Source of the DNA: a virus
Lineage: Duplodnaviria > Caudoviricetes
Length of the DNA: 64,000 nucleotides
Virus record (IMG/VR): IMGVR_UViG_3300020450_001133
Strand: one strand, 5' to 3'
Part shown: positions 1 to 64,000 of the stretch, piece after piece
How the letters are laid out: every line of letters starts with the position of its first letter
Numbering within the stretch: position 1 is the first letter of the stretch
Position numbers and translations under genes: made by a program
The notes under the pieces: model-generated
Database searches by the model: none
What the model saw: only the letters and a program-made list of their open reading frames with translations
Told to the model about the DNA's origin: nothing

Positions 1-171
1 TCTTTTGTTTTTTCTTCCTTTGAGAGGTGGTTTTGTTGTTTTGAATTTTGCGAGTTTTTTCCCAATGTACTTTTTGTCATTTGTTGTATTCGTGATGAGG
101 TAAACAAACCCCTCAAACTCTTCGGGTATAGCATCTATCTTTTTTCCTTTATATGTCCAATCTGCACTCAT
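1..171 (-). CDS. GIY-YIG-family nuclease-like protein, N-terminal part (runs off window; not in ORF track)
   Basis: ATG at 171 overlaps the TGA of the upstream gene. Translates MSADWTYKGKKIDAIPEEFEGFVYLITNTTNDKKYIGKKLAKFKTTKPPLKGRKNKR, containing the FVYLIT...KKYIGK GIY-YIG motif pair. Confidence 0.75.
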   Translation of the reverse strand, partial: MSADWTYKGKKIDAIPEEFEGFVYLITNTTNDKKYIGKKLAKFKTTKPPLKGRKNKR

Positions 172-953
172 CTACATGTCCAACTGTGGACATATTTATA
201 ATTGTTTAAAGGAGTAATGTCCACATCTTTGTTTAATAACTCTCCTAAAGGCAAACTTCCAATTGCTAATCTTTTGTCTCCCCACTTGTAAGGCATTTTG
301 TGTTCTATCTTTTTGTAAAAGTCTAATAACTTAAATTTAAAAACATCTTCGTGTATTTGTTGTTTGAATCTGCCTTCCCCAAAATAAAGATACATATAGT
401 TTGCTAACAAGTTTGTAGGTATAATTTGTTCTGCAGGAATATCAACATCATTGTCTATAAACAGTTCTGTTAGATGTTTACCAACATGTGGATATCCCAT
501 ATACATTACACCGTATCTTTTTTGTATTGTAAAGAGGTCATAGGCTTCGTCTAACAACGGTTCGCCTTCATCCATACACGTTATATTAATTCTTTTTTCA
601 CCTGCGGCTTTTTCCAAATCTTCTTTATGATGTATATGGATATTTAGGTCCCACAGAAGCCGTTGTGTTGAGCCTGTGTATGCACTTTCATAACGTGCAA
701 AGTCTTCGTGTAATTTATTAAGGTCATTACTGCTTTCTATAACTTTTAATTCTACAAGTTGTTCTACAATAGAATTTATTTTGTCATCTACATCTTGTAT
801 AGTTTCACCAAAGTTATAAAATTCAGTTCTACTTAATAAGTCATTTTCCTGTTCTTGTAATCTTTCGAAAAATCTTTTGCTGACTGCATTATTATACAGT
901 TTATATGATATTGTAAAATCTTTGTTTTTGCCAAAGTGTAAATCTACAATCAT
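168..953 (-). CDS. hypothetical protein (261 aa)
   Basis: Long ORF coupled to gp46 by a 4-nt overlap; no motif recognised. Confidence 0.8.
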   Translation of the reverse strand: MIVDLHFGKNKDFTISYKLYNNAVSKRFFERLQEQENDLLSRTEFYNFGETIQDVDDKINSIVEQLVELKVIESSNDLNKLHEDFARYESAYTGSTQRLLWDLNIHIHHKEDLEKAAGEKRINITCMDEGEPLLDEAYDLFTIQKRYGVMYMGYPHVGKHLTELFIDNDVDIPAEQIIPTNLLANYMYLYFGEGRFKQQIHEDVFKFKLLDFYKKIEHKMPYKWGDKRLAIGSLPLGELLNKDVDITPLNNYKYVHSWTCR

Positions 954-2752
954 GTTTTAACTTTAAATCTATATACATCTGAATCCTCGTCTAGTATTTC
1001 GATATCATTTGAATATGATGTAAAGCCTCCTTCTTTTACTACATACAATACATTATTAACTCTGCCTTGTAGTTCTTCTTTATGTGAAATAAGGAAAACA
1101 TTTTTATTTGATTCTCGACCCATTTTCTTTAGAACTGCAAGGGCATTTTCAACACCAGTTGTATCCATGCCACTATCTACAAGTTCATCTATGCACATTA
1201 AATTCATTGGCTGGTTAAGACTTTCATATATGTCTCTAAATGCCCAACTCATGCCAAGTATTAATCTATTACGTTCACCTCTACTTAAATTATCAAAGTC
1301 TAAGTCTCTGCCATACTCTGTAATGTCTACAGACAGGTCACTATTAAATTTAACATCATGTGGTAATCCTAACTTGTCTAAATAATGACTTAGTCTATAA
1401 TTTAAGTATTGTAAATTTTGGTCAATAATTTTCTTTCTAATAAAACTGTCTTTGCTAGTTAATAGTTTGTATAAAAACTCTTGATGTTCTTTTAAGTATG
1501 TCAAATCATTAATCAAATCATAATTGATTTCTTCCATACCTGTATCTTTTAATTGTTCAACTTGTTCTGTGTACGGATTTTCTTCTTTGACTTTTTCTTC
1601 TATTTGTTCTTTTAATGTTGTTACATTATGCATGTGTTGTAATGCATCTTCCATACTGCTATAGAATGTAATAGGAGTTTCAGGCAATTCACCAAACTCT
1701 TCTATTTGTTTTTCTAAGTCATCTACTTTTAATGTAATCTCATTCAAGTATGTTTGTTCTTTTTCTAAATCTTCTTTAAGTTCTTTTGTGTATTCTTCAT
1801 GTGTATCTAAATGGGCAGTATCTTGTCCACATGCAGGACATACACCTTCATCTGCTTTTACAATGTTTGTTTCTAATGTTTTAATCTGCTTTTCACTTCT
1901 GCCACTGCTTGTTTTTAACTGACTTAATTCACTTTCCAAACCTTGTATTTTTTGATACTGTTGGTTTATGTCTGTCATTTTTCTATGGTTCTCAAGTTCC
2001 ATAGTGATGTCTGTTTCTTCTAATGCATCTAAACTGGTTTGTAATTCATTAACTTTTTCTTCTTTGTTTTTGCTCCATGCCTTACCGCGAAGTTCAATTT
2101 CAGCAATATTTTTTTCTACTCTATCATTTGCACTTTTAACTGCTTTTATTCTAATCTCTTCTTCTTTAATACTATCCCTGGTGCTTTTTAAAAGTTCTTT
2201 TAGTACATCCGCCTTTTGACTAATTTCTGTTATCCCCAACAACTGTTCAATCATGTCTCGTTGGTCATTTGTTTTCATACTTAAGAAAGGTTCTGTGTAT
2301 GTGTTTAATGCAATCAAATGTTTAAACATGTTATGCGGAAAGCCAATAATTTTTTCAATCTCTTTTTGTGTTTCACGCATGTCGCCTTGTTGTTCATTAT
2401 CGCCTGGTTCTACACCATCAATGAAAAACTTAAGAACGTTAGGTCGTCTACCTCTTTCAATTCTGTATTCTGTACCATTGATTTCAAAATCAACAGTAGT
2501 CATCATTCCTTTGCCGTTTGTTTTGTTTATGAGATTGTCTTTACGAATGTTTGTAAGTGCTTCACCATACAATGCAAAACTTAATGCATTAATTATAGTA
2601 GTCTTACCTGTACCATTTCTACTGCCATCTCCACCTAAGTCTAAATTGTGTCCTAATACAAGTGTAAGCGAATCAGTATCAAAACCAACTGCTTGGGTAT
2701 TGTTACCCACACTCATAAAATTCTTTGCAGTTACATTTTTTATTTTTAACAT
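950..2752 (-). CDS. gp46: Rad50/SbcC-like recombination endonuclease ATPase subunit (T4 gp46-like)
   Basis: Walker A (RNGTGKTT), coiled coil with zinc hook CPACG, signature LSRGE, Walker B/D-loop CIDELVDSGMD, H-loop LISHK; adjacent to an Mre11-like gene. Confidence 0.95.
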   Translation of the reverse strand: MLKIKNVTAKNFMSVGNNTQAVGFDTDSLTLVLGHNLDLGGDGSRNGTGKTTIINALSFALYGEALTNIRKDNLINKTNGKGMMTTVDFEINGTEYRIERGRRPNVLKFFIDGVEPGDNEQQGDMRETQKEIEKIIGFPHNMFKHLIALNTYTEPFLSMKTNDQRDMIEQLLGITEISQKADVLKELLKSTRDSIKEEEIRIKAVKSANDRVEKNIAEIELRGKAWSKNKEEKVNELQTSLDALEETDITMELENHRKMTDINQQYQKIQGLESELSQLKTSSGRSEKQIKTLETNIVKADEGVCPACGQDTAHLDTHEEYTKELKEDLEKEQTYLNEITLKVDDLEKQIEEFGELPETPITFYSSMEDALQHMHNVTTLKEQIEEKVKEENPYTEQVEQLKDTGMEEINYDLINDLTYLKEHQEFLYKLLTSKDSFIRKKIIDQNLQYLNYRLSHYLDKLGLPHDVKFNSDLSVDITEYGRDLDFDNLSRGERNRLILGMSWAFRDIYESLNQPMNLMCIDELVDSGMDTTGVENALAVLKKMGRESNKNVFLISHKEELQGRVNNVLYVVKEGGFTSYSNDIEILDEDSDVYRFKVKT

Positions 2753-3768
2753 TATATTACAATGTTCCTATAAATTTCTATCAGTTTATCTTTTTCAACA
2801 GTAGGACTTTCTATTGTGTCCAATTGAGATATAACAATTTGGTCGACACTTTCAAATTCAATTTCAGTGCCTTCATAAATTTCTTCTTCTTCCTTAATTG
2901 GAATAAGTTGCAGTTCTCTAACATTATATTGTTCAGCAAATGTTTCTCTAATAAAGTTTGCTTCTTCATAACTAATGCCAACATCCAGTTTTATTCTAGC
3001 ATGTGTACATGAGTCTAAATATTTGCCTGGATCTTCTAACAGTTGTCTCAAACCCATCATTACATATTTGGGACATTTATCCCAATTAACATACAACGGT
3101 TCTTCGCCCCATGTTAAAAACATAGCACCTCTTTCATTATCTCCCACGTCTGCGTAATTGTGTGGGAAAGCATTACCTATATAATGTATGTTGCCTTTGT
3201 ATTGTCTTTTGTGGAAGTGACCACTAAACACATATTCAGGATTTGATAAGTGTTCTGCAGTTATGCCACCATGGTCTGGCATTTCTACCATTGCATTCAT
3301 TTTAAAATAAGGCAACTCGAAATGACCAAACATATATTTGCAATCTAACTTGTTAAGTTTTTTGTGTTCATCACCTACAAGCCAAGGTATAATAGCAACA
3401 CCATCTTCACAGAAATGTTCATCTATCATAACAATGTTAGGTAAGTCTCTAGCAAATTCAATACTATTAAGGTCACGTTTTTCTCTGTAATACAAATCGT
3501 GATTACCTAAAATCATATAAACCTTTTCAAAAGATTCATTTAGTAATTTTAAGTCTCGTATTGTAGAATTCATAGTTGCAATATTAATACTTGCTCTATG
3601 ATGATGCCAATCACCTAAAAAGATACATGTCTCACAATCACGTGCCTTGGCTTCTGCTATAAACCATTCCACATAATCATGACAATCTTTTAAATGTTGT
3701 CTACTATTTTGTTTTAAGCCGTAATGTATATCGGTGAAACATGCGGCTCGCTCAAAGAGGTTCGCCAT
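2752..3768 (-). CDS. gp47: Mre11/SbcD-like metallophosphoesterase nuclease subunit (T4 gp47-like)
   Basis: Phosphoesterase motifs FTDIHYG, LGDWHH, LGNHD, FGHF, FSGHFH; gp55-gp47-gp46 order as in T4. Confidence 0.95.
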   Translation of the reverse strand: MANLFERAACFTDIHYGLKQNSRQHLKDCHDYVEWFIAEAKARDCETCIFLGDWHHHRASINIATMNSTIRDLKLLNESFEKVYMILGNHDLYYREKRDLNSIEFARDLPNIVMIDEHFCEDGVAIIPWLVGDEHKKLNKLDCKYMFGHFELPYFKMNAMVEMPDHGGITAEHLSNPEYVFSGHFHKRQYKGNIHYIGNAFPHNYADVGDNERGAMFLTWGEEPLYVNWDKCPKYVMMGLRQLLEDPGKYLDSCTHARIKLDVGISYEEANFIRETFAEQYNVRELQLIPIKEEEEIYEGTEIEFESVDQIVISQLDTIESPTVEKDKLIEIYRNIVI

Positions 3769-3771
3769 AAA

Positions 3772-4638
3772 TTATTCGCTACTTGGTGTTTCAACTTCGT
3801 TTTCTGCATTTGCACGAAGTTCACGTAATTCTTCCTCATGTTGAATCTGTCTACCGTAACTTGGCAAGTGACCTTGCTCAATTAAAATATCATCTCTAAT
3901 TGTTTGATTACGTTTTTCCAAATTCAATACCCTTGTAAAACTGTTATTGACAGTTGCAGTATAATAAGCAAATGGATTATCACTTTTTGCTTCATTAAAT
4001 TGTAATCCAATTTGTGCTAATTGTACTAATGCTTGTCCACGCATTTCGTCAACATAAGTGTAACCTCTCCAGTTACCTCTTTGACTATAACGTTCAACAA
4101 GTTTCATAAACATTTTACCCAACTCATTTGTAATCCTTCCGTGGTCAACTGAAAAATGTCCATTGTGTAGTCCACCTACCCAATGACTTCTAACAACTTC
4201 TCTAGGATTGATTCCATTGCTGTCTAAAATATAGTGCTTAAATGGTGGAAAGTTTACTTTTGCTTTTGTGTCTGCAACAGTTTTTGTTGTTTTCTTCCTA
4301 CCTGGCTCATCTGGAATATGGTCATAAGTCATAACTCTAAATACTAACTCATCTATAGCCATTGTTTTAGGATCAACAGTAAACTCTTTCTGTTTAGGCT
4401 TTTTAGTCCAATCGCCTTTTGCAACTGCTTGTTGATATGCTAAGGTGCTTAATTTAGCCGCCTTATTTATTTGTGCTTGTTTGATTGCGGTTTTGTTTAT
4501 CTTTTTAACTGATTCCACAATAATATCCGGCTCAGAGTATCTATCATCCTGTAAGTAACAGTATGTCATTTTGCTCTGATGGATTTGTTTTAGAATATCT
4601 TTATTATTAAGATAATTAACCTTTTTAGGTTGTGTCAT
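3772..4638 (-). CDS. gp55: late-transcription sigma factor (T4 gp55-like), with internal Lys-rich insertion
   Basis: N-terminal NYLNNKDIL and C-terminal FMKLVERYS-RGNWRGYTY-DEM---A--Q------F---KS-NPFAYYT----NSF-R-L--EK match gp55-family motifs; lies upstream of gp47/gp46; SD GAGGAG. Confidence 0.85.
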   Translation of the reverse strand: MTQPKKVNYLNNKDILKQIHQSKMTYCYLQDDRYSEPDIIVESVKKINKTAIKQAQINKAAKLSTLAYQQAVAKGDWTKKPKQKEFTVDPKTMAIDELVFRVMTYDHIPDEPGRKKTTKTVADTKAKVNFPPFKHYILDSNGINPREVVRSHWVGGLHNGHFSVDHGRITNELGKMFMKLVERYSQRGNWRGYTYVDEMRGQALVQLAQIGLQFNEAKSDNPFAYYTATVNNSFTRVLNLEKRNQTIRDDILIEQGHLPSYGRQIQHEEELRELRANAENEVETPSSE

Positions 4639-4676
4639 TTAATCTCCTCAAAACTATCGTTCGTTTATATTGTTGT

Positions 4677-4704
4677 ATTATACACATATCCTGTATAAAG
4701 TCAA
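4677..4704 (-). promoter_or_regulatory. sigma70-type (early/middle) promoter for the gp55-gp47-gp46 operon
   Basis: Minus strand reads TTGACT-N16-TATAAT (4704-4699, 4682-4677), about 40 nt upstream of the gp55 ATG. Confidence 0.7.
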
Positions 4705-4754
4705 CTGTAAAATAAAATTCTGGTAACCTTTAATAAAAAATTAAAGTACGTTTT

Positions 4755-4772
4755 TATTTATCCAGATAAATA
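4755..4772. promoter_or_regulatory. back-to-back pair of putative late promoters (TATTTATC-CA-GATAAATA)
   Basis: GATAAATA on + at 4765-4772 and on - at 4762-4755; variant of the T4 gp55 promoter TATAAATA; the same motif recurs before other late genes. Confidence 0.65.
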
Positions 4773-4799
4773 GTCTTGTAAACGGAGATTTGATTTAAA

Positions 4800-5633
4800 A
4801 TGTCAGAAGAATTTGAACAAGGAACATTAGAAGGAAGTAGTAAAGGACAACCTACAAGAGGTACATATGAAAGTGCTAGGGCTCAAGGTCTGACCACAGA
4901 TAAAGCCGATACTCTTATAGATACCTATGGTCAGAGCGGTACTAAAACTAACAGTAATGTAAAAAGTGCTGGGCGATCCAATGGTGTTATTCCCAAGATG
5001 GACTGGAGAGCAAGGATCAGACCCAAAAAAGGTGGCGAAGATGTTGCTTATGGAATGAGCAAAGAAGATGGTGGCGATGAGTCAAACAGTATTTTAAGAC
5101 CTCTAAAAGAAAGAGGCGGTATTGTTTTTCCATATACACCAAACATATTCTTACAAGCAAGTGTGGAATACAATGAAGCAACATTTCATGGAACAAACTA
5201 TCCGTTTTACACATATATTAACAGCAGACCTGCAACAATACCAGTGCAAGGTCAATGGACAGCAAACACAACTGAAGAGGCTCAATACTTATTAGCAGTA
5301 TTTCATTTCTTAAGAACAGTAACAAAAGGCTTTTACGGAGATAGTGCAGTACAAAACAACAGATTTGGTACTCCTCCTCCAGTAATGATATTTGAATATT
5401 TAGGTGAATATGGCTTTAACAAAGTTCCAGTTGTTATTAGAAGTTACAACATGCAACTACCAGACGGTATAGATTACATTCCTGTAACATACAATAACAA
5501 AACAACCTTTATGCCATCTGAAACAGATATTATGATTGAGATGGCGCCTCAGTACACATACAAAAAACTTAGAAAAAGATTTGACCTAGGTGCTTTTTCT
5601 AGTGGTAAAGATTATACAAAAGGATTTATTTAA
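4800..5633 (+). CDS. baseplate tail-tube initiator/cap-like protein (gp48/gp54-like tube fold)
   Basis: IVFPYTP...GTPPPVMIFEYLGEYGFNKVPVVIRSY-MQLP--IDYIP pattern typical of tube-initiator proteins; first gene of baseplate cluster, followed by a LysM gene. Confidence 0.6.
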   Translation: MSEEFEQGTLEGSSKGQPTRGTYESARAQGLTTDKADTLIDTYGQSGTKTNSNVKSAGRSNGVIPKMDWRARIRPKKGGEDVAYGMSKEDGGDESNSILRPLKERGGIVFPYTPNIFLQASVEYNEATFHGTNYPFYTYINSRPATIPVQGQWTANTTEEAQYLLAVFHFLRTVTKGFYGDSAVQNNRFGTPPPVMIFEYLGEYGFNKVPVVIRSYNMQLPDGIDYIPVTYNNKTTFMPSETDIMIEMAPQYTYKKLRKRFDLGAFSSGKDYTKGFI

Positions 5634-5932
5634 TGGCAAGTTTCCACAGCAAAGATAGTTTCTTAAGACGTGCTCCAGTGAGAGGACTGTATCTTGATAT
5701 CAATGAGTTGCCACGTATTCCTAAAAGCCGAGGTGACCAATTATACGAGATAGAAAATCAATATGAAGGTAGACCTGACTTACTTGCAAATGAATTATTT
5801 GGCACAGTTAGACTTTGGTGGATATTTGCTTTAAGAAATCCGGATCTTATAATAGATCCTATAGAAGACTTCAAAGCAGGTTTATCAATATTCATACCTA
5901 GTGGCGAATCTATACAACGAATAATTGGTTAA
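5633..5932 (+). CDS. baseplate wedge LysM-like protein (T4 gp53 / P2 gpX-like)
   Basis: RPDLLANELFGTVRLWWIFALRNPDLIIDPIEDFKAGLSIFIP motif; size and position. Confidence 0.8.
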   Translation: MASFHSKDSFLRRAPVRGLYLDINELPRIPKSRGDQLYEIENQYEGRPDLLANELFGTVRLWWIFALRNPDLIIDPIEDFKAGLSIFIPSGESIQRIIG

Positions 5933-5934
5933 AA

Positions 5935-8637
5935 ATGGCAGACGATAACGCAAAAGCAGACGACAAAAGTCAAGAGGTTCCTAAGGTAGAGGACGTTTAC
6001 CTTAATCGTGTCTTCGGCAATATATTAGACGAAGCAGTCAACACTTCATACAATCTCAAACTTTACATGATTAAAGATAAAACTTCTGATGGCGGTGGTT
6101 ATATCAATGGTGCCAAAGCGGCAAAACCAATTGAAACAGTTGTTATTGCACAGACAGGTGTAACTGGTGTGCAAATGGATGGACTTACATTAGATTTTGT
6201 TAAAGACAAACAAGGACACTTTGCCTATGCCGCCAACTTTACATTAATACAACCAGGTGCGGCAGATTTACTAGACCAAATACAAGCCGCAAAAGTTCAC
6301 TTAGGCATAGAAGCAGGAATGTATGCCAACGTTCCTATATTTTTAGAAATAAATTTCAAAGGATACGAATCTTCATTAGATGAAGAAGATGGTGGTGGCA
6401 GACCCATAACAGTATGTGGGCCATACATTTATAAATTAGAAATTGCAAAAGTCAGTATATCAATTGACGACAGAGGCAGTGAATATGAATTTATGTGTAC
6501 TGTGGGTAACAGTAGTGCATACATAGATAATCATTTTAGAATACCTATGGATACATCCGTACAAGGTTCTACAATCACAGAAGTATGTAAAGAATTAGAA
6601 GATAACATTAATAGATTTAGAGAAGAAAATTTAACAGACAATGCTGTACAAGATGAGTTTAAATTAGACATAGACCAATTAGTAGAAGCATTGGGAGACG
6701 AAACAATAGTTTATGACAAAGCAAGTAGGAAAGCCGCAGAACAAGTAAACAGGTTAATGAATGCAGAGTCATTGGGTATAACAACTAAAGAAGAATATGA
6801 AAAAGCATTAGAAGAAGACCCAGACAGTTTAGATGGTGGTGCTAGTGTAAATGCTGGATTGTTTCAAAACGATAGGATAAATTTTAAAGAAGGAACAGAC
6901 ATTAACAGATTCTTCACAACAATACTTGTGATGAACAAAAAGTTTTTAGAAAGTGTAAGCAGAAAAATAAATTTTGAAGATCCAGATTTTTCTGAAGCGA
7001 ACTTAGACTTAAAACAAACATACACAAAATGGTATAAAATGGAAGCCGAAATGGAATATCTGGATTATGACACAAATAGAAACAAGTATGCTCAACGTGT
7101 TACATTTCAGGCAATGATTTACGATACTGCGAACGAAAATCAAATTGTTTCTGCTAATGAAACTGAATTAGACAAAGAGGCGGTAAACTCCAGAATCAAA
7201 GAACTAAACGAAAAGAATTTGCTTAAAGCATATCACTATTTGTACACAGGACTAAATGACCAAATATTAAGTGCAGACATAAAGTTTGATGCTGGACAAG
7301 TATTACTTGTTGCTCCTGGTGGCGGAGCAATGGGAGATATGTCCACAAACCCAAACAGTACCAGTCCTTCGGCAGAACAATCCGGAGATGAAAAAGCAAA
7401 ACAGCAAAAAGCAGAAACAGAAGCGGCACAAAAAGATGTATCTAAAATATCTGAAGCATTAAAAAATGATGAAGGACTTAGACAAAGACTAAAAGACAAA
7501 GGTATTGCCACAGATGAAGAACTAAAGAACATGGACACAGATGAAAAATTGCGTGGGGACTTTGCCAAAACAGCAGTATATCTTGCCAACCAAGGTAAAG
7601 ACCCATTAGGATTTAAAGATGGTTTAGTTGGTAAAGATACTAAAGAGAACTCACCAACAGAGAGTGATAGTGAAAGAAACACCGGAGGAGGTGGTAAAGT
7701 TTATCAACCAGAACCAAGTGGATTTTTGTATGCCGCTGATATACTAGATGAAGCAGGTGGCATGGAAAGTGTAATCGGAGACAACCAAGCATTATCTGAA
7801 CTGAGAAAAACGGCTAACGGTCCCAACAAAGAACCTGACGCAACAGATCCTAAACCAAAAATAGAAAGCAGTAAAAGTATTACAAACGAAGGTTCAGCAA
7901 CATTTGACGGATCCAGTGCAACATTGTTTGGATATATGTATAATAATGTAAACGATGCCGCTATATTGGTAAACATGAACATAGGGCTGAAAGGAGATCC
8001 TTGGTATTTAGGTCTGCCCACAACACTTGAAGATGCAAGAAAAGGAAAGAAAGTAACTTCATCTAAAGATAAAGCGACACAGTCCAAACCTGAAGGGTTG
8101 ATTTACGATTTTGATGATAACTACTTTTTGTTCACCATGCAAACTCCAAGAGTTAGAGACCCAGATGTTGATGACGAAGATAACAACACGGGTTATATGG
8201 ATAAGCAAGGAACATCTTATTTTATCAGTGGTGTATATATGATAACAAAAGTTAGTGCAGTATTTAACGGAGGAATGTTTTCCTGTGATGTATCTTCAGT
8301 GAAACAAACATCATTAAGTCTAGCAAAATTTGATATGACAAGAGACATGAACGATACCACTGAAAAAGAAGCCAGAGATGCTGATAAAAAGGCGGCAGAG
8401 GAAGCCAAAAATACAGAAAAGGATAATAAGACACCAACAGAAGGCACCGAAGTAGCAACTGAAGATAAAAACATACCAGAAGGAACAACTACAGAAACTG
8501 TAACAAATCCAGACGGTTCAACAACTACAACTACTACAACAAGACAACGTAATTACATTGGACGTCAAATAGGGAATAACCCAGTAAGACCTACACAAGG
8601 AGAACCAGTGGCAGGTGAACCAGAGGATGACTTCTAA
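5935..8637 (+). CDS. baseplate hub protein (gp27/Mu gp44-like), with acidic low-complexity C-tail
   Basis: Sits between the LysM gene and the spike gene; conserved-looking IGLKGDPWYLG and FISGVYMITKVSAVFNGGMFSC segments typical of hub proteins. Confidence 0.6.
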   Translation: MADDNAKADDKSQEVPKVEDVYLNRVFGNILDEAVNTSYNLKLYMIKDKTSDGGGYINGAKAAKPIETVVIAQTGVTGVQMDGLTLDFVKDKQGHFAYAANFTLIQPGAADLLDQIQAAKVHLGIEAGMYANVPIFLEINFKGYESSLDEEDGGGRPITVCGPYIYKLEIAKVSISIDDRGSEYEFMCTVGNSSAYIDNHFRIPMDTSVQGSTITEVCKELEDNINRFREENLTDNAVQDEFKLDIDQLVEALGDETIVYDKASRKAAEQVNRLMNAESLGITTKEEYEKALEEDPDSLDGGASVNAGLFQNDRINFKEGTDINRFFTTILVMNKKFLESVSRKINFEDPDFSEANLDLKQTYTKWYKMEAEMEYLDYDTNRNKYAQRVTFQAMIYDTANENQIVSANETELDKEAVNSRIKELNEKNLLKAYHYLYTGLNDQILSADIKFDAGQVLLVAPGGGAMGDMSTNPNSTSPSAEQSGDEKAKQQKAETEAAQKDVSKISEALKNDEGLRQRLKDKGIATDEELKNMDTDEKLRGDFAKTAVYLANQGKDPLGFKDGLVGKDTKENSPTESDSERNTGGGGKVYQPEPSGFLYAADILDEAGGMESVIGDNQALSELRKTANGPNKEPDATDPKPKIESSKSITNEGSATFDGSSATLFGYMYNNVNDAAILVNMNIGLKGDPWYLGLPTTLEDARKGKKVTSSKDKATQSKPEGLIYDFDDNYFLFTMQTPRVRDPDVDDEDNNTGYMDKQGTSYFISGVYMITKVSAVFNGGMFSCDVSSVKQTSLSLAKFDMTRDMNDTTEKEARDADKKAAEEAKNTEKDNKTPTEGTEVATEDKNIPEGTTTETVTNPDGSTTTTTTTRQRNYIGRQIGNNPVRPTQGEPVAGEPEDDF

Positions 8638-11345
8638 TGGCATATAAACCTAACGAATTTAGAAAAAGTAAACGTAACCCACGTGATAAAATGCGTGAAG
8701 GTGCAGACCTTGACTTTGGTGTTTACATGGGCGAAGTTATTGTAAGACCTAAAGATGCAACACACAGCGGACGTATTACTGTTTATGTTCCTATGTTAAG
8801 TAAAGACAGAAATGACCCTGCAGGATATTTCCATTGTTATTGGAGTTCACCTTTTGCAGGCACAACTCCTTCAGCAAAAATAGGCGAGAATATAGCAGAC
8901 TATCAAGACACAATGAAAACATATGGCATGTGGATGGTTCCACCTGATCCTGGTAACTTTGTATTGATGTGTTTTGCAGATGGCAAAAAGAAAATGCCAG
9001 TCATTATAGGTTGTATGTTTCCGGATCAAATGCAATACATGGTTCCGGGTAATGCCGCAGGTCCAACATATGGTGCAAATATGAATTTGCCTGTAGCAGA
9101 AAAAAACAAACTTGATGAAGATTTAGACCATGGTAACAAAGCACAACGACCATTAAACAACATAATTACAGAATCAATTTTAAATCAAGGATTAATCAAA
9201 GACCCAATTAGAGGTATTACAACTGCAAGTGCAAGAAGAGAAAGTCCTTCACAAGTGTTTGGTATATTAACTCCAGGACCTGATAATAGAAATTTAAAAA
9301 CAGGAAAAAACGACGGAACAAATAGAAGAGGTGGTCATTCATTTGTAATGGACGACCATATGGATCAACGTCATATAAGATTGCGTACAGCATTAGGCAA
9401 TCAAATATTAATGGACGATACAAATGGTCTTATATATGTTATCAATAGAGATGGTACTGCTTGGGTAGAATTAGATGAAGCAGGAAGTATTAATGTTTAC
9501 AGTAATGAAAATTTAAACATAAGAGCAAAGCAAGATATAAACATTAGAGCAGATAACAATCTAAATTTAGAAGGCGGTGTTAATGTAAACATAAGTGCTG
9601 GTGTGTTAGAATCAGGGGAAGGACCTGATGGCTCCAGTGGACCATACGGTGATGTAAAAATACAATCTGGTAATAGTATTGAAAATTATACCATTAATAG
9701 ATTTAAAGTTTTTACAAAAGACGAAGGCTCAGCAATAGAACATACGTCGGCAGGACAAATAAGAAACTTTTCACAATCTCAAATGCATATCCTTTCACAG
9801 GAAGAAATTTTTATGTCCACAAATGCAGACATGCATGTTAAAAGTGGCGGCACAATGAATCAACAAGCAGGTGGAAGAAATAATATTATAGGATCAACTG
9901 TTCATTTAAATGATGGTGGAAGTGCTTCACAGGCAGAACAGGCTACAGAAGTAGAAAGAATAGCACCAACAATTCACACAGATGTAAATGACCAAAATCC
10001 AGAATTTGAATACGAAGAAGGTAATGTATCAGAAGATACAAATCCATTACCAACGGACGGTGAAAGACCGCCACCAGATCCAGATACATCTAACATAGCA
10101 TCTATTTTACCAATAGTTACAACTGTTGAACCTTGGATAGGACATGGTAGTGGCCCTGCAGGAGACCCGCAAACGGTAACAAAAGATGGCAGAGCAAGTG
10201 AAAATAATCCCACTAATGCTATTAATCCAAATGATACATCACCAGCAAACTATACTGCAGATAATGGACAATTACAAGTAGGCACAGGATACGATGGTGT
10301 TGCTGGAGATGACATCAAAGCGGCAGGAGGAAAACCAGGACCTGGTAGTATTGCAGATTATACTCCAACAGATTTAAAATCCACAATGTCTGATCCAAGT
10401 GGTTTAGGTGATTCTTTTTACAAATCAGATTCTGCTAGTGTAGGAGCAGGTGTTATAGGCTCAGCAGTTAGTAATACAGCGATGCCTGTAGAATTAGACA
10501 ACGGCAGAAAACTTTTAGGAAAAGGACACATACTATCTCCAGAAGAAGTAACTTCAGGTGTAACAGCATTTGGTGGTGGTAATATTTTAAATCCTAAATC
10601 AGGTGGACTTTTACCTGGAACAAATGTTAGTATAAACGATGCAACCAGTTTAGTTAAAGGTGGCATAACACAAGATTTAGCAAATGCAGGATTATCAAGA
10701 ATTATGGGTTCCAAAGGATCTTATCAAACAGGCACAGGATACATTATACATAACTTGGGAATGAATATGGCAACAGGTGTTGCAACCAAACTTGCAAAAA
10801 ACACATTGGGCAATACTGCTAAATGGGTAGCATTAAGTTTAAGTGGTGCTCAAGGTGGTATGAGTAAAAATCAATACTTGGCAACAGTTATGTTTGCAGA
10901 AAGTATGGGAGAAGCAAATTGGATGACCAGTAGTGTAAAAAGTGCTATATTAAATGGCGACTATATAAGAGTGCCAATTGAAATGATGAACTACTCAAGC
11001 AACAAACAAGGATACAAACAGAATCTTGCAAACAGAAGAGTTTATGAAAGCACACTTTGGGGAATGCCTGACACTTATAATCCTAATCACACAGAAGGCA
11101 GTGGAACAGGTTGGGGAAACAAGGCGGCTCAAATACAATTAGACAATTATGAATTAACTAAAAAGTATGGTAAGTCATCACCTTCCTTCTTCCCAAGAAA
11201 CGAAGATGCAAGAATTCCTTTAAGTAAAATTGACCTTGCTGACAGAAATGATAAGGCAAAGTTCTATGATCCAAATGATGTAACGTTGAAAAACTTTGGT
11301 CAGCCTGGACCAATGTTACCGATGTTCAATATATTTAATATCTAA
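8637..11345 (+). CDS. baseplate central spike (gp5/VgrG-like): OB fold, beta-helix and C-terminal degenerate GH24 lysozyme-like domain
   Basis: GRITVYVP...YGMWMVPPDPGNFVLMCFADG (OB fold); GHSFVMDD...IRLRTALGNQILMDD...WVELDEAGSINVYS (beta-helix start); C-terminal NQY--TVMF...SS---AI-NGDY....LANRR-YES-LW resembles phage lysozyme. Confidence 0.8.
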   Translation: MAYKPNEFRKSKRNPRDKMREGADLDFGVYMGEVIVRPKDATHSGRITVYVPMLSKDRNDPAGYFHCYWSSPFAGTTPSAKIGENIADYQDTMKTYGMWMVPPDPGNFVLMCFADGKKKMPVIIGCMFPDQMQYMVPGNAAGPTYGANMNLPVAEKNKLDEDLDHGNKAQRPLNNIITESILNQGLIKDPIRGITTASARRESPSQVFGILTPGPDNRNLKTGKNDGTNRRGGHSFVMDDHMDQRHIRLRTALGNQILMDDTNGLIYVINRDGTAWVELDEAGSINVYSNENLNIRAKQDINIRADNNLNLEGGVNVNISAGVLESGEGPDGSSGPYGDVKIQSGNSIENYTINRFKVFTKDEGSAIEHTSAGQIRNFSQSQMHILSQEEIFMSTNADMHVKSGGTMNQQAGGRNNIIGSTVHLNDGGSASQAEQATEVERIAPTIHTDVNDQNPEFEYEEGNVSEDTNPLPTDGERPPPDPDTSNIASILPIVTTVEPWIGHGSGPAGDPQTVTKDGRASENNPTNAINPNDTSPANYTADNGQLQVGTGYDGVAGDDIKAAGGKPGPGSIADYTPTDLKSTMSDPSGLGDSFYKSDSASVGAGVIGSAVSNTAMPVELDNGRKLLGKGHILSPEEVTSGVTAFGGGNILNPKSGGLLPGTNVSINDATSLVKGGITQDLANAGLSRIMGSKGSYQTGTGYIIHNLGMNMATGVATKLAKNTLGNTAKWVALSLSGAQGGMSKNQYLATVMFAESMGEANWMTSSVKSAILNGDYIRVPIEMMNYSSNKQGYKQNLANRRVYESTLWGMPDTYNPNHTEGSGTGWGNKAAQIQLDNYELTKKYGKSSPSFFPRNEDARIPLSKIDLADRNDKAKFYDPNDVTLKNFGQPGPMLPMFNIFNI

Positions 11346-11575
11346 TCTTTTTTCTGAGACTCTAGTAATTTAATTTCATTTTGCAAATCTGAAATTTTTA
11401 CCCATGCTCGATATTTTCCATCTTGCTCATCTTTGATGTTTCTTTCAAGCAATTTAATATGGTCTCTAAGTTGATTGCACTCATTGTTCTTTTCAATAAG
11501 CATAAGTCTTATTTGCTCTTCTGCTGTATTGTTAAGTGTGAGTATATCTTTGTTTTTAATCTCTATCGTTGTCAT
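11342..11575 (-). CDS. small coiled-coil hypothetical protein
   Basis: 77-aa heptad-rich ORF, coupled to the upstream hydrolase; its stop overlaps the spike stop codon convergently. Confidence 0.65.
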   Translation of the reverse strand: MTTIEIKNKDILTLNNTAEEQIRLMLIEKNNECNQLRDHIKLLERNIKDEQDGKYRAWVKISDLQNEIKLLESQKKD

Positions 11576-12188
11576 TAAACACTCGTTCCTTTATTAAGTT
11601 TACTATGTCCATTGATAATAGCACTTCATTGTGCGATAAGTCAACCGTTATATTTTCCTTATTCACAAATCCCACAGGAACTTTAGTTTGTGTTTCAATT
11701 GTAAGCAGTCCATCATTAGGAGAACTTCCTAGTCCAGCGAGTGCATTACCACTACCTGTTCCTGCTGTTATAATATTAGTTATCGGAATTTCACTATAAG
11801 TATCCGCAATGGCTGTCAAAAAAGCACTTCCTGGAGTCATTGTTGCAAAAAGTTTACTTTGTCTAAAAACTAACGATAGCCATTTTGCAGTTCTACTACC
11901 TGCCCACGGTGAACTTAATGCAAATAAATGTTGAACATTGTCATAATATGATAGTAGTCGTGCAGATAGCACACAGCCGTAACTATGTGCAATTATAGAA
12001 AAAGGTTCATTATCTAAATTTTGGTCTATAATAAATTTGAATCTTTTTAAAATTTCGTCTGGATCTTCTTGAACGTCATATTCCAAACTTAAAAGATTAT
12101 GTTCTGGTAAAAATATTTCTAAAAAATTAAAACTTAATTTACTTTGACCACTGCCATGAATAAAGACAACATTAGTTTGGTTCGCCAT
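11556..12188 (-). CDS. alpha/beta hydrolase (lipase/esterase-like)
   Basis: Oxyanion motif FIHGSG, nucleophile elbow AHSYG, SSPWAGS, candidate Asp (NDG) and His (SHNE). Confidence 0.85.
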   Translation of the reverse strand: MANQTNVVFIHGSGQSKLSFNFLEIFLPEHNLLSLEYDVQEDPDEILKRFKFIIDQNLDNEPFSIIAHSYGCVLSARLLSYYDNVQHLFALSSPWAGSRTAKWLSLVFRQSKLFATMTPGSAFLTAIADTYSEIPITNIITAGTGSGNALAGLGSSPNDGLLTIETQTKVPVGFVNKENITVDLSHNEVLLSMDIVNLIKERVFNDNDRD

Positions 12189-12453
12189 CCCTTATTAACT
12201 GCTCCATAAGGTCAAACTCACGTGGGATTTTATTTTTTTGGCCCACCATATTAACCATTTCAAAAAGTACATATTTCTTAGTGTGGTAATCAAATATGCC
12301 GAGTGAATGAATTCTGTTGCCGTTTTTGTGCAACATTTTACGAAATCTAGGTCCATACCCACTAGATTCTACATAATTATTGTCATAGATTTTTTTGTTG
12401 ACTTTGTATGCTAAATCAACTATCTTGTCGAAACGTTCTAATACGTTTTTCAT
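12172..12453 (-). CDS. hypothetical protein (probable start ATG 12453 rather than TTG 12477)
   Basis: AAGGA SD-like sequence precedes ATG 12453; overlaps the start of the hydrolase gene. Confidence 0.6.
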   Translation of the reverse strand: MKNVLERFDKIVDLAYKVNKKIYDNNYVESSGYGPRFRKMLHKNGNRIHSLGIFDYHTKKYVLFEMVNMVGQKNKIPREFDLMEQLIRDGEPN

Positions 12454-12509
12454 TAGCCATCCTTTGTTAAGGTTCAAAAAATAACGATAATGATTATCGT
12501 CTCCAATGT

Positions 12510-12517
12510 TACTTATA
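12510..12517 (-). promoter_or_regulatory. putative late promoter (TATAAGTA) for the inverted island
   Basis: One-mismatch variant of TATAAATA on the minus strand, with a purine at the predicted +1. Confidence 0.4.
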
Positions 12518-12550
12518 AAATGTTATTTGGAATGTGCTTAAAAATGGTGT

Positions 12551-12568
12551 ATTAAAACTAGTTTTAAT
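12551..12568. repeat. perfect 18-bp palindrome ATTAAAACTAGTTTTAAT
   Basis: Read directly; lies between divergent putative late promoters. Confidence 0.85.
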
Positions 12569-12575
12569 GGTATCA

Positions 12576-12583
12576 GATAAATA
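12576..12583 (+). promoter_or_regulatory. putative late promoter GATAAATA (leaderless gp25 transcript)
   Basis: Motif ends exactly 5 nt before ATG 12589; no SD present. Confidence 0.7.
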
Positions 12584-12588
12584 TTGGT

Positions 12589-12960
12589 ATGGCAAACATT
12601 TACAAAGGCTTTAGTACAGTAAACAAGATTAGGGCACCTTATACCTTAACGGATGCCGAACTTGTAAAAACTGATTTACTGAATGAACTCAATACTAGAC
12701 AAGGTGAACGTGTTATGCGTCCAAAGTTTGGTACAAGAATTTTTGACATACTTATGAATCCACTAGATGAATATGTTGTCAATGAAGTTGAGGAAGATGT
12801 AATCAGAATTGTCAACAAAGACCCTAGAGTTGAACTACAAACAGTAAAGACAGATGTTTTGGATCACACAATAAGGTGTGCAGTACAACTTAGAATTTTG
12901 CCAAGATTAGGTAATGACGAGTTATATGTAGAATATGCTCGACAAGACGTAGAGTTATAA
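12589..12960 (+). CDS. gp25: baseplate wedge subunit gp25-like
   Basis: DLLNELNTRQGERVMRPKFGTRIFDILMNP...DPRV motif of the gp25/GPW family. Confidence 0.9.
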   Translation: MANIYKGFSTVNKIRAPYTLTDAELVKTDLLNELNTRQGERVMRPKFGTRIFDILMNPLDEYVVNEVEEDVIRIVNKDPRVELQTVKTDVLDHTIRCAVQLRILPRLGNDELYVEYARQDVEL

Positions 12961-12961
12961 T

Positions 12962-15900
12962 ATGGCAGTTAATAGTAGACAAAACAATTTATTTGCGGCA
13001 GAGGATTGGGACGTAGCCTATCAGGCATATACGCAAGTAGATTTACAAGCATACGACTTCGATACAATTCGAAGTGCTATGGTCGAATATATAAAAACAA
13101 ATTTCCCTGAAAACTTCAACGACTATATTGAAAGTTCAGAATTTATTGCTATTATAGAATTGTTAGCATATCTTGGACAAAGTATTGCTTTCAGAATGGA
13201 TATCAATACTAGGGAAAACTTTTTAGAAACTGCAGAAAGAAGAGATTCAGTATTTAAACTTGCAAGAATGTTAGGATACAATCCTAAAAGAAATATTCCA
13301 GCAAGTGGATTAATGAAGGTTGTGAGTATATCAACTACAGAACCTTTATCAGACAGCCTAGGCAATCAACTCAATAACAGAACAATCACATGGAACGATG
13401 CAAACAATCCAGACAGTTATGAGCAGTTCATCACAGTAATGAATAGTGCCTTTGGTCAAGTAAACAGATTTAGTAAGCCTGTTAAGACAGGAACATTGGG
13501 TGGTATTGTAACAGACTTATACGAAATAAATACCCCAACAAATGCTCCGTTAGTATTCAGTTTTGACTCAACCATAAACGGACAAAAAAGACAATTTGAA
13601 TTTGTTAATTCTGATTTCACAGATAACAAATTCTTTTTTGAAAAACATCCAGACCCTGTAAACAACTTTGGAATGATTTATAGAAATGACGGACTAGGTC
13701 TGTCAAGCAAAAACAATGGTTTCTTTATGTTGTTTAAACAAGGAAAACTAGAACAAAGAGATTTTGATTTTAGTGTGCCTGTAGAAAATAGAACAGAAGA
13801 AATTGGAGTATCAGGTATAAATGAAACAGACGTATGGTTGCAACAATTAAACAGTTTGAAAACAGTCGTAAACAAATGGACAAGAATACCAAATACAGTT
13901 GGACAAACATTACAATATAATGTACAGGCAAAAAATACTCCATTGTTATATGCAATATCTAATTTAGGTACAGGTGGTATAAAATTAGAATTTGCTGATG
14001 GTAACTTTGCTAACGTTCCAGTAGGCGATTATAGAGTATATTTCAGAAAGAGTGACAATGAAAGATTTACAATGTCACCTGACGATGTTGGAACCACATC
14101 TACTAGAATACCTTACATAAATGCTAAGGGAGTAAGATATGTTTTAACTGTTACTTCGCAATTACAAAATACAGTTAATAACAGTTTGCCTGAAGAAACA
14201 GTAGCAGGTATTAAAGAACGAGCACCACAATCATACTATGCACAAGATAGAATGATTACAAACCAAGATTATCAAACATTGCCTTTAGCAAAGAATACTA
14301 ATATTGCTAAACTTAAAGTTACTAATAGAACACATGCAGGGCATAGTAGATATATTGATATCACAGACCCAACAAGCACATTCCAAACAACAGATGTAAT
14401 TGCTGAGGATGGTGCATTATATTTAGACAACGTATTTACTAGCAGTAATTTTGTTATTGATGTAAACAATACTGCTACAGAACAAATTGATAGAACAGTA
14501 CAACTCATACTTAAAAATTTAAAACTAAACGATTTTATTTACAGTACGTTTAGAGATAGTTGGCTGTTAAGACAACCTAATAAATTTAATTTAGAAAACT
14601 ACAATATAGTATGGCACACATTGCCAAGAACCACATCTAGTGTTACAGGATATATGACTGAAACATTTACACAGAATGGAACTATTGCTGACCTTAATGT
14701 TGCAGATCCTAATTTGCAACTTATACAACCAGGTCATCTTATTAAATTTGTTAATCCACAAAACAAAGCAGAATTTATTTGGGCAAAGATTAAAGTTATA
14801 CTTGATAATGGTAGACGTGGTGGAAACTTAACCACGGTGACAGGACCTATCACATTAAGTGAAGCAATACCTGAAAATTGGGAAGGTGTTGAATTAATTA
14901 CAACTTTAAGAAAAACATTCTTTGACAGTGAAAAAACTGCACTCAGAAATGCATTAGAAACTAAAAAGACTTTTGGACTAGGGTATAACCCAAGCAACAA
15001 CTATTACTATATAATTCAAAATAGTAATCTTAATGCAGGCACAGATTTTGATATTGGTAACGGAGAAGATACATCAGGTAATGGAAGAGATAAAAGTTGG
15101 TTATTAAAGTTTCAATACGAAAGCATTGACACACTAAGTTATAGATATAATGTAACAACAAGAGGAACAGAGTATGTATTTGAAAGTTTCGAAGATGTAA
15201 GATTCTATGATGTGTCATCGAACAGAATTGTTGATAGTGGAACAGGTTTAGCAAAGTTTGATACAATTGAATTAACAACACTAAACAATAAACCTATATT
15301 AGAAGAAAATTTTGAATGGATAGATTCTAATGCTACTCCAGACTTTATAGGTGATAAATGGTTCTCAGTAGAACTTGGTCAGACATTTGACCAAATACCA
15401 TTAAGAAGCAGAGACACAAACTTCGATGATGTTGAAGTAAAACTACAAAGTAACTTTGGTTTATTCAGAGAAGGTGATAGAACTAGTAATGCTTTTGTAA
15501 ACGATGTTGTAATTGAATTAGGAACAACATTTGATACTAGTGATGTTTCCAACACTAACGTAGTCATTGCAAACAATTCAGGAGTTATCAGTCAGTTACC
15601 TGGTAACATTAATATAGATTTCAGTAATACAACATTTGGATATAATATTGTATCTGCAACTGGTAATGGTAATGTTGCATTCAAATACAATGCAGTTTCT
15701 TACGATACTGGAAACGTAGGATACGGACAACACATAAGTTTAGCAAATGCAAACGTATCAACGCAAACAGGTAATTTGGTTATTGCAAATTATAATACTA
15801 AAAATCATTATGCTATAGATAGAACAGGTTTAACCAGTAAAGATAGACTTACTGTAACCTACCTTAATGAAAAAAGTAGATTAGAAAAACCAATTAAATG

Positions 15901-17419
15901 GAGTGCTGTTGGTAACTTTGTTTCTTCTGATGGATACACAGATCCTAGAAAAGTTTTAGTAACACCTCAAAACAGCACAGGTGATGATAGTCCTGATAAT
16001 CCTATTCAGTTTAAAGACTTTGTTAATCAAAGAAATATTATTTTATATGAAGATTTTGAAAGTTTCGACGGTTATACATATAGCAAACCAGTTAAAGCAG
16101 GAATATTAGATTTAAGAAGAGAAGATGGTGTTAATTTTAACGGAACATCATTTAGTAAAATAGCAGGTAACTCAACAGGAGAGGCAAGTACAGATACAGG
16201 TACTGTATATGAAGTAGCAGATTATGATTATTTCTTAGTTAAAAAAGAAAGCATAATAGATACTTTTGATAATACAAACGGAAAGTTACATAATAAAAAA
16301 GTTTATGCACAAGACACTAATAAAGTATATTTGATGACTTATAGTAGCACAAACTTAAATGTTGTAAAACATTATGAAAGTTCTAGACACAGAGCAAAAA
16401 AAGGAAGAAGTTTTACACAGAATACTCAATCATCTGCACAAGATGGTGTAATTTTTAAATGGCAACATGTTGCAGATAATAGCATGAGAATTGATCCAAG
16501 TATTAGTAATGTACATGAGTTCTTTATTTTAACAGAAACATATTATGATAAAATACAATCATACTTGAATGTTCCAGGAACAACCTTCCCCATAGCACCA
16601 AGTAGTTCAGAATTAGAAACAGAATTTGAAAACTTGCAAGAATTCAAATCTGCAAGTGACCAACTCTTATTTAAGAGTGGTAAGTTTAAATTATTATTTG
16701 GTAATGATGCACAACAAAGTCTACAAGCAAGATTTAAAGTTGTTAGATTACCTGGTACAAGTATCAGCGATAACGAAATTAAAACAAAAGTTATAGCGGC
16801 AATCAATCGATATTTTGAAATAGATAATTGGGATTTTGGTGATACTTTTTACTTTACAGAATTAAGCAGTTACATACATCAACAAGTAGGTAATACTATC
16901 GGAAGTATTGTAATTGTACCTAAAAACAGTCAGGGTGTATTTGGAGATTTATTCCAGGTCAAGTGTAGTTCAGAAGAATTATTCTTAAGCACCGCAACAG
17001 TTTTAGATGTAGATGTTGTTGATAAACTAACATCAGATAATTTAAGACCTGCACCTGCAACACAAAGTAACTTCTCAACATATGAAAATAGTTTAGAAGA
17101 AATTGGCCCATATGCAATAGATGGTTTTTATCCTCTTTACAGCACGGCTGAAGCGGCTAACTTTGTAGGTGATGGCACAAACGAAACATTTAAGTTTTTT
17201 GGAAAAACATTTTATATGCCTAAAGGCGTAACACAGTTTAAAGGAAATTATGTAACCAATCAAGCCACAACTACAACTTACACAGGTACCACTGCAACAA
17301 ATGATAGTGTTGGAAGTTCAGCATCATCAACAGGTGGTTCAACAGGATCAGGTGGATCTGGATCTGGTGGATCAGGCGGTGGAGGTTCCGGTGGCGGTGG
17401 CGGTGGCTACGGCTATTAA
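12962..17419 (+). CDS. gp6: baseplate wedge subunit gp6-like (1485 aa), with C-terminal YPLY/FYMP module and Gly/Ser tail
   Basis: YDFDTIRSAMVEYIK--FPENFND-IESSEF-A-IE--AY-GQ--AFR-D-N-RENFL-TAERRDSV--LA-MLGY-PKR; APQSYYAQDRM-T--DY; follows gp25. Confidence 0.9.
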   Translation: MAVNSRQNNLFAAEDWDVAYQAYTQVDLQAYDFDTIRSAMVEYIKTNFPENFNDYIESSEFIAIIELLAYLGQSIAFRMDINTRENFLETAERRDSVFKLARMLGYNPKRNIPASGLMKVVSISTTEPLSDSLGNQLNNRTITWNDANNPDSYEQFITVMNSAFGQVNRFSKPVKTGTLGGIVTDLYEINTPTNAPLVFSFDSTINGQKRQFEFVNSDFTDNKFFFEKHPDPVNNFGMIYRNDGLGLSSKNNGFFMLFKQGKLEQRDFDFSVPVENRTEEIGVSGINETDVWLQQLNSLKTVVNKWTRIPNTVGQTLQYNVQAKNTPLLYAISNLGTGGIKLEFADGNFANVPVGDYRVYFRKSDNERFTMSPDDVGTTSTRIPYINAKGVRYVLTVTSQLQNTVNNSLPEETVAGIKERAPQSYYAQDRMITNQDYQTLPLAKNTNIAKLKVTNRTHAGHSRYIDITDPTSTFQTTDVIAEDGALYLDNVFTSSNFVIDVNNTATEQIDRTVQLILKNLKLNDFIYSTFRDSWLLRQPNKFNLENYNIVWHTLPRTTSSVTGYMTETFTQNGTIADLNVADPNLQLIQPGHLIKFVNPQNKAEFIWAKIKVILDNGRRGGNLTTVTGPITLSEAIPENWEGVELITTLRKTFFDSEKTALRNALETKKTFGLGYNPSNNYYYIIQNSNLNAGTDFDIGNGEDTSGNGRDKSWLLKFQYESIDTLSYRYNVTTRGTEYVFESFEDVRFYDVSSNRIVDSGTGLAKFDTIELTTLNNKPILEENFEWIDSNATPDFIGDKWFSVELGQTFDQIPLRSRDTNFDDVEVKLQSNFGLFREGDRTSNAFVNDVVIELGTTFDTSDVSNTNVVIANNSGVISQLPGNINIDFSNTTFGYNIVSATGNGNVAFKYNAVSYDTGNVGYGQHISLANANVSTQTGNLVIANYNTKNHYAIDRTGLTSKDRLTVTYLNEKSRLEKPIKWSAVGNFVSSDGYTDPRKVLVTPQNSTGDDSPDNPIQFKDFVNQRNIILYEDFESFDGYTYSKPVKAGILDLRREDGVNFNGTSFSKIAGNSTGEASTDTGTVYEVADYDYFLVKKESIIDTFDNTNGKLHNKKVYAQDTNKVYLMTYSSTNLNVVKHYESSRHRAKKGRSFTQNTQSSAQDGVIFKWQHVADNSMRIDPSISNVHEFFILTETYYDKIQSYLNVPGTTFPIAPSSSELETEFENLQEFKSASDQLLFKSGKFKLLFGNDAQQSLQARFKVVRLPGTSISDNEIKTKVIAAINRYFEIDNWDFGDTFYFTELSSYIHQQVGNTIGSIVIVPKNSQGVFGDLFQVKCSSEELFLSTATVLDVDVVDKLTSDNLRPAPATQSNFSTYENSLEEIGPYAIDGFYPLYSTAEAANFVGDGTNETFKFFGKTFYMPKGVTQFKGNYVTNQATTTTYTGTTATNDSVGSSASSTGGSTGSGGSGSGGSGGGGSGGGGGGYGY

Positions 17420-17432
17420 AAGGTAAAAATTT

Positions 17433-20400
17433 ATGGCTGACGATAAGCAATATAGTAAATTACCTGCTAACCAACAAACAACAGCAGTCAAAAACTTTTT
17501 TGAAAGCACCGTTGAACAGTTGTTTAGTAAAGCAAATATTGAACAAGTTTCAGGATTTGTTGGTAGAAAAGAATACGAACAGTTTGAACCTACAGACCGT
17601 TATGTCAGTCAGCCTACCAGCGGAAGAAACTTTTACAGTTTTGAACCAGTAGTAAGTTCAGTAAATCAAATAAGTGGTAGAAGTGAAAACAATGTTTTCT
17701 TTGATGACTTTGCTAACATATTAGAAAGTTATGGTGCAGATACATCAAAACAAAATGTACTTTTTGATTCAGAATTTTACAGTTTCTTACCACCAATTAA
17801 CATTGACAAATTTATAAACTTCCAAGAATATTTTTGGAGTCCTACGGGCCCTACACCTAAAACTATAGAAGGTACAGTAACAAATCCAATTAATATTGAA
17901 AAAGATATTTTAGGAAAGAAAAGTTATACAGCACCTGACGGAACAGTATTTAAAAATGGTATGATAGTAACCTTTACAGGAAACTATGCAATACCTTTAT
18001 CATATCAAGACGACCAACGTTGGATCATAGAAGGCGTTGGTGAAAGTATTATATTATTCAACAGAGACCAAAACTTTGCAACTACATTTGCAACAGAATT
18101 GAATATACCTTTTGACAATACATTAATTACCAGTACAGATGAATTAGTAAGCACACCTGGTACTAGCATGTTAAGTGGTGGTCTTATTGGATTAGCGGAT
18201 CCGGATGGCACTACAATCACAGACTCTAACAAGTTTACAGATTATGATGGATATGTTTTACATTATAATGATAGGTATGCACCAGGCGGAAGAACTCCAG
18301 CAGTTGGTTATGTTAGTATGTCACAAGTTGATCCTGATTCAGGACAGCCTTTATGGGCAGGTTACATTACACCAATTGGAACATCACTACAATATGTTGT
18401 AGGAGGTTCGGGTGCATTCGATACGCAACCTTTTGACAGTGATAATACTCAAACAGTTCCAGACTATATTATGATGCAACGTGGAGCAAAAGATAATAAT
18501 GTATGGAGTAGAATTAATTTTTGGTATCATAGACAAAACTTTTTGGACGTTGGTGACCAACTCCCAGCCAAAAGTGCTAGAGCAACAAGACCTATTTTAG
18601 AATTTGATAGAGACCTTGAACTATATAACTTTGGTAAATTGGGTGTTGATTCAGTTGAAATATCTTCTTATGATACAACATACTCAGAAGTAGACGGAAG
18701 ACCTACTAACGGAGTTGTAGATTCTGTTACATTAAGAAGTGGTAATAAAATTTTGTTCCCATCAGAAGAACAAAATGTTAGCCAATACATATATCAAGTA
18801 GAAAGTAGCACAGAAGCAACTGTTTTTGCAGACGTAACTAGTTCAACAAATATAACTTTAACATCTACAAATGATGATATAAAAGTTGGTGCAGTTGTTA
18901 GTGAGCCAGGAAATAGTTTAAACAATATTACAGTAGCAAGTATTAGTGGTACAGCACTTGTTGTTAATTCAGCAATTAGTATTACTGCAGGTACAGTATT
19001 AAGTTTTGATGATAGAGTAATTTTAAAAAGAAAACCAGCAAGTACAAATCCTGCAGGAGCAGTTGATGGTGATGCAAACTTTGTACCATATACACCTACA
19101 ACAGGTGATGTAGTCAGTATTAAGTTTGGTGCTAATAAGCAAGGTGTAGAATATTACTGGAGTGGTACTGCATGGTTAGAAGGACAAAAGAAAAATAAAG
19201 TTAATACTCCAATACTATTTAATGCTTACGATGTAAACAAAAAAGCATTAGACAATGAAGCAGTATATCCAAACAGTATGTTTATAGGAAATAAAATTTT
19301 CTCATACAAAGAAGATAATACAATTGGTGCTACAAGAGACACCGTATTGGATATGGCATTGTCATATAGAAACTTTAATAACTTTAGTGAAATAGTTTTT
19401 GTAAACAATTTAGATGATGACTTAGTGTCATATAAAGCATTTGGGTCTACGCAAGATTCATTTGTAAAAGGTTATGTGTATTACAAACGTATATTACCAA
19501 ACGGTGATTCAGAATATTGTACTACTTGGAAAACACATTCAACAAAAGCAAGTCAAATTGTAAGAGACCAATATATTGTTAGTCAAAAAGATGTTGATGA
19601 TGAGAGATTGCTTTGGAAAATTAGTGCAAAGCCAACTGACAATGCAAACAGCATTAGAGTTTATATAAATGATAAAAGGAACAAAACATTTAGTTTTGAT
19701 CCTAATCAAACTGCAATTACATTTAGCACATTTACATTCAAACTAAATGACGTAATTGATATAGAAATAAAAACTACAGAAGGTAAAATTACTGCTGATG
19801 ACAGATTCGGTCATTTTGAAGTTCCTGCTAGTTGGGTAAGCAATTATGAAAATGCAGACATTAAGGAAATATCACAACCACAATATTTAGAACATTTTAG
19901 AAACTTTGTTAAGAATCAAGAATTATTCAGTGGAGATCCATTAGGTTCTAACAACTTTGATAATTTAGAAAAAGACGAAACTTATGCAAACAGAATTATT
20001 CAAACAGATGATAGTTTGCAAATGGCATCTTGGCTAGTAAGTAATGAAAAATTTAATATCATAGATGCAATTAATTTTAATGCTAACGAATATGTAAAAT
20101 ATAAAGCAAGACTGAAATCAGAAATTAAAAGATACATAGATAACAATGACACATCTACTATGAGTAATAGTGAGATATTGGAATTTGTTTTACAAAATGT
20201 TATTGCATTTAATCCTGGTAAGTTAGTATTCGATTACAGTTACATGTTAGCATTTGGTGACAAGTACACAGAAGAAAAAATTACAATTAACAATGTTGCC
20301 ACTAAAAAATATACTCTAACAAATTACTTAGATTGTAATAATGTACAAAATACAATTTATGTTTATGACCAAGTAAACAATGTTGACACAATGTTACTTG

Positions 20401-23400
20401 TTGATAAAGATTACACTATAAACAGTCTAAATGGTGTTGTAACATTAGAGTTTACATCAACATATACACTTACATTAGGCAATATAATTAAAGTTAGACT
20501 GTTTGACTTAAACAGAGAAAGCACACAAACTCCCCCAACTCCAAGTGCTATGGGTATTACACCTCTATATGTACCTGAGATTATAAGTGATACAAGTTTT
20601 ATAAGTCCTATAAATGTTATTGTTGGACACGATGGTAGTAGAACAGTAGCAGACAATGATTTGCATGATAACATTTTATTAGAATATGAAAGACGTGTTT
20701 ATAACAATGTACTACAAGAATACAGAGATAAAGACAGTCATCCTGACTTAAACGTACACACTATCAGACCTGGTAGATTTAGAAATACAGGTCTGTCTAG
20801 AGAAAACTTTTATAACTTAATAAGAAATGATTTTAATCAATATGTTTCAAGAAACGATGTTGATTTTGTAAAAAATGAATTTTATGACACTGATAACTTC
20901 TTTACATGGAATTATAATAGTGGCACAACTAGCCCAGGCTATTGGAGAGGTATATACGAGAGTTGCTACGATACAGAAAGACCACATACTCATCCATGGG
21001 AGATGTTAGGGTTTACTAAAAAACCTACTTATTGGGACTCAACTTACGGTACAGATTACACAAGTGAAAATAAAAAACTTTGGAATGATTTAGAAGAAGG
21101 TAAAATTAGAGGTGGTTCTAGAGAGAACTTAACTAACAATAAGTTTAAAACAAATAATCCATATAGAAGAATAGGATTAAAAAATGAAATACCTGTTGAT
21201 GAAAATGGAAACTTAGTAGCACCAGCAAACATTATCAGTACAGCCGCTACAACTAAAACAATAGACTTTATAGAAACTACTACAGGTACTGCAACTGCAA
21301 ATGCAAATAGTTTTATAAAAACAATTGATGGACTAAGTGTTAAAGAAATTGGCAGTAACATTTTTGTTAGTTCTACAAATGGTGTTAATCATGAAGTTGG
21401 AACTTTTCCAAGCACAAATAATACAGCATTTATAGACTTAAACAAAGTATCAAATTATAACATTGTTTCTCTTGCAGGTAACAACAACAGCACAACATAT
21501 GGTAGTGCTACATCAACAGGAAATACTTCTGTGGGTGTTGCAGTAAATGGTGCATTAATATTTAACGGTAACACAGGTGTACAACACTCTGAATCAAGTT
21601 CATTTAATTATGATGCTATGTACAGAAATGATGTAGACAGAGATAGTGCAGGTGGATATCCAGACAGAAATAATTTGTACGGATATGTACAACCTAGTCC
21701 ACAAACAGTTGGTTTAACTGAGTGGGCAACAGATAGTCACTCACCAATTGTGGGTTGGGCATTTGATGGATTCCCTATTTACGGACCATATGGATATACA
21801 GATAGACTTAACGTTTCATCTGATATCAAAAGATTACAAAGTGGTTACAGTTTAAAAACTACAACAAGAACAACAGTTGGTGGAACACCTACAGGCGAAT
21901 TTATAGAAGATTATGAATACAGCAGTACAGGTGCAGACTTAGACGAATTCAACGGACGTTTTGGTATTACTCCAGAATATCCAAGTGGTACATATTATTA
22001 TGTAGCAACAATAGACGCAGACAGCAAACCTGCATATCCTTATACAGTAGGAGGCAAGTTTGCAGGAACATTACAAACAGAAGGACCATTTGCCGCATAC
22101 GGTGAAGAAAATGCAGGTGGTAATTCTCATGGTAAAATTGGATACTTTTATCCATTGTACTTAACAGTAGATTCTGCTTTGAGAGAATCTACATCAGGTG
22201 GATATCATACCCACACATTTAAAGAACATCCTGGTGTTAAGTTCTATATGCCTAATCAATTTTCAAATCATGGCACAGGTTCATACCCAGAAGGAACTTA
22301 CACATTATACAGTTCAGCAAATGCATTAGATTCAGGTACTGCAACTTATACATTAGCAAGTACAGAAACAATCACATTTGGTGCAACTACAAGTTTAACA
22401 AATAACACATGGAAATTCAGTGACGGTGCACCTGTTGAAAATTCATGGAAAATTTCTGAGGGTTATCCATTTGCGATTGCCTCAGCATTATATCTTACCA
22501 AGCCTGGTAAGTTTGCCAGTGTGTTTGCAGAGCCACAAAAAATAGTTCGTGGTTCTGCGAACACCAACCAATTATTAGAGAATGCTAACTTTAGAAGATT
22601 CAAAGTTAAAAATAGTGTTGTACACGGAAGTAAAGATGACGACAACAAATTAAGAGCAAGTACTGGATATACACAATTTATAGATTCATATTTGAGATTC
22701 CAGGGACTTGATACACATACTGAATTTGCAATTCCATTTGCATCAGTATCAAGTAAATTAGGTAGTAAGTTAGCAGGTTATATTGACAAAGATACAATGA
22801 CTGTATTCTTGGATAACTATACCACTACAGGTAATAGTTCAAGTTTAATACTTCCACAAGAAGATATACAAGTAGATGTACACATAGGTCCATATGCAAC
22901 AACTAATGACTATACAGGTGTATTAGTAGAACTAACAGAAGATGCAAAATACAAAGTATTTGGATTTAATAGTGTTAAAAAACATTTTGATATAGAACCT
23001 AGTTTTAAAGAAGGACCTAGAACACAAATAGAAGTAGGCGGTGAACCTGCAGACTTTACTAATTTTAGTAACACAACAAATTATCCTGCAGGTGCTATTG
23101 TTAAATCAGGATTCAATTTCTTTAGAGCAAAAGAACAAGCAAATGCAGGTACTAGTGTAACAAATACAGAAACATGGGAAAGACTTGCAAGTTTACCACA
23201 AATTGGTGGTGCTAGAGCAACACTATTCTTAGAAGGTACTGGACAAGTTGAACGTGTTGAGTATGGAACAGAATATGAAAAATTAGAAGATGTGTTTGAC
23301 TTATTAATCAGCATAGGCAGACAACAAAAGAACATGGGATATGTGTTTGACCAATATGATGACAGCATAGGAGACGTAAATGACTGGACATACAGTGGTA

Positions 23401-26400
23401 AACAATTCCTATTCTGGACATTAGGAAATTGGGCCGCTGGTAATACAATTAGTTTAAGTCCTGGTGCAGGTAAACTTACATTCCAACCTAATATAGGTAG
23501 AGTAAGTCCTATATTAGAATCAGACCAAGGACAGTTTAGCATTTTAGACGAAGAAGGTAAAGTTATTTTGCCTACAGAATGTACCATAATAAGAGAAGAT
23601 ACACAATTGATTGTTAGTCCTCCAGAAGGAAAACAACTGTATGGTATTATTCTTTACACAAATGAAATAGAACATTCAATGTTGATTAACAACCGAACAA
23701 CTTTCGGTGATACTATATTTGATGACATATTTGGATCAAGACAAAAACGTGTTAAACTAAAAGGTAAGAGAACAAAAAATTGGGACGGTACTTTAACAGC
23801 AGAAGGTTATTTAATAACAAGTAACGGCTTGAAACCAAACTATGATACTTTAGCAGATGACATGAGAAGGTACACAGAAATTGGACATGTGCCTGTTGAA
23901 AAGAATTTATATGAATTAACCAGAAGACAATATGGTTATGCAGAGAAAAAATATCTAAGAGAGTTTGAATTAATCAACGACAACCAATTTGATTTTTATC
24001 GAGGAATGATAAAAAGTAAAGGTACTAAAACAGCAATAGAGACGTTGCTTAATAGTAATAAAGTATTAGTACCGGGTTCAGTAGCAGTATATGATGAATG
24101 GGGACTGAAAGCAGGTGAGTTTGGTGATACAGAAAATGAACAAAGTTTAGATTTAAAAATAACAACTGATGAAATTACAAGTGAATCACAACTAATACAA
24201 ATTGCTTACCCTGAAAACATTGTTAGTAAAGTTAAAGAAGTTGAAGTCCTGGATAGAACAACAGTATTCTATCAAAGACCTATATTAGAAATTGAACCAC
24301 CACCAGCAGAGATTCCAGGATCTTTCACATACGGTGGAGGTACAACTGCTAAAGCAACAGTTAATATTTCACAAGACGGAACTATTAGTGATGTAACAGT
24401 TGATGAGCCAGGATATGGTTATACAATTAATCCTGCTGTTACAGTTATTGCGGCTCAGTTGCTAACAGCAAATGTAACAACAAACTTCTTACAACCATCT
24501 GCTATTACAACCAGTGTAGAAATAGGTGGGTCAGCATCAGGACAATACGTTGACCATGGTGGTATATTTACTGGAGCAAATGCTTTAACAAATGGTATGT
24601 TTATAACAGACCACTTTGCACCGTCGGCTAATGCTAACACATTTGTTGACTTTACAGGACTATCCAACATACAAGCAGTTGCTAATTTAATTAATAATAC
24701 TGCAGAAGTAAACGCAAACATCAGTGCTAATACTACACTGATTACAACAGTAGACGGCAGTGGTAACTTAGTTGAAAATTATCAATTAAATATTAAAGGT
24801 AATGACTTTTCATTAAGTAATTCAAATACTCAAATAGGTAATATTGCAAATGTTAATTTGCAAGGTAAGAGATATCAACCAAGACAAAGATATAGTTTTG
24901 AAAGTGCAAATAGTACAACACATAGTGATGTAGTAATCACAGTTAATGGTAACAGCACAACAGGTAATGCCGTTGGTGCTGGTGGTAATATAGATTGGGA
25001 ATTTGATCCAGGCAGTAGAACAACTGTAATAAGTGACAGAGGACTGGTAACAGGAAATGTTTCACAAACATTTAGTTTCCAACCTCTTAGTACAGCAAAC
25101 ATAAGCACATTAGCAGGATCTATTGCAACAGATAACTTAAACATTATTAATGGTTCTTATCCTCACATAGAAGTTTATGTTAATGGTAGTTTGCTTTCTG
25201 ACAAATTAGAGTCAGACGCAACTAGCGGATATACAATTACTAATGTTGACTCAAATACAAATAATATCATATTCCATGATGTAAGTCAGTTACCAGGTGG
25301 TCAATTAGATGCCCAAGCAAATATTTTAATTGTTGAAAAATCAACTGTTGATTTTACAGATACATATCAAGGTGATTTACCAGGTAGCACTCTTAATATT
25401 AAAGTGTTTGCCAATGATGCCTTAGCGGCTAAACTAGAACAAGTTAGAACATTTGAAATTACACCTGACGATGAAAGTGATAACACAATCTTAATTGATG
25501 TTGACGATGCAAGTAGATTAGTAGTAAGACCATCAGATATGGCAGAAAAAAGTCTATGGCCCTTGACAAGTAGTGTTAGTTATGTTGGTATAGTGGACAG
25601 TAAGTATGATCCTTTACCAAACTCAGGATATGTTTCCAAGTATGATGTAGATTACCAAGCAATGGATTTAAGTGATGCTAGAGAACTGTTTAATTCAGAT
25701 GTGAGAAGACCTAAAGAAATTCCAGGTGTAAATGATATCATTCATTTTGCTAGAGGAGAACACAATGAGTTTGATGTTTATGAATTAGAAAAAGCAAATG
25801 TTTCTAGAATGTTTGTTGAATATGACGATGTTAATAATCAAAGTATTTTGTTCTCAGACGTAAGTTTAGATAACTTATACAAAGACAAAAATCAATTAGA
25901 AAGAATTACTGCTCCAATTTCAGGAGCAACAGCAGATGGTACAAATGTAACATTTACTGCAACACAATTATTTAAGAAAGGCGATAAAGTTACAATATCA
26001 AATGTAACACCAAGTGTATTTAATTTAACAAATGCAAATATTATTGCGGCAAACATTTCAGCATTTACAGTAGCAAGTAACATAAGCGGTACATACTCAG
26101 GTGGTGGTCGTGCAACAACAGATTACGATAATACATTATATTATGATAGTGTTATAGCATTAAAAGGAAATACAACATTAGGACCAAATGTTACATGGGC
26201 AGGTAACTTAACAAATGCAGAAGGTGATAAACTATTTGATCCTACAGCATTAAAGATGAATGAAAAATTAATGCTGTATGTTGACGAAACTCAGATATCG
26301 GATCAAGCAGTAGAAGTTGCCAACATTACTTTTAATCCACCAACTTACAGAGCAATATCTACTATTGCTCCAAAAAATAGTGGCTCAATTACTACTATGG

Positions 26401-29400
26401 CAAACTATCCTAATGGTTCAGTTAGAGATAGTGCAAACAGCAACTTTAGTGTACAAGCAAACGTACTAACAGGTGGTGATGTACAGATATCATTGGAAGA
26501 AAATGCCAACGCATCACCTAACAGAAGTAATATAGCAAATGGCAGATATGTAAGATTTGTGGACTCAACAAGCAGTACACTAAACAATAATGCGTTTGTT
26601 ATTAGTAATGTAATATTTGGTGATGGTAATGTAACTAATACATTAACAGGCTTTGCAAATGTAGGACCTATTGTACAATTAGAAACTTCAAACATCACAA
26701 GTAACACAAACATTGTTTACATAGATGAAGTTAAAGACGCAAACGGTAGAGTGCTTTGGGAAAATGAACAAGCAAATGCACAACTAGGAAATTATTTACA
26801 AGATTTTGATATTGCAAGTAATAGATTTTTCTCACCAACAGAAACATCATCAAACATTTTTATTGATGGTGTAAATTTACATGCTAACGGAAAAGTAAAT
26901 TATGTTGTATTAAGTGAAAATATTGCAGTATCAAGTAACATAGCCGCAAATACAGTTATTAACACAACATCTGTACAAGCACAATTTACAAATGCAAATA
27001 CAAAGATAACAACATTTACTATTAATGATCCGGGTGTAAGTTCAAATATTGCTCCAGCAGATTTAACTGCAAGTGTAGATGATGGGTTATTGGTTACAAC
27101 AGATGCAAATGTCAGTAACTTGATTGCAGGTGATACAGTATATGTTAATAGAGCAGGTGGATATACCGATACATACATTTTAAGAAAAATAGAACCTAGC
27201 GATACTCCTGCAGGAACACAAACTGGTAAAATACTATTAGATGGTTTCTTCAGTGACCCGCTTTCAAACACATTAACTGTAAATGGTGCAGTTACAGATA
27301 GTCCAAATGTTATATTAAATGGCTCTCTAGTAAACGTACAAGGTGGTATGTTAGTAAGTGGTACAGGTGTTACTGCTGGTACCAAAGTTGTTGATGTAAC
27401 AAGTCTAAGCAATATTACATTAAGTGCTAACGCAAATATTTCCAATGGTGCTACATTAACATTTACTGAAGATACGTTTGGAAATGCAGACATAGTTGAT
27501 TCAACAATTACAGTTACAACAAGAGAAAACCATGGACATCCAACAGATGGCACAGATAAGATTATTGGACAAACAATAACCATTGCAGACTTTGGTGCTG
27601 AATTCTACAACAAGAATTATACTGTATTAGATGTACCTAGTGACAATACCATTGAACTAGAAGGATTTGGATTAGGACACCCACATGCACCAGGCGATGG
27701 AAATACTTATATTAACAAACAAGCATTCGATATGTTTGGCACAGGAGCAACACAAACAAGAGGTGATTTAGACAACTTTACTGATGACAATGATGATGGA
27801 ATAGATAATAGAGTTCCAGTATTAGTTGAAACTTCACAAGGTACATATAATATAGATGGTGCAGATGTTGTTACTAGAGCATACAATTACTTAAATGCAG
27901 ATGAACTTGTTGATGAAATAAACAGACAACTTATACAAAAACAAAATAGTGTAATGGACACAGGTTCCTTTAACGCCGGATTTGCAATACCTAAAGGGTC
28001 TCTAAATGCAATGAAGCATAGTATATTTGGACCAATGGGAAGAAAAGCAGGTGGACCTAAAGCAATTAATGGTGCTGGTCGAATTCCAACTATACCCCCA
28101 GGATTCCAAGGTGCACCACAGATTAATAATACAGCCATTAACATGGCTAATCCAGGATCGTTCTTAAATCATTTTGGAGCAATAGGGCCTGCAGGAGCAG
28201 GTGGTGGATTAGGATTTAATCCATTCCCTGGTGGAACAAATGTTTCGTTTACACCAGTAGGACCAATTAATTTACCATTTAATCCTGTGAATAATACAGG
28301 AACACCTCCACAAGTTCCAACACCAGGTGCAGGTGCAGGTGGTACACAGGCTCCGCCTTCACCACCGCAAACTCCTATACCACCGATAGTACCTCCAGTA
28401 CCACCGGCTACACCAACACCTACATACAACAGTCCTAACTTGTCCAGTACAGTTAAGGTCGATTCTATAGGAAGTAATTATGGTGTAACAGTTTTGAACT
28501 TGGATACGATTAAGACAATAACTCAATTTGATGAACCTTGTCCTCCACCTCCGCCACCGCCACCACCACCACCGCCTAAGCCAGATGCGGTAACAGTTTG
28601 TGAAAAAGTTTCTAATACTAAAGGAACTGGTGTAACAGAGTGGAAAACATTTACATTTACAAGTAATAATCAATTTGACTATACTGTTAAAATATTATTT
28701 GACATGTATAGTGCAAAAGATAAAATGACAGTTTATCAGAGTAGTTCTGCAAATCAAGGATCAGGTAGAGTAATTGCTACTACACAAGGCAGTCAAGGAC
28801 TAGCATTGATGGATCAAAAAGAACTTAATGAGTTAGGAGCGGCATTTGGAATTGGTTCAGGCAGTTATTATGGTGGACTGAAAAATTATGTGGGACCTGA
28901 TGGTTCAGGTTTCTTAACATTTGCAGGTAAATTAACATTTAGTTATAATGCAGATAATGGTAGATACATACATGTTAAATTAGAAAAAACACCTAAAAGA
29001 AGTATTGCATATAGATACTTTATGTGCTATCCGCAAGACGCAACATCAGGTGCGGCGCCTAAATTGCCTACACCTCCTGTAGCGGCTTTTGTACCACCAA
29101 AGATTCCATTAGGTAATATCCCACTTGGTATTCCAAACTTTGGAAACTTAATGGCAGGATCGTTAGGACTAGGAGGCGGAACTCCAAACTTTAACTTCTC
29201 TGCTCAAATAGGTGGTATAGGTGCTTTGAGTTATTCATCACTACCTATTAATATAAATTTAGGAACAAGTAATAAGAGTTTACAGGCAAAAAATAATCCA
29301 TTTGGATCAACTGTGGCTTCGGGTACTCCTACATATAGTGCTACCACACAAAGTGGTGCAACCAATTTATTAACTTCTAATCAAGGAGCAGGTGTAGTTA

Positions 29401-32400
29401 ATTATGGTGGAGGAGGAGTTGCTGGAATCAGTGTTCCTACTGTACCAGCATCCGCAGGAACACCTGTAACAACAGGAACTAAATTTATCTCATTGGCGCC
29501 ATTAGCCAAAGCAAATGGCAAGTATCAACCTGTACAACCTCCTGTACAAATACCTGTATGTCCTCCAAAACCAAGAGTAAAAATTTGTGGTGAGCCATTA
29601 GGAGTAGGTAAAGGTGATTCATTTAAGATTGATGATTGTACAATTGATATGAACTTAGGTGCAAATGCAACATTAAATAATGTTAAGAATGCAATTGAAA
29701 GTCAATGCGATAAAGTTATTGTAAACATTAGTTCAAGTCCAACAACTAATGAACAATGTTTAAGTATTATTAAAAAGAGTTCAGACCCAATGGTTATTAG
29801 AAATGGGTGTGCAGGTGGTGTATTTAAAGAAGTACTAGACTATGCGGCACAAAAAACTAACCAAGTAAACTTTAATTCGCATCAACAACAAGATGCACAA
29901 AATAATCCAGCGGTTAATACAACATTCCAAAACCAATTGGGAGCGGCATCAAATCAGAATGATGCATTCACAATGATTACTCCTGCTAGTGTTTCTAGTT
30001 TTGTAACAAATACAGTTACAGCAGACGAGAAAAAACGTCAAAACATTATAGCACAAAGAAGTGGAGTTGCAGGTACAGGTTATAGAGTAATGGATATACT
30101 AAGGGTTGTTGGTGGTACTCCTGTAGTTAGAGTACCTGCTTTGAGTATAGAATCATTAACAGTAAACAATGCAGGCTCAGGATATTTAGACCAAAACAAT
30201 CAAGCAAGAGGATTAGAAATCAGAATAGGTGATCCAAGTGATCCAGGTGGTGGCGCACAAGCAGACATGAATAACATTGTGTTTGATACTAATGGTGGAC
30301 TTGTAGAGATACCATTACTATCAGGTGGTAGAATGTACAGTCCAGAAAATCCGCCTACAATCACAGTAAAAGGTTTAGGTAAAAATGCAAGAGTTTCTGC
30401 AAAATTTGCCACTGCAAAACCTGTAGAAAGAGTTGCTAAATTTGTTATAACACAAGTAGGTACAAACGGAGAACCTTTAAACTTTGCATGTATTGACAGA
30501 GGTGTTTACAAAGAATTCCCAAGTGACCTAGATAGTGGTTTACCATTAGAATATGATATACAAAGACAAACTCCGTCAGACAAACAAAGTGATGTATTAG
30601 GTACAGCAGGATATGAGGCAGGTTCAGGTACAGGTGCTAGAATTTATTTAACATCAAGATTTATACCAGACTGTTCAGAAAAAGGTAATGCTTTAACAGA
30701 CTTAGGATTAAATGAAGGTGTTGTTCCTAAACCATCAGATGCAGAACAATTAATGGAAACAATTAATGACTATCCAATATTTGGCCCAGACGGTTTCCCA
30801 TTGTTTGGTGCAGAACTTATAGATGACGGCAATGGATTCCAAATATTAAAAATTGGTGGACCAAACATTGATGGTATAAGACTTGGTGATGAACTTAATC
30901 CAGGTTTATTAGACTTACTAGGAATATTGCCAGGTTCATACATTAAAGATCCATTACCAGAAGCAGTTAAAATAGACACTGGTGACGGTGGTGGTGACAC
31001 AATTGGTTTCTTGGGTACAAACGAGATTAATACAACAGCAGGTGATGTTATAGGTGGCAATGCTGGTATGTTCACATACACATTGTTAGATATCAATGGT
31101 GGCAATACACCTAGACCATTTGAACTAGATAAAAGAATTAAAGTTGATGGCTTAATGCTTAAGAGTTTAAGACATGCAACGCCTCCAACAGGTTTTGAAA
31201 ATATGGCTAATGTATGGATTGACCAATACGATGCAAATGGTTGGGCATACTTAGAAGCAAATACAGTTATTAGAAAACAAGAAAAATTAGTAGATGTAAA
31301 ACGTATTACAGACGTTATAACATATGATGAGGAAACAGCACATAAAGAATTTGATATAGATTTATATGATCCATTCAAAGGTGTTATACCAGGATTTATA
31401 AGCAAGGATATAAACTATAGAAGTACAGTAGATCCTTGTGTATATGATCCTGCAAGAACAGAATGGGGTAGAGAGCAAGTAGGTACAACTTGGTGGGACA
31501 CATATAATGCAATTTATCAATGGTACGAACAAGGATCAGGTGCATATGGCATCAGTAGATATGTTGACGGCATGGTTGAAAAAGTAGGCTACAACAATAC
31601 AGAAAGAGCAATTGGTTGGGGTGAAAGATTCCCTAGTTCACAAATTGAAGTTTATGAATGGGTTGAAAGTATTAACTTGCCTAATGCATATGAAGGACCA
31701 GGTGTTGTAAAAGATCCAAATGCATTTGTTGTAGAAAAACATGTGGACAATAGAAGCGGTAAGACTGTACAATATTATTACTATTGGGTAAGAGGTGTTT
31801 TAGATGTAAGTGATACAGCAAAACAAAAATATGGTAGAGACAGAAGTGTTGCAGACTTAGAAAGACTATTAAATGATCCTTATGCAGAAAGAGTTGCTTT
31901 TGCAGGTATTATTTCACCTGACGGAATGATTGTTAATACACTATCTGATTTAATTAAAACAGATGAAAGTATTTTAAGTGTAAACTTCAAACGTAAAGAT
32001 CCAATTGCAAGTCAGAAACATAGTAGTTGGAGACTAATTGGTGAAGGCGACCCACAAGAAAGTATACCTGAGAATTTAAGTATAAAACTAATAGACAGTT
32101 TAGCAGGTTATAATGCAATTAATCAAGTTGTACCAACCAAAGGATTGAGTACAGCAGAACGTTACGGTTCTAAGTTTAGACCTAGACAAACAATGTTTAA
32201 AAATCTCAAAGATGCTAGAAAGCAAATGTTTGATGCATTAAATGAAATCTTTAGAGAAGTTAAAATGGACAGCACGTTCTTAGATTGGAGAACAAAACTT
32301 CCTGCTACATTAACTTATTTAGATACTGTAAATTGGTTTGAAAAACTAAGAGTTAGTGGTATTGATAATTCGCAACTATACTACAACGAAGATTATAAAC

Positions 32401-35400
32401 CATTAAGAAAAGTAACAGATACAAAACAATTTGAATTATTAACAAATGTATTAGATAAGAGCATTATACAAGTTCAAAAGAATGATACAAGCAAATATGA
32501 ACTTTATGAATATACTAAAGCCACAGATACATTTAAGTTAATTGCAAAAGAAGATGAAACTGTACAATGGAAAACAACAGTATATACTGATATACAAACT
32601 GAAGCAATTGGTACAGAAATTAGACAAGTATTATTTGCACTTTATAAAAATGTATTCATAGGCTCAGGTTCCGAATATTGGAATCAGTTCTTCTTTAAGA
32701 TGCTTAAACATGCATACGCAGAACAAGGTGAACTTGATTGGGCATTTAAATCAACATACTTAAAAGTTGAAAAAGAAGAAACAGACTTAATTCCATTTAA
32801 AGGATTTAAAGTTGATAACTTTGATAAAGCCGTAGACTACTTTAATGAAGTAAAACCATATAGTAGTAAAATTAGAAATTACAGTGATATTAAGAAAACA
32901 CCTGTAGAATTTTTAACAGGTTCAACAACAGACTTTGATAGACCTCCTTACTTTGATGAAAGTATTTCAAATGTTAGAATATTAGATGATAGTGTGAATA
33001 CAGATGTTAATATTTTATCAAGTAATACATTGTATGCAGGATTTAACAGCAATAGTAATTTAACAAGACAAAGTAATACAACTATTGTATTTGATAGAGT
33101 TAAAGGTGACTTGTTTGAAAATACAACTGGTGGTAAAACTGAAACTGTTATTGCAGATGGTTCTAGTGCAGGATTTAGTTTTAACATAGATGTTAAAGAC
33201 CAAGATAAATTTAAAGTATTTGTTAGCGGTGAACTTATACCTGCTAAATCTAAAAATAGAGATGCTATAAGAGGCATAACAGGTTCTCATGATACATTGA
33301 CATTAGGTAATGATGCAAATGCGTTCTTAGTATTGTCAAGTAACATTGGTGCAACTGCAAGTAGAACACCAGGTACATACGCAAATGTAACAGGTACAAG
33401 TAATGGTGTAGGTGCTTCAACATTTAATAATATTGTTAGTGGTAACGGTAATACTAGATTAACATACTCTGTAACAGTAGCCGCTGACGTAAATAGACAA
33501 GCAGGAACTTATAGTAATGTTGCTGGCACAAGTGATAATGGTAGTGCAACAGTAGGTACATATGACGTTGTAGTTGATGCAATTACAGGTAATGTTTCAA
33601 GTGTTACAGCAAATGTTCCAGGAACAGGACATGTAGTTGGTGATACTCACACTATTATAGATGCACTACTAGGAGCCGGTGGAGCACCAGCAGTAACATT
33701 TGATGTTGCAACTGTAAACAGAACACCTGGCACATATACTAATGTTGCTACAACAGGTGGTACTGGCACAGGTACAACAGTTGATGTCGTAGTAGACAGC
33801 ATAGGTACCGTAACAGGTGTTACATCTAATGTAAATGGTAACGGCTATGTAGTTGGTGAAACTTTAACAGTTGCAGATAGTCTATTAGGTAACACAGGCG
33901 CAAATAACATAACATTTGATATAGCAACAGTTGATTTATCCGTTGGTAATATAAATGTTACTGTTGAAGCCAATGGTGCAATACAAACAGTTAGTGTTAC
34001 AAGTCCTGGCACAGGACATGCTATAGGCGATGTTATCACAATTAGTGATAGTGTACTAGGTAACGGTGGAGCCGCAGATGCTACATTTACAGTTTCAAGA
34101 GTAAACAGAAAGCCTGGTACATACAACGGAGTAACTGGAACATCAAGCAGTAGTAATTCAACAGTAGGAACATTTAATGTTACAGTTGATGGAATGGGTA
34201 ACGTAACAGCAATACCAACAGTAGCATCATTTGGTTCTGGTAATAAGATTAATGATGTTATTACTATTCCAGATAGTGCATTGGGTAGTGCTGGTGCAAA
34301 TGCTTTACAGGTAAATGTTGCTTCAATTGGTAACTTGGTTGTAGATGTTGCAGACTTATCTGTTTATAGAGATGACAGTGATACAGGTGTACAGTATTCA
34401 AGTGAATATGCAAATTCATCGATAACAGGTGAGAAAATTGTTGTTGAAAATGTGTACACAGAACATGCAAACGGATTACCAGCAAGTAACGAACTAAACA
34501 ATAAAGAATTCTTTGTTAAGGTTGACAATGATAAAATAGAGTTGTATAATGATAAACTACAGACTACTAGACCTACACTAACAACACCATATGTAAGTGG
34601 AGGCTTCCTCACAGAAGAAGTAAACAACTACAATGTTAATTTCATTAGTAACTTTGTAACATTTGAATCCAACGCAAGTTTAAATCCAAGAGTAGGTACT
34701 CCTATAAGTGGTACACCAATTACATTTGAATATTATGATGGATATGATCCAACAACAGAAAGTTTAAATGTTAGTATTGCTAAAAATATTGTAGACATAG
34801 AATCGAATGCAAATATTAATATTAGTAATGTAAGTCAAAAATGGACTGCTCCAGAAAAGATTTGGAAATATGATCCAACAGTAAGAAGTGAAATAGTAAA
34901 AGCATTTGATTTAGTATATGGTGAAGGGTCAACAAGTAATGCAAACATTATTCAAAATGTTGACATTGTAACCAACATGGTTAATTCAGGTAATTTAACA
35001 CCTGCATTGAATTTGGTTAAGAGAAAAGTTGGTGCTAATTTCCAAGGCAGTGAATTAGACGCAAGTATATTTACAGACATTGTACCAGGTACACACTCAA
35101 CAACTTTCTATACAGATACAAGAGGTTGGGACGTATTTGGCTTTGATACTGATGCATACGACAAGCAAGTAGATGTAGAAAACTTCATTGGTATATTCAA
35201 CGAAGCAACACAAGGTAATGTTAATTACAGAGTTGATGATGAAACATATTACGGGTTCGATGCTGTTACATTTAGTAAAGCAACTTATGGTCCAGATAGA
35301 CCTGAAGAACTTATTGTGGTACAACCATTTGAAACATTAGTAATGGATGTTACAACAAAGCCAACAGTATTCTTTACAGATGCAACTAAGACAGTTACAA

Positions 35401-36242
35401 CAAGTAATACAACAGCATTTAGTGAAACAGTTGGTACAAATAGTGCAGAAGTAAGATTTAAAATTTTCCAAGACTTGTTTGGAAGAAGTGATTACTATAG
35501 ACAAACAGTAGCACCTGCAACAACATTAAGTGCAAACTTAGAAATATTCCATAATGAAATAAGTGTTACAGATGCAAGTACATTGCCAGAAGCAAGTGAG
35601 ATACAACCTGCGGCAATATGGATACAAGGCGAAAGAATAGAATACGAAACAAGAGATACTGCAACTAACTTACTAAAAGGTATTACAAGAGGTACAAGAG
35701 GTACAACTCCTAATACACTAATTGTTAGTGGTGCAGAGATAAGAAACGGACAAGAATCAGAAAACATCAAACTAGTTGGAGGGGACGGCAAATTAGTACG
35801 TGATCCTGAACTGTACAACTGGATAAGACCTGTACAAATATTTGATAACCAAGTTCCGTTTGATGATGACTTCGATGGAACTGGTGGTACATCAGGATTC
35901 CAAGATGGAGTTGAAACATTAGACGGTGATACAGGTGACTTATTGTATGATGTTGAAACAGGAAACACAACTGTAAGGTCAGACGGAAGTAGTGTTTCAC
36001 AAGACGGTTTTGACGGACTATGGGACGAAAACAGAATTGCTAATGGTGGTAGTTATGCTGGACAAGTGATTGAATCCATTAATGGAAACACTCACATTAT
36101 CTATCATGACATAGACACTGACAATGGTTTTGATAGTGGTCAAAAAGGTCAAAAAGATGCAATTAGCATCACAGATAAAGGTAGTGTGTTAGAAGCAAAC
36201 AGCAGTATAATAGACTTCCTACATAATTTTGATAATAATTAA
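17433..36242 (+). CDS. giant multidomain baseplate/virion structural protein (6269 aa; gp7-position)
   Basis: Uninterrupted 18.8-kb ORF directly after gp6; contains a YHYH-like domain, YPLY/FYMP module, Pro-rich insert, VTV-GSGY-type beta repeats and tandem ~70-aa repeats. Confidence 0.85.
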   Translation: MADDKQYSKLPANQQTTAVKNFFESTVEQLFSKANIEQVSGFVGRKEYEQFEPTDRYVSQPTSGRNFYSFEPVVSSVNQISGRSENNVFFDDFANILESYGADTSKQNVLFDSEFYSFLPPINIDKFINFQEYFWSPTGPTPKTIEGTVTNPINIEKDILGKKSYTAPDGTVFKNGMIVTFTGNYAIPLSYQDDQRWIIEGVGESIILFNRDQNFATTFATELNIPFDNTLITSTDELVSTPGTSMLSGGLIGLADPDGTTITDSNKFTDYDGYVLHYNDRYAPGGRTPAVGYVSMSQVDPDSGQPLWAGYITPIGTSLQYVVGGSGAFDTQPFDSDNTQTVPDYIMMQRGAKDNNVWSRINFWYHRQNFLDVGDQLPAKSARATRPILEFDRDLELYNFGKLGVDSVEISSYDTTYSEVDGRPTNGVVDSVTLRSGNKILFPSEEQNVSQYIYQVESSTEATVFADVTSSTNITLTSTNDDIKVGAVVSEPGNSLNNITVASISGTALVVNSAISITAGTVLSFDDRVILKRKPASTNPAGAVDGDANFVPYTPTTGDVVSIKFGANKQGVEYYWSGTAWLEGQKKNKVNTPILFNAYDVNKKALDNEAVYPNSMFIGNKIFSYKEDNTIGATRDTVLDMALSYRNFNNFSEIVFVNNLDDDLVSYKAFGSTQDSFVKGYVYYKRILPNGDSEYCTTWKTHSTKASQIVRDQYIVSQKDVDDERLLWKISAKPTDNANSIRVYINDKRNKTFSFDPNQTAITFSTFTFKLNDVIDIEIKTTEGKITADDRFGHFEVPASWVSNYENADIKEISQPQYLEHFRNFVKNQELFSGDPLGSNNFDNLEKDETYANRIIQTDDSLQMASWLVSNEKFNIIDAINFNANEYVKYKARLKSEIKRYIDNNDTSTMSNSEILEFVLQNVIAFNPGKLVFDYSYMLAFGDKYTEEKITINNVATKKYTLTNYLDCNNVQNTIYVYDQVNNVDTMLLVDKDYTINSLNGVVTLEFTSTYTLTLGNIIKVRLFDLNRESTQTPPTPSAMGITPLYVPEIISDTSFISPINVIVGHDGSRTVADNDLHDNILLEYERRVYNNVLQEYRDKDSHPDLNVHTIRPGRFRNTGLSRENFYNLIRNDFNQYVSRNDVDFVKNEFYDTDNFFTWNYNSGTTSPGYWRGIYESCYDTERPHTHPWEMLGFTKKPTYWDSTYGTDYTSENKKLWNDLEEGKIRGGSRENLTNNKFKTNNPYRRIGLKNEIPVDENGNLVAPANIISTAATTKTIDFIETTTGTATANANSFIKTIDGLSVKEIGSNIFVSSTNGVNHEVGTFPSTNNTAFIDLNKVSNYNIVSLAGNNNSTTYGSATSTGNTSVGVAVNGALIFNGNTGVQHSESSSFNYDAMYRNDVDRDSAGGYPDRNNLYGYVQPSPQTVGLTEWATDSHSPIVGWAFDGFPIYGPYGYTDRLNVSSDIKRLQSGYSLKTTTRTTVGGTPTGEFIEDYEYSSTGADLDEFNGRFGITPEYPSGTYYYVATIDADSKPAYPYTVGGKFAGTLQTEGPFAAYGEENAGGNSHGKIGYFYPLYLTVDSALRESTSGGYHTHTFKEHPGVKFYMPNQFSNHGTGSYPEGTYTLYSSANALDSGTATYTLASTETITFGATTSLTNNTWKFSDGAPVENSWKISEGYPFAIASALYLTKPGKFASVFAEPQKIVRGSANTNQLLENANFRRFKVKNSVVHGSKDDDNKLRASTGYTQFIDSYLRFQGLDTHTEFAIPFASVSSKLGSKLAGYIDKDTMTVFLDNYTTTGNSSSLILPQEDIQVDVHIGPYATTNDYTGVLVELTEDAKYKVFGFNSVKKHFDIEPSFKEGPRTQIEVGGEPADFTNFSNTTNYPAGAIVKSGFNFFRAKEQANAGTSVTNTETWERLASLPQIGGARATLFLEGTGQVERVEYGTEYEKLEDVFDLLISIGRQQKNMGYVFDQYDDSIGDVNDWTYSGKQFLFWTLGNWAAGNTISLSPGAGKLTFQPNIGRVSPILESDQGQFSILDEEGKVILPTECTIIREDTQLIVSPPEGKQLYGIILYTNEIEHSMLINNRTTFGDTIFDDIFGSRQKRVKLKGKRTKNWDGTLTAEGYLITSNGLKPNYDTLADDMRRYTEIGHVPVEKNLYELTRRQYGYAEKKYLREFELINDNQFDFYRGMIKSKGTKTAIETLLNSNKVLVPGSVAVYDEWGLKAGEFGDTENEQSLDLKITTDEITSESQLIQIAYPENIVSKVKEVEVLDRTTVFYQRPILEIEPPPAEIPGSFTYGGGTTAKATVNISQDGTISDVTVDEPGYGYTINPAVTVIAAQLLTANVTTNFLQPSAITTSVEIGGSASGQYVDHGGIFTGANALTNGMFITDHFAPSANANTFVDFTGLSNIQAVANLINNTAEVNANISANTTLITTVDGSGNLVENYQLNIKGNDFSLSNSNTQIGNIANVNLQGKRYQPRQRYSFESANSTTHSDVVITVNGNSTTGNAVGAGGNIDWEFDPGSRTTVISDRGLVTGNVSQTFSFQPLSTANISTLAGSIATDNLNIINGSYPHIEVYVNGSLLSDKLESDATSGYTITNVDSNTNNIIFHDVSQLPGGQLDAQANILIVEKSTVDFTDTYQGDLPGSTLNIKVFANDALAAKLEQVRTFEITPDDESDNTILIDVDDASRLVVRPSDMAEKSLWPLTSSVSYVGIVDSKYDPLPNSGYVSKYDVDYQAMDLSDARELFNSDVRRPKEIPGVNDIIHFARGEHNEFDVYELEKANVSRMFVEYDDVNNQSILFSDVSLDNLYKDKNQLERITAPISGATADGTNVTFTATQLFKKGDKVTISNVTPSVFNLTNANIIAANISAFTVASNISGTYSGGGRATTDYDNTLYYDSVIALKGNTTLGPNVTWAGNLTNAEGDKLFDPTALKMNEKLMLYVDETQISDQAVEVANITFNPPTYRAISTIAPKNSGSITTMANYPNGSVRDSANSNFSVQANVLTGGDVQISLEENANASPNRSNIANGRYVRFVDSTSSTLNNNAFVISNVIFGDGNVTNTLTGFANVGPIVQLETSNITSNTNIVYIDEVKDANGRVLWENEQANAQLGNYLQDFDIASNRFFSPTETSSNIFIDGVNLHANGKVNYVVLSENIAVSSNIAANTVINTTSVQAQFTNANTKITTFTINDPGVSSNIAPADLTASVDDGLLVTTDANVSNLIAGDTVYVNRAGGYTDTYILRKIEPSDTPAGTQTGKILLDGFFSDPLSNTLTVNGAVTDSPNVILNGSLVNVQGGMLVSGTGVTAGTKVVDVTSLSNITLSANANISNGATLTFTEDTFGNADIVDSTITVTTRENHGHPTDGTDKIIGQTITIADFGAEFYNKNYTVLDVPSDNTIELEGFGLGHPHAPGDGNTYINKQAFDMFGTGATQTRGDLDNFTDDNDDGIDNRVPVLVETSQGTYNIDGADVVTRAYNYLNADELVDEINRQLIQKQNSVMDTGSFNAGFAIPKGSLNAMKHSIFGPMGRKAGGPKAINGAGRIPTIPPGFQGAPQINNTAINMANPGSFLNHFGAIGPAGAGGGLGFNPFPGGTNVSFTPVGPINLPFNPVNNTGTPPQVPTPGAGAGGTQAPPSPPQTPIPPIVPPVPPATPTPTYNSPNLSSTVKVDSIGSNYGVTVLNLDTIKTITQFDEPCPPPPPPPPPPPPKPDAVTVCEKVSNTKGTGVTEWKTFTFTSNNQFDYTVKILFDMYSAKDKMTVYQSSSANQGSGRVIATTQGSQGLALMDQKELNELGAAFGIGSGSYYGGLKNYVGPDGSGFLTFAGKLTFSYNADNGRYIHVKLEKTPKRSIAYRYFMCYPQDATSGAAPKLPTPPVAAFVPPKIPLGNIPLGIPNFGNLMAGSLGLGGGTPNFNFSAQIGGIGALSYSSLPININLGTSNKSLQAKNNPFGSTVASGTPTYSATTQSGATNLLTSNQGAGVVNYGGGGVAGISVPTVPASAGTPVTTGTKFISLAPLAKANGKYQPVQPPVQIPVCPPKPRVKICGEPLGVGKGDSFKIDDCTIDMNLGANATLNNVKNAIESQCDKVIVNISSSPTTNEQCLSIIKKSSDPMVIRNGCAGGVFKEVLDYAAQKTNQVNFNSHQQQDAQNNPAVNTTFQNQLGAASNQNDAFTMITPASVSSFVTNTVTADEKKRQNIIAQRSGVAGTGYRVMDILRVVGGTPVVRVPALSIESLTVNNAGSGYLDQNNQARGLEIRIGDPSDPGGGAQADMNNIVFDTNGGLVEIPLLSGGRMYSPENPPTITVKGLGKNARVSAKFATAKPVERVAKFVITQVGTNGEPLNFACIDRGVYKEFPSDLDSGLPLEYDIQRQTPSDKQSDVLGTAGYEAGSGTGARIYLTSRFIPDCSEKGNALTDLGLNEGVVPKPSDAEQLMETINDYPIFGPDGFPLFGAELIDDGNGFQILKIGGPNIDGIRLGDELNPGLLDLLGILPGSYIKDPLPEAVKIDTGDGGGDTIGFLGTNEINTTAGDVIGGNAGMFTYTLLDINGGNTPRPFELDKRIKVDGLMLKSLRHATPPTGFENMANVWIDQYDANGWAYLEANTVIRKQEKLVDVKRITDVITYDEETAHKEFDIDLYDPFKGVIPGFISKDINYRSTVDPCVYDPARTEWGREQVGTTWWDTYNAIYQWYEQGSGAYGISRYVDGMVEKVGYNNTERAIGWGERFPSSQIEVYEWVESINLPNAYEGPGVVKDPNAFVVEKHVDNRSGKTVQYYYYWVRGVLDVSDTAKQKYGRDRSVADLERLLNDPYAERVAFAGIISPDGMIVNTLSDLIKTDESILSVNFKRKDPIASQKHSSWRLIGEGDPQESIPENLSIKLIDSLAGYNAINQVVPTKGLSTAERYGSKFRPRQTMFKNLKDARKQMFDALNEIFREVKMDSTFLDWRTKLPATLTYLDTVNWFEKLRVSGIDNSQLYYNEDYKPLRKVTDTKQFELLTNVLDKSIIQVQKNDTSKYELYEYTKATDTFKLIAKEDETVQWKTTVYTDIQTEAIGTEIRQVLFALYKNVFIGSGSEYWNQFFFKMLKHAYAEQGELDWAFKSTYLKVEKEETDLIPFKGFKVDNFDKAVDYFNEVKPYSSKIRNYSDIKKTPVEFLTGSTTDFDRPPYFDESISNVRILDDSVNTDVNILSSNTLYAGFNSNSNLTRQSNTTIVFDRVKGDLFENTTGGKTETVIADGSSAGFSFNIDVKDQDKFKVFVSGELIPAKSKNRDAIRGITGSHDTLTLGNDANAFLVLSSNIGATASRTPGTYANVTGTSNGVGASTFNNIVSGNGNTRLTYSVTVAADVNRQAGTYSNVAGTSDNGSATVGTYDVVVDAITGNVSSVTANVPGTGHVVGDTHTIIDALLGAGGAPAVTFDVATVNRTPGTYTNVATTGGTGTGTTVDVVVDSIGTVTGVTSNVNGNGYVVGETLTVADSLLGNTGANNITFDIATVDLSVGNINVTVEANGAIQTVSVTSPGTGHAIGDVITISDSVLGNGGAADATFTVSRVNRKPGTYNGVTGTSSSSNSTVGTFNVTVDGMGNVTAIPTVASFGSGNKINDVITIPDSALGSAGANALQVNVASIGNLVVDVADLSVYRDDSDTGVQYSSEYANSSITGEKIVVENVYTEHANGLPASNELNNKEFFVKVDNDKIELYNDKLQTTRPTLTTPYVSGGFLTEEVNNYNVNFISNFVTFESNASLNPRVGTPISGTPITFEYYDGYDPTTESLNVSIAKNIVDIESNANINISNVSQKWTAPEKIWKYDPTVRSEIVKAFDLVYGEGSTSNANIIQNVDIVTNMVNSGNLTPALNLVKRKVGANFQGSELDASIFTDIVPGTHSTTFYTDTRGWDVFGFDTDAYDKQVDVENFIGIFNEATQGNVNYRVDDETYYGFDAVTFSKATYGPDRPEELIVVQPFETLVMDVTTKPTVFFTDATKTVTTSNTTAFSETVGTNSAEVRFKIFQDLFGRSDYYRQTVAPATTLSANLEIFHNEISVTDASTLPEASEIQPAAIWIQGERIEYETRDTATNLLKGITRGTRGTTPNTLIVSGAEIRNGQESENIKLVGGDGKLVRDPELYNWIRPVQIFDNQVPFDDDFDGTGGTSGFQDGVETLDGDTGDLLYDVETGNTTVRSDGSSVSQDGFDGLWDENRIANGGSYAGQVIESINGNTHIIYHDIDTDNGFDSGQKGQKDAISITDKGSVLEANSSIIDFLHNFDNN
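28542..28577 (+). repeat. 12-residue polyproline tract (CCN codon run) inside the giant protein
   Basis: cct cca cct ccg cca ccg cca cca cca cca ccg cct. Confidence 0.95.
33363..34331 (+). repeat. tandem ~70-aa beta-rich repeats (R-PGTY-NV-GTS...G-V--V----G-G---GD--TI-D--LG--GA----F-V)
   Basis: Repeat starts at 33363 (half unit), 33495, 33720, ~33933 (half unit) and 34107, visible in translation. Confidence 0.85.
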
Positions 36243-36262
36243 AGTATATTTTAATGAAAAGT

Positions 36263-36270
36263 GATAAATA
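36263..36270 (+). promoter_or_regulatory. putative late promoter GATAAATA (leaderless)
   Basis: Ends 5 nt before ATG 36276; no SD present. Confidence 0.7.
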
Positions 36271-36275
36271 ACAGC

Positions 36276-36890
36276 ATGAGTGTAAGTAAGGATAAAGACA
36301 AAATCGAGGAACCTAAAGTGGACGATAATGCCGGTATCAAAATGTCAGGGCACATCTTAATTAGAGATGCTGACACCAAAGAAGAAATTGTAAACAAAAG
36401 AAATGCAATTCACTATGGTAACATGGCAAACATGATAGCAAAAGCATTAACGAACTCTGCAGATTCATATATTCACTTTATGGCTTTTGGCAACGGTGCA
36501 ACAAGTGTTGATGCCGCAGGTAAAGTAATTTACAAAGCACCTAGAGTAAGTGAAGCATTTGAAAATAGTGCAACACTTTATAGTAGGACCTTCCAAAAAG
36601 TTATTAGTAATAACACAACAACAGACAAAATTGAAATCATTCCAGGAACTAGTTACACAGATTTAAAGATAACTTGTACATTAGGTTATAACGAACCTTC
36701 AGCACAAGATACATTTGATACTAGTACCACCAATGATGGTCTTTATGTTTTTGATGAGTTAGCATTATTAAGTTATGCAACTGATCCAACAAACAGCACA
36801 ATGCTTACGCATGTGATTTTTCACCCAGTACAAAAAAGTGCAAACAGGACGATAGAAATAATATATACTGTAAGAGTACAGTTAAATTAA
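36276..36890 (+). CDS. conserved virion/baseplate protein (tail-collar-like); start corrected to ATG 36276
   Basis: GHILIRD...NAIHYGN...MAFGNG...DELAL...LTHVIFHPVQKSANRTIEIIYTVRV; position after the giant wedge protein. Confidence 0.6.
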   Translation: MSVSKDKDKIEEPKVDDNAGIKMSGHILIRDADTKEEIVNKRNAIHYGNMANMIAKALTNSADSYIHFMAFGNGATSVDAAGKVIYKAPRVSEAFENSATLYSRTFQKVISNNTTTDKIEIIPGTSYTDLKITCTLGYNEPSAQDTFDTSTTNDGLYVFDELALLSYATDPTNSTMLTHVIFHPVQKSANRTIEIIYTVRVQLN

Positions 36891-36903
36891 TAGAGGATAA
36901 CAA

Positions 36904-38760
36904 ATGACATATTCAGTACAAAATAGCGATGGTTCATTAACCATCAATGTAGCCGCAAGTCAGGTTAACTCTTCATTTAGTGTTGCACTAGTTGGTCGAA
37001 ATGTGTCTGGTTATGGACAATACTTTGTTCAAAACTCTATAAGACACTTGGAAAACTTTGCTAGTTCATCCGCACCTTCACCAGATATCAAATTAACAGG
37101 TCAAGCCTGGTATGATAAAGGCGAGAAGGTATTGAGAGTTTATGACGGAAACGGATGGCAAAGAGTAAGTGCAACAGTTTCAGCAACAGCACCAAGCGGC
37201 GGTGTAGCGGCAGGAACACAGTACTTCGATACAACAGATGATAAACTAAAATTGTATGACGGGTCTGCTTTCGTAGATTCAAGTTATGCAGGTAAAGTAT
37301 CAAACGAATATAGTGGAGATTCATCAATTGGTTCTCCGCAAAAATACGGAACAAGATTAAGAACAGCATACATTCCAGACAATACAGGAGCCTACAAGGC
37401 AGTATTGACATTGATGTATGTTAGTGATGGTTCAAGTGGAACTGGTGTTACTAATGGTGAAACCATTATGGCAATATTCAGTGACCATGATGAATTCACA
37501 GTTAGTAGTTCACTAAACGTAAACTTTGAAGGTTTAGGTTCTGCTAATGTTTATGCAGAATTAAACGATACTACAAATGGTATAGGCGTACAAATTAAAC
37601 CAGGTATGAACCTGAGAAAGAAATATGCGTCAACGGCTGTGGCACTGGCGGCAAACGCCAACGTAGCCGCAACGGCTAATGCTATTTACAATGGTACTTC
37701 TAACATCAATGGTGCTAATGTATTCACTACATCAAGTAACCAGTTAGTACCTGATACAGCATTAACAGACCAAGTAGACATTGGTAGTTCAACAAACAGA
37801 TATAACGACTTATACATTGGTTCTGTTATATCAGGTAACAACGCAAGTAACGTTACTCAGTACATTAAAAAAGCAGGTGCAAACGCAATATTAGATATTG
37901 GTGAAGCAGGTGCTCCAATCAACAACATGTATGTTGATAACTTAACAGCATCTAACATTTCAGGTCTAAACATTGAAAGTTTTGGTAATGCAACAAATGA
38001 TATAGACTTTATTTTTGCAAGTAACATTACTGCAAGTAATACTATTGTTTCAAGCACAGGTGGTATTAAAGGTAATGTGTTAAGTTCAGCAAACGTAGTT
38101 TTAATTGACCACGTTGCAGGAACATCAAACTTATCACTAAATGGTAATGTAATTGCTGGTACAGGTCTAAGTGCCGCGGCACAATATGACGGTACAAGTG
38201 ATGTTACATTTAGTATTGATAGTACAGTTGTAACTGAAACAAGCACAGACACATTATCCAATAAAACATTTGGTAGTGTAGTTAAAGCAAGTGCAGACAA
38301 CACAATTGATATTGGTGAAAGTGGAACCAAGTTTGCAACAGTTCATGCTACAACATTTAGTGGTGTAGCAACATCGGCCCAGTATGCGGATATGGCTGAG
38401 ATTTATGTTTCAGACGTAGAATACGAAGCAGGTACAGTTGTTAAGATTGGTGGAGAAAAAGAAATTACACAAACATTAGAACATGCAGATATAGAAGTGT
38501 TCGGTGTTATATCAAGTAATCCAGCATACTTAATGAACAGTGAAGCACAAGGACAACCAGTAGCATTAGCAGGAAGGGTTCCTGTTAAAGTAATTGGTAA
38601 ACTTGCTAAAGGTGAAAGACTAGTAGCAAGTGATGTTCCAGGTGTTGCTTGGGGTGTTGCAGATGAAGATGTAGACGTAAAAGCAATAATTGGTAGAAGT
38701 CTTGAAGATAAAGAAGACGGTGACGCAGGAATAGTAGAAGCAGTCATTGGAGTTAAATAG
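36904..38760 (+). CDS. tail fibre-like protein with C-terminal intramolecular chaperone/autocleavage domain (Peptidase G2-like)
   Basis: N-terminal baseplate anchor (LVGRNVSGYG...LENFA...GQAWYD), Asn-rich shaft, C-terminal YADMAEIY...GTVV-IGG...GVISSNPAYLMN...PVALAGRVPVKVIG. Confidence 0.8.
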   Translation: MTYSVQNSDGSLTINVAASQVNSSFSVALVGRNVSGYGQYFVQNSIRHLENFASSSAPSPDIKLTGQAWYDKGEKVLRVYDGNGWQRVSATVSATAPSGGVAAGTQYFDTTDDKLKLYDGSAFVDSSYAGKVSNEYSGDSSIGSPQKYGTRLRTAYIPDNTGAYKAVLTLMYVSDGSSGTGVTNGETIMAIFSDHDEFTVSSSLNVNFEGLGSANVYAELNDTTNGIGVQIKPGMNLRKKYASTAVALAANANVAATANAIYNGTSNINGANVFTTSSNQLVPDTALTDQVDIGSSTNRYNDLYIGSVISGNNASNVTQYIKKAGANAILDIGEAGAPINNMYVDNLTASNISGLNIESFGNATNDIDFIFASNITASNTIVSSTGGIKGNVLSSANVVLIDHVAGTSNLSLNGNVIAGTGLSAAAQYDGTSDVTFSIDSTVVTETSTDTLSNKTFGSVVKASADNTIDIGESGTKFATVHATTFSGVATSAQYADMAEIYVSDVEYEAGTVVKIGGEKEITQTLEHADIEVFGVISSNPAYLMNSEAQGQPVALAGRVPVKVIGKLAKGERLVASDVPGVAWGVADEDVDVKAIIGRSLEDKEDGDAGIVEAVIGVK

Positions 38761-38768
38761 GATAAATA
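38761..38768 (+). promoter_or_regulatory. putative late promoter GATAAATA
   Basis: Immediately after the fibre stop codon; AGGAG SD and ATG 38794 downstream. Confidence 0.7.
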
Positions 38769-38793
38769 TAAGCATAAAGTAGGAGATTAAACT

Positions 38794-39843
38794 ATGGCAT
38801 CAGGATCAACATTAACAGTAAGCGGTGGAACTAACATGGTTCAAGTTGTCGCTAATACCGACACAGTTCAACCTGCTGATTATGATAACATGATTGCAAA
38901 TGTATATAGGCAACTAGGTGCACCTAATGATGTTACATTGGGCTCATATACACTAAGCACCGTTTATGGTTATAACAATGCAACTGGTAGTTTAGATGCC
39001 GCGACAGGCGAAACTATTAATGCTAGTAGCACAGACAATGGTTATAAAAACTTACAGGACGAGGTACAGTCCTTAGCAACATTCTTAGGTTTAACATTAA
39101 CAGGTAATTCAGGTTCAGACAGAACAAGCAGTAATACAATTACAGCCGCTGACTGGAACAACTTGATGACTGATGTTAAAGCATGTTTTGATGCAAGAGT
39201 GGCTGTTCCAGCAAGTAGTTTAACAACAGATGCCGCAGACACTAGCACAAGAACAAGTGCATGGGGTAATGCCGCAACAAACGAAGTTACACATCAATTC
39301 ACAATGACGTTTCCAAGTGAAGCGGCAACTAGAGGATTTTTTAACTCAGGTGGTGAAGTATTATTTACAGGTTCACGTTCAGGTGGTACATCAGGTAGTG
39401 CCGCAGGAACAATTGGTTCTCAGAATGCAAACTGGACTTCATTGTTAAGTGCTATGGGTACATTAACATTTAACTTAGATGATTTAGTAAGTTCAGGATC
39501 TACAGGCACAAGTGCTAACAAAGGTTTTTATGAACTAACAACTAGTTTCCAAACACTCTATACCAAAACAGGTTCAGGTGCATATTCAAGTAACTATTAC
39601 AGAATTCAAGGTAAAGTTGACAGTACAACAAACCCAACAGTATTAACATTTAAAACAATATTTAGAGATGACCACGCATTAGGTTCAGGTGTTGGACCTG
39701 ACGGTGTTGCTGGCAACTCAGATGACACACAAGGTTATGTTGATAGTGTTGACGGTACATTAACAAGTACAGTTCAAACTAAAAGAGCAAATAACGGTGT
39801 AACACATGCCGCTCCAACAACTGCTACAACAAGCGAACTATAA
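38794..39843 (+). CDS. virion structural protein (fibre/baseplate-associated, Ser/Thr/Gly-rich)
   Basis: RGFFNSGG...NANWTSLLSAMG...GFYELTT-FQ pattern, composition like other virion proteins, late promoter upstream. Confidence 0.65.
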   Translation: MASGSTLTVSGGTNMVQVVANTDTVQPADYDNMIANVYRQLGAPNDVTLGSYTLSTVYGYNNATGSLDAATGETINASSTDNGYKNLQDEVQSLATFLGLTLTGNSGSDRTSSNTITAADWNNLMTDVKACFDARVAVPASSLTTDAADTSTRTSAWGNAATNEVTHQFTMTFPSEAATRGFFNSGGEVLFTGSRSGGTSGSAAGTIGSQNANWTSLLSAMGTLTFNLDDLVSSGSTGTSANKGFYELTTSFQTLYTKTGSGAYSSNYYRIQGKVDSTTNPTVLTFKTIFRDDHALGSGVGPDGVAGNSDDTQGYVDSVDGTLTSTVQTKRANNGVTHAAPTTATTSEL

Positions 39844-39865
39844 TAACAGACAAATATTAAAACTT

Positions 39866-39894
39866 AAAGCCAGTTCATAGTAACTGGCTTTTTT
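39866..39894 (+). terminator. intrinsic (rho-independent) terminator
   Basis: AAAGCCAGTT-catagt-AACTGGCTTT stem running into a T tract, right after the structural block. Confidence 0.85.
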
Positions 39895-39900
39895 GTGACT

Positions 39901-39908
39901 AATAAATA
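39901..39908 (+). promoter_or_regulatory. putative late promoter AATAAATA (leaderless)
   Basis: Immediately after the terminator; ends 5 nt before in-frame ATG 39914. Confidence 0.6.
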
Positions 39909-39913
39909 TGAGT

Positions 39914-40273
39914 ATGTCGTCTAAACTAACAAAAGCATTAGAATTTGCTAATTATCGTAGAACGTTAAATGTTCAGCATAATAATTTAAAAGCAAAAGTC
40001 CAAACACTATTAAGTTACAGCATTAATGGTGGAACATTTCAAATAGACCAAGTATTGATATCGTTTGTAAAAACATTGTTAGACCAAGAACACACAAAAG
40101 CAGTATTGCTTGACATATACAATAACCCAATTCAAATTGAACTCGAAGAGTTCTTAGAGGAAATTACATCACGTTACTTTGAAGCAACAAATGAATATCA
40201 TGCAGAATACGAAAAATTAAAGAAGAGCAGAAAAGTACATAAGTTGATTGATTTAGATATCGATGATACATGA
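39914..40273 (+). CDS. hypothetical protein (probable start 39914)
   Basis: MSSKLTKALEFANY...; first gene of the enzyme block. Confidence 0.75.
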   Translation: MSSKLTKALEFANYRRTLNVQHNNLKAKVQTLLSYSINGGTFQIDQVLISFVKTLLDQEHTKAVLLDIYNNPIQIELEEFLEEITSRYFEATNEYHAEYEKLKKSRKVHKLIDLDIDDT

Positions 40274-40958
40274 TTATATATTTGATGTTGACGGTACATT
40301 AACACCTAGCAGAGGAATAATAGACCCATCATTTAAAACAGAGTTTTTAAACTTTGCATTCAAGCATAGAGTATTCTTAGTCACAGGCAGTGACAGACAA
40401 AAAACAATAGAACAATTAGGACGTGATGTATATCATGCATGTATGAGAGTGTATAATTGTAGTGGTAACAGCAGATGGATTAGAGACAGGGAACTGTATT
40501 ACAGCGATTGGGAGTTGCCTATAGATCCAAGACAATGGTTACAATTTAAGTTAGACCACAGTCCTTTTGAATTACGCACAGGAACACATTTTGAAAACAG
40601 AATAGGCATGTGTAATTTTAGTATAGTAGGACGTGGTGCAAATCAAGAACAACGCAAACAGTATTATGAATATGATTGCAAACATAAAGAAAGAGAAACA
40701 ATAGCAAAACAGTTTAATGAAAAGTATCCAGACTTACAAGCAGATGTAGGAGGAGAGACAGGCATAGACATATTTCCAAAAGGCTGTAACAAAGCACAAG
40801 TAATAAAAGAGTTTAGCAATATAGAAAGAATAAAGTTCTATGGTGACAGAACAGATCCTGCAGGCAACGATTATCCTTTAGCAAAACTGTTACAACCACA
40901 TCAAGTGTTTGCAGTTAAAGATTGGAAACACACAAGGAGATTGTTAAGAAATGAGTAA
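40263..40958 (+). CDS. phosphomannomutase, eukaryote-type PMM (HAD IIB)
   Basis: FDVDGTLT (HAD motif I), VTGSD, ENRIGMCNFSIVGR, GGETGIDIFPKG-NK, FYGDRTDPAGNDY. Confidence 0.85.
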   Translation: MIHDYIFDVDGTLTPSRGIIDPSFKTEFLNFAFKHRVFLVTGSDRQKTIEQLGRDVYHACMRVYNCSGNSRWIRDRELYYSDWELPIDPRQWLQFKLDHSPFELRTGTHFENRIGMCNFSIVGRGANQEQRKQYYEYDCKHKERETIAKQFNEKYPDLQADVGGETGIDIFPKGCNKAQVIKEFSNIERIKFYGDRTDPAGNDYPLAKLLQPHQVFAVKDWKHTRRLLRNE

Positions 40959-41841
40959 AGGGTTCTTGATGTTTGCTCACAACAACGATGAGATAGATTA
41001 TCTCAAGTTGGCAACAGTAAATGCTATGCTAATAAAACAAAACTGTGATATACAAAACGTTACAGTTGTTACCAATAAAGCAAGTTATGATTATACAGTA
41101 TCACAACTAGGAAAAGACTTTGTTGATAAAGCAATAAACAATATTGTATTTGTAGAAAAAGACAAGCATTTTAAATATGCCAATCAAAGATTATTCAAAG
41201 ACACAAGTCATACTATTAAGCCACTTCCATTTTACAATTTAGACAGATGTGATGCATATGATATAAGTCCATATGACGAAACAATTATGATAGATGCTGA
41301 CTATTTAATTTTAAGTAATGCATTAAATTCTTGTTGGGGTCACAACAATGAACTTATGATGAATTGGAAATATGAAGACATAATGTATGAAAGAGAAGAT
41401 GACAGTTTAAAAAGATTACACCCAACGGGTATCACAATGTATTGGGCAACAGTAGTATATTTTCAAAAGACAGAATTTACAAGACAGTTTTTTGAAACTG
41501 TAAAACATGTAAGAGACAATAGTAGATATTATCAAGATGTTTACAAATGGCCCGGTTCATTATATCGTAATGATTATAGTTTTAGTGTTGCGGCACACAT
41601 GTTAGGTGGCTTTGAGGATAAAGCAATACCACAACTTCCAGTGCCTTCATTATACAAAACTTTCGACACAGATGATGTACATTCAGCACCAGCAAAGAAT
41701 GAACTAATATTTTATCTTGAGAAACCAAAAAGTTTAGGCGACTTTATGTTATGTAGATGGAGGCACCTGGATATTCATGTTATGAATAAATGGGCATTAA
41801 ATAGAATAAGCGAACAGTTATTGGAGTATGCTAATGCGTAA
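40951..41841 (+). CDS. glycosyltransferase-like protein (GT-A fold), paralogue 1
   Basis: KGFLMFAHNN-E-DY...SPYDETIMIDADY (DxD), MYWATVVYF, YRNDYSFSVA. Confidence 0.65.
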   Translation: MSKGFLMFAHNNDEIDYLKLATVNAMLIKQNCDIQNVTVVTNKASYDYTVSQLGKDFVDKAINNIVFVEKDKHFKYANQRLFKDTSHTIKPLPFYNLDRCDAYDISPYDETIMIDADYLILSNALNSCWGHNNELMMNWKYEDIMYEREDDSLKRLHPTGITMYWATVVYFQKTEFTRQFFETVKHVRDNSRYYQDVYKWPGSLYRNDYSFSVAAHMLGGFEDKAIPQLPVPSLYKTFDTDDVHSAPAKNELIFYLEKPKSLGDFMLCRWRHLDIHVMNKWALNRISEQLLEYANA

Positions 41842-42022
41842 AAAGAAACCACCTCAATTAGGAGACTACATAGAACATACATGTAGACTTAATGGAACTT
41901 TTGAAGGCACAGTGGTACAACTATTAGGTATGCAATTTGTATATGAAACTGGTGATGGTAATACTCGTTTTTGTTTGTATAAAGAAGATTGGAAACACAT
42001 AGATGAAGATAATAATTGCTAA
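41828..42022 (+). CDS. small hypothetical protein (SH3-like beta pattern)
   Basis: Coupled overlaps on both sides; 64 aa. Confidence 0.6.
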   Translation: MLMRKKKPPQLGDYIEHTCRLNGTFEGTVVQLLGMQFVYETGDGNTRFCLYKEDWKHIDEDNNC

Positions 42023-42605
42023 TTATAGAACAGGGTCATCAGTGTTTGCCAGAAGCATTGGTGGGGACGGCAATGAATATTTACATTCTAAAACTAGAGC
42101 AGTAACAGGATTTGTTGGTCCTACTAAAAATACACATGTGTATAAAGTAATGCCTGACCAATTTGGTTTCGAAGATTACTATTCAAAATTTAGAGATTTA
42201 TATTTGAGACCTGCAGAAAAAATTTATTATACAGTAAGAAGAGATTTTAATGCACAGATTACAAGCCACCTATATGCAGGTTTATCATTTGATTGGCACC
42301 CGTGGCAACAAATTGCACCAGATGGACTTTATCCAAAAGATTGGGGCAAGAGAATAAATCCTATGTTTAATACTGACTTACCATTACATCTTCAACAAGC
42401 AGAGATGGTAAAATTTGCTTCAAATTTTGCAAAAATGGATTTAAAAAATTTAAAATGGCAAGCAATGATTTACAAAGAATTTGGTGGAGAACTTGTTTGG
42501 TTAGAAGATAACTTTGACGAAAAGGTTAAATATAAAAGAAGGAAACATATAAATTTACCTAAACTAGATTTTAGTGTAGACGTAGAGGCATTTTTTAATG
42601 AGTGA
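42003..42605 (+). CDS. sulfotransferase-like protein (Stf0-like)
   Basis: 5'-PSB-like loop IIANYRTGSS at the N-terminus, VYKVMP strand, 3'-PB-like KIYYTVRRDFNAQITS followed by A....WH. Confidence 0.6.
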   Translation: MKIIIANYRTGSSVFARSIGGDGNEYLHSKTRAVTGFVGPTKNTHVYKVMPDQFGFEDYYSKFRDLYLRPAEKIYYTVRRDFNAQITSHLYAGLSFDWHPWQQIAPDGLYPKDWGKRINPMFNTDLPLHLQQAEMVKFASNFAKMDLKNLKWQAMIYKEFGGELVWLEDNFDEKVKYKRRKHINLPKLDFSVDVEAFFNE

Positions 42606-42948
42606 AGATTTTATAATAACATTAATAGCAATAGTTGTACTTGGTGGTGCATTATATCTTAATGTAGTATTACAAGACACTAAAGCAATGGATATAATGA
42701 AAAAAATATTTTGGCCCTTGATAAAATTAAAAGAATGGGTTGATCCAAATCATTGGGCAAATAAAATAGGTGAAGGAAGTGGAGCCTATGACAAAGCAAG
42801 AAACAGCAAAATAAGAAAATGGGGCGACAGTTTAGAAGGCTGGCGATGGTGGACATGGCAAATTGTAGGTGGAGGTATTACACTTATTGTAATTGAATTT
42901 TTACTTAACATCACAATTGGTTACTCAATACTACCTTGGAGATGGTAA
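42598..42948 (+). CDS. hypothetical membrane protein
   Basis: Two hydrophobic segments, Trp-rich; coupled overlaps. Confidence 0.7.
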   Translation: MSEDFIITLIAIVVLGGALYLNVVLQDTKAMDIMKKIFWPLIKLKEWVDPNHWANKIGEGSGAYDKARNSKIRKWGDSLEGWRWWTWQIVGGGITLIVIEFLLNITIGYSILPWRW

Positions 42949-43427
42949 TGAAAGAAAAAATAATTATGTGGGGTGCAATTTTAGGTTTAGCATTATTAAT
43001 GTTTTTACCAACAGCAAGTGCCATGACAAAAGAAGAAATTAAACAATATGTACAGGATCAACCATTTGATTTTAAACAAATGAGTCAAGATGCTGATGCA
43101 TATAAAACTTTGTTGTTTAGAGAACGAGAAAGAAGATTGCAGTTTGTTGAAATAGACATATATCCAACGCCAATAGAACGTAGAAGGTATTATATTTTAA
43201 ATGCTATAGATGTTGGCATGACTATATGGGCATTGAACAATAGAGACAATATTAAAGAAGGTAATTTTTTATTAAGTAATGATCCAAGTAATAGAGCATT
43301 AATAACAAATAAATTAATGACAATACCTATATACCAAAATATGAATCGACCACAAGTAGTAGTAATGAATCATATTACAGGTTTTGTAGTAGTAAGAAAT
43401 TTGTATGTTATAGCGGAGCATGACTAA
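42948..43427 (+). CDS. hypothetical exported protein (start at TAATG overlap, 42948)
   Basis: Signal-peptide-like N-terminus MKEKIIMWGAILGLALLMFLPTASA. Confidence 0.65.
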   Translation: MKEKIIMWGAILGLALLMFLPTASAMTKEEIKQYVQDQPFDFKQMSQDADAYKTLLFRERERRLQFVEIDIYPTPIERRRYYILNAIDVGMTIWALNNRDNIKEGNFLLSNDPSNRALITNKLMTIPIYQNMNRPQVVVMNHITGFVVVRNLYVIAEHD

Positions 43428-43657
43428 TGGTAAAAAAATATATACACGTTAATCAACACAAGATTAGAAGCAACTTAAAACACGGCACCAACGAGCCAGT
43501 AATTACAATTAAAGAAGGACGTAATAACACATACTGTCATGAAGTAGAAGTTAAAGGACCTAGTAAAGTTGTATATGGTGAAGAAGGTAAAAAATTATTA
43601 TCGTGTGGTGCTAGAGTAGTAATAGAAACAGAAAGCGATATAGAGATTGTAAGATGA
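43427..43657 (+). CDS. small conserved-looking hypothetical protein
   Basis: IHVNQHKIRSN...PVITIK-G--NTYCHEV---GPS-VVY...LSCGARVVIET; coupled overlaps. Confidence 0.75.
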   Translation: MVKKYIHVNQHKIRSNLKHGTNEPVITIKEGRNNTYCHEVEVKGPSKVVYGEEGKKLLSCGARVVIETESDIEIVR

Positions 43658-43830
43658 CATGGAATAACAGTGACAGTTGGCAGAAAAATTCAGACGAGTG
43701 GGTCAAAGCAGTAGAGGAGTCACGCAAACTTAAAGAAGCAAAACGTAATGCAGTATGTGACCACGATGACTTTGGCTGGTGTGAAGTATGTTTAACAACT
43801 GTTGATGGGGAAAAATTAGAACCGGTATGA
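43654..43830 (+). CDS. 58-aa Cys/His-containing protein (not in ORF track)
   Basis: ATGA overlaps at both ends fill the gap exactly: MTWNNSDSWQKNSDEWVKAVEESRKLKEAKRNAVCDHDDFGWCEVCLTTVDGEKLEPV. Confidence 0.75.
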   Translation: MTWNNSDSWQKNSDEWVKAVEESRKLKEAKRNAVCDHDDFGWCEVCLTTVDGEKLEPV

Positions 43831-44063
43831 GAACAATAGCAAAGGGTGAAAAGTTTAGAGTATTAGAACACAGAGTATTTGGGTTAAATATGAATCCTTT
43901 TCGATATTATATATTAGAGGATAACAGAGAAGCAACCAGAACTCAAGGTGTAGATTACAATGTAAAAATTAGTTACTTCTATTGGTACACAGAACCTATG
44001 ATGAAATTATACTGTCACGATATATTCGATGATGTATTTGCACAAGGCGTTTGGCATGGATAA
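43827..44063 (+). CDS. hypothetical protein
   Basis: Coupled ORF, 78 aa. Confidence 0.6.
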   Translation: MRTIAKGEKFRVLEHRVFGLNMNPFRYYILEDNREATRTQGVDYNVKISYFYWYTEPMMKLYCHDIFDDVFAQGVWHG

Positions 44064-44919
44064 AGGTTATATAGTAATTGCACAAAACAACGACACAACT
44101 GATTATCTAGAACAGGCGTATGCCCTTGCATTAAATTTAAAACTTACACAGAGTACTGTAAGCAATCTAACAGTATGTGTAGATGACAAAACTAAAAAAT
44201 TAATTAAACAAAAGCACAAAGATATATTTGACCATATAGTAGATATACCTTGGAATGACCAGGCTAAAGATGCCGAATGGAAAATTAATAACAAATGGAA
44301 ATATTATTACATGACTCCTTATAAGGAAACTGTAATACTAGATACAGATATGATATTCCCAAATGATGTAAGTCATTGGTGGGATATGTTAAGCGAAAAA
44401 GATATATGGGCATGTACCAATGTAAAAACATACAGAGGTGAACCTATAGAAGATTATCATTATAGATTACATTTAAAAAATAATAAAATGCCAAATGTAT
44501 ATACAGCATTCTTTTATTTTAAACAATGTCCATTAGCAGAAGAATTTTTTAAAATGTCTCAAACTATATTTGAAAATTGGGAAAGATTTTATTTTAAATA
44601 TATGCCAAAAGGTAAACCAGATTGGCTAAGTGCTGATGTGGCATTTAGTTTAGCAATACAACTATTAGGAATAGAAGATAAAACAACAATGGATCATATG
44701 ACAGAGTTACCTACGTTTATACATATGAAAAGTAGAATACAAAATATACCAACAAGTTTTATGGAAGAGGATTGGACAAAAAGTATTCCTACATATTATA
44801 ACAGTTATAACAATTTTAAAATAGGTAACTTTCAGATAACACAACCTTTTCATTATGTTGAAAAGCATTGGATGGACAAAGACAAGATTACACAAATGGA
44901 GATGGCATGGCAGAATTAA
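44056..44919 (+). CDS. glycosyltransferase-like protein (GT-A fold), paralogue 2; start 44056
   Basis: MDKGYIVIAQNN-T-DY parallels paralogue 1; TPYKETVILDTDMIF (DxD), PNVYTAFFYF, SADVAFSLA. Confidence 0.65.
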   Translation: MDKGYIVIAQNNDTTDYLEQAYALALNLKLTQSTVSNLTVCVDDKTKKLIKQKHKDIFDHIVDIPWNDQAKDAEWKINNKWKYYYMTPYKETVILDTDMIFPNDVSHWWDMLSEKDIWACTNVKTYRGEPIEDYHYRLHLKNNKMPNVYTAFFYFKQCPLAEEFFKMSQTIFENWERFYFKYMPKGKPDWLSADVAFSLAIQLLGIEDKTTMDHMTELPTFIHMKSRIQNIPTSFMEEDWTKSIPTYYNSYNNFKIGNFQITQPFHYVEKHWMDKDKITQMEMAWQN

Positions 44920-45515
44920 CACCAGGCGAAAAACTTGCATTACTAAAAAAAGAACATGGCTCTTTGAAAGAGGCAGAAAAACAAAGAACAGATACAACGT
45001 TTCTTGTGTATAATGATGAGGGTATAATATTTTATAAAAGTCATGAAAGACCCGAAGATATGCGTAAGCATAAAAATAAAAAGTTAGTAGAAATGGAAAC
45101 TAATGCAGTATCGTTTATGGACGAAGAAGGAAGAAGTGTAGCAGAATTTATAGTCGAAGAAAATGATGATGGTATTCCATACGTTACATTTAAGCCTGTG
45201 GATAAACCTACATATGATGTAGAACAAGAATTTTTAACTGAAGTAAAAGAGTATAAAGAAGATGATAAGTGGGATATAATGATTAATGTACAACAAAGCA
45301 AGTTTACTGTTACATTAAATTCCAAAAAGAAAGTAAAAGAAAATATTGTTTTGTATATTACGTCTCCAGGCGACCCACATATACTGTACGAAAAATTAAA
45401 TATCAATATTAATGATTTACAAAACTTAAAAATAATGAATTTTAAAAAGGACTATAACCTAAACGATTTTAGCATTTACACAAGGAAATTATATGATAAA
45501 TATGTGCGTAGTTAA
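44907..45515 (+). CDS. hypothetical protein (probable start 44907, MAELTPGEKL)
   Basis: GGAG SD before ATG 44907; overlaps the end of the GT gene. Confidence 0.7.
   Translation: MAELTPGEKLALLKKEHGSLKEAEKQRTDTTFLVYNDEGIIFYKSHERPEDMRKHKNKKLVEMETNAVSFMDEEGRSVAEFIVEENDDGIPYVTFKPVDKPTYDVEQEFLTEVKEYKEDDKWDIMINVQQSKFTVTLNSKKKVKENIVLYITSPGDPHILYEKLNININDLQNLKIMNFKKDYNLNDFSIYTRKLYDKYVRS
45495..45502 (+). promoter_or_regulatory. putative late promoter GATAAATA (inside 3' end of upstream gene)
   Basis: Exact motif 33 nt upstream of ATG 45536, with a purine at the predicted +1. Confidence 0.5.
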
Positions 45516-45535
45516 TTTTTTTACAGGACAAGCAC

Positions 45536-46534
45536 ATGGCAAAGATAGATGTCACCGAATTAGACATATTTTACATATCGTATGACGAACCCAACTGTGA
45601 AGAGCATTGGGCAGATTTATTAAACAAAGTACCTTGGGCAAAGAGGGTACACGGCGTCAAAGGCTTTGATAAAGCACACAAGACTGCCGCAGAACAATCC
45701 GAAACAGAAAGATTTATAACCGTAGACGGTGACAACATCGTTATGGATGATTTCTTTGAACAAGTTTTAGAGGTTCCCGACACAGACCATGACGGGAACA
45801 ACATATCAGAAAGTATTTTTAGTTGGAATGCTAAGAATATACTGAACGGTCTAGTATATGGTAATGGCGGACTTAAATGTTGGCCCACCGAATACACAAA
45901 GACCATACGAACTCACGAAGCCGCCGATGATGGAGAAGGAATGGAGTTTTGTTGGAAACTTAACTACATACAACTGAATGACACATTCAGTGAAGTGCAT
46001 CAAACAGCCAGTCCGTTCCAAGCCTTCAGGGCAGGCTTTCGTGAGGGAGTTAAAATGAGTTTAGACCAAGGTAAGCGAATCAGTCCTGATGAGTTTATAC
46101 AAAAAGTGTGGTGGCAAAACTATAACAGATTACAGACATGGTGTAACATAGGCAGTGATGTAGAGAATGGCTTATGGGCAATCTATGGAGCAAGATTAGG
46201 ATGTAAGATGACAGTTTTAAGCGATTGGAACACTAATCAAATATCAGACTTTGAATGGTTTAAAGAATTCTTTGATAGCGACATACTACCTCGTTTTCCA
46301 GGAGACGAACTTTGTAAGTACACAAAAGTTACATGGAACAAAGAGATGTTAGAAATAGCAATTAAAGATTTAGGAGCAGAATTAAACGACAACATTAATG
46401 AAATGATGTTGTTTGATCCGGATCCTCAGATGTGTAAATTCTTTAAAAAGACTTTTGTTAATCCAAGACGTTGGGGAGCAATGGTTAGAGAAACACAGAT
46501 ACAAGAATTATTAGAAAAAGGATTATTACAATGA
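45536..46534 (+). CDS. glycosyltransferase-like protein (GT-A/GT2-like, YDEP...VDGD)
   Basis: DIFYISYDEPN...RVHGVKGFDKAHK-AA--SET-RFITVDGDN; NGLVYGNGGLK-W; AFRAGFREGVK. Confidence 0.6.
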   Translation: MAKIDVTELDIFYISYDEPNCEEHWADLLNKVPWAKRVHGVKGFDKAHKTAAEQSETERFITVDGDNIVMDDFFEQVLEVPDTDHDGNNISESIFSWNAKNILNGLVYGNGGLKCWPTEYTKTIRTHEAADDGEGMEFCWKLNYIQLNDTFSEVHQTASPFQAFRAGFREGVKMSLDQGKRISPDEFIQKVWWQNYNRLQTWCNIGSDVENGLWAIYGARLGCKMTVLSDWNTNQISDFEWFKEFFDSDILPRFPGDELCKYTKVTWNKEMLEIAIKDLGAELNDNINEMMLFDPDPQMCKFFKKTFVNPRRWGAMVRETQIQELLEKGLLQ

Positions 46535-47172
46535 AAACAATATTAGTAGCAGGTTTGTTATTTTTGTTATGTAATCCTGCATTTGGAAGTACAACAGCAA
46601 ACTTAGGATTAACATTGGTTGACAGTGATGCAACATTTAACGGAAAGTTCAAACACAATGTAGAGAAAGGAAAGTGGCAAAGTAATTATGAAGCCGCTTA
46701 TGTATTTAAAAAATCAGACGGCATAGAAAAAACAAACGACTTTTATTTTCAGTTTAAAGAAAATTATGCACTTACAGACAAAAGTTATGTAATAGGTGTA
46801 GCACAATTTGACTACGACAAGTTTAGAACTGCATACGACACAAGAACAGTTGTTGGTGCAGGATACGGATATAAAATTTTAAGAACTGACAAATGGAAAG
46901 TAAGCAATGAAGTATCACTTGCATTTTTAAAAAGTGATAGTAATGAAATGATATTACGAAATAGTTTATGGGCAACATACAAGTTTAGTCCTAACTTAAA
47001 TTTAACAAACAAACTGTTATATGAATCAGGTAATGACATGTATTTGAGAAACAGCACAGACTTAATGTACAAACTTACAGATAAGATTTCAATTGGTGTT
47101 GGTAATACATATACAGATAATATAGAAACGAGAAATATTTTTACAATAAATTTAGCGATAAAATTTCAATGA
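46531..47172 (+). CDS. DUF481/YdiY-like outer-membrane beta-barrel protein
   Basis: Signal peptide; alternating beta-strand pattern; YALTDKSYVIGVAQFDYDKF...VGAGYGYKI; aromatic residue near the C-terminus (KFQ). Confidence 0.75.
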   Translation: MKTILVAGLLFLLCNPAFGSTTANLGLTLVDSDATFNGKFKHNVEKGKWQSNYEAAYVFKKSDGIEKTNDFYFQFKENYALTDKSYVIGVAQFDYDKFRTAYDTRTVVGAGYGYKILRTDKWKVSNEVSLAFLKSDSNEMILRNSLWATYKFSPNLNLTNKLLYESGNDMYLRNSTDLMYKLTDKISIGVGNTYTDNIETRNIFTINLAIKFQ

Positions 47173-48701
47173 GTATATACGACGAAGCCGCGGATAAGGC
47201 AAAGAAACAACTGGACGAGATAAGTCCTACAATGTGCTATGCAAAATGGTCACAGGTGTCCATGCACCTGACTAATGGTAAAACACATAGTTGTTATCAT
47301 CCGCCAACTCACAGTATAGACGTAAGCGAATTAAAAACTAATCCTAGTGCATTACATAATACTAAAGAAAAGAAAGAACAACGTGCATTAATGTTAAAAG
47401 GTGAAAGACCTGAAGGGTGTAGTTATTGTTGGAACATAGAAGACACAGGTGCAAGAAGTGATAGAGTATATCGTAGTGGAGAGTATTGGGCACAAAATGC
47501 CAGAGAAGAAATTAAAGAAGCAGGTGCTGATGGAAATATAAATCCACGTTATGTAGAAGTAAACTTTAATCAAGCATGTAACTTTAAGTGTAGTTATTGT
47601 AGTCCACATTTAAGTACAGCATGGCATGAAGAAATAGACGAACATGGACCCTATCAAATTAAAGATGGTGAGCATAACAATACCGACAGTTTAAACAAAG
47701 GCGGACTTATGCCTTTAAGAGTTGCACAAAAAGAAAATCCATATGTAACTGCTTTTTGGAAATGGTGGCCCGAACTGTATAAGAACTTGGAAGTGTTCCG
47801 TATGACAGGTGGTGAGCCATTAATGGATAGTAACACGTTCAAGGTGTTAGACTATGTATATGAAAATCCTAATGCATGGTTAGAAATGAGTTTAACAAGT
47901 AACATGTGTCCACCTAAACCAATTCTAATGGATATGCTTATTAACAAATTACAAAAAATGGAAGAGATACAAATATGGGAAGACCCACAAAAGTTTAATC
48001 CTAACAGTGGAAACAATTGGTATGTAGCACCAGCATGTAAAAACTTTTCTGTATTTGTTAGTGTAGATGGCTTTGGAAATCAAGCAGAGTATATGCGTAA
48101 CGGACTATGCTTTAAGACTCTACAGAACAACGTACAACGCATTTTAAGGGAGACGGACAACACAACTGTTACCTTTATTAATACATTTAACTTATTAAGT
48201 GTAACAAGTTTAAGAGAGTTCTTACAATGGATATTAGAACTAAGAGACCAGTATGCAAAAGATAGACAAGGTACAAAGTATATAGAAATACCTGATAGAG
48301 GTGGGCATAAGCATGACCCATATGAGATAGTACCTAAACAACGTATATGGTTTGACATACCTTTACTAAGAGCACCTTATTGGCAAAACATAGAAATATT
48401 GCCACAGTATTATCAAAGTTATTTAGAAGAAGCAATAGCATTTATGGAACTAAATCAAGCAGATGAGGATTACATAGATTACAGAGGATTTAAAGATTTT
48501 GAAATAGAAAAAGTAAAAAGAAATTTAGAAATTATGAAAGGTGGTAACAACCTTGACAGAGATAAAATGTACAAAGCAAGAGCAAACTTCTATAAATTTT
48601 TTACACAACATGACAGAAGAAGAGATACAGATTTTTTAAGAACATTTCCGGAAATGCAAGATTGGTGGGAAATTTGTGAGGAGGCAGACGCATTATTATG
48701 A
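47169..48701 (+). CDS. radical SAM enzyme 1 with N-terminal auxiliary Fe-S (twitch-like) domain
   Basis: CNFKCSYC; TGGEP; N-terminal CYAKW...SCYH...CSYC. Confidence 0.92.
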   Translation: MSIYDEAADKAKKQLDEISPTMCYAKWSQVSMHLTNGKTHSCYHPPTHSIDVSELKTNPSALHNTKEKKEQRALMLKGERPEGCSYCWNIEDTGARSDRVYRSGEYWAQNAREEIKEAGADGNINPRYVEVNFNQACNFKCSYCSPHLSTAWHEEIDEHGPYQIKDGEHNNTDSLNKGGLMPLRVAQKENPYVTAFWKWWPELYKNLEVFRMTGGEPLMDSNTFKVLDYVYENPNAWLEMSLTSNMCPPKPILMDMLINKLQKMEEIQIWEDPQKFNPNSGNNWYVAPACKNFSVFVSVDGFGNQAEYMRNGLCFKTLQNNVQRILRETDNTTVTFINTFNLLSVTSLREFLQWILELRDQYAKDRQGTKYIEIPDRGGHKHDPYEIVPKQRIWFDIPLLRAPYWQNIEILPQYYQSYLEEAIAFMELNQADEDYIDYRGFKDFEIEKVKRNLEIMKGGNNLDRDKMYKARANFYKFFTQHDRRRDTDFLRTFPEMQDWWEICEEADALL

Positions 48702-48952
48702 TAGGACAAGATTTATTTGATGCCTTAAGAAAAGGTGTGGTAACAGTAGAGTTTACCAAACTGGACACAGGAGAATTAAGAGTTATGCCATGCACTCTTA
48801 ATAATGAGATATCTGGACAGCAACTAGATATTAAAAGTTACAATACTAATGACACAATGGTAATGTACGGTTTAGATGTAAACGCATGGCGTGATGTCAA
48901 GATAGACACAATACAGAAATGGTATCCAGGATACCCACAAGATAAGGAATAA
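48698..48952 (+). CDS. WYL_2/Sm-like SH3 beta-barrel protein
   Basis: LRKGVVTVEFTK--TGE-RVM-CTL...V-G-D-NAWR---ID-I pattern. Confidence 0.7.
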   Translation: MIGQDLFDALRKGVVTVEFTKLDTGELRVMPCTLNNEISGQQLDIKSYNTNDTMVMYGLDVNAWRDVKIDTIQKWYPGYPQDKE

Positions 48953-48956
48953 CATT

Positions 48957-49280
48957 ATGTTAGACTTTGTAAAAATAAAAACTGACCTTGAATCTAGTTT
49001 TAATAGTGACATGGCAGATGGTGTTGACGTTAGTATAAATGTCAATGTGATTAATGAAGAAAACGGAAAGTTTTCAGTTAGTGTACTTGATAACAAGTGT
49101 ACTGTATATGATGATAATTTATCAAAAGCAGATATTACAGTAGGCTTTGTGGATAAAGACACAATGATAGACATGTTTACAAAAGGAGTAAATCCTACTT
49201 CACTTGTAATGAGTGGTAAGATGACTTTTAATGGAGACATGGGCAAAGGGAGATCCATCAAAGGATTATTTATGAAGTGA
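48957..49280 (+). CDS. SCP2 (sterol carrier protein 2) lipid-binding domain protein
   Basis: ADITV...DMFTKGVNPTSLVMSGKMTFNGDM signature; 107 aa. Confidence 0.8.
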   Translation: MLDFVKIKTDLESSFNSDMADGVDVSINVNVINEENGKFSVSVLDNKCTVYDDNLSKADITVGFVDKDTMIDMFTKGVNPTSLVMSGKMTFNGDMGKGRSIKGLFMK

Positions 49281-50038
49281 GAGTATTAATTTTTGGCTTG
49301 CCTGGTTCGGGTAAGACATATTTGGCAAGTCGCCTAAAAAAATATTTAGGTGACTATGCTGAACATTTTAACGCAGACAAAGTTCGAGCAGAAGCAAACG
49401 ATTGGGACTTTAGTGATGCAGGACGTAAAAGACAATCGGAAAGAATGAGTAAGTTAGTAACAGACTCTGTAAGCAATGGTAAAATTGCTATTGCAGATTT
49501 TATAGCACCGTTTAGATTATCTAGACAACAGTTTGATGCTGATTATAAAATTTGGGTAGACACAATATCAAATAGTAGATATCAAAATACAGATGCTATA
49601 TTTGAAAAGCCAACAAAGTTTGATTACAGAGTGAAGGAAAAAGATTTTAATAAAGATGCAATTAGAATTGCATGGGAGTTAGGCAGACGTGCTATATGGA
49701 ACAACAATGCACCAACAGTACAAATGCTTGGAAGATATCAGCCATGGCATGAAGGACATCAAGCATTGTTTGATAGAGCAATGGCTAAACATGGACAAGT
49801 ACATTTGATGATTAGAGATATGCAAACAGATGAAAATAATCCATATACTGCAAATCAAGTTAAAGAGAATCTCGAAAAAGAATTGAGATACAATGCAGGT
49901 AAAGTTAAAATAGAAATTGTTCCAAACATTGTAAACATAACTTATGGTAGAGATGTTGGATATAAAATTGAACAAGAGCAGTTTGATTCTAGTATAGAAG
50001 AAATAAGTGCAACAAAAATAAGAGAAGAACAAAATTGA
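49277..50038 (+). CDS. fusion of adenylylsulfate kinase-like domain and HxGH nucleotidyltransferase domain
   Basis: N-terminal P-loop GLPGSGKT, NADKVR, DFS-AGR--Q--R, IADFIAP, FEKP (CysC-like); C-terminal LGRYQPWHEGH...ISATKIR (cytidylyltransferase-like); GTG start. Confidence 0.8.
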   Translation: MRVLIFGLPGSGKTYLASRLKKYLGDYAEHFNADKVRAEANDWDFSDAGRKRQSERMSKLVTDSVSNGKIAIADFIAPFRLSRQQFDADYKIWVDTISNSRYQNTDAIFEKPTKFDYRVKEKDFNKDAIRIAWELGRRAIWNNNAPTVQMLGRYQPWHEGHQALFDRAMAKHGQVHLMIRDMQTDENNPYTANQVKENLEKELRYNAGKVKIEIVPNIVNITYGRDVGYKIEQEQFDSSIEEISATKIREEQN

Positions 50039-50562
50039 AAATAGCAATAACAGGACACACTAAAGGCATAGGCAAAGCATGTGCTGATATATTCAGCGAA
50101 CACGAAGTGGTAGGCTTTAGCAGAAGTAATGGGTTTGATATACAAGTAATAGAACCTATATTAGACTCTAGTGATGACTGTGATGTGTTTATTAATAATG
50201 CATATCATTATGACAATCAATTGGAACTTTTTAAACAACGTTATCTGTCTTGGAGAGGTAACAGCGAAAAAACAATAGTAAATATAATTAGTAAAGCAAA
50301 ATATTTAAAAGACAATGTAGACTATTATGAAAGCAAAAGAAATCTTGATGCTGGTGTAAAAAGATATCTTTTTAATCCTAGTCGTAAGTGTCGAATTATA
50401 AATGTTAATCCAGGATATGTATTAACAGAAGGAGCAGAACAAAATATTAAAATGTTTAAGCACCCACATATTACTGCTGAACAATGTGCAGAGTATATCA
50501 AGTGGGCAATAGAACAACCTATAGAAATATGGGATTTGTCATTATGGAAATTAAAAGGATAA
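50035..50562 (+). CDS. short, minimal SDR-family oxidoreductase 1
   Basis: ITGHTKGIG Rossmann motif, FINNA, YYESK (YxxxK), VNPG. Confidence 0.8.
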   Translation: MKIAITGHTKGIGKACADIFSEHEVVGFSRSNGFDIQVIEPILDSSDDCDVFINNAYHYDNQLELFKQRYLSWRGNSEKTIVNIISKAKYLKDNVDYYESKRNLDAGVKRYLFNPSRKCRIINVNPGYVLTEGAEQNIKMFKHPHITAEQCAEYIKWAIEQPIEIWDLSLWKLKG

Positions 50563-50565
50563 TGA

Positions 50566-50736
50566 ATGGAATTTAAAACCTATGAATGCATTGTTTGTGG
50601 ATGGATATACTATGAGGAACACGGTGTTCCTGAAGATGGTATTGAACCAGGAACCAAATGGGAAGATGTGCCTGATGATTGGTACTGCCCAGAGTGTGGT
50701 GTAGGCAAAGATGACTTCGACATGATAGAGATATAA
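50566..50736 (+). CDS. rubredoxin (56 aa; not in ORF track)
   Basis: MEFKTYECIVCGWIYYEEHGVPEDGIEPGTKWEDVPDDWYCPECGVGKDDFDMIEI: canonical CxxCG...W-CPxCG rubredoxin; fills the gap between the two SDRs. Confidence 0.95.
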   Translation: MEFKTYECIVCGWIYYEEHGVPEDGIEPGTKWEDVPDDWYCPECGVGKDDFDMIEI

Positions 50737-50737
50737 T

Positions 50738-51337
50738 ATGAAAAAGATAGCAATAACAGGACATACAAGAGGCATAGGAAAAGCATTAGCAGAAAGGCTT
50801 GACCAAGACAATTATGAAGTAAAAGGCTTTAGTCAAAGCACAGGATATAATTTACAACGTGTTAGTACAGTTAAAAAAGTTGTAAATGAGTGTTTAGAAT
50901 GGGACGCCGATGTGTTAGTAAACAATGCTTATGTACCAGATAATCAAGTAAGATTGCTATATACAATGTATGAACAATGGGTAAACACACCTAAGTTGAT
51001 AATTAACATGGGTGCTATAAGTAGTGACAGTATCAGCAACTTTGCACAAATGGGTTACAACAAAGACTGGACACCTTATGTTAGTGACAAAGCAAGATTA
51101 GATTGGGCATGTTTACAACTAGCAAATCAATTTAAGCCTGGTATGTGTAGAGTAACAATGATAAAGCCTGGCATGGTAGACACAGACAGTACTGCTTGGC
51201 TAAAAGGTGTAAATAATATAGAAGAGATTATGATGACTGCTGATAGTGTAGCAGAAATGATTGAGTGGGTAATAGAACTAGAGGATAATACTCAAATGAG
51301 AACTCTAAGTTTTGATGTAGGAAATTTTGATGGTTAG
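50738..51337 (+). CDS. short SDR-family oxidoreductase 2
   Basis: ITGHTRGIG, LVNNA, YVSDK (YxxxK), IKPGMVDT. Confidence 0.82.
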   Translation: MKKIAITGHTRGIGKALAERLDQDNYEVKGFSQSTGYNLQRVSTVKKVVNECLEWDADVLVNNAYVPDNQVRLLYTMYEQWVNTPKLIINMGAISSDSISNFAQMGYNKDWTPYVSDKARLDWACLQLANQFKPGMCRVTMIKPGMVDTDSTAWLKGVNNIEEIMMTADSVAEMIEWVIELEDNTQMRTLSFDVGNFDG

Positions 51338-53021
51338 AAAAGTCGGAGAGACACATAGAGAATTTAAGGCTAGGATGATTGATCCTGTGTCTGAAAGTTT
51401 CTGTGGCGCCAAATGGTACAATGCTACTATATGGCTAGGGCATGGAGGAACAACTAGTTGCCACCACCCACCCGCACATCAAATTGATTTAGAAGAAATA
51501 AAAACAAACCCAAGTGCTATTCACAACAGTAGACACAAAAAGAAAATGCGTAAGATGATGCAAGAAGGCACTAGACCTAAAGAGTGTGAGTATTGCTGGA
51601 AGATTGAAGATATGGGTAAAGACGCAGACGGCAATGAGCCTGTGTCAGATAGAGTATATAAAACTGTTATATATGAAGATAGAGATTTAAAACATATTTC
51701 AACACTAGACTCAAACTCAGATGTAAATTTAAAAACATGTGAAGTAGCATTTGATAGAACATGTCAGTTAGCATGTAGTTATTGTAACCCTGCATTTAGT
51801 AGTACATGGGTAAAAGATATTCGTACTAATGGAGGTTATCAAGGTATTAAGAGTGATGCAAGAGGACACTTTATAGATGATGCTCCGTATGCCGAGCCGT
51901 TTGATAGAGGAGAAGAAAATCCATATGTAACTGCTTTTTGGAAATGGTGGCCCGAGTTAAGCAAAGAGTTAGAAGAGATTAGAGTTACAGGCGGTGAGCC
52001 ATTAATGACTCCTAGCATATATAAATTGTTTGATTGGTTTAAAGAAACAGATGAGCCTAATGCTAAAAATATGCGTCTTGCTATAAACAGTAACTTAATG
52101 GCTAAAGAAGGATTGTTAAATAAGTTTATAGATGCTACACAACATATAGACCACTTCCACGTTTATACAAGTTGTGAAGCAAAAGGACCACAAGCAGAAT
52201 ATATTAGAGATGGACTTAATTGGGATATATGGACTAAACAGTTCGAACGATTTGCCAGTGAAGCAAGGTATGAAGGCGTACACATGATGATGACAATAAA
52301 TGCATTATGCTTAGATAGTATAACACAATTTTTAGATTGGACGTTAGAGATGAAACGTAAGTACGGACATCATGTACCAGGCATAAGTGTAAACATATTA
52401 CGTTTTCCAAGTTTCCAAAGTCCACTTACATTGCCAGACCATTTAAGAAAAATGTATCACGATGAGATTAGTAATTGGTTACAAGCAGTAAGAGACCGTG
52501 GAGAGAAATCAGAAATAACAGGTTCAGAACTTTTACAACCTTGGGAACAGGACCAGTTAAGCAGACTTATAGAATATTTAGATGTTGTAAAAACTCCGCA
52601 CAGGAATACAGCAGAACAAGACTTATTACATCATGACTTCAAAGTGTTTTACGAACAGTATGACGCAAGACGTGGATTTAATTTTAAAGAAACATTTCCA
52701 AGACTAGCAGAATGGTATGACAGTATAGCAGTTAAAGATATATCTGATGATGAAATTAATGATATACAATCACCAGACAGTCATGGTATAACAAATACTT
52801 TATATGCTAAACGTATTGTAACAGAAGATGGTGAAGTAAAAGTTGTAGAGATGAAAGTAAGAGGACGTCAAACAGGAGAAAGTGATGACGACTATGACGA
52901 TGAGAAATACAAAAACGAAGATGATTATAAACCAAATCCAAACATAAAACGTAAAGCAGGTAGCAGTATCGGTTGGGATACAGAAGTAGATGGTTTAGGT
53001 GGAGCAGTAGGCAATGAGTAA
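51330..53021 (+). CDS. radical SAM enzyme 2 with N-terminal auxiliary Fe-S domain and acidic C-terminal extension
   Basis: CQLACSYC; TGGEP; N-terminal CGAKW...SCHH...CEYC; closest paralogue of enzyme 1. Confidence 0.92.
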   Translation: MVRKVGETHREFKARMIDPVSESFCGAKWYNATIWLGHGGTTSCHHPPAHQIDLEEIKTNPSAIHNSRHKKKMRKMMQEGTRPKECEYCWKIEDMGKDADGNEPVSDRVYKTVIYEDRDLKHISTLDSNSDVNLKTCEVAFDRTCQLACSYCNPAFSSTWVKDIRTNGGYQGIKSDARGHFIDDAPYAEPFDRGEENPYVTAFWKWWPELSKELEEIRVTGGEPLMTPSIYKLFDWFKETDEPNAKNMRLAINSNLMAKEGLLNKFIDATQHIDHFHVYTSCEAKGPQAEYIRDGLNWDIWTKQFERFASEARYEGVHMMMTINALCLDSITQFLDWTLEMKRKYGHHVPGISVNILRFPSFQSPLTLPDHLRKMYHDEISNWLQAVRDRGEKSEITGSELLQPWEQDQLSRLIEYLDVVKTPHRNTAEQDLLHHDFKVFYEQYDARRGFNFKETFPRLAEWYDSIAVKDISDDEINDIQSPDSHGITNTLYAKRIVTEDGEVKVVEMKVRGRQTGESDDDYDDEKYKNEDDYKPNPNIKRKAGSSIGWDTEVDGLGGAVGNE

Positions 53022-54438
53022 GAAGATTAAACCTATCTGGTCCGGTGGTAATGTACACCCAAGTTCTCCTAACAAAGTTTTTTGTACAGCACCTTGGACA
53101 CATACATATATCAGTCCACAAAGTGAAAGACGTATGTGTTGTGCTAGTAGAGAAGAACACAAATTTCAAAAGCAATATATTGATGCAAGTAATGACGAAC
53201 GTTATGGTAAAGTAAGAGAGTCAGGAACTATAGAAGATTATAAAGAAAATATTGTTACATTAAAAGAACATTGGAACAGTCAATACATGATGGACATAAG
53301 AAAGAAACTTATGGCAGGAGAAAAGATTCCACAATGTGATGTATGCAACGACAACTTGCTTAGTCAAAGTAATTATAGACAATGGTTTACAGGATTCTTG
53401 TTTGAAGATAAAATAGATGAATGTTTTGACAGCACAGATGAAAATGGCTACACAACAATGGAGCCAGTCAGTTTTGATTATCGTGTTAGCAACTTATGTA
53501 ACTTTAAATGTCGTATGTGTGGAGAACAATTAAGTAGCAGTTGGGAAGCGGAAAAACGGAAAGAAGGACATTGGTCTCCAGAGAATCAACCTTTTATGAT
53601 TCCGGAAAACAAAAAGATTATTGAAAAGTTTCAAAAAGAAGTTGTGGAAGAAGAGTTTTGGGACTCTATATGTAGAGGCATAGTAGAAGAAATATATTGG
53701 GTAGGCGGTGAGCCTTTGATGTATGATATACATTGGAGGTCAATGAATAGACTTGCAGAAGATAATAACTTACATAAAGTTCATTTAAGATACAATAGTA
53801 ATTTAAGTAGAGTAAGATATGGTAAGCATTACTTGTACGACTGGTTACCACAAGCAAAAGATTGGACTATGTGTGCTAGTATAGACGGTATAGGAGACAT
53901 AGGAGAGTTTATTAGAACAGGACTCAATTGGGAAGAGTGGGATAGAAACTTTAGAGAAGGTGTAGCATTACCTGGTGGTAATGATAAAATGCTTATGGAC
54001 TTAACATTAACAGGCCCTGGATTATTTGGCTTACGTGAGTTTGTAGAGTATGCATTAGAACTAGATGTTAAAATAGAAACAAAGAATATGTTTGCATTCC
54101 ACCCAGACATAGTGTTTAGTTTTATGAGTTGGCCCAGACATATATTAGATAGAATAGTACGTGGACTAATAGAAGAACTTACTCCTATTATAACACCCAA
54201 GCAACAAACTTTAATTAATCAATTAAATCAGATATTAGCAACACCCACATTCGAAGAAAAGTTTCCTGATACACATGAGGATCAGTTCTTTAATGGTAGA
54301 CAATGGCAAAGAGAAATAGCCAGAATGCGTAATGACGGCGGTAATAGTGCTAGTATAACCATTGAAGAAATATATTCTGCAGATCCTGAGTTATGGGATT
54401 GGTGGAGCAGACCGGACCCAAAGCATAACTATCGTTAG
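53014..54438 (+). CDS. radical SAM enzyme 3 with N-terminal auxiliary Fe-S domain
   Basis: CNFKCRMC; VGGEP; N-terminal FCTAPW...MCC...CDVC. Confidence 0.92.
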   Translation: MSKKIKPIWSGGNVHPSSPNKVFCTAPWTHTYISPQSERRMCCASREEHKFQKQYIDASNDERYGKVRESGTIEDYKENIVTLKEHWNSQYMMDIRKKLMAGEKIPQCDVCNDNLLSQSNYRQWFTGFLFEDKIDECFDSTDENGYTTMEPVSFDYRVSNLCNFKCRMCGEQLSSSWEAEKRKEGHWSPENQPFMIPENKKIIEKFQKEVVEEEFWDSICRGIVEEIYWVGGEPLMYDIHWRSMNRLAEDNNLHKVHLRYNSNLSRVRYGKHYLYDWLPQAKDWTMCASIDGIGDIGEFIRTGLNWEEWDRNFREGVALPGGNDKMLMDLTLTGPGLFGLREFVEYALELDVKIETKNMFAFHPDIVFSFMSWPRHILDRIVRGLIEELTPIITPKQQTLINQLNQILATPTFEEKFPDTHEDQFFNGRQWQREIARMRNDGGNSASITIEEIYSADPELWDWWSRPDPKHNYR

Positions 54439-54447
54439 TAAAAATAA

Positions 54448-54478
54448 GATAAATAATAGTAGTTGTTAATAAACAACT
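54448..54478 (+). promoter_or_regulatory. putative late promoter GATAAATA followed by a 5'-terminal hairpin
   Basis: GATAAATA at 54448-54455; stem AGTTGTT/AACAACT at 54461-54478 begins at the predicted +1; AGGAG SD before ATG 54508. Confidence 0.65.
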
Positions 54479-54507
54479 GACAGAGACACATAAATTAGGA
54501 GACAAGA

Positions 54508-55842
54508 ATGGCCTCAATCGGATTCATTGGGGTGGGCAAGTTGGGACAAGCCTGCGCCGAGATGGTCGCCGAGGTTCATGATGTTGTTGGATATGATATT
54601 AATCCTGTAGAGCCTGAAAACTTTACAATGGTTGATACATTGGAAGAAGCAGTAATAGGACAAGATATTGTTTTTGTTGCAGTTCAAACTCCACATGATC
54701 CACAATATGATGGAAAGGCACCTACCAGCCATTTACCCAATAAGGACTTTGACTACTCGATAGTCATTGATGTTCTTAAAAAAGTAAATGCTGTTGCGAC
54801 TAAAGAACAATTAATAGTCCTTATAAGTACAGTTCTACCAGGAACTGTAAGAAGAGAATTTGTACCTATATTAACAAATACTCGCTTTATATACAATCCA
54901 TATCTTATTGCTATGGGAACTGTTAAGTGGGATATGGTTAATCCTGAAATGGTAATGATAGGTACACAAGATGGAAGTGAAACAGGTGATGCAAAAGAAC
55001 TTGTTGACTTCTATGAAACAATTATGCAAAACGATCCACGTTATGTAATAGGTACGTGGGACGAATGCGAATGTATTAAAGTCTTTTATAACACGTTTAT
55101 ATCAGCAAAGGTTTCTTTGGTAAATATGATACAAGACGTTGCAGAAAAGCAAGGCAACATAAACGCAGAAGTTGTTTGTGATGCTTTAGCAGATTCGGAC
55201 AGACGTATTATGGGACCAGGATATATGAAACCTGGAATGGGGGATGGTGGCGCATGTCACCCTAGAGACAATATTGCTCTACGTTGGATGGCTAGTGAAT
55301 TAAATCTAGGCTATGATTTATTCGATGCTGTGATGCTTTCAAGAGAAGTACAAGCAGAGAACATGGCTAAGAAATTAATAGCATTAGCAGACACGGAAGA
55401 AGGGTACATGTTCCAAGGCAAGTGGTGGAACACTTTACCAATTGTAATTGTAGGTAAAGCATACAAACCATTAGTGCCTTATGAAGCAGGATCAAGTAGT
55501 ATGTTAGTTGGACACTATGTAGAAAAGCAAGGATACGACTTATACTACTATGATGAACAGACAGGAGATATTCCTGCTGAAGAAATACTAAATAAACCTG
55601 CAGTATTTTTGTTGGCGCATAACCCCCAAATTACATATGGCGAACAACTAGACACAGTACCAGGATGGTACGACACACATAAAGTAACCGGAGCAGATGA
55701 GGCTCTTACAGTTGCTACAGGAAATGGGACAGAATTGTCTTTTGCAAAAGGCAGTATTGTTTTAGACCCCTGGAGAAAAACGCCTGATATAGAGGGAGTA
55801 GAAGTTATCCATTACGGTAACACTCGCAACAAGAATACATAG
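54508..55842 (+). CDS. ugd: UDP-glucose/GDP-mannose 6-dehydrogenase family protein
   Basis: IGFIGVGKLG, VAVQTP, STVLPGT, KVFYNTFISAKVS, GMGDGGACHPRD (catalytic Cys), GKAYKP. Confidence 0.9.
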   Translation: MASIGFIGVGKLGQACAEMVAEVHDVVGYDINPVEPENFTMVDTLEEAVIGQDIVFVAVQTPHDPQYDGKAPTSHLPNKDFDYSIVIDVLKKVNAVATKEQLIVLISTVLPGTVRREFVPILTNTRFIYNPYLIAMGTVKWDMVNPEMVMIGTQDGSETGDAKELVDFYETIMQNDPRYVIGTWDECECIKVFYNTFISAKVSLVNMIQDVAEKQGNINAEVVCDALADSDRRIMGPGYMKPGMGDGGACHPRDNIALRWMASELNLGYDLFDAVMLSREVQAENMAKKLIALADTEEGYMFQGKWWNTLPIVIVGKAYKPLVPYEAGSSSMLVGHYVEKQGYDLYYYDEQTGDIPAEEILNKPAVFLLAHNPQITYGEQLDTVPGWYDTHKVTGADEALTVATGNGTELSFAKGSIVLDPWRKTPDIEGVEVIHYGNTRNKNT

Positions 55843-55863
55843 AAGTATTTTTGGAGCAAAGAC

Positions 55864-57099
55864 TTGAGTAAAACATATTGCCCTTTACCATGGCAACACT
55901 TGGCAACTCACCCACATGGCGGTGTTACACTCTGTTGTATCAGTGACCACACGGGCGGGTTAAATAGGGCTCGTAACAACGACAAAGAATTCTTAAGTCT
56001 TAATAAGAGTAGTATAAACGAACATCTAAATAGCGAGTATTACAAAGAAGTTCGCTTACAGATGTTAAATAATGAGAAGCCTAAAGCATGTTTAAGATGC
56101 TATGAGGAAGAAGAGAAAGGACTAAAGAGTAAACGAAATCATGAGACCTCAGTTTTTCCACAGAACTCCGCCAATTGGGCACGAGAACTTACTGGTGAGG
56201 ATGGCAGTATTCCTATGGATCTTCGTTTTGTTGAGTTGCGTCTTGGCAACGTATGTAACGTCCGCTGTCGTACTTGCAATCCTGCGAGTTCCAGTAAATG
56301 GTTGGCGGACTATAAAGACATTGTTGAAAAAGCAGACTTCGTCAACAAAGGATACCTAGGACTAGACTATCCCAAAGATTTTAAGTGGCCCGAAGACGAC
56401 ACTTTCTATGACGACCTTTACGACTCAGCACCAAATCTAGAACTGCTATATATCAATGGCGGTGAACCTACATTAATAAAACAACATTGGACTTACTTAC
56501 AGAAGTTAGTCGATAGTGGACGTAGTAAAAATATTATATTGTGGTATAACATAAATTGTACTATGTTACCACCAATTGCTTTAGAGCTCTGGCCCGAGTT
56601 TAAAGAAGCAAGAATATGTTTGAGCATAGATGACCTTGGGGAACGTAATGCTTTTATAAGAACCAATACAGATTGGAATGCAGTTATTAAAACTGTGAAC
56701 ACATTAAAAGAGCATAGAGATAAATTGAACCTAAGGATTACTCAAACAGTAAGTGCATATAACTATGCAACGTTGCCTGAGTTTTTTTACTGGGCAGACC
56801 AGATGGGATTAGAAGTAGACATGAACTTTGTGTATGATCCTGATTACCTAAGTCCTGGAGTTATACCTCCTAAGGCAAGAGAGTTGATACATACAAAATT
56901 TAGAAAAATAATGGGCAACGACCATAAGTTAGGAACATTGTTAAGCATGTATAACAATGACGACTGGGACGAATTAAAATGGGAACAGTTTTGTAGATAC
57001 AATGACTTGATGGATAATAACGACCAAAGTAATTGGCGAGAAACATTTGAGAGATTAAACAAGTATGTGGAAGATAGCGGACACATTAGCATTTACTAG
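55864..57099 (+). CDS. radical SAM enzyme 4 with N-terminal auxiliary Fe-S domain
   Basis: CNVRCRTC; NGGEP; N-terminal YCPLPW...LCC...CLRC; TTG start. Confidence 0.92.
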   Translation: MSKTYCPLPWQHLATHPHGGVTLCCISDHTGGLNRARNNDKEFLSLNKSSINEHLNSEYYKEVRLQMLNNEKPKACLRCYEEEEKGLKSKRNHETSVFPQNSANWARELTGEDGSIPMDLRFVELRLGNVCNVRCRTCNPASSSKWLADYKDIVEKADFVNKGYLGLDYPKDFKWPEDDTFYDDLYDSAPNLELLYINGGEPTLIKQHWTYLQKLVDSGRSKNIILWYNINCTMLPPIALELWPEFKEARICLSIDDLGERNAFIRTNTDWNAVIKTVNTLKEHRDKLNLRITQTVSAYNYATLPEFFYWADQMGLEVDMNFVYDPDYLSPGVIPPKARELIHTKFRKIMGNDHKLGTLLSMYNNDDWDELKWEQFCRYNDLMDNNDQSNWRETFERLNKYVEDSGHISIY

Positions 57100-57844
57100 A
57101 CCGAAACTAGTAATACTCAGATGCTTAATGCATTTGGGTCTTGCTACGGCTTTAGTTCTAGGACCAAATGATTATTGGTGGGTTACATTAGGAGTTTACT
57201 TTTGGTTTGCAAGTATCGGTAATGGTGTTGGACAACACAGATACTTTGCACATAAAACATTTAAAACAAATAAGTTCTGGGAGTTAATGCTATTAGTAAG
57301 TGCCACATTGGCAAGTATTAGTAGTGTGTTTGGTTACATTGTAACGCACCGAGAACATCATAAGCATACAGACGATGAGCATGATCCTCATAGTCCACAT
57401 CATATGAGTTTATTCCAAAGTTGGACATTAGACTTAACAGATACAGGACGTTGGAATTTGCGTAATGCAAAAGACTGGATTAAGAACAAAGCAGTAATGA
57501 ATGCACACTATTATTTCTTTGCTTATATAATTGCATACAACGTCATATTAGCAATGATAGATCCATGGTTAGTGTTATATGCATACCTAGTGCCTGCAAG
57601 TTTATGTGTATGGGCAACTGGCGCCTTTAACACGTGGGGACATGGCAAAGGATTTAAACAATTAGGATATAGAACTTGGGACACACAAGACAAAAGTGTA
57701 AATCACCATTTAGTAAATTTAATAACATTTGGGGAAGGATGGCATAACAATCATCACAAATCACCGGGAAGTTGGCACCAGGGAGTTCAATGGTGGGAGT
57801 GGGATTTGAATGCACAAATAATAAAGTTGATTAAAAGCAGATGA
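57065..57844 (+). CDS. membrane fatty acid desaturase (delta-9/OLE1/DesC-like, di-iron His boxes)
   Basis: His boxes GQHRYFAH, HREHHKHTD-EHDPHSP, GEGWHNNHH; hydrophobic segments. Confidence 0.9.
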   Translation: MWKIADTLAFTRPKLVILRCLMHLGLATALVLGPNDYWWVTLGVYFWFASIGNGVGQHRYFAHKTFKTNKFWELMLLVSATLASISSVFGYIVTHREHHKHTDDEHDPHSPHHMSLFQSWTLDLTDTGRWNLRNAKDWIKNKAVMNAHYYFFAYIIAYNVILAMIDPWLVLYAYLVPASLCVWATGAFNTWGHGKGFKQLGYRTWDTQDKSVNHHLVNLITFGEGWHNNHHKSPGSWHQGVQWWEWDLNAQIIKLIKSR

Positions 57845-59202
57845 GCAAGTATAGTAAACCAGAAGAGGACAAAGGCTTTATAGATAAGACTGCCGAAGAA
57901 GTCAGGGAACTGGCTAAAGGCGATGCCTTCTGTATATTGCCTTGGATACACATGCACCCTTGGCCTCAAGGCAAAGTGTTTCCTTGCTGTCTTAGTAATA
58001 CAACTGTAGATGATATTGTAGGAGACTTAAATGTGCAGAGCATAGAAGAAGTGTACAATGGTCATCAATTGAAAAAAATGCGTAGAAACTTTTTAGCAAA
58101 TAAAAAACATCACAGTTGTACAAAGTGTTATGACCAAGAAGCATTGGGTAGAATAGATAGTTTAAGAATGAAAAGCAATGAAGAGTTTGTATTGCAACCT
58201 GACAACTGGCACAAGTTTGAAAACAAAATTGATTTAGTAAAGTCTACACAAAAGACAGGTAGAGTAGATGATGTAAACATGGCATATTTAGATATACGTT
58301 TTAGTAATATATGTAACATGAGATGTAGAATGTGTGGACCAGATTTAAGTAGTCTATGGTATCATGATGCTGTTGATAGTGTCTACAATGTAACACCTAA
58401 ACAAGCAATATATCAAATTAAAAAAGGAAGTCAAGACTTTTTATCACAGTTTGACCAATACTTACATACAGTTGAAAAAATATATTGGGCAGGTGGAGAG
58501 CCGTTAATCATGGACGAGCATTGGTACGTTATGAACAAGTTAGTAGAACTAGGACGTACTGATGTACAAGTTCATTATAATACTAACCTTAGTAAATTAA
58601 AATACAAAGACAATGACGCAATAGAACTTTGGAAAAATTTTAAAAATATTAATATAGGTGCAAGTTTAGATGACAGTCATGCTCGAGCAGAATATATTAG
58701 GAAAGGAACTGTTTGGTCAGACATAGAAGACAACATGAGAAGAATAAGAGATGAGTTACCTTCTTTAGATTTTTATGTAAGTGCAACAGCAGACTTTTTT
58801 AACATGCATTCAATAGTAGACTTTTACAATTATTTGCTTAAAGAAAATTTTATTAGTGTACAAGACTTTCAAGTAAACATATTATTTGGTAAGCCTATAT
58901 ACAGAGCAACATGTCATAAAGCAAGATACAGAAATGAGGCATTACATAGAATAAACAAATTAATAGAGTTCTTAGAAAAAGAAGATACATTGGGTAGAGC
59001 ATTAAACGGCTTTATACAATTAAAGAACTTTTTAGAAAGAGAAGATAAGAGTTACATGGTACCTGACACAATGAAGGAAATAAAAGAAATGGATACGTTT
59101 AGAAAAGAAGATTTCTTTAGTGTGTTTCCTGAATATAAAGGTTACAGAGAATTATACAACGAAGTAGATTCAACAGAGGAGTTTCAAAAGCAAGATGGAT
59201 AG
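57841..59202 (+). CDS. radical SAM enzyme 5 with N-terminal auxiliary Fe-S domain
   Basis: CNMRCRMC; AGGEP; N-terminal FCILPW...PCC...CTKC. Confidence 0.92.
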   Translation: MSKYSKPEEDKGFIDKTAEEVRELAKGDAFCILPWIHMHPWPQGKVFPCCLSNTTVDDIVGDLNVQSIEEVYNGHQLKKMRRNFLANKKHHSCTKCYDQEALGRIDSLRMKSNEEFVLQPDNWHKFENKIDLVKSTQKTGRVDDVNMAYLDIRFSNICNMRCRMCGPDLSSLWYHDAVDSVYNVTPKQAIYQIKKGSQDFLSQFDQYLHTVEKIYWAGGEPLIMDEHWYVMNKLVELGRTDVQVHYNTNLSKLKYKDNDAIELWKNFKNINIGASLDDSHARAEYIRKGTVWSDIEDNMRRIRDELPSLDFYVSATADFFNMHSIVDFYNYLLKENFISVQDFQVNILFGKPIYRATCHKARYRNEALHRINKLIEFLEKEDTLGRALNGFIQLKNFLEREDKSYMVPDTMKEIKEMDTFRKEDFFSVFPEYKGYRELYNEVDSTEEFQKQDG

Positions 59203-60418
59203 ACCAGAACACTTTTGCATATTACCTTGGATAAACCAAGAGGCTCGCACCAATGGGGATATTGGTGTGTGCTGTGTTATGCAAGAGACAGCACCAGGGT
59301 TAAATTTAGCAGATGGTCATACATTGAAAGACGCATGGAACAGCGAATGGCTTGCCAAGTTAAAACAAGACTTCTTAGATGGCAAGAAGCCGGATGCCTG
59401 TTACAACTGTTGGAATGAAGAAGAAGCAGGTATGGAAAGTAAAAGAAAAAGGGAGTTGTTAAAGTTCGGTCATCACGTAACTAACTTACAGCATCTTCGT
59501 CCTAAAAGTATGGATCTTAAATTGGGCAGTATTTGTAATACTAAATGTAGAATATGTACAAGTTTTGCAAGTAGTCAATGGGTACCTGAAGAAATAGAAC
59601 GTGACGGAGAAACAAATCAGTTAGCAAAGAAAATGGGCAGGCTAGGTATGTGGCCCGAACACAATGAAGAGTTTTGGTTAGAACTAGAAGACCAAATAGA
59701 AGAAGTAGAAAGTTTAGAGTTTTTTGGGGGCGAGCCTTTCCTCATCAAGAGACATTTTGAAATCTTAGAAGGGCTCGTAGAGAAGGGTCGTGCTAAGGAT
59801 ATTACCTTAAGTTACAACAGCAACGGAAGTATTTATCCTGAACACGCCCTTCCAATTTGGAAAGAATTTAAAGACGTACAAGTGTTCTTTAGTATAGACG
59901 GTATTGGAGAAAGATTTAATTATATAAGACATCCACAAGACTTTGACCATGTTATGGAAAACTTTTGGAAATTTAAACAGCATGACTTTATAAGAACAAA
60001 CTTATTTTATACTGTTGGTATATTCAATGCATTCTATATGGACGAACTATTGAACTACGACTTAGAACATAACTTAGGTTGTGATATACATTTTAACATG
60101 GTGTATGTGCCACAACAAGTAAGTGCTAAAGCATTGCCTTTAAAAGCAAAGCAGGCTCTTACAGAAAAGTTTAAAGGGAATAATGATCCTAGAATACAAA
60201 GTACATTAAACTTTATAAACAATGAACATTATGAGAACATGATGGAGTTGTTTGTAAACCATACAGTATTCAGTGACAAGTATAGGAATGAAAGTATTGC
60301 AAATACATTTCCTGAATTGTACGAACATGTTAAACCATGGTTTGAAAAAGCAGAAGCCATGGAGTTAGTAAACACAATGGAACTTATAGGTATAGATAAG
60401 AAAAATGAAAGATTATAG
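59195..60418 (+). CDS. radical SAM enzyme 6 with N-terminal auxiliary Fe-S domain
   Basis: CNTKCRIC; FGGEP; N-terminal FCILPW...VCC...CYNC. Confidence 0.92.
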   Translation: MDRPEHFCILPWINQEARTNGDIGVCCVMQETAPGLNLADGHTLKDAWNSEWLAKLKQDFLDGKKPDACYNCWNEEEAGMESKRKRELLKFGHHVTNLQHLRPKSMDLKLGSICNTKCRICTSFASSQWVPEEIERDGETNQLAKKMGRLGMWPEHNEEFWLELEDQIEEVESLEFFGGEPFLIKRHFEILEGLVEKGRAKDITLSYNSNGSIYPEHALPIWKEFKDVQVFFSIDGIGERFNYIRHPQDFDHVMENFWKFKQHDFIRTNLFYTVGIFNAFYMDELLNYDLEHNLGCDIHFNMVYVPQQVSAKALPLKAKQALTEKFKGNNDPRIQSTLNFINNEHYENMMELFVNHTVFSDKYRNESIANTFPELYEHVKPWFEKAEAMELVNTMELIGIDKKNERL

Positions 60419-61736
60419 TAAAACATTTTGTCCTTATCCTTGGATACATGTAATGACACAGCCGAGTGGTACTGTGAACTTTTGTTGTGTTGCTAATGGT
60501 CAGATTAAAACTGATGATAGTTTTATGGAGTTTGATGGTATGCAAACAGGAACTCCTATACTATTAAACAAAGGCGGGGATATGAGAGATGTTTGGAATA
60601 GTAAGCATTACAAACATATCAGAAAACAAATGGACACCGGGGAACGTGTTATTGGTTGTGAACCATGCTATGACTTGGAAGATTTGGGGATACCAAGTTA
60701 TAGAGTAAACTATATAAAAGACTGGTTAGGCTTTCATCGTAATGCAGATGAAATCGAAAGGATAATAGAAAAGAGTAGAGAGAATGATTATCATGTCGAT
60801 GAAATGCCTCAGTACTTAGACTTTAGACTAGGTACTATGTGTAACTTGAGATGTAGAATGTGTCAAAGTCAAAACAGTAGTGCAATTTATAAAGAACTTA
60901 AGAACGATGATTTGTACACACAAGAAGAAAGAGACTTTGTAGTTAAGCATACACATTGGAACGATTTCAGTGATTACACTCAGCCATGGTTCGATACACC
61001 AGAGTTTTTAGAATCAGTTGAAGAGTGGTTGCCTAATGTAAACAGATTATACTTTACAGGAGGTGAGCCTACTATTATACAACGCACTTATTGGATATTA
61101 GAAAAGTGTGTAGAGTTGGGTATTGCTAAAGATATTGATTTAGTATTCAATAGCAATATGACAAACATTCAGCCAAGGTTTCTAGACTTACTAGCCAAGT
61201 TTAGAGATGTGTTGATGTGTTTAAGTGTTGATGGCTATGCACAATACAACGAGTATATCAGAAGTGGTAGTCGTTGGAATATTGTAGACAAACATATAAG
61301 AGATTATGCAACATCAGATGTTGTAGGTAATATATTGTTTAGTCCTGTTGTACAAATATATAACATACTAAACATAACTCAACTATTAGACTATGCAGAA
61401 GAGATTACAAAGTTTAGTGGTAGAAGAATAGATATCAGTTTTTTAATGAACAACTATCCTAAATGTTTAGACATTAGAAACTTACCTAAGCATATCAGAG
61501 TAGAGGGCCAGAAAAGATTACGAGACTGGCTTAATACAAGTAAATATTTCGTAGACGATGAAAGGAATATCGCAACCGTAGAAGGCATAATCAAAGCATT
61601 GGAAGATGACAATGTGAATGCAGATGCTGACAAGCAAATGCAAATCTTTAAAGAGTACACAGAGTTACTTGATAGTAAACGTAACCAAAGTTTTAAAGAT
61701 AGTATACCTGATTTATGGAGTATGTTAAATGAGTGA
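60405..61736 (+). CDS. radical SAM enzyme 7 with N-terminal auxiliary Fe-S domain
   Basis: CNLRCRMC; TGGEP; N-terminal FCPYPW...FCC...CEPC. Confidence 0.92.
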   Translation: MKDYSKTFCPYPWIHVMTQPSGTVNFCCVANGQIKTDDSFMEFDGMQTGTPILLNKGGDMRDVWNSKHYKHIRKQMDTGERVIGCEPCYDLEDLGIPSYRVNYIKDWLGFHRNADEIERIIEKSRENDYHVDEMPQYLDFRLGTMCNLRCRMCQSQNSSAIYKELKNDDLYTQEERDFVVKHTHWNDFSDYTQPWFDTPEFLESVEEWLPNVNRLYFTGGEPTIIQRTYWILEKCVELGIAKDIDLVFNSNMTNIQPRFLDLLAKFRDVLMCLSVDGYAQYNEYIRSGSRWNIVDKHIRDYATSDVVGNILFSPVVQIYNILNITQLLDYAEEITKFSGRRIDISFLMNNYPKCLDIRNLPKHIRVEGQKRLRDWLNTSKYFVDDERNIATVEGIIKALEDDNVNADADKQMQIFKEYTELLDSKRNQSFKDSIPDLWSMLNE

Positions 61737-62502
61737 ATTTGTAAACGAAGTATCTGTTAATTATCCAGTTGAAAAACTTGTTTCAATAGGTTGTAGTCAT
61801 ATGTATGGCTCTGAGATAATGGGTGAGGGTAGTCCTATAAGGAGACAGGAACTAACATTTGCAGGACTTATTGCAAAACATTTAGGATTGGAACATGAGG
61901 ATCTAAGTGTGCCAGGCGGTAGTAATACATACATCAGAGAAACAGCAGTAGAACATTTAGCAAAAAATGACGACAGGCAAGGTACTCTTTACTTAATAGG
62001 TTGGACAACATATAGTAGGCATTATTTTTATTGGGAAAACGAAGATGGGGAAGAAGAAATATATCATTGGGCACAAGGTGTTGATCCAGGACCAGCAAGT
62101 GAAGTAATAGGAACTGATGTGTCTTTGTTGTTTGACTATTTTAAATTATACATGACTAATGATGACGATGGCAGAAGAAGAAGAATGACCGACACAATAC
62201 TTTTGGCTAACACATTTAAAACTTACAAAGTTCCTTATGCAATGATGTCAAGTTGCAGTACATGGATAGCACAAGACTTTAATGAAGGGCATCCAAGAAT
62301 AGGTTCCCACTGGAAAAAACATTTTCCATTTCCAAATTACTATGAACCATACAATGCGTTCGTACAAAAGATGATAGACCAACGACCTGATTGTTTTACA
62401 AAGTCGTTACATGGTAATAACGTTGCACATAAAAACTATGCAATTGGTTTAAGAAACTTTATAAAATATAATATACTGAGAGGTAATAATCGAGATGAAT
62501 AA
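61729..62502 (+). CDS. SGNH/GDSL-like hydrolase or acyltransferase
   Basis: Block I-like LVSIGCSHMYGSE, block II-like DLSVPGGSN, C-terminal His (SLHGN--AH). Confidence 0.6.
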   Translation: MSEFVNEVSVNYPVEKLVSIGCSHMYGSEIMGEGSPIRRQELTFAGLIAKHLGLEHEDLSVPGGSNTYIRETAVEHLAKNDDRQGTLYLIGWTTYSRHYFYWENEDGEEEIYHWAQGVDPGPASEVIGTDVSLLFDYFKLYMTNDDDGRRRRMTDTILLANTFKTYKVPYAMMSSCSTWIAQDFNEGHPRIGSHWKKHFPFPNYYEPYNAFVQKMIDQRPDCFTKSLHGNNVAHKNYAIGLRNFIKYNILRGNNRDE

Positions 62503-62677
62503 AGACAAAGAAGATATGAATGGGCTTGGACCTGTTGACAATGTTGTTGACATGGGTGGGTTAGAAGATAACTCTGTACCAAAGCCAATAGAGAAAAAAA
62601 TGACAGACGAAGAAGAGGAAAGGTTAAAAAAGAAATTAGAAAAAATTAGGAAGGCCGATCCTTTTATTTACAGATAG
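62495..62677 (+). CDS. small hypothetical protein
   Basis: 60-aa coupled ORF ending KIRKADPFIYR. Confidence 0.65.
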   Translation: MNKDKEDMNGLGPVDNVVDMGGLEDNSVPKPIEKKMTDEEEERLKKKLEKIRKADPFIYR

Positions 62678-62684
62678 GAGACAG

Positions 62685-64000
62685 ATGAGAATTTTAGGAA
62701 TAAGTTGCATGTTTCATGATGCTAGTGTTAGTGTCGTAGAAGATGGAAAAATTTTATTTGCTGGTCACTCAGAACGTTACAGCAGAGAAAAGAATGATGC
62801 ATACTTAAATCAATCGTTAATAAATGAAGCATTAAGTTGGGGCAAGCCTGACTTAATTGTATTACATGAAAGTAGTAAACTTAAAAACAGAAGAAGATTA
62901 AGACAGTTCACATGGAGCAGTATCAAGGCGGCATTCACAGAACCAACTGCTGAATCTTGGATTAAAGATTTTTATCCACAACTAGCAGGAATTCCAATTA
63001 CTAATTGTTTACATCATCAAAGCCATGCAGGGGCAGGCATGTTGACATTGCCTAGTGAATTCAGTGATTGGCATGATGCGGCTATTGTTACTATAGATGC
63101 TATAGGCGAAAAACAAACAGCAACTATTAGTACATGGCAAAAGAATGAACGTATAATGTTAAGACATGAAGTTAATTTTCCAAACAGTTTAGGATTGTTT
63201 TATAGTGCTGTTACATCAGCAATAGGATTAAAGCCTATGGAAGATGAATACATCTTAATGGGCATGGCGGCATATGGTGAACCTAAGTACAAAGTAAAAA
63301 TGGATATACATTTATTCGACCACCCTGCAGATGAATTACATAATTGTTTGAAAACAATTGACATGAGTAAAGGACTACCTAAAAGTTTCTTTAATAATAT
63401 AGACATAGAAGATGAACAAACACAATTTGATTTAGCCGCAAGTGCCCAAGCAGTAGTAGAAGAAAGAATTTTATCATATTGCAGACTAGCATTTAAGTAC
63501 AGTAGTGGTAGTCGTAACTTAGTGTATCAAGGCGGTGTAGCATTGAATTGTGTTGCTAACAGTTTGATATATGAAAAAGATGTATTTAAGAATATATGGA
63601 TAATGCCTAATCCAGGAGATGCAGGTAGCAGTCTAGGAGCCGCGGCACTATATCATTTTGAACAAACAGGTAACTTTGTAGAATGGGAAGGTCCTTACTT
63701 GGGTACAAACATCAAAGGACAATGGCCCAAAGAAAAGTTTTTAGCAAGTTTGCGTAAAGGAGAAATATTTGGAGTTGCTAATGGCAGAGCAGAGTTTGGT
63801 CCAAGAGCATTAGGCAATAGAAGTTTGTTTGCTGATGCTAGAGGTACAGAAGTAAAAGACAAAGTAAATGCAATTAAACGTAGACAAGAGTTTAGACCGT
63901 TTGCTCCAATAGTATTAGAAGAACATGCAAACGAATGGTTTGAGATGCCAGCAGGTAAAAGCAATAGTCCTTATATGAGTTTTGTTGCTAAATGTAAAAA
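62685..64000 (+). CDS. carbamoyltransferase (NodU/CmcH/TobZ family), truncated by window end (not in ORF track)
   Basis: GGAG SD then MRILGISCMFHDAS...SERYSREKND...HHQSHA...IDAIGE...SLGLFYS...EYILMGMAAYG...GGVALNCVAN...PNPGDAGSSLGAA...GRAEFGPRALGNRS...KRRQEFRPFAP. Confidence 0.93.
   Translation, partial: MRILGISCMFHDASVSVVEDGKILFAGHSERYSREKNDAYLNQSLINEALSWGKPDLIVLHESSKLKNRRRLRQFTWSSIKAAFTEPTAESWIKDFYPQLAGIPITNCLHHQSHAGAGMLTLPSEFSDWHDAAIVTIDAIGEKQTATISTWQKNERIMLRHEVNFPNSLGLFYSAVTSAIGLKPMEDEYILMGMAAYGEPKYKVKMDIHLFDHPADELHNCLKTIDMSKGLPKSFFNNIDIEDEQTQFDLAASAQAVVEERILSYCRLAFKYSSGSRNLVYQGGVALNCVANSLIYEKDVFKNIWIMPNPGDAGSSLGAAALYHFEQTGNFVEWEGPYLGTNIKGQWPKEKFLASLRKGEIFGVANGRAEFGPRALGNRSLFADARGTEVKDKVNAIKRRQEFRPFAPIVLEEHANEWFEMPAGKSNSPYMSFVAKCK

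Follow-up and report, generated by a model that had tools for sequence, protein, structure and literature searches.

Seven paralogous N-terminal-twitch radical SAM genes in a sugar-gene-bearing island of a T4-like marine jumbo phage

The DNA analysed here (the window) is a 64,000-nucleotide stretch from a T4-like marine jumbo phage. Seven radical SAM ORFs, all on the + strand and designated R1 to R7, lie within 14.5 kb of it (47169–61736). All seven proteins matched nearly the whole 398-position NCBIfam model NF033640 (“N_Twi_rSAM”, twitch domain-containing radical SAM protein), with scores of 291–364 bits (E 1e-87 to 1e-109; model cutoff 170 bits), and none of the seven reading frames is interrupted. 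This confirmed the claim of an earlier note on this DNA that seven intact CxxxCxxC paralogues are clustered here. Since seven matches at E<1e-86 fall inside 14.5 kb, the array is not a product of chance. No characterised member of NF033640 was found in the libraries searched, so membership gives R1–R7 a name but not a function. The genes of the region are listed in Table 1.

Table 1. Predicted genes of the radical SAM island in the window
Product	Position	Strand	Supporting match or feature
Phosphomannomutase (HAD, eukaryotic PMM type), upstream island part	40263–40958	+	PF03332, E 1.6e-24
GT8 (glycogenin-like) glycosyltransferase candidate, paralogue of 44029	40951–41841	+	family-profile match
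GT8 (glycogenin-like) glycosyltransferase candidate, paralogue of 40951	44029–44919	+	same family profile
Conserved 332-aa protein, VDGDN motif	45536–46534	+	phmmer
DUF481 outer-membrane beta-barrel family protein, directly upstream of R1	46531–47172	+	PF04338, E 1.2e-20
R1, 510 aa, subgroup 1, N-terminal-twitch radical SAM enzyme	47169–48701	+	NF033640, 323 bits
WYL_2 small beta-barrel protein	48698–48952	+	PF10902, E 2.9e-8
SCP2-like lipid/hydrophobic-ligand binding protein	48957–49280	+	PF02036, E 2.6e-9
P-loop kinase (APS-kinase-like) fused to cytidylyltransferase-like segment	49277–50038	+	PF01583, E 6.8e-10; PF01467, weak
Short SDR-like protein	50035–50562	+	Pfam adh_short, weak
Rubredoxin, 56 aa	50566–50736	+	PF00301, E 6e-22; CxxCG...CPxCG
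Short SDR-like protein	50738–51337	+	Pfam adh_short, E 1.3e-9
R2, 564 aa, subgroup 1, N-terminal-twitch radical SAM enzyme	51327–53021 (ATG 51330)	+	NF033640, 320 bits
R3, 474 aa, N-terminal-twitch radical SAM enzyme	53014–54438	+	NF033640, 291 bits
NDP-sugar 6-dehydrogenase relative	54508–55842	+	PF00984, PF03721
R4, 411 aa, N-terminal-twitch radical SAM enzyme	55864–57099	+	NF033640, 357 bits
Membrane di-iron desaturase/hydroxylase-family protein, 259 aa, between R4 and R5	57065–57844	+	PF00487, E 3.9e-11
R5, 453 aa, N-terminal-twitch radical SAM enzyme	57841–59202	+	NF033640, 364 bits
R6, 407 aa, N-terminal-twitch radical SAM enzyme	59195–60418	+	NF033640, 330 bits
R7, 443 aa, N-terminal-twitch radical SAM enzyme	60405–61736	+	NF033640, 349 bits
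DUF6071 protein, N-terminal GxSH motif	61729–62502	+	PF19547, E 1.6e-5, just under cutoff
Conserved 60-aa ORF	62495–62677	+	invariant C-terminus ...EEExLKKKLExLRKxDPF(I/V)YR
O-carbamoyltransferase (NodU/TobZ/NovN family), runs past window end	62685–63998	+	PF02543, E 1e-41; PF16861, E 3e-27

A seven-way alignment of R1–R7 (pairwise identity 21–34%) revealed three sets of invariant positions: (i) four cysteines of an auxiliary cluster (C23, C42, C84 and C87), (ii) C137, C141 and C144, which form CxxxCxxC, and (iii) the GGEP motif, N245, S298 and R310. The other shared motifs reported earlier (SS-W, N-N, S..YIR..W and D-RR..FPE) are likewise visible, except that R7 carries SSAI in place of SS-W. 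The two subgroups proposed on the basis of motifs are real, in the alignment and in the tree: R1 and R2 (AKW / SC-H / C-YC) form one clade, separate from R3–R7 (PW / CC / CxxC). The C-terminal tail of R2 is acidic.

Pfam placed a SPASM-type domain N-terminal to Radical_SAM in R1–R7, which share the NF033640 arrangement of a four-cysteine twitch domain before, not after, the CxxxCxxC barrel. Profile positions 7–84 (R5 residues 7–84) align to residues 179–257 of BtrN (E 2.6e-5), the 2-deoxy-scyllo-inosamine dehydrogenase that was the founding twitch enzyme (PDB 4M7T). The auxiliary-cluster domains are therefore homologous, although that of BtrN is C-terminal, and sequence similarity beyond this domain and the SAM motifs is negligible. 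The corresponding cysteines of R5 (C31, C49/C50, C93 and C96) are spaced Cx17-18C...CxxC, which we take to be the spacing in BtrN. From the conserved ligands, each of R1–R7 should bind a SAM-cleaving [4Fe-4S] cluster at CxxxCxxC and, as a predicted second cluster, a fully Cys-ligated auxiliary [4Fe-4S] in the BtrN-like domain.

Every one of R1–R7 falls into a separate orthogroup that includes syntenic genes of other phages (SH-aLRT support 99–100); an eighth orthogroup (R8) was found in relatives. Identity is 52–85% within orthogroups, compared to 25% between them, 16 alignment columns are fixed inside every orthogroup yet differ among orthogroups, and dN/dS is about 0.04–0.27. The R1 orthologue (locus L038, 5432–7006) is 54% identical (dN/dS 0.06). 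The orthogroups of R2 (with L004, L020, L030 and L053) and R3 show 79% and 76% identity, respectively, both with dN/dS of about 0.1 (SH-aLRT 99–100 for R3), and that of R4 shows 80% (SH-aLRT 100, dN/dS 0.05–0.09). R5 is only 52–55% identical to its orthologues, compared to 72–81% for R4, R6 and R7; support and dN/dS are 99 and 0.09–0.17 for R6, and 100 and about 0.13 for R7. The separate orthogroups, the gap in identity and the low dN/dS indicate old, specialised copies that purifying selection maintains.

Redundant or decaying duplicates, produced by recent tandem amplification without functional differentiation, were also considered. The copies are tandem members of one family, and this family also tends to multiply in other settings: single proteins can contain the module two or three times, and one MAG has dozens of copies. 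However, low identity among the paralogues, conserved orthologues of every copy, dN/dS values, intact cluster ligands and the orthogroup-specific fixed columns effectively refute this view, whose probability we regard as negligible. The copies belong neither to a single housekeeping family nor to a set under relaxed selection, and it is thus reasonable to suppose, as the earlier note did, that R1–R7 play different roles in one pathway. We read R1–R7 as functional NF033640 enzymes that diverged long ago.

The island core consists of the radical SAM set, WYL_2, the GDP-mannose/UDP-glucose-dehydrogenase relative, DUF6071, the 60-aa ORF and the O-carbamoyltransferase. WYL_2 also follows R1 in L004, L020, L030, L050 and L053, DUF6071 is syntenic after R7 in array loci, and the O-carbamoyltransferase (PDB relatives NovN, GdmN and TobZ) is syntenic in all of them. 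The DUF6071 product may, from its sequence motif, be an SGNH-like esterase/acyltransferase. The dehydrogenase gene is the most conserved of the island (found by phmmer in almost every array locus, E 1e-237 to 1e-256); the best PDB relatives of its product are GDP-mannose and UDP-glucose 6-dehydrogenases, and its match to TIGR03026 (E 8e-42) is under the cutoff.

Around this core lie variable sugar genes, namely the phosphomannomutase and GT8-like genes in the window, and genes for NeuB (L004 and L007), a sulfotransferase (a weak family match in L007) and a DegT/EryC1 aminotransferase (E 8e-91, adjoining N-twitch radical SAM genes in the distant locus L044) elsewhere. The GT8-candidate family profile matched the nucleotide-binding/DxD half of glycogenin (E 1.7e-8), and homologues adjoin N-twitch radical SAM genes in distant phage loci L034–L048. 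The 45536 protein has homologues in distant loci (phmmer E 1e-70 to 1e-102), and a similar domain occurs in a giant ORF 3′ of the carbamoyltransferase in related loci (E 1e-10 to 1e-21). It had no match among PDB sequences; Atlas scores of 0.83–0.87 to GT2/GT92/CgtA clusters are a weak lead that it may be a GT-A protein.

The window also carries genes that could point to the tailoring of lipids or glycolipids, in which the radical SAM enzymes, di-iron desaturase, rubredoxin, SCP2 and SDRs would modify a membrane lipid or lipopolysaccharide of the host in its acyl or isoprenoid chains, and the DUF481 protein would help to display or export the product. AlkB-type di-iron enzymes usually work together with a rubredoxin, and the one encoded here is a candidate for supplying electrons to the radical SAM clusters, the di-iron enzyme or both. 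Weak partial matches to the tetraether lipid synthase Tes and GDGT-MAS were also seen, but those to Tes, at about 20 bits, fall far below the cutoff of 450. Moreover, none of the related loci contains SCP2 (specific to the window's variant of the island), the SDRs, rubredoxin or DUF481, and the desaturase gene, present in L001-type loci, is absent from L004-type arrays, which nevertheless contain all radical SAM orthogroups. The lipid genes are thus accessory rather than core, and we consider a lipid substrate improbable.

The island occupies a variable block after a giant baseplate protein (6269 aa), in the host-recognition (baseplate/tail-fibre) region. Of 46 IMG/VR loci, about 35 contain arrays of 5–8 copies, and such arrays are also present in numerous contigs from marine metagenomes. 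The lineage is one of uncultured marine T4-like jumbo phages with contigs reaching about 320–346 kb, whose nearest cultured relatives by baseplate wedge protein are PA5oct, Atu_ph07 and SCTP-2 (about 37% identity). Most of the family is viral, the 100 nearest ESM-Atlas clusters being 93–100% viral. Compared to NF033640 at large, the window is distinguished by having its seven diverged copies arranged as a single operon-like block.

Marine T4-like phages with several radical SAM genes are already known from papers of 2017 and 2020: a 183-kb viral genome carries 12 such genes together with Fe-S assembly genes (PMC5332604, Nishimura et al. 2017), and radical SAM “cassettes”, glycosyltransferases and LPS-type genes occupy a hypervariable host-recognition cluster past the giant VrlC baseplate gene (PMC7029224, Zaragoza-Solas et al. 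2020), the same layout as in the window. Both papers go no further than mentioning the genes, the comparison is by gene content and layout, and the window comes from a larger-genome lineage. Thus, of the earlier interpretation, the intact, diverged and individually maintained copies stand, whereas the view that such an array is unusual in a virus does not.

This placement also bears on nucleotide or DNA chemistry, i.e. the formation of modified nucleotides (viperin-like, MoaA-like) or DNA hypermodification in which the sugar genes glycosylate bases. Phage pathways of DNA hypermodification can involve radical SAM enzymes as well as the transfer of carbamoyl groups or sugars (cf. PMC5889632 and PMC8989533), and partial low matches to prokaryotic viperin, MoaA, QueE and NrdG models, and to viperin structures, were obtained. 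These model scores are, however, 15–30 bits against cutoffs of 131–450; the island lies in a late structural/host-recognition block and not beside replication or nucleotide-metabolism genes, and Pfam searches detected no DNA-binding, kinase-on-hmU or base-transfer genes. We therefore regard this alternative as very improbable.

The best reading, in our view about equally likely to prove right or wrong, is that radical chemistry tailors a carbohydrate step by step, with the virion or cell surface as its probable destination. A sugar 1-phosphate or NDP-sugar (mannose or uronic-acid type) would be made and then transferred by the glycosyltransferases. Each radical SAM paralogue would abstract hydrogen at its own position of the sugar or glycan, leading to oxidation, epimerisation, deoxygenation or C-C chemistry, with the twitch cluster serving as electron sink or source, as in BtrN, and the phage rubredoxin as candidate electron donor. 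The product would finally be O-carbamoylated and most likely placed on virion host-recognition proteins or the envelope of the infected cell. Of this picture, family membership, the intact cluster ligands, the orthogroups, purifying selection, synteny and the neighbouring sugar-enzyme genes are shown, whereas substrate class, reaction types and destination are what we infer.

This reading is supported by the phosphomannomutase, dehydrogenase, GT8-like and O-carbamoyltransferase genes of the window and by the independent recurrence of sugar genes in other lineages (L004, L007, L044, L034–L048 and a Bacteriovoracaceae chromosome, where an NTP-transferase gene lies beside an eight-copy array). 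The presence of rubredoxin was counted in its favour, as were island pieces, 100% identical, in metatranscriptome assemblies of the same samples that contain this DNA, which are RNA-library contigs and not proof of transcription. BtrN acts on a carbohydrate-like substrate in a pathway rich in sugar aminotransferases and carbamoyl/glycosyl transfer. Against it we counted a single-copy bacterial member in Reichenbachiella with no sugar context around it, the dehydrogenase score under the NCBIfam cutoff and the weak lead for the 45536 protein; since NF033640 members have no known substrate, none anchors a sugar assignment. BlsE, DesII and AprD4 are single radical SAM enzymes in sugar pathways, compared to sets of 7–8 here, and to our knowledge no sugar pathway has more than one or two.

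The main rival, to which we assign a clearly smaller though appreciable probability, is protein or peptide modification. The paralogues would then be maturases installing various modifications (epimerisation, thioether or C-C crosslinks, oxidation) on the 60-aa ORF product, as a RiPP-like or cofactor-like precursor (cf. MftA, PqqA), or on giant baseplate/fibre proteins, with glycosylation by the products of the sugar genes following this step, as in mycofactocin. Radical SAM enzymes of the SPASM/twitch type typically mature peptides or proteins. Such enzymes (anSME, SkfB, CteB, SuiB and TigE) are among the nearest PDB sequence and structure matches (TigE, PDB 8VPO, E 1.4e-9; anSME, Foldseek, E 5e-7; fold matches with Z 11.5–11.9) and contain two or more Fe-S clusters, as predicted for the window proteins. 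These matches, however, span only the common barrel, the window proteins have neither an RRE nor a C-terminal SPASM domain, and NCBIfam models of these maturases gave 15–30 bits against cutoffs of 340–650.

Fold comparison was based on an AF2 model of R5, the only paralogue modelled (pLDDT 91). Its full-length structural matches are all uncharacterised proteins. The top VIA-align match was BlsE (Z 12.5, 223 residues), a cytosylglucuronate decarboxylase acting on a uronic-acid sugar, which is consistent with the adjacent NDP-sugar 6-dehydrogenase gene, but it is statistically tied with peptide-acting enzymes (Z within 1). Since BlsE, CteB, MoaA, SkfB and anSME are tied at Z 11.8–12.5 and Foldseek TM-scores to known relatives are only 0.3–0.4 (none above 0.4), such searches lack the power to separate sugar-acting from peptide-acting relatives.

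The genomic context of a peptide substrate is similarly two-sided. Virion genes surround the island, the GT8 relatives are similar to glycogenin, which glycosylates proteins, and the 60-aa ORF, with its invariant DPF(I/V)YR end, is more conserved than the enzymes and occurs in every array locus covering its position. In addition, the radical SAM module is elsewhere fused to long arrays of TPRs, which are protein-binding repeats; together with the 60-aa ORF, these fusions make a protein or peptide substrate fit equally well. On the other hand, TPR domains are also part of polysaccharide-export scaffolds, and Pfam/NCBIfam searches found neither a RiPP recognition element nor a protease or an exporter. 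The ORF is confined to the window's phage lineage, so that finding it together with the array carries no independent weight; phage loci with 1–4 N-twitch radical SAM genes lack it, and six conserved C-terminal residues are too few to occupy 7–8 enzymes.

Among cultured phages, Vibrio phages (KVP40-like and K566/K567) and Ralstonia phage RsoM2USA carry 1–5 distant N-twitch-like genes (18–27% identity), although orthologues of the seven window orthogroups are absent and the neighbouring genes are not annotated as sugar genes. The fold of the KVP40 protein Q6WHP4 matches the R5 model with a TM-score of 0.58, and cultured phages with such distant members (e.g. Vibrio K566/K567) provide a culturable test system.

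Analysis of the ORF content of the window revealed an uninterrupted plus-strand block of ORFs that begins at ~36 kb and continues as far as the end of the window. Seven of these ORFs, each encoding 407–564 aa and together spanning positions 47169–61736, are the paralogues designated R1–R7. Pfam searches identified a Radical_SAM domain in all seven and, in five, a SPASM-type Fe-S domain N-terminal to the barrel (residues ~6–112, ahead of Radical_SAM). The NCBIfam model NF033640 (“twitch domain-containing radical SAM protein”, N_Twi_rSAM; 398 positions, curated cutoff 170 bits) matched every paralogue with 291–364 bits, from model positions 1–2 to 385–398, and this match was decisive for the family assignment. 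Other radical SAM models (viperin, MoaA, anSME, RiPP maturases, Tes) gave 15–32 bits against cutoffs of 131–650; prokaryotic viperin NF038283 (20–30 bits, cutoff 180), MoaA TIGR02666 (15–28 bits, cutoff 284) and anSME TIGR03942 (15.8 bits, cutoff 349) all remained below threshold. The array of seven radical SAM paralogues described in an earlier note was confirmed by the match over the whole NF033640 model and by the CxxxCxxC motif present in each protein.

In a seven-way alignment the paralogues showed 21–34% pairwise identity, and shared four N-terminal Cys residues, CxxxCxxC, GGEP and few further residues. C137/C141/C144 and G214-G215-E216-P217 are invariant in this alignment and likewise across seven orthogroups (66 sequences). 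The further downstream motifs and the two subgroups (R1–R2 versus R3–R7) described in the earlier note proved to be real.

Pfam, the alignment and a profile comparison with BtrN all placed the twitch domain, with its four invariant Cys residues, N-terminal to the barrel of R1–R7. The domain order is therefore permuted with respect to the classical SPASM/twitch layout (anSME, BtrN, MoaA), in which the auxiliary-cluster domain is C-terminal. A C-terminal Cys-rich domain is absent from R1–R7, the C-terminal part being helical, according to the alignment and an AF2 model of R5. In a PDB sequence profile search, profile positions 7–84 aligned with the twitch domain of BtrN (residues 179–257; E 2.6e-5), which supports a fully ligated auxiliary [4Fe-4S] cluster in the permuted position. 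Each monomer is predicted to bind two [4Fe-4S] clusters and, as a functional radical SAM enzyme, would reductively cleave SAM to 5'-deoxyadenosine.

The R5 model obtained from a single sequence (pLDDT 43) was discarded and replaced by one built from a 56-sequence alignment (pLDDT 91, pTM 0.88). Its full-length structural matches (TM 0.7–0.84) were all uncharacterised phage or MAG proteins, including a KVP40 protein, and its Foldseek matches in the PDB covered the common barrel only (TM 0.3–0.4). VIA-align ranked BlsE, CteB, MoaA, SkfB and anSME at Z 11.8–12.5 and SuiB, viperin and GDGT-MAS at Z 11.2–11.5. The whole set lies within ~1.3 Z. Neither Foldseek nor VIA-align separated substrate classes against the PDB.

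Features of the window and of related loci (the latter marked by their locus names)
Feature	Position	Strand	Remark
Match to TATAAATA	193–200	−	T4 late-promoter consensus
gp55-type late sigma factor gene	3772–4638
ORF of 6269 aa	17433–36242	+	straight after the gp6-type wedge gene; position of the VrlC/gp7 substitute of marine T4-like phages
Phosphomannomutase (PMM)	40263		start of the island
Two GT8-like paralogues	40951, 44029		profile of the family aligns with glycogenin (nucleotide-binding/DxD half), E 1.7e-8
332-aa protein with VDGDN motif	45536–46534
R1	47169	+	radical SAM
SCP2; APS-kinase-like/nucleotidyltransferase-like fusion; two short SDRs			island
Rubredoxin			island; canonical
R2	51327	+	radical SAM
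R3	53014	+	radical SAM
NDP-sugar 6-dehydrogenase relative			best PDB relatives GDP-mannose and UDP-glucose dehydrogenases
Segment compared with L001:2852–8045	54438–55864
R4	55864	+	radical SAM
Di-iron desaturase-family protein	57065–57844	+	island
R5	57841–59202	+	radical SAM
R6	59195	+	radical SAM
R7	60405	+	radical SAM
DUF6071			island
60-aa ORF	62495–62677	+	between DUF6071 and carbamoyltransferase
O-carbamoyltransferase	62685–63998		runs off the window end; related to NovN, GdmN, TobZ
Cassette with R8	L001:2852–8045		methyltransferase, 2OG oxygenase, aminotransferase, R8
Giant ORFs with 45536-like domain	L009:16563–21134, L001:16605–21299, L004:16814–20374		examples, among others
Divergent radical SAM genes	L044:8854–10005, L044:15333–15953		one with an N-terminal SPASM match
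Eight tandem N-twitch radical SAM genes	L059:6043–18039		Bacteriovoracaceae UBA6144

PHROGs annotation of the window identified a T4 gp55-type late sigma factor, gp46/47-type SbcCD, a gp5-type hub-lysozyme and a 1485-aa gp6-type wedge protein. Within the island, i.e. the sugar-modifying gene block extending from PMM past the window end, it returned no annotation for the genes that do not encode radical SAM proteins. Judged by the wedge protein, the cultured phages nearest to this one are jumbo myoviruses (PA5oct, Atu_ph07 and SCTP-2) with an identity of just ~37%, and megablast found no match to the island DNA in cultured phages. Marine metagenomes of at least five studies contain near-identical island DNA, contigs carrying the island were seen in >100 assembly blocks, and orthologue-bearing contigs reach 320–346 kb. 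In the layout of the window, a variable block that comprises glycosyltransferase, LPS-type and radical SAM genes comes after a giant baseplate protein; this arrangement, with “radical SAM cassettes”, has been described as the host recognition cluster of pelagimyophages (Zaragoza-Solas et al., PMC7029224). Nishimura et al. (PMC5332604) reported 12 radical SAM genes, together with genes for Fe-S assembly, in a marine T4-like genome of 183 kb, so that the occurrence of many such genes in a marine T4-like phage is already published, without functional follow-up. The array of the window is an NF033640 array of marine T4-like phages, of a kind already catalogued but biochemically uncharacterised, and its interest lies in its chemistry and in its place within the region where abundant ocean phages encode host recognition. 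Given this location, the product of the island could set adsorption, host range or virion protection, an effect that would touch abundant marine phage-host pairs.

The array is not an oddity of one virus: a scan of IMG/VR with R5 yielded 46 loci, ~35 of which hold 5–8 copies within 21 kb, as counted with an HMM of R1–R7. For distant loci these counts are lower bounds, as the HMM threshold missed the divergent radical SAM genes of L044, which have a nitroreductase-like gene and a DegT aminotransferase nearby. On metagenome contigs the gene order is repeated: radical SAM genes, NDP-sugar dehydrogenase, radical SAM genes (with or without desaturase), DUF6071, the 60-aa ORF, carbamoyltransferase and a giant ORF.

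A maximum likelihood tree of 95 copies resolved one orthogroup per window paralogue (SH-aLRT 99–100), plus an eighth (R8) present in relatives and absent from the window; orthogroup members occupy matching syntenic positions in other phages. Mean identity is 0.52–0.85 within orthogroups versus 0.25 between them (maximum 0.34). Nineteen alignment columns are fixed universally, and 16 are fixed inside every orthogroup yet differ among orthogroups. Pairwise dN/dS ratios (NG86/YN00) were 0.04–0.27, values that are approximate because dS is mostly saturated, with a robust direction. Taken together, the orthogroup structure, the identity gap and the dN/dS ratios indicate that the duplications are old and that each copy is held by purifying selection, which constitutes the strongest support for the distinct roles of the copies proposed earlier. 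On this evidence R1–R7 form a genuine array of intact and functionally differentiated genes; its reading as a set of decaying duplicates is a weaker one.

R5 is only 52–55% identical to its orthologues in L001, L011, L013 and L017, whereas the flanking R4, R6 and R7 show 64–81% identity to the same contigs; copies of R5 at 75–92% identity exist on short contigs. This pattern suggests local accelerated divergence of, or recombination at, a single paralogue.

Comparison of related loci indicated a core in which the radical SAM genes are joined by WYL_2, DUF6071, the 60-aa ORF, the carbamoyltransferase and, best conserved of all, the dehydrogenase. Only the window variant has SCP2, rubredoxin, DUF481 and the SDRs, and the desaturase is confined to one sub-lineage of array loci. 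Other variants carry in addition NeuB, a weak sulfotransferase-family match, a methyltransferase, a 2OG oxygenase and an aminotransferase. Judged by these gene contents, the island is modular. The window-only cassette (SCP2, kinase/nucleotidyltransferase, SDR, rubredoxin, SDR) lies between R1/WYL_2 and R2, and the R8 cassette of relatives (compared in L001), located between the dehydrogenase and R4, has no counterpart in the window.

Enzymes that would activate, oxidise, transfer and decorate sugars lie together in the island, and in distant phage lineages the few N-twitch genes have a DegT/EryC1 sugar aminotransferase, GT8-like genes and members of the 45536 family beside them. Because this link with sugar chemistry (activation, oxidation, amination, transfer, decoration) is repeated and partly independent, a carbohydrate is favoured as the substrate of the radical SAM enzymes; from the gene neighbourhood, we infer this with roughly even confidence. 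Lipids or nucleotides as the target are weaker readings of the array. The view of 39908, 40951, 44029 and 45536 as purely baseplate proteins was dropped, the 40951/44029 family matching glycogenin; a PDB profile search with the 45536 family gave no match. The 45536 protein is homologous to a domain of a 1000–1700-aa ORF that follows the carbamoyltransferase in relatives, so that the island is bracketed by one domain, whose downstream partner in this phage would fall past the window end.

The main rival to a carbohydrate is a protein or peptide substrate, which we regard as unlikely. The C-terminal 25 residues of the 60-aa ORF (...EEExLKKKLExLRKxDPF(I/V)YR-stop) are nearly invariant in ~30 related loci, while the N-terminal part and a linker differ in both length and sequence; the ORF has no Pfam family match, and its commonest variant occurs on 158 contigs. 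Every array locus that spans this position has the ORF, whose conservation exceeds that of the enzymes, and family modules fused to TPRs as well as peptide-maturase relatives also speak for a peptide or protein. However, the ORF is known from one phage lineage only, and its co-occurrence with the array is therefore not independent evidence. R1–R7 gave 19–32 bits with RiPP maturase models (cutoffs 340–650), and no RRE or PqqD domain was found in the island with Pfam or NCBIfam. The predicted complex of R7 with the 60-aa product scored 0.00, which was counted neither for nor against binding.

Under the favoured carbohydrate reading, each paralogue would abstract a different hydrogen, the twitch cluster would work as in BtrN, and the phage rubredoxin would be a candidate electron donor. 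A complete radical “assembly line”, in which 7–8 N-twitch enzymes would each perform their own C-H functionalisation on a mannose- or uronic-acid-derived glycan, to be attached by the glycogenin-like GT8 proteins to virion host-recognition proteins and finally O-carbamoylated, is rather unlikely as a whole. A variant with the 60-aa product as scaffold of a phage-made RiPP or cofactor is less likely. If true, the assembly line would represent radical carbohydrate chemistry and virion glycosylation without characterised precedent, abundant in the surface ocean. The 7–8 orthogroups, side by side on one likely scaffold, form a natural series for studying regio- or stereoselective H-atom abstraction under a permuted twitch architecture. 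Their map, together with cultured distant relatives (Vibrio phage K566, KVP40-like phages), opens an experimental approach.

Pieces 100% identical to R1, R2, R3, the dehydrogenase/R4 junction, R5, the desaturase and DUF6071 plus the 60-aa ORF were found in metatranscriptome assemblies of DNA-bearing samples. This is compatible with transcription of the island, DNA carry-over into RNA libraries being possible. Island genes abut or overlap by 4–35 bases, and sigma-70 and terminator scans stayed at background with no outstanding signal, consistent with one long transcription unit. The late-promoter consensus TATAAATA occurs once in the window (1–64000), versus 11.1±3.2 expected from shuffles, a depletion of ~3 sd; the phage encodes a gp55-type late sigma factor. 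The consensus marks no gene start within the island. None of the three scans gave a signal that would time expression.

A search with the profile of the seven paralogues among 1.84 billion representatives returned 6,882 clusters (50% identity) at E≤1e-30, two- and three-module proteins included, and the best 100 ESM-Atlas clusters by closeness were 93–100% viral. Literature searches by family name or by N-terminal twitch domain turned up no characterised member. This large, mostly viral family ranks among the largest sets of radical SAM enzymes in ocean phages whose chemistry is unassigned. Cultured phages contain distant members only (KVP40-like Vibrio phages, K566/K567 in five places, RsoM2USA). 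Cellular single copies occur in Reichenbachiella, Agaribacillus, a Synechococcus and Beijerinckia; the one such context examined, in Reichenbachiella faecimaris, was uninformative.

The tandem genes of L059 lie on a genuine bacterial chromosome, with Obg, RsfS and ribosomal protein L21 directly upstream and an NTP-transferase nearby; no partner gene of the phage island accompanies them. A MAG labelled Elusimicrobia MJ-2014_bin-0981 (L070, L074, L076, L078, L086, L088, L093, L121) carries dozens of tandem genes (550–1130 aa) in which long N-terminal TPR arrays are fused to an N-twitch radical SAM module, and one protein in L069 has two such modules with TPRs between them. If the bin is really cellular, these TPR-fused genes represent an extreme amplification of the family outside phages.

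Radical SAM arrays were also found on L060 and L061 (RefSeq MAG Haliscomenobacter sp. EUL_031; 183 and 148 kb), L056 (MAG “uncultured Gammaproteobacteria”) and L004 (GCA_028255665.1, “bacterium”). L060, L061 and L004 contain homologues of the 40951/44029/45536-family genes, L060 also of the tail-fibre-like gene 36904, and L056 shares the desaturase, DUF6071, 60-aa ORF and carbamoyltransferase of the window. All four resemble contigs of jumbo phages that ended up in bacterial MAGs during binning.

What the first reader, a model, noticed from the sequence alone, without database searches (positions are those of the whole stretch)
49277..50038. APS-kinase/HxGH nucleotidyltransferase fusion: a possible minimal PAPS synthase serving the sulfotransferase at 42003
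Seen: a CysC-like kinase domain fused to a ~110-aa WHEGH...ISATKIR nucleotidyltransferase; a sulfotransferase-like ORF lies 7 kb upstream in the same block; no separate ATP sulfurylase is present in the window. Established: Sat-type ATP sulfurylases belong to the HxxH nucleotidyltransferase superfamily, and eukaryotic PAPSS has kinase-then-sulfurylase order. Inference: the small C-domain may be an unrecognised miniature ATP sulfurylase, giving the phage its own PAPS supply.
Basis: partly seen in the sequence, partly recalled or inferred. Interest (0 to 1): 0.72.

Follow-up and report, generated by a model that had tools for sequence, protein, structure and literature searches.

The report
Phage mini PAPS-synthase candidate
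This marine giant phage carries a 253-residue enzyme that joins a trimmed APS kinase to a tiny adenylyltransferase, and comparisons across phages and ocean bacteria suggest, without any biochemical proof, that the tiny half is a new kind of ATP sulfurylase, the step that most SAR11 bacteria appear to lack.

Summary
The ORF at 49277-50038 is real. It fuses an APS-kinase-like P-loop domain (residues 1-139) to a 114-residue HIGH-type nucleotidyltransferase ("mini-NT"; motifs GRYQPWHEGH, YGRDVGY, ISATKIR). The family is very large: phrog_10255, about 6,900 homologues and at least 520 IMG/VR loci.

- In OCS116/PS1 bacteria the mini-NT is fused to a full-length CysC.
- PAPS-dependent sulfotransferase genes lie within 3.3 kb in 20 of 80 phage loci, and none lie further out. 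They are also adjacent in Bradyrhizobium, Sphingomicrobium and OCS116.
- Among 81 SAR11 genomes the mini-NT is in 57, Sat in 3 and CysD in 4. All four CysD genomes lack the mini-NT.
- The mini-NT co-occurs with APS reductase AprA (52 genomes share both). In one subclade it stands alone, without a kinase, directly before aprBA, where sat normally sits.

By sequence the mini-NT derives from archaeal-type NMNAT, not from Sat. The link to the ORF at 42003 is weak: that ORF is rare, is absent from close relatives, and looks like a sulfotransferase only by embedding. This scan has noted the same fusion on other DNA (e1-3274572 and others).

The parts
49277..50038 (+). Kinase-nucleotidyltransferase fusion gene, 253 aa (phrog_10255)
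   Evidence: ORF. Full-length PHROG match, E 1.2e-53. AF2 model with pLDDT 95.8 and pTM 0.90.
49277..49693 (+). Truncated APS-kinase-like domain (residues 1-139). It has a P-loop GLPGSGKT and an NADKVR motif equivalent to DGDNIR. F45, R50 and FIAPF correspond to F75, R80 and FISPY of Penicillium APS kinase. The lid is shortened.
   Evidence: Pfam APS_kinase. Residue-level alignment to 1d6j, 3cr7 and 2yvu. The top 50 fold hits are all APS kinases. D34, R37, F45, R50, Q53 and P78 are conserved in at least 90% of 56 homologues.
49295..49318 (+). P-loop (G7-T14)
   Evidence: G7, G12 and K13 are invariant.
49694..50035 (+). Mini HIGH-type nucleotidyltransferase domain (residues 140-253), the candidate ATP sulfurylase
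   Evidence: Domain model with pLDDT 94. VIA-align: NMNAT Z 10.5, PPAT Z 10.4, Thermus ATP sulfurylase Z 9.1 over 112 of 114 residues. Profile match to NMNAT/NadM, E 3e-12.
49730..49759 (+). GRYQPWHEGH (HxGH ATP-binding motif)
   Evidence: G152, R153, Q155, P156, H158, G160 and H161 are conserved in at least 90% of homologues.
49943..49963 (+). YGRDVGY, a family-specific motif. hhalign places it on the VGRDHAG motif of SAR11 Sat.
   Evidence: G224, R225 and G228 are invariant. hhalign alignment (weak: probability 27%).
50003..50023 (+). ISATKIR (ISxTxxR motif of HIGH nucleotidyltransferases)
   Evidence: I243 and S244 are conserved in at least 90% and R249 is invariant.
48957..49280 (+). SCP2 / alkyl-sulfatase-C-like small protein, translationally coupled upstream. 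It is conserved next to the fusion in the closest relatives.
   Evidence: Pfam SCP2 E 2.6e-9 and Alkyl_sulf_C E 1.4e-5. Same gene order in L003-L005.
42003..42605 (+). Rare 200-aa ORF, possibly a divergent Stf0-like sulfotransferase. Its link to the fusion is unproven.
   Evidence: No Pfam hit. Atlas neighbours carry PF09037, PF13469 or PF00685. Only 7 homologues.

Best explanation
The gene most likely encodes a compact, two-step PAPS synthase of a new make. In this reading the C-terminal mini-nucleotidyltransferase binds ATP through HxGH and ISATxIR, as all HIGH-superfamily enzymes do. It lets sulfate attack the alpha-phosphate, giving APS and pyrophosphate. Sulfate would be held by the family-specific invariant arginines R180 and R225 of YGRD. 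The fused, lid-trimmed APS-kinase domain then phosphorylates the 3'-OH of APS with a second ATP, giving PAPS and pulling the unfavourable first step forward. The phage would thus make the universal sulfate donor inside a host (probably SAR11-like) that lacks assimilatory sulfate activation. The PAPS would feed a sulfotransferase that is not firmly identified in this window. Shown here: the architecture, the folds, the residue conservation and the genomic associations. Inferred: both catalytic activities, the roles of R180 and R225, and the direction of flux.
For: 1. Fusion partners. About 310-aa proteins of marine OCS116/PS1 bacteria join the same mini-NT to a full-length CysC (Pfam APS_kinase E 5.7e-63, positions 2-151 of 152). 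Four such genomes showed no Sat, CysD or AprA, and the two tested (G003, G006) carry 2-3 sulfotransferases, in G003 within about 10 kb of the fusion.
2. Phage neighbours. Of 80 IMG/VR loci with the fusion, 20 have a co-directional Sulfotransfer_3/_1 gene within 3.3 kb, often directly upstream. That is 21 hits in 473 kb near the gene against 0 in 576 kb further out (binomial p 5e-8). It is the commonest true neighbour family.
3. Bacterial neighbours. In Bradyrhizobium the run is HlyD, TPR-sulfotransferase, TPR-sulfotransferase, fusion. Sulfotransferases also lie near the gene in Sphingomicrobium, in an uncultured bacterium and in OCS116. ASST-like genes abut it in three Rhodospirillales-type genomes.
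4. SAR11, 81 genomes sampled. Mini-NT in 57, Sat in 3, CysD in 4, and all CysD genomes lack the mini-NT (p 0.006). AprA in 53, of which 52 also have the mini-NT (p 2e-14). In one subclade the order is mini-NT, a 263-aa ORF, aprB, aprA, TauE, and three of five such genomes searched have no APS-kinase match (a fourth has only a sub-threshold hit). That is the position sat holds in sat-aprMBA operons (PMC3779200 abstract). The literature states that most SAR11 lack ATP sulfurylase (bioRxiv 10.1101/2022.09.23.509140; PMC12636525).
5. Kinase domain. It keeps the equivalents of D63, R66, F75 and R80 of Penicillium APS kinase, and all its best fold matches are APS kinases.
6. Mini-NT domain. It aligns over 112 of 114 residues to Thermus ATP sulfurylase (Z 9.1). 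hhalign places HxGH, GRD and ISxTxxR collinearly on SAR11 Sat.
Against: No biochemical data exist. By sequence the mini-NT is nearest to archaeal NMNAT/NadM (E 3e-12), and Sat is not reached at E 10. The best fold matches are NMNAT, PPAT and NadM, with ATP sulfurylase about 1.4 Z lower. The hhalign match to Sat is weak: probability 27% with only three Sat sequences. The phyletic correlations are not corrected for relatedness, and many of the genomes are incomplete SAGs or MAGs. Bradyrhizobium and Inquilinus also carry CysNC-sized fusions (642-718-aa frames with a full APS-kinase domain), and Xylella and Stenotrophomonas, hosts of other phages that carry the fusion, are expected from general knowledge (not checked here) to have CysDN, so the gene is not always filling a gap. 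In this window and its nearest relatives, no Pfam-recognisable sulfotransferase lies nearby. The fusion sits among radical SAM, SCP2, SDR and rubredoxin genes. None of the 8 IMG/VR loci with that radical SAM context has a sulfotransferase in its flanks.
Confidence: 0.65

Rival explanations
1. Only the kinase half works in sulfate activation, converting host-made APS to PAPS. The mini-NT does something else: it adenylylates a different small phosphate acceptor, handles PAP or APS turnover in another way, or acts as a nucleotide-binding regulatory domain.
For: Hosts such as Bradyrhizobium carry CysNC-sized fusions of their own. Most SAR11 have AprBA, which can make APS from sulfite and AMP. Kinase-only homologues are common and are fused to other domains, for example an SGNH-like domain in P0224. 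Fungal ATP sulfurylase shows that a sulfate-pathway domain can turn regulatory (established knowledge).
Against: All catalytic motifs of the mini-NT are invariant across phages and bacteria. In one SAR11 subclade it stands alone beside aprBA without any kinase. OCS116/PS1 genomes with the NT-CysC fusion show no other source of APS. The mini-NT excludes CysD in SAR11.
Confidence: 0.15
2. It is a NadR-like NAD salvage enzyme in reversed domain order. The kinase phosphorylates nicotinamide riboside and the NMNAT-like domain makes NAD+, for example to counter NAD-depleting defence.
For: The mini-NT profile is closest to archaeal NMNAT/NadM (E 3e-12). Weak NCBIfam and PHROG hits point to NMNAT. NadR structures are fold neighbours (Z 9.5-9.7). 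Phage P-loop-kinase/HIGH-NTase fusions for NAD synthesis are known (PMC7824862).
Against: The alignments to NMNAT stop after about 65-77 positions. Judged by eye from those alignments and from the length difference, roughly 35 residues that follow in NMNAT are missing, and my recollection (not checked) is that this segment contacts NMN. The kinase is APS-kinase-like, not RNK-like: AAA_28 appears only marginally, in homologues. The scores lie far below the NMNAT family cut-offs, 23.9 against 127 bits. No NAD genes recur nearby, whereas sulfotransferases, CysC and aprBA do.
Confidence: 0.07
3. It is a CoA-type pair: the mini-NT acts like PPAT on 4'-phosphopantetheine, and the kinase, like dephospho-CoA kinase, phosphorylates the 3'-OH of the adenylylated product.
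For: PPAT is among the top fold matches (Z 10.4). APS kinase and dephospho-CoA kinase both phosphorylate an adenosine 3'-OH (established knowledge). In Pelagibacter Uisw_127 the split genes precede enoyl-CoA hydratase and a CoA-binding protein.
Against: PPAT matches cover only about 75 columns at 12-16% identity. The same SAR11 operon also holds two sulfur-transport genes. No CoA genes recur elsewhere, while sulfation and APS genes do.
Confidence: 0.04

Closest known systems
Metazoan bifunctional PAPS synthase (PAPSS1/2)
   Same: One polypeptide with the APS kinase N-terminal and the adenylyltransferase C-terminal. 1x6v is the top fold hit through its kinase domain. The proposed chemistry is the same two steps.
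   Different: PAPSS is about 620 aa, with a Sat-type sulfurylase (PUA-like domain plus a large catalytic domain). Here the second domain is 114 aa and NMNAT-derived, and the kinase lacks most of the lid. The two fusions arose independently.
Sat-type ATP sulfurylase (PF01747)
   Same: Same HIGH/alpha-beta phosphodiesterase superfamily. HxGH, GRD and ISxTxxR occur in the same order. Thermus ATP sulfurylase aligns over 112 of 114 residues (Z 9.1). The mini-NT occupies sat's place next to aprBA.
   Different: No sequence-level membership: no Pfam hit, and a Sat HMM does not find it. It has no PUA-like N-domain and is one third of the catalytic domain's size.
Archaeal-type NMN adenylyltransferase / NadM / NadR
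   Same: Closest by sequence profile (E 3e-12) and by fold (Z 10.5). It shares the GRxQPxHxGH, NPF and SxTxIR motifs.
   Different: The NMNAT alignments end after about 65-77 positions and do not cover the stretch that carries YGRDVGY. VR replaces GS after strand 2. The genomic context concerns sulfate, not NAD.
APS kinase CysC (PF01583, TIGR00455)
   Same: The P-loop, the D-x-x-R motif, and the F and R residues that contact APS in solved structures. All 50 best fold hits are APS kinases.
   Different: Only the first 92 of 152 profile positions match. The score of 36.3 bits is far below the TIGR00455 cut-off of 138.7. The first Asp of DGD is Asn, the FISP Ser is Ala, and the lid is shortened.
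Viral 'cysC' auxiliary metabolic genes in metagenome surveys (e.g. PMC10914622)
   Same: Phage genes annotated as cysC from the APS_kinase hit, more often in larger phage genomes, and transcribed in lakes.
   Different: Those surveys treat cysC as a lone assimilatory step. Neither the fused second domain nor a sulfurylase role is discussed in the passages read.

Membership tests
phrog_10255 ('kinase') | Full-length profile match | tested here: met
   E 1.2e-53, residues 1-253 on profile positions 2-229 of 230. The Xylella, Stenotrophomonas and Xanthomonas phage proteins are 38-40% identical over the full length.
APS kinase (CysC) | Pfam PF01583 gathering score | tested here: met
   39.6 bits against a cut-off of 21.1, but only profile positions 5-92 of 152.
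APS kinase (CysC) | NCBIfam TIGR00455 equivalog cut-off (full-length CysC) | tested here: not met
   36.3 bits against a cut-off of 138.7.
APS kinase (CysC) | Catalytic and APS-contact residues (P-loop; D63, R66, F75, R80 in Penicillium numbering) | tested here: met
   Aligned as K13, D34, R37, F45 and R50, each conserved in at least 90% of 56 homologues. The roles of these residues are taken from established structural knowledge.
APS kinase (CysC) | APS 3'-phosphotransferase activity | not testable with these tools
   Needs an enzyme assay.
Sat-type ATP sulfurylase (PF01747) | Sequence membership in the family profile | tested here: not met
   No Pfam hit at E 0.01. An HMM of three SAR11 Sat proteins does not hit the ORF. 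The PDB profile search reaches no sulfurylase at E 10.
Sat-type ATP sulfurylase (PF01747) | Collinear HxxH, GRD and ISGTxxR motifs on the shared fold | tested here: inconclusive
   hhalign aligns all three motifs, but with probability 27%. Fold Z is 9.1 over 112 residues, against 10.5 for NMNAT.
Sat-type ATP sulfurylase (PF01747) | Sulfate adenylyltransferase activity | not testable with these tools
   Supported only by context.
Archaeal NMNAT / NadM | Family score cut-offs (PRK01153, TIGR01527) | tested here: not met
   23.9 against 127 bits, and 17.7 against 181.2 bits.
Archaeal NMNAT / NadM | Segment after strand 3 that I recall contacts NMN | tested here: not met
   Alignments to 1f9a, 4yp7 and 2qjt end at profile positions 69-84. 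The domain is 114 aa against 168-181 aa.
Bifunctional PAPS synthase (PAPSS) | Kinase-then-sulfurylase order on one chain | tested here: inconclusive
   The order of the folds matches, but the identity of the second domain as a sulfurylase is inferred.

The most novel reading that the evidence does not exclude
The 110-130-residue mini-nucleotidyltransferase is a third, independently evolved class of ATP sulfurylase, derived from NMNAT. It would be the long-missing partner of AprBA in SAR11 and the APS source for CysC in OCS116/PS1. Phages would spread it, fused to a trimmed APS kinase, as a portable PAPS synthase for sulfating their products.
Probability: 0.6. Interest if true: 0.85.

Novelty: new variant of a known kind. 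Interest (0 to 1): 0.78.

Why it matters
If the small domain activates sulfate, three things follow.
- It would close a recognised gap in the sulfur metabolism of SAR11, the most abundant ocean bacteria. They have AprBA and sulfotransferases, but most lack any known ATP sulfurylase.
- It would add a new enzyme class for a textbook reaction.
- It would show that thousands of phages, from marine T4-like giants to Xylella siphophages, carry their own supply of PAPS. That would make sulfation of phage or host surface molecules a widespread and overlooked viral activity.
- A 253-residue PAPS synthase would also be a handy biocatalyst for enzymatic sulfation.

Tried and rejected
- A nucleotide search of the phage collection with 47-53 kb found only a rubredoxin-like match.
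- The genome search 'own' failed because no genome is held for the window.
- A single-sequence IMG/VR scan for ORF 42003 found nothing.
- My sulfotransferase HMM, even at maximum sensitivity, does not hit ORF 42003 or any other window ORF. Its sulfotransferase identity therefore rests on embedding neighbours alone.
- A PDB sequence search with the ASST-like neighbour L028:10397-11824 gave no hit. Pfam later identified its relatives as Arylsulfotran_2.
- The order of OCS116 holds only 16 genomes, too few for a phyletic test.
- In SAR11, sulfotransferase presence correlates only loosely with the mini-NT: 21 of 26 strong sulfotransferase genomes have it, against 70% overall. I therefore did not use that as evidence.
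- Foldseek on the isolated domain lists no ATP sulfurylase among its top 50. VIA-align does list one.
- I considered and set aside three other ideas for lack of any supporting hit: a polynucleotide kinase/RNA repair role, an HldE-like sugar kinase/adenylyltransferase, and a thymidine-hypermodification kinase.

Full report
**Observation**

The ORF at 49277-50038 (+ strand, GTG start, 253 aa) is real. Its start overlaps the stop of the upstream SCP2-like gene by four bases. The window belongs to an uncultured marine T4-like jumbo phage (earlier notes). Genes from about 6 kb onward run on the + strand at 31-39% GC.

Pfam places APS_kinase on residues 3-86 (E 6.8e-10), with a sub-threshold Cytidylyltransferase-like hit at 152-188. 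For the C-terminal half, NCBIfam gives only weak NMNAT-type hits, far below the family cut-offs. The whole protein matches phrog_10255 ('kinase') end to end at E 1.2e-53.

With 56 homologues, AlphaFold2 gives pLDDT 95.8 and pTM 0.90. All 50 best Foldseek matches in the PDB are APS kinases or the kinase part of PAPS synthase. The C-terminal 114 residues, folded alone (pLDDT 94), form a minimal HIGH-superfamily nucleotidyltransferase:
- Foldseek aligns about 75 columns to PPAT and archaeal NMNAT.
- VIA-align gives M. jannaschii NMNAT Z 10.5, PPAT Z 10.4 and NadM Z 10.2.
- Thermus thermophilus ATP sulfurylase bound to APS scores Z 9.1 over 112 of 114 residues.

**The family**

The fusion is not a curiosity of this phage. 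About 6,900 proteins match it in the large protein collection, mostly marine. At least 520 IMG/VR loci encode it. It also occurs at 38-40% identity in cultivated Xylella, Xanthomonas and Stenotrophomonas phages.

The exhaustive representative search shows that each half also exists alone and in other fusions. Conserved positions are:
- Kinase half: the P-loop, D34, R37, F45, R50, Q53 and P78.
- Nucleotidyltransferase half: GRxQPxHxGH, R180, NP, PN, YGRDVGY and ISATxIR.

The residue-level alignment to Penicillium APS kinase maps D34, R37, F45 and R50 onto D63, R66, F75 and R80. From established structural work these are the catalytic base and the APS-contacting residues. The first Asp of DGD is Asn, the Ser of FISP is Ala, and the lid is shortened.

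**What links the small domain to sulfate**

1. A set of about 310-aa proteins from marine OCS116/PS1 alphaproteobacteria carries the same mini-NT at the N-terminus, fused to a full-length, canonical CysC (APS_kinase E 5.7e-63 over positions 2-151 of 152; LDGDNLR, FISPF and KGLYKKAR are present). Four such genomes yielded no Sat, CysD or AprA, and the two tested (G003, G006) carry two or three Sulfotransfer_3 genes, in G003 within about 10 kb of the fusion. These are incomplete single-cell genomes, so the absences are only suggestive.

2. In Bradyrhizobium macuxiense the kinase-NT fusion closes a co-directional, overlapping run: HlyD, TPR-sulfotransferase, TPR-sulfotransferase, fusion. Sulfotransferases also lie close in Sphingomicrobium, in an uncultured bacterium and in a second Bradyrhizobium. 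Arylsulfotransferase-like genes abut the fusion in three Rhodospirillales-type genomes.

3. Among 80 IMG/VR loci, 20 carry a co-directional sulfotransferase within 3.3 kb, often as the gene immediately upstream. Two representatives were confirmed by Pfam as Sulfotransfer_3/_1. All 21 hits lie in the 473 kb within 3.5 kb of the fusion, and none in the 576 kb further out (p 5e-8). It is the most frequent real neighbour family.

4. SAR11 gives the sharpest evidence. In a sample of 81 Pelagibacteraceae genomes:

| Gene | Genomes (of 81) | Relation to the mini-NT |
|---|---|---|
| mini-NT | 57 | - |
| Sat | 3 | all 3 also have it |
| CysD | 4, plus one pseudogene | all lack it (Fisher p 0.006, or 0.002 with the pseudogene) |
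| AprA | 53 | 52 have it (p 2e-14) |

In one subclade the gene order is TENA/PQQC-like, mini-NT, a 263-aa ORF, aprB, aprA, a 116-aa ORF, TauE. Three of five such genomes have no APS-kinase-like gene, and a fourth has only a sub-threshold hit. That is the place sat holds in sat-aprMBA operons (abstract of PMC3779200).

The literature explicitly notes that most SAR11 lack ATP sulfurylase although they have AprAB (bioRxiv 10.1101/2022.09.23.509140). In 2025 it still describes the pathway as incomplete (PMC12636525). In the main SAR11 clade the kinase and the mini-NT are separate, overlapping genes. They are followed by enoyl-CoA hydratase, a CoA-binding protein and two sulfur-transport genes.

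**Origin of the domain**

By sequence the mini-NT is not a shrunken Sat. Its profile finds archaeal NMNAT and NadM at E 3e-12 to 1e-11 and no sulfurylase at E 10. The NMNAT alignments stop after strand 3. Judged by eye from those alignments and from the length difference, about 35 residues that follow in NMNAT are missing. My recollection, not checked here, is that this segment contacts NMN. In their place is the short invariant stretch PNI..YGRDVGY, and VR replaces GS after strand 2.

A profile-profile alignment against three SAR11 Sat proteins covers the whole domain. It lines up HxGH with HNGH, YGRDVGY with VGRDHAGY and ISATKIR with VSGTNIR, but with only 27% probability. I read this as likely convergence within one superfamily: an NMNAT-like enzyme whose acceptor pocket was cut down and lined with arginines, suited to a small oxyanion.

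**This phage**

In the window and its nearest relatives (62% identity) the conserved block is DUF481 barrel, radical SAM, SCP2, fusion, rubredoxin, SDR, radical SAM. No Pfam-recognisable sulfotransferase is present, and no Sat, CysD or CysN relative either.

The ORF at 42003 has only seven homologues and is absent from those relatives. It resembles sulfotransferases only through language-model neighbours, all of which are Stf0/Sulfotransfer_1/_3 families. Its one homologue with context lies in a similar radical SAM cluster without the fusion.

Eight of the 80 IMG/VR loci share the radical SAM context, and none of them has a sulfotransferase in its flanks. What is sulfated in this phage group therefore remains open. 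The coupled SCP2 / alkyl-sulfatase-C-like protein hints at a hydrophobic acceptor, but that is speculation.

**Verdict**

I put it at about 0.65 for the sulfurylase role, and somewhat higher for a role in sulfate activation in general. The claimed service to ORF 42003 is weak, and the domain's ancestry is NMNAT-like, not Sat-like.

The rivals are:
- kinase-only function, with another job for the NT;
- NadR-like NAD salvage;
- a CoA-type pair.

These fit the sequence or fold similarities. They do not explain the fusion to CysC, the sulfotransferase neighbourhoods, or the SAR11 pattern of aprBA adjacency and CysD exclusion.

I found no paper describing this enzyme in the searched library. Viral 'cysC' genes are reported only as annotations. 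This scan has flagged the same fusion on other DNA. One earlier follow-up (e1-3274572) reached a similar conclusion. The aprBA operon link, the CysD exclusion and the CysC fusion found here add to it.

Noticed in passing
window 17433-36242 (+): A single 6,269-aa ORF directly upstream of the glycosyltransferase / radical SAM block. It is very large for a phage protein.
   Followed up: no
window 47169-61736 (+): Seven radical SAM genes. Five of them (53014, 55864, 57841, 59195, 60405) have a SPASM-type Fe-S domain N-terminal to the radical SAM core, by Pfam. They are interleaved with a UDP-glucose dehydrogenase-like gene (54508) and a fatty-acid desaturase-like gene (57065). Related radical SAM genes accompany the fusion in 8 of 80 IMG/VR loci.
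   Followed up: partly
window 48957-49280 (+): A small SCP2-fold protein that also hits the alkyl-sulfatase C-terminal domain (E 1.4e-5). It is translationally coupled to the fusion and conserved next to it in L003-L005. It may carry a hydrophobic substrate.
   Followed up: partly
window 46531-47172 and 50566-50736 (+): A phage-encoded DUF481 outer-membrane-barrel-like protein (E 1.2e-20) and a 56-aa rubredoxin (E 6e-22) lie within the same block.
   Followed up: no
L177:2895-8723 (SAR11 genome G066): An operon-like run: TENA/PQQC-like, mini-NT, 263-aa ORF with no Pfam hit (possibly an AprM-type anchor), aprB, aprA, 116-aa ORF, TauE sulfite exporter. A second TauE-like gene lies upstream on the other strand.
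   Followed up: partly
P0224, P0229, P0245 (432-441 aa metagenomic proteins): The same short APS-kinase-like domain is fused to an approximately 300-aa C-terminal region with a GDS(F) SGNH-hydrolase-like motif. It is a different partner from the mini-NT, and its function is unknown.
   Followed up: no
L138:2392-2916 and 10 other IMG/VR loci: A separate 175-aa Cytidylyltransferase-like gene (Pfam E 6e-11) sits immediately upstream of the kinase-NT fusion in 11 phage loci. FkbM methyltransferase and GDP-mannose-dehydratase-like genes also recur there, which points to glycan-modifying clusters.
   Followed up: partly
L018:10421-11869, L022:7917-9587, L028:10397-11824: Arylsulfotransferase-like (Arylsulfotran_2) beta-propeller genes directly abut the fusion in three Rhodospirillales-type genomes. 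Known ASSTs do not use PAPS, so the pairing is unexplained.
   Followed up: partly
G064:C2:33265-35237 (SAR11): A 190-aa CysC-like gene sits between two weak sulfotransferase hits, in a genome whose mini-NT lies beside aprBA. Sulfotransferase supply and sulfite oxidation may use the same APS pool.
   Followed up: no
L001 (Xylella phage Salvo) 6992-7738: In the 55-kb Casjensviridae phages the fusion lies among early genes (MazG-like pyrophosphatase, a 'cysteine dioxygenase' cupin, topoisomerase). No sulfotransferase is annotated in the 14.7 kb examined.
   Followed up: partly
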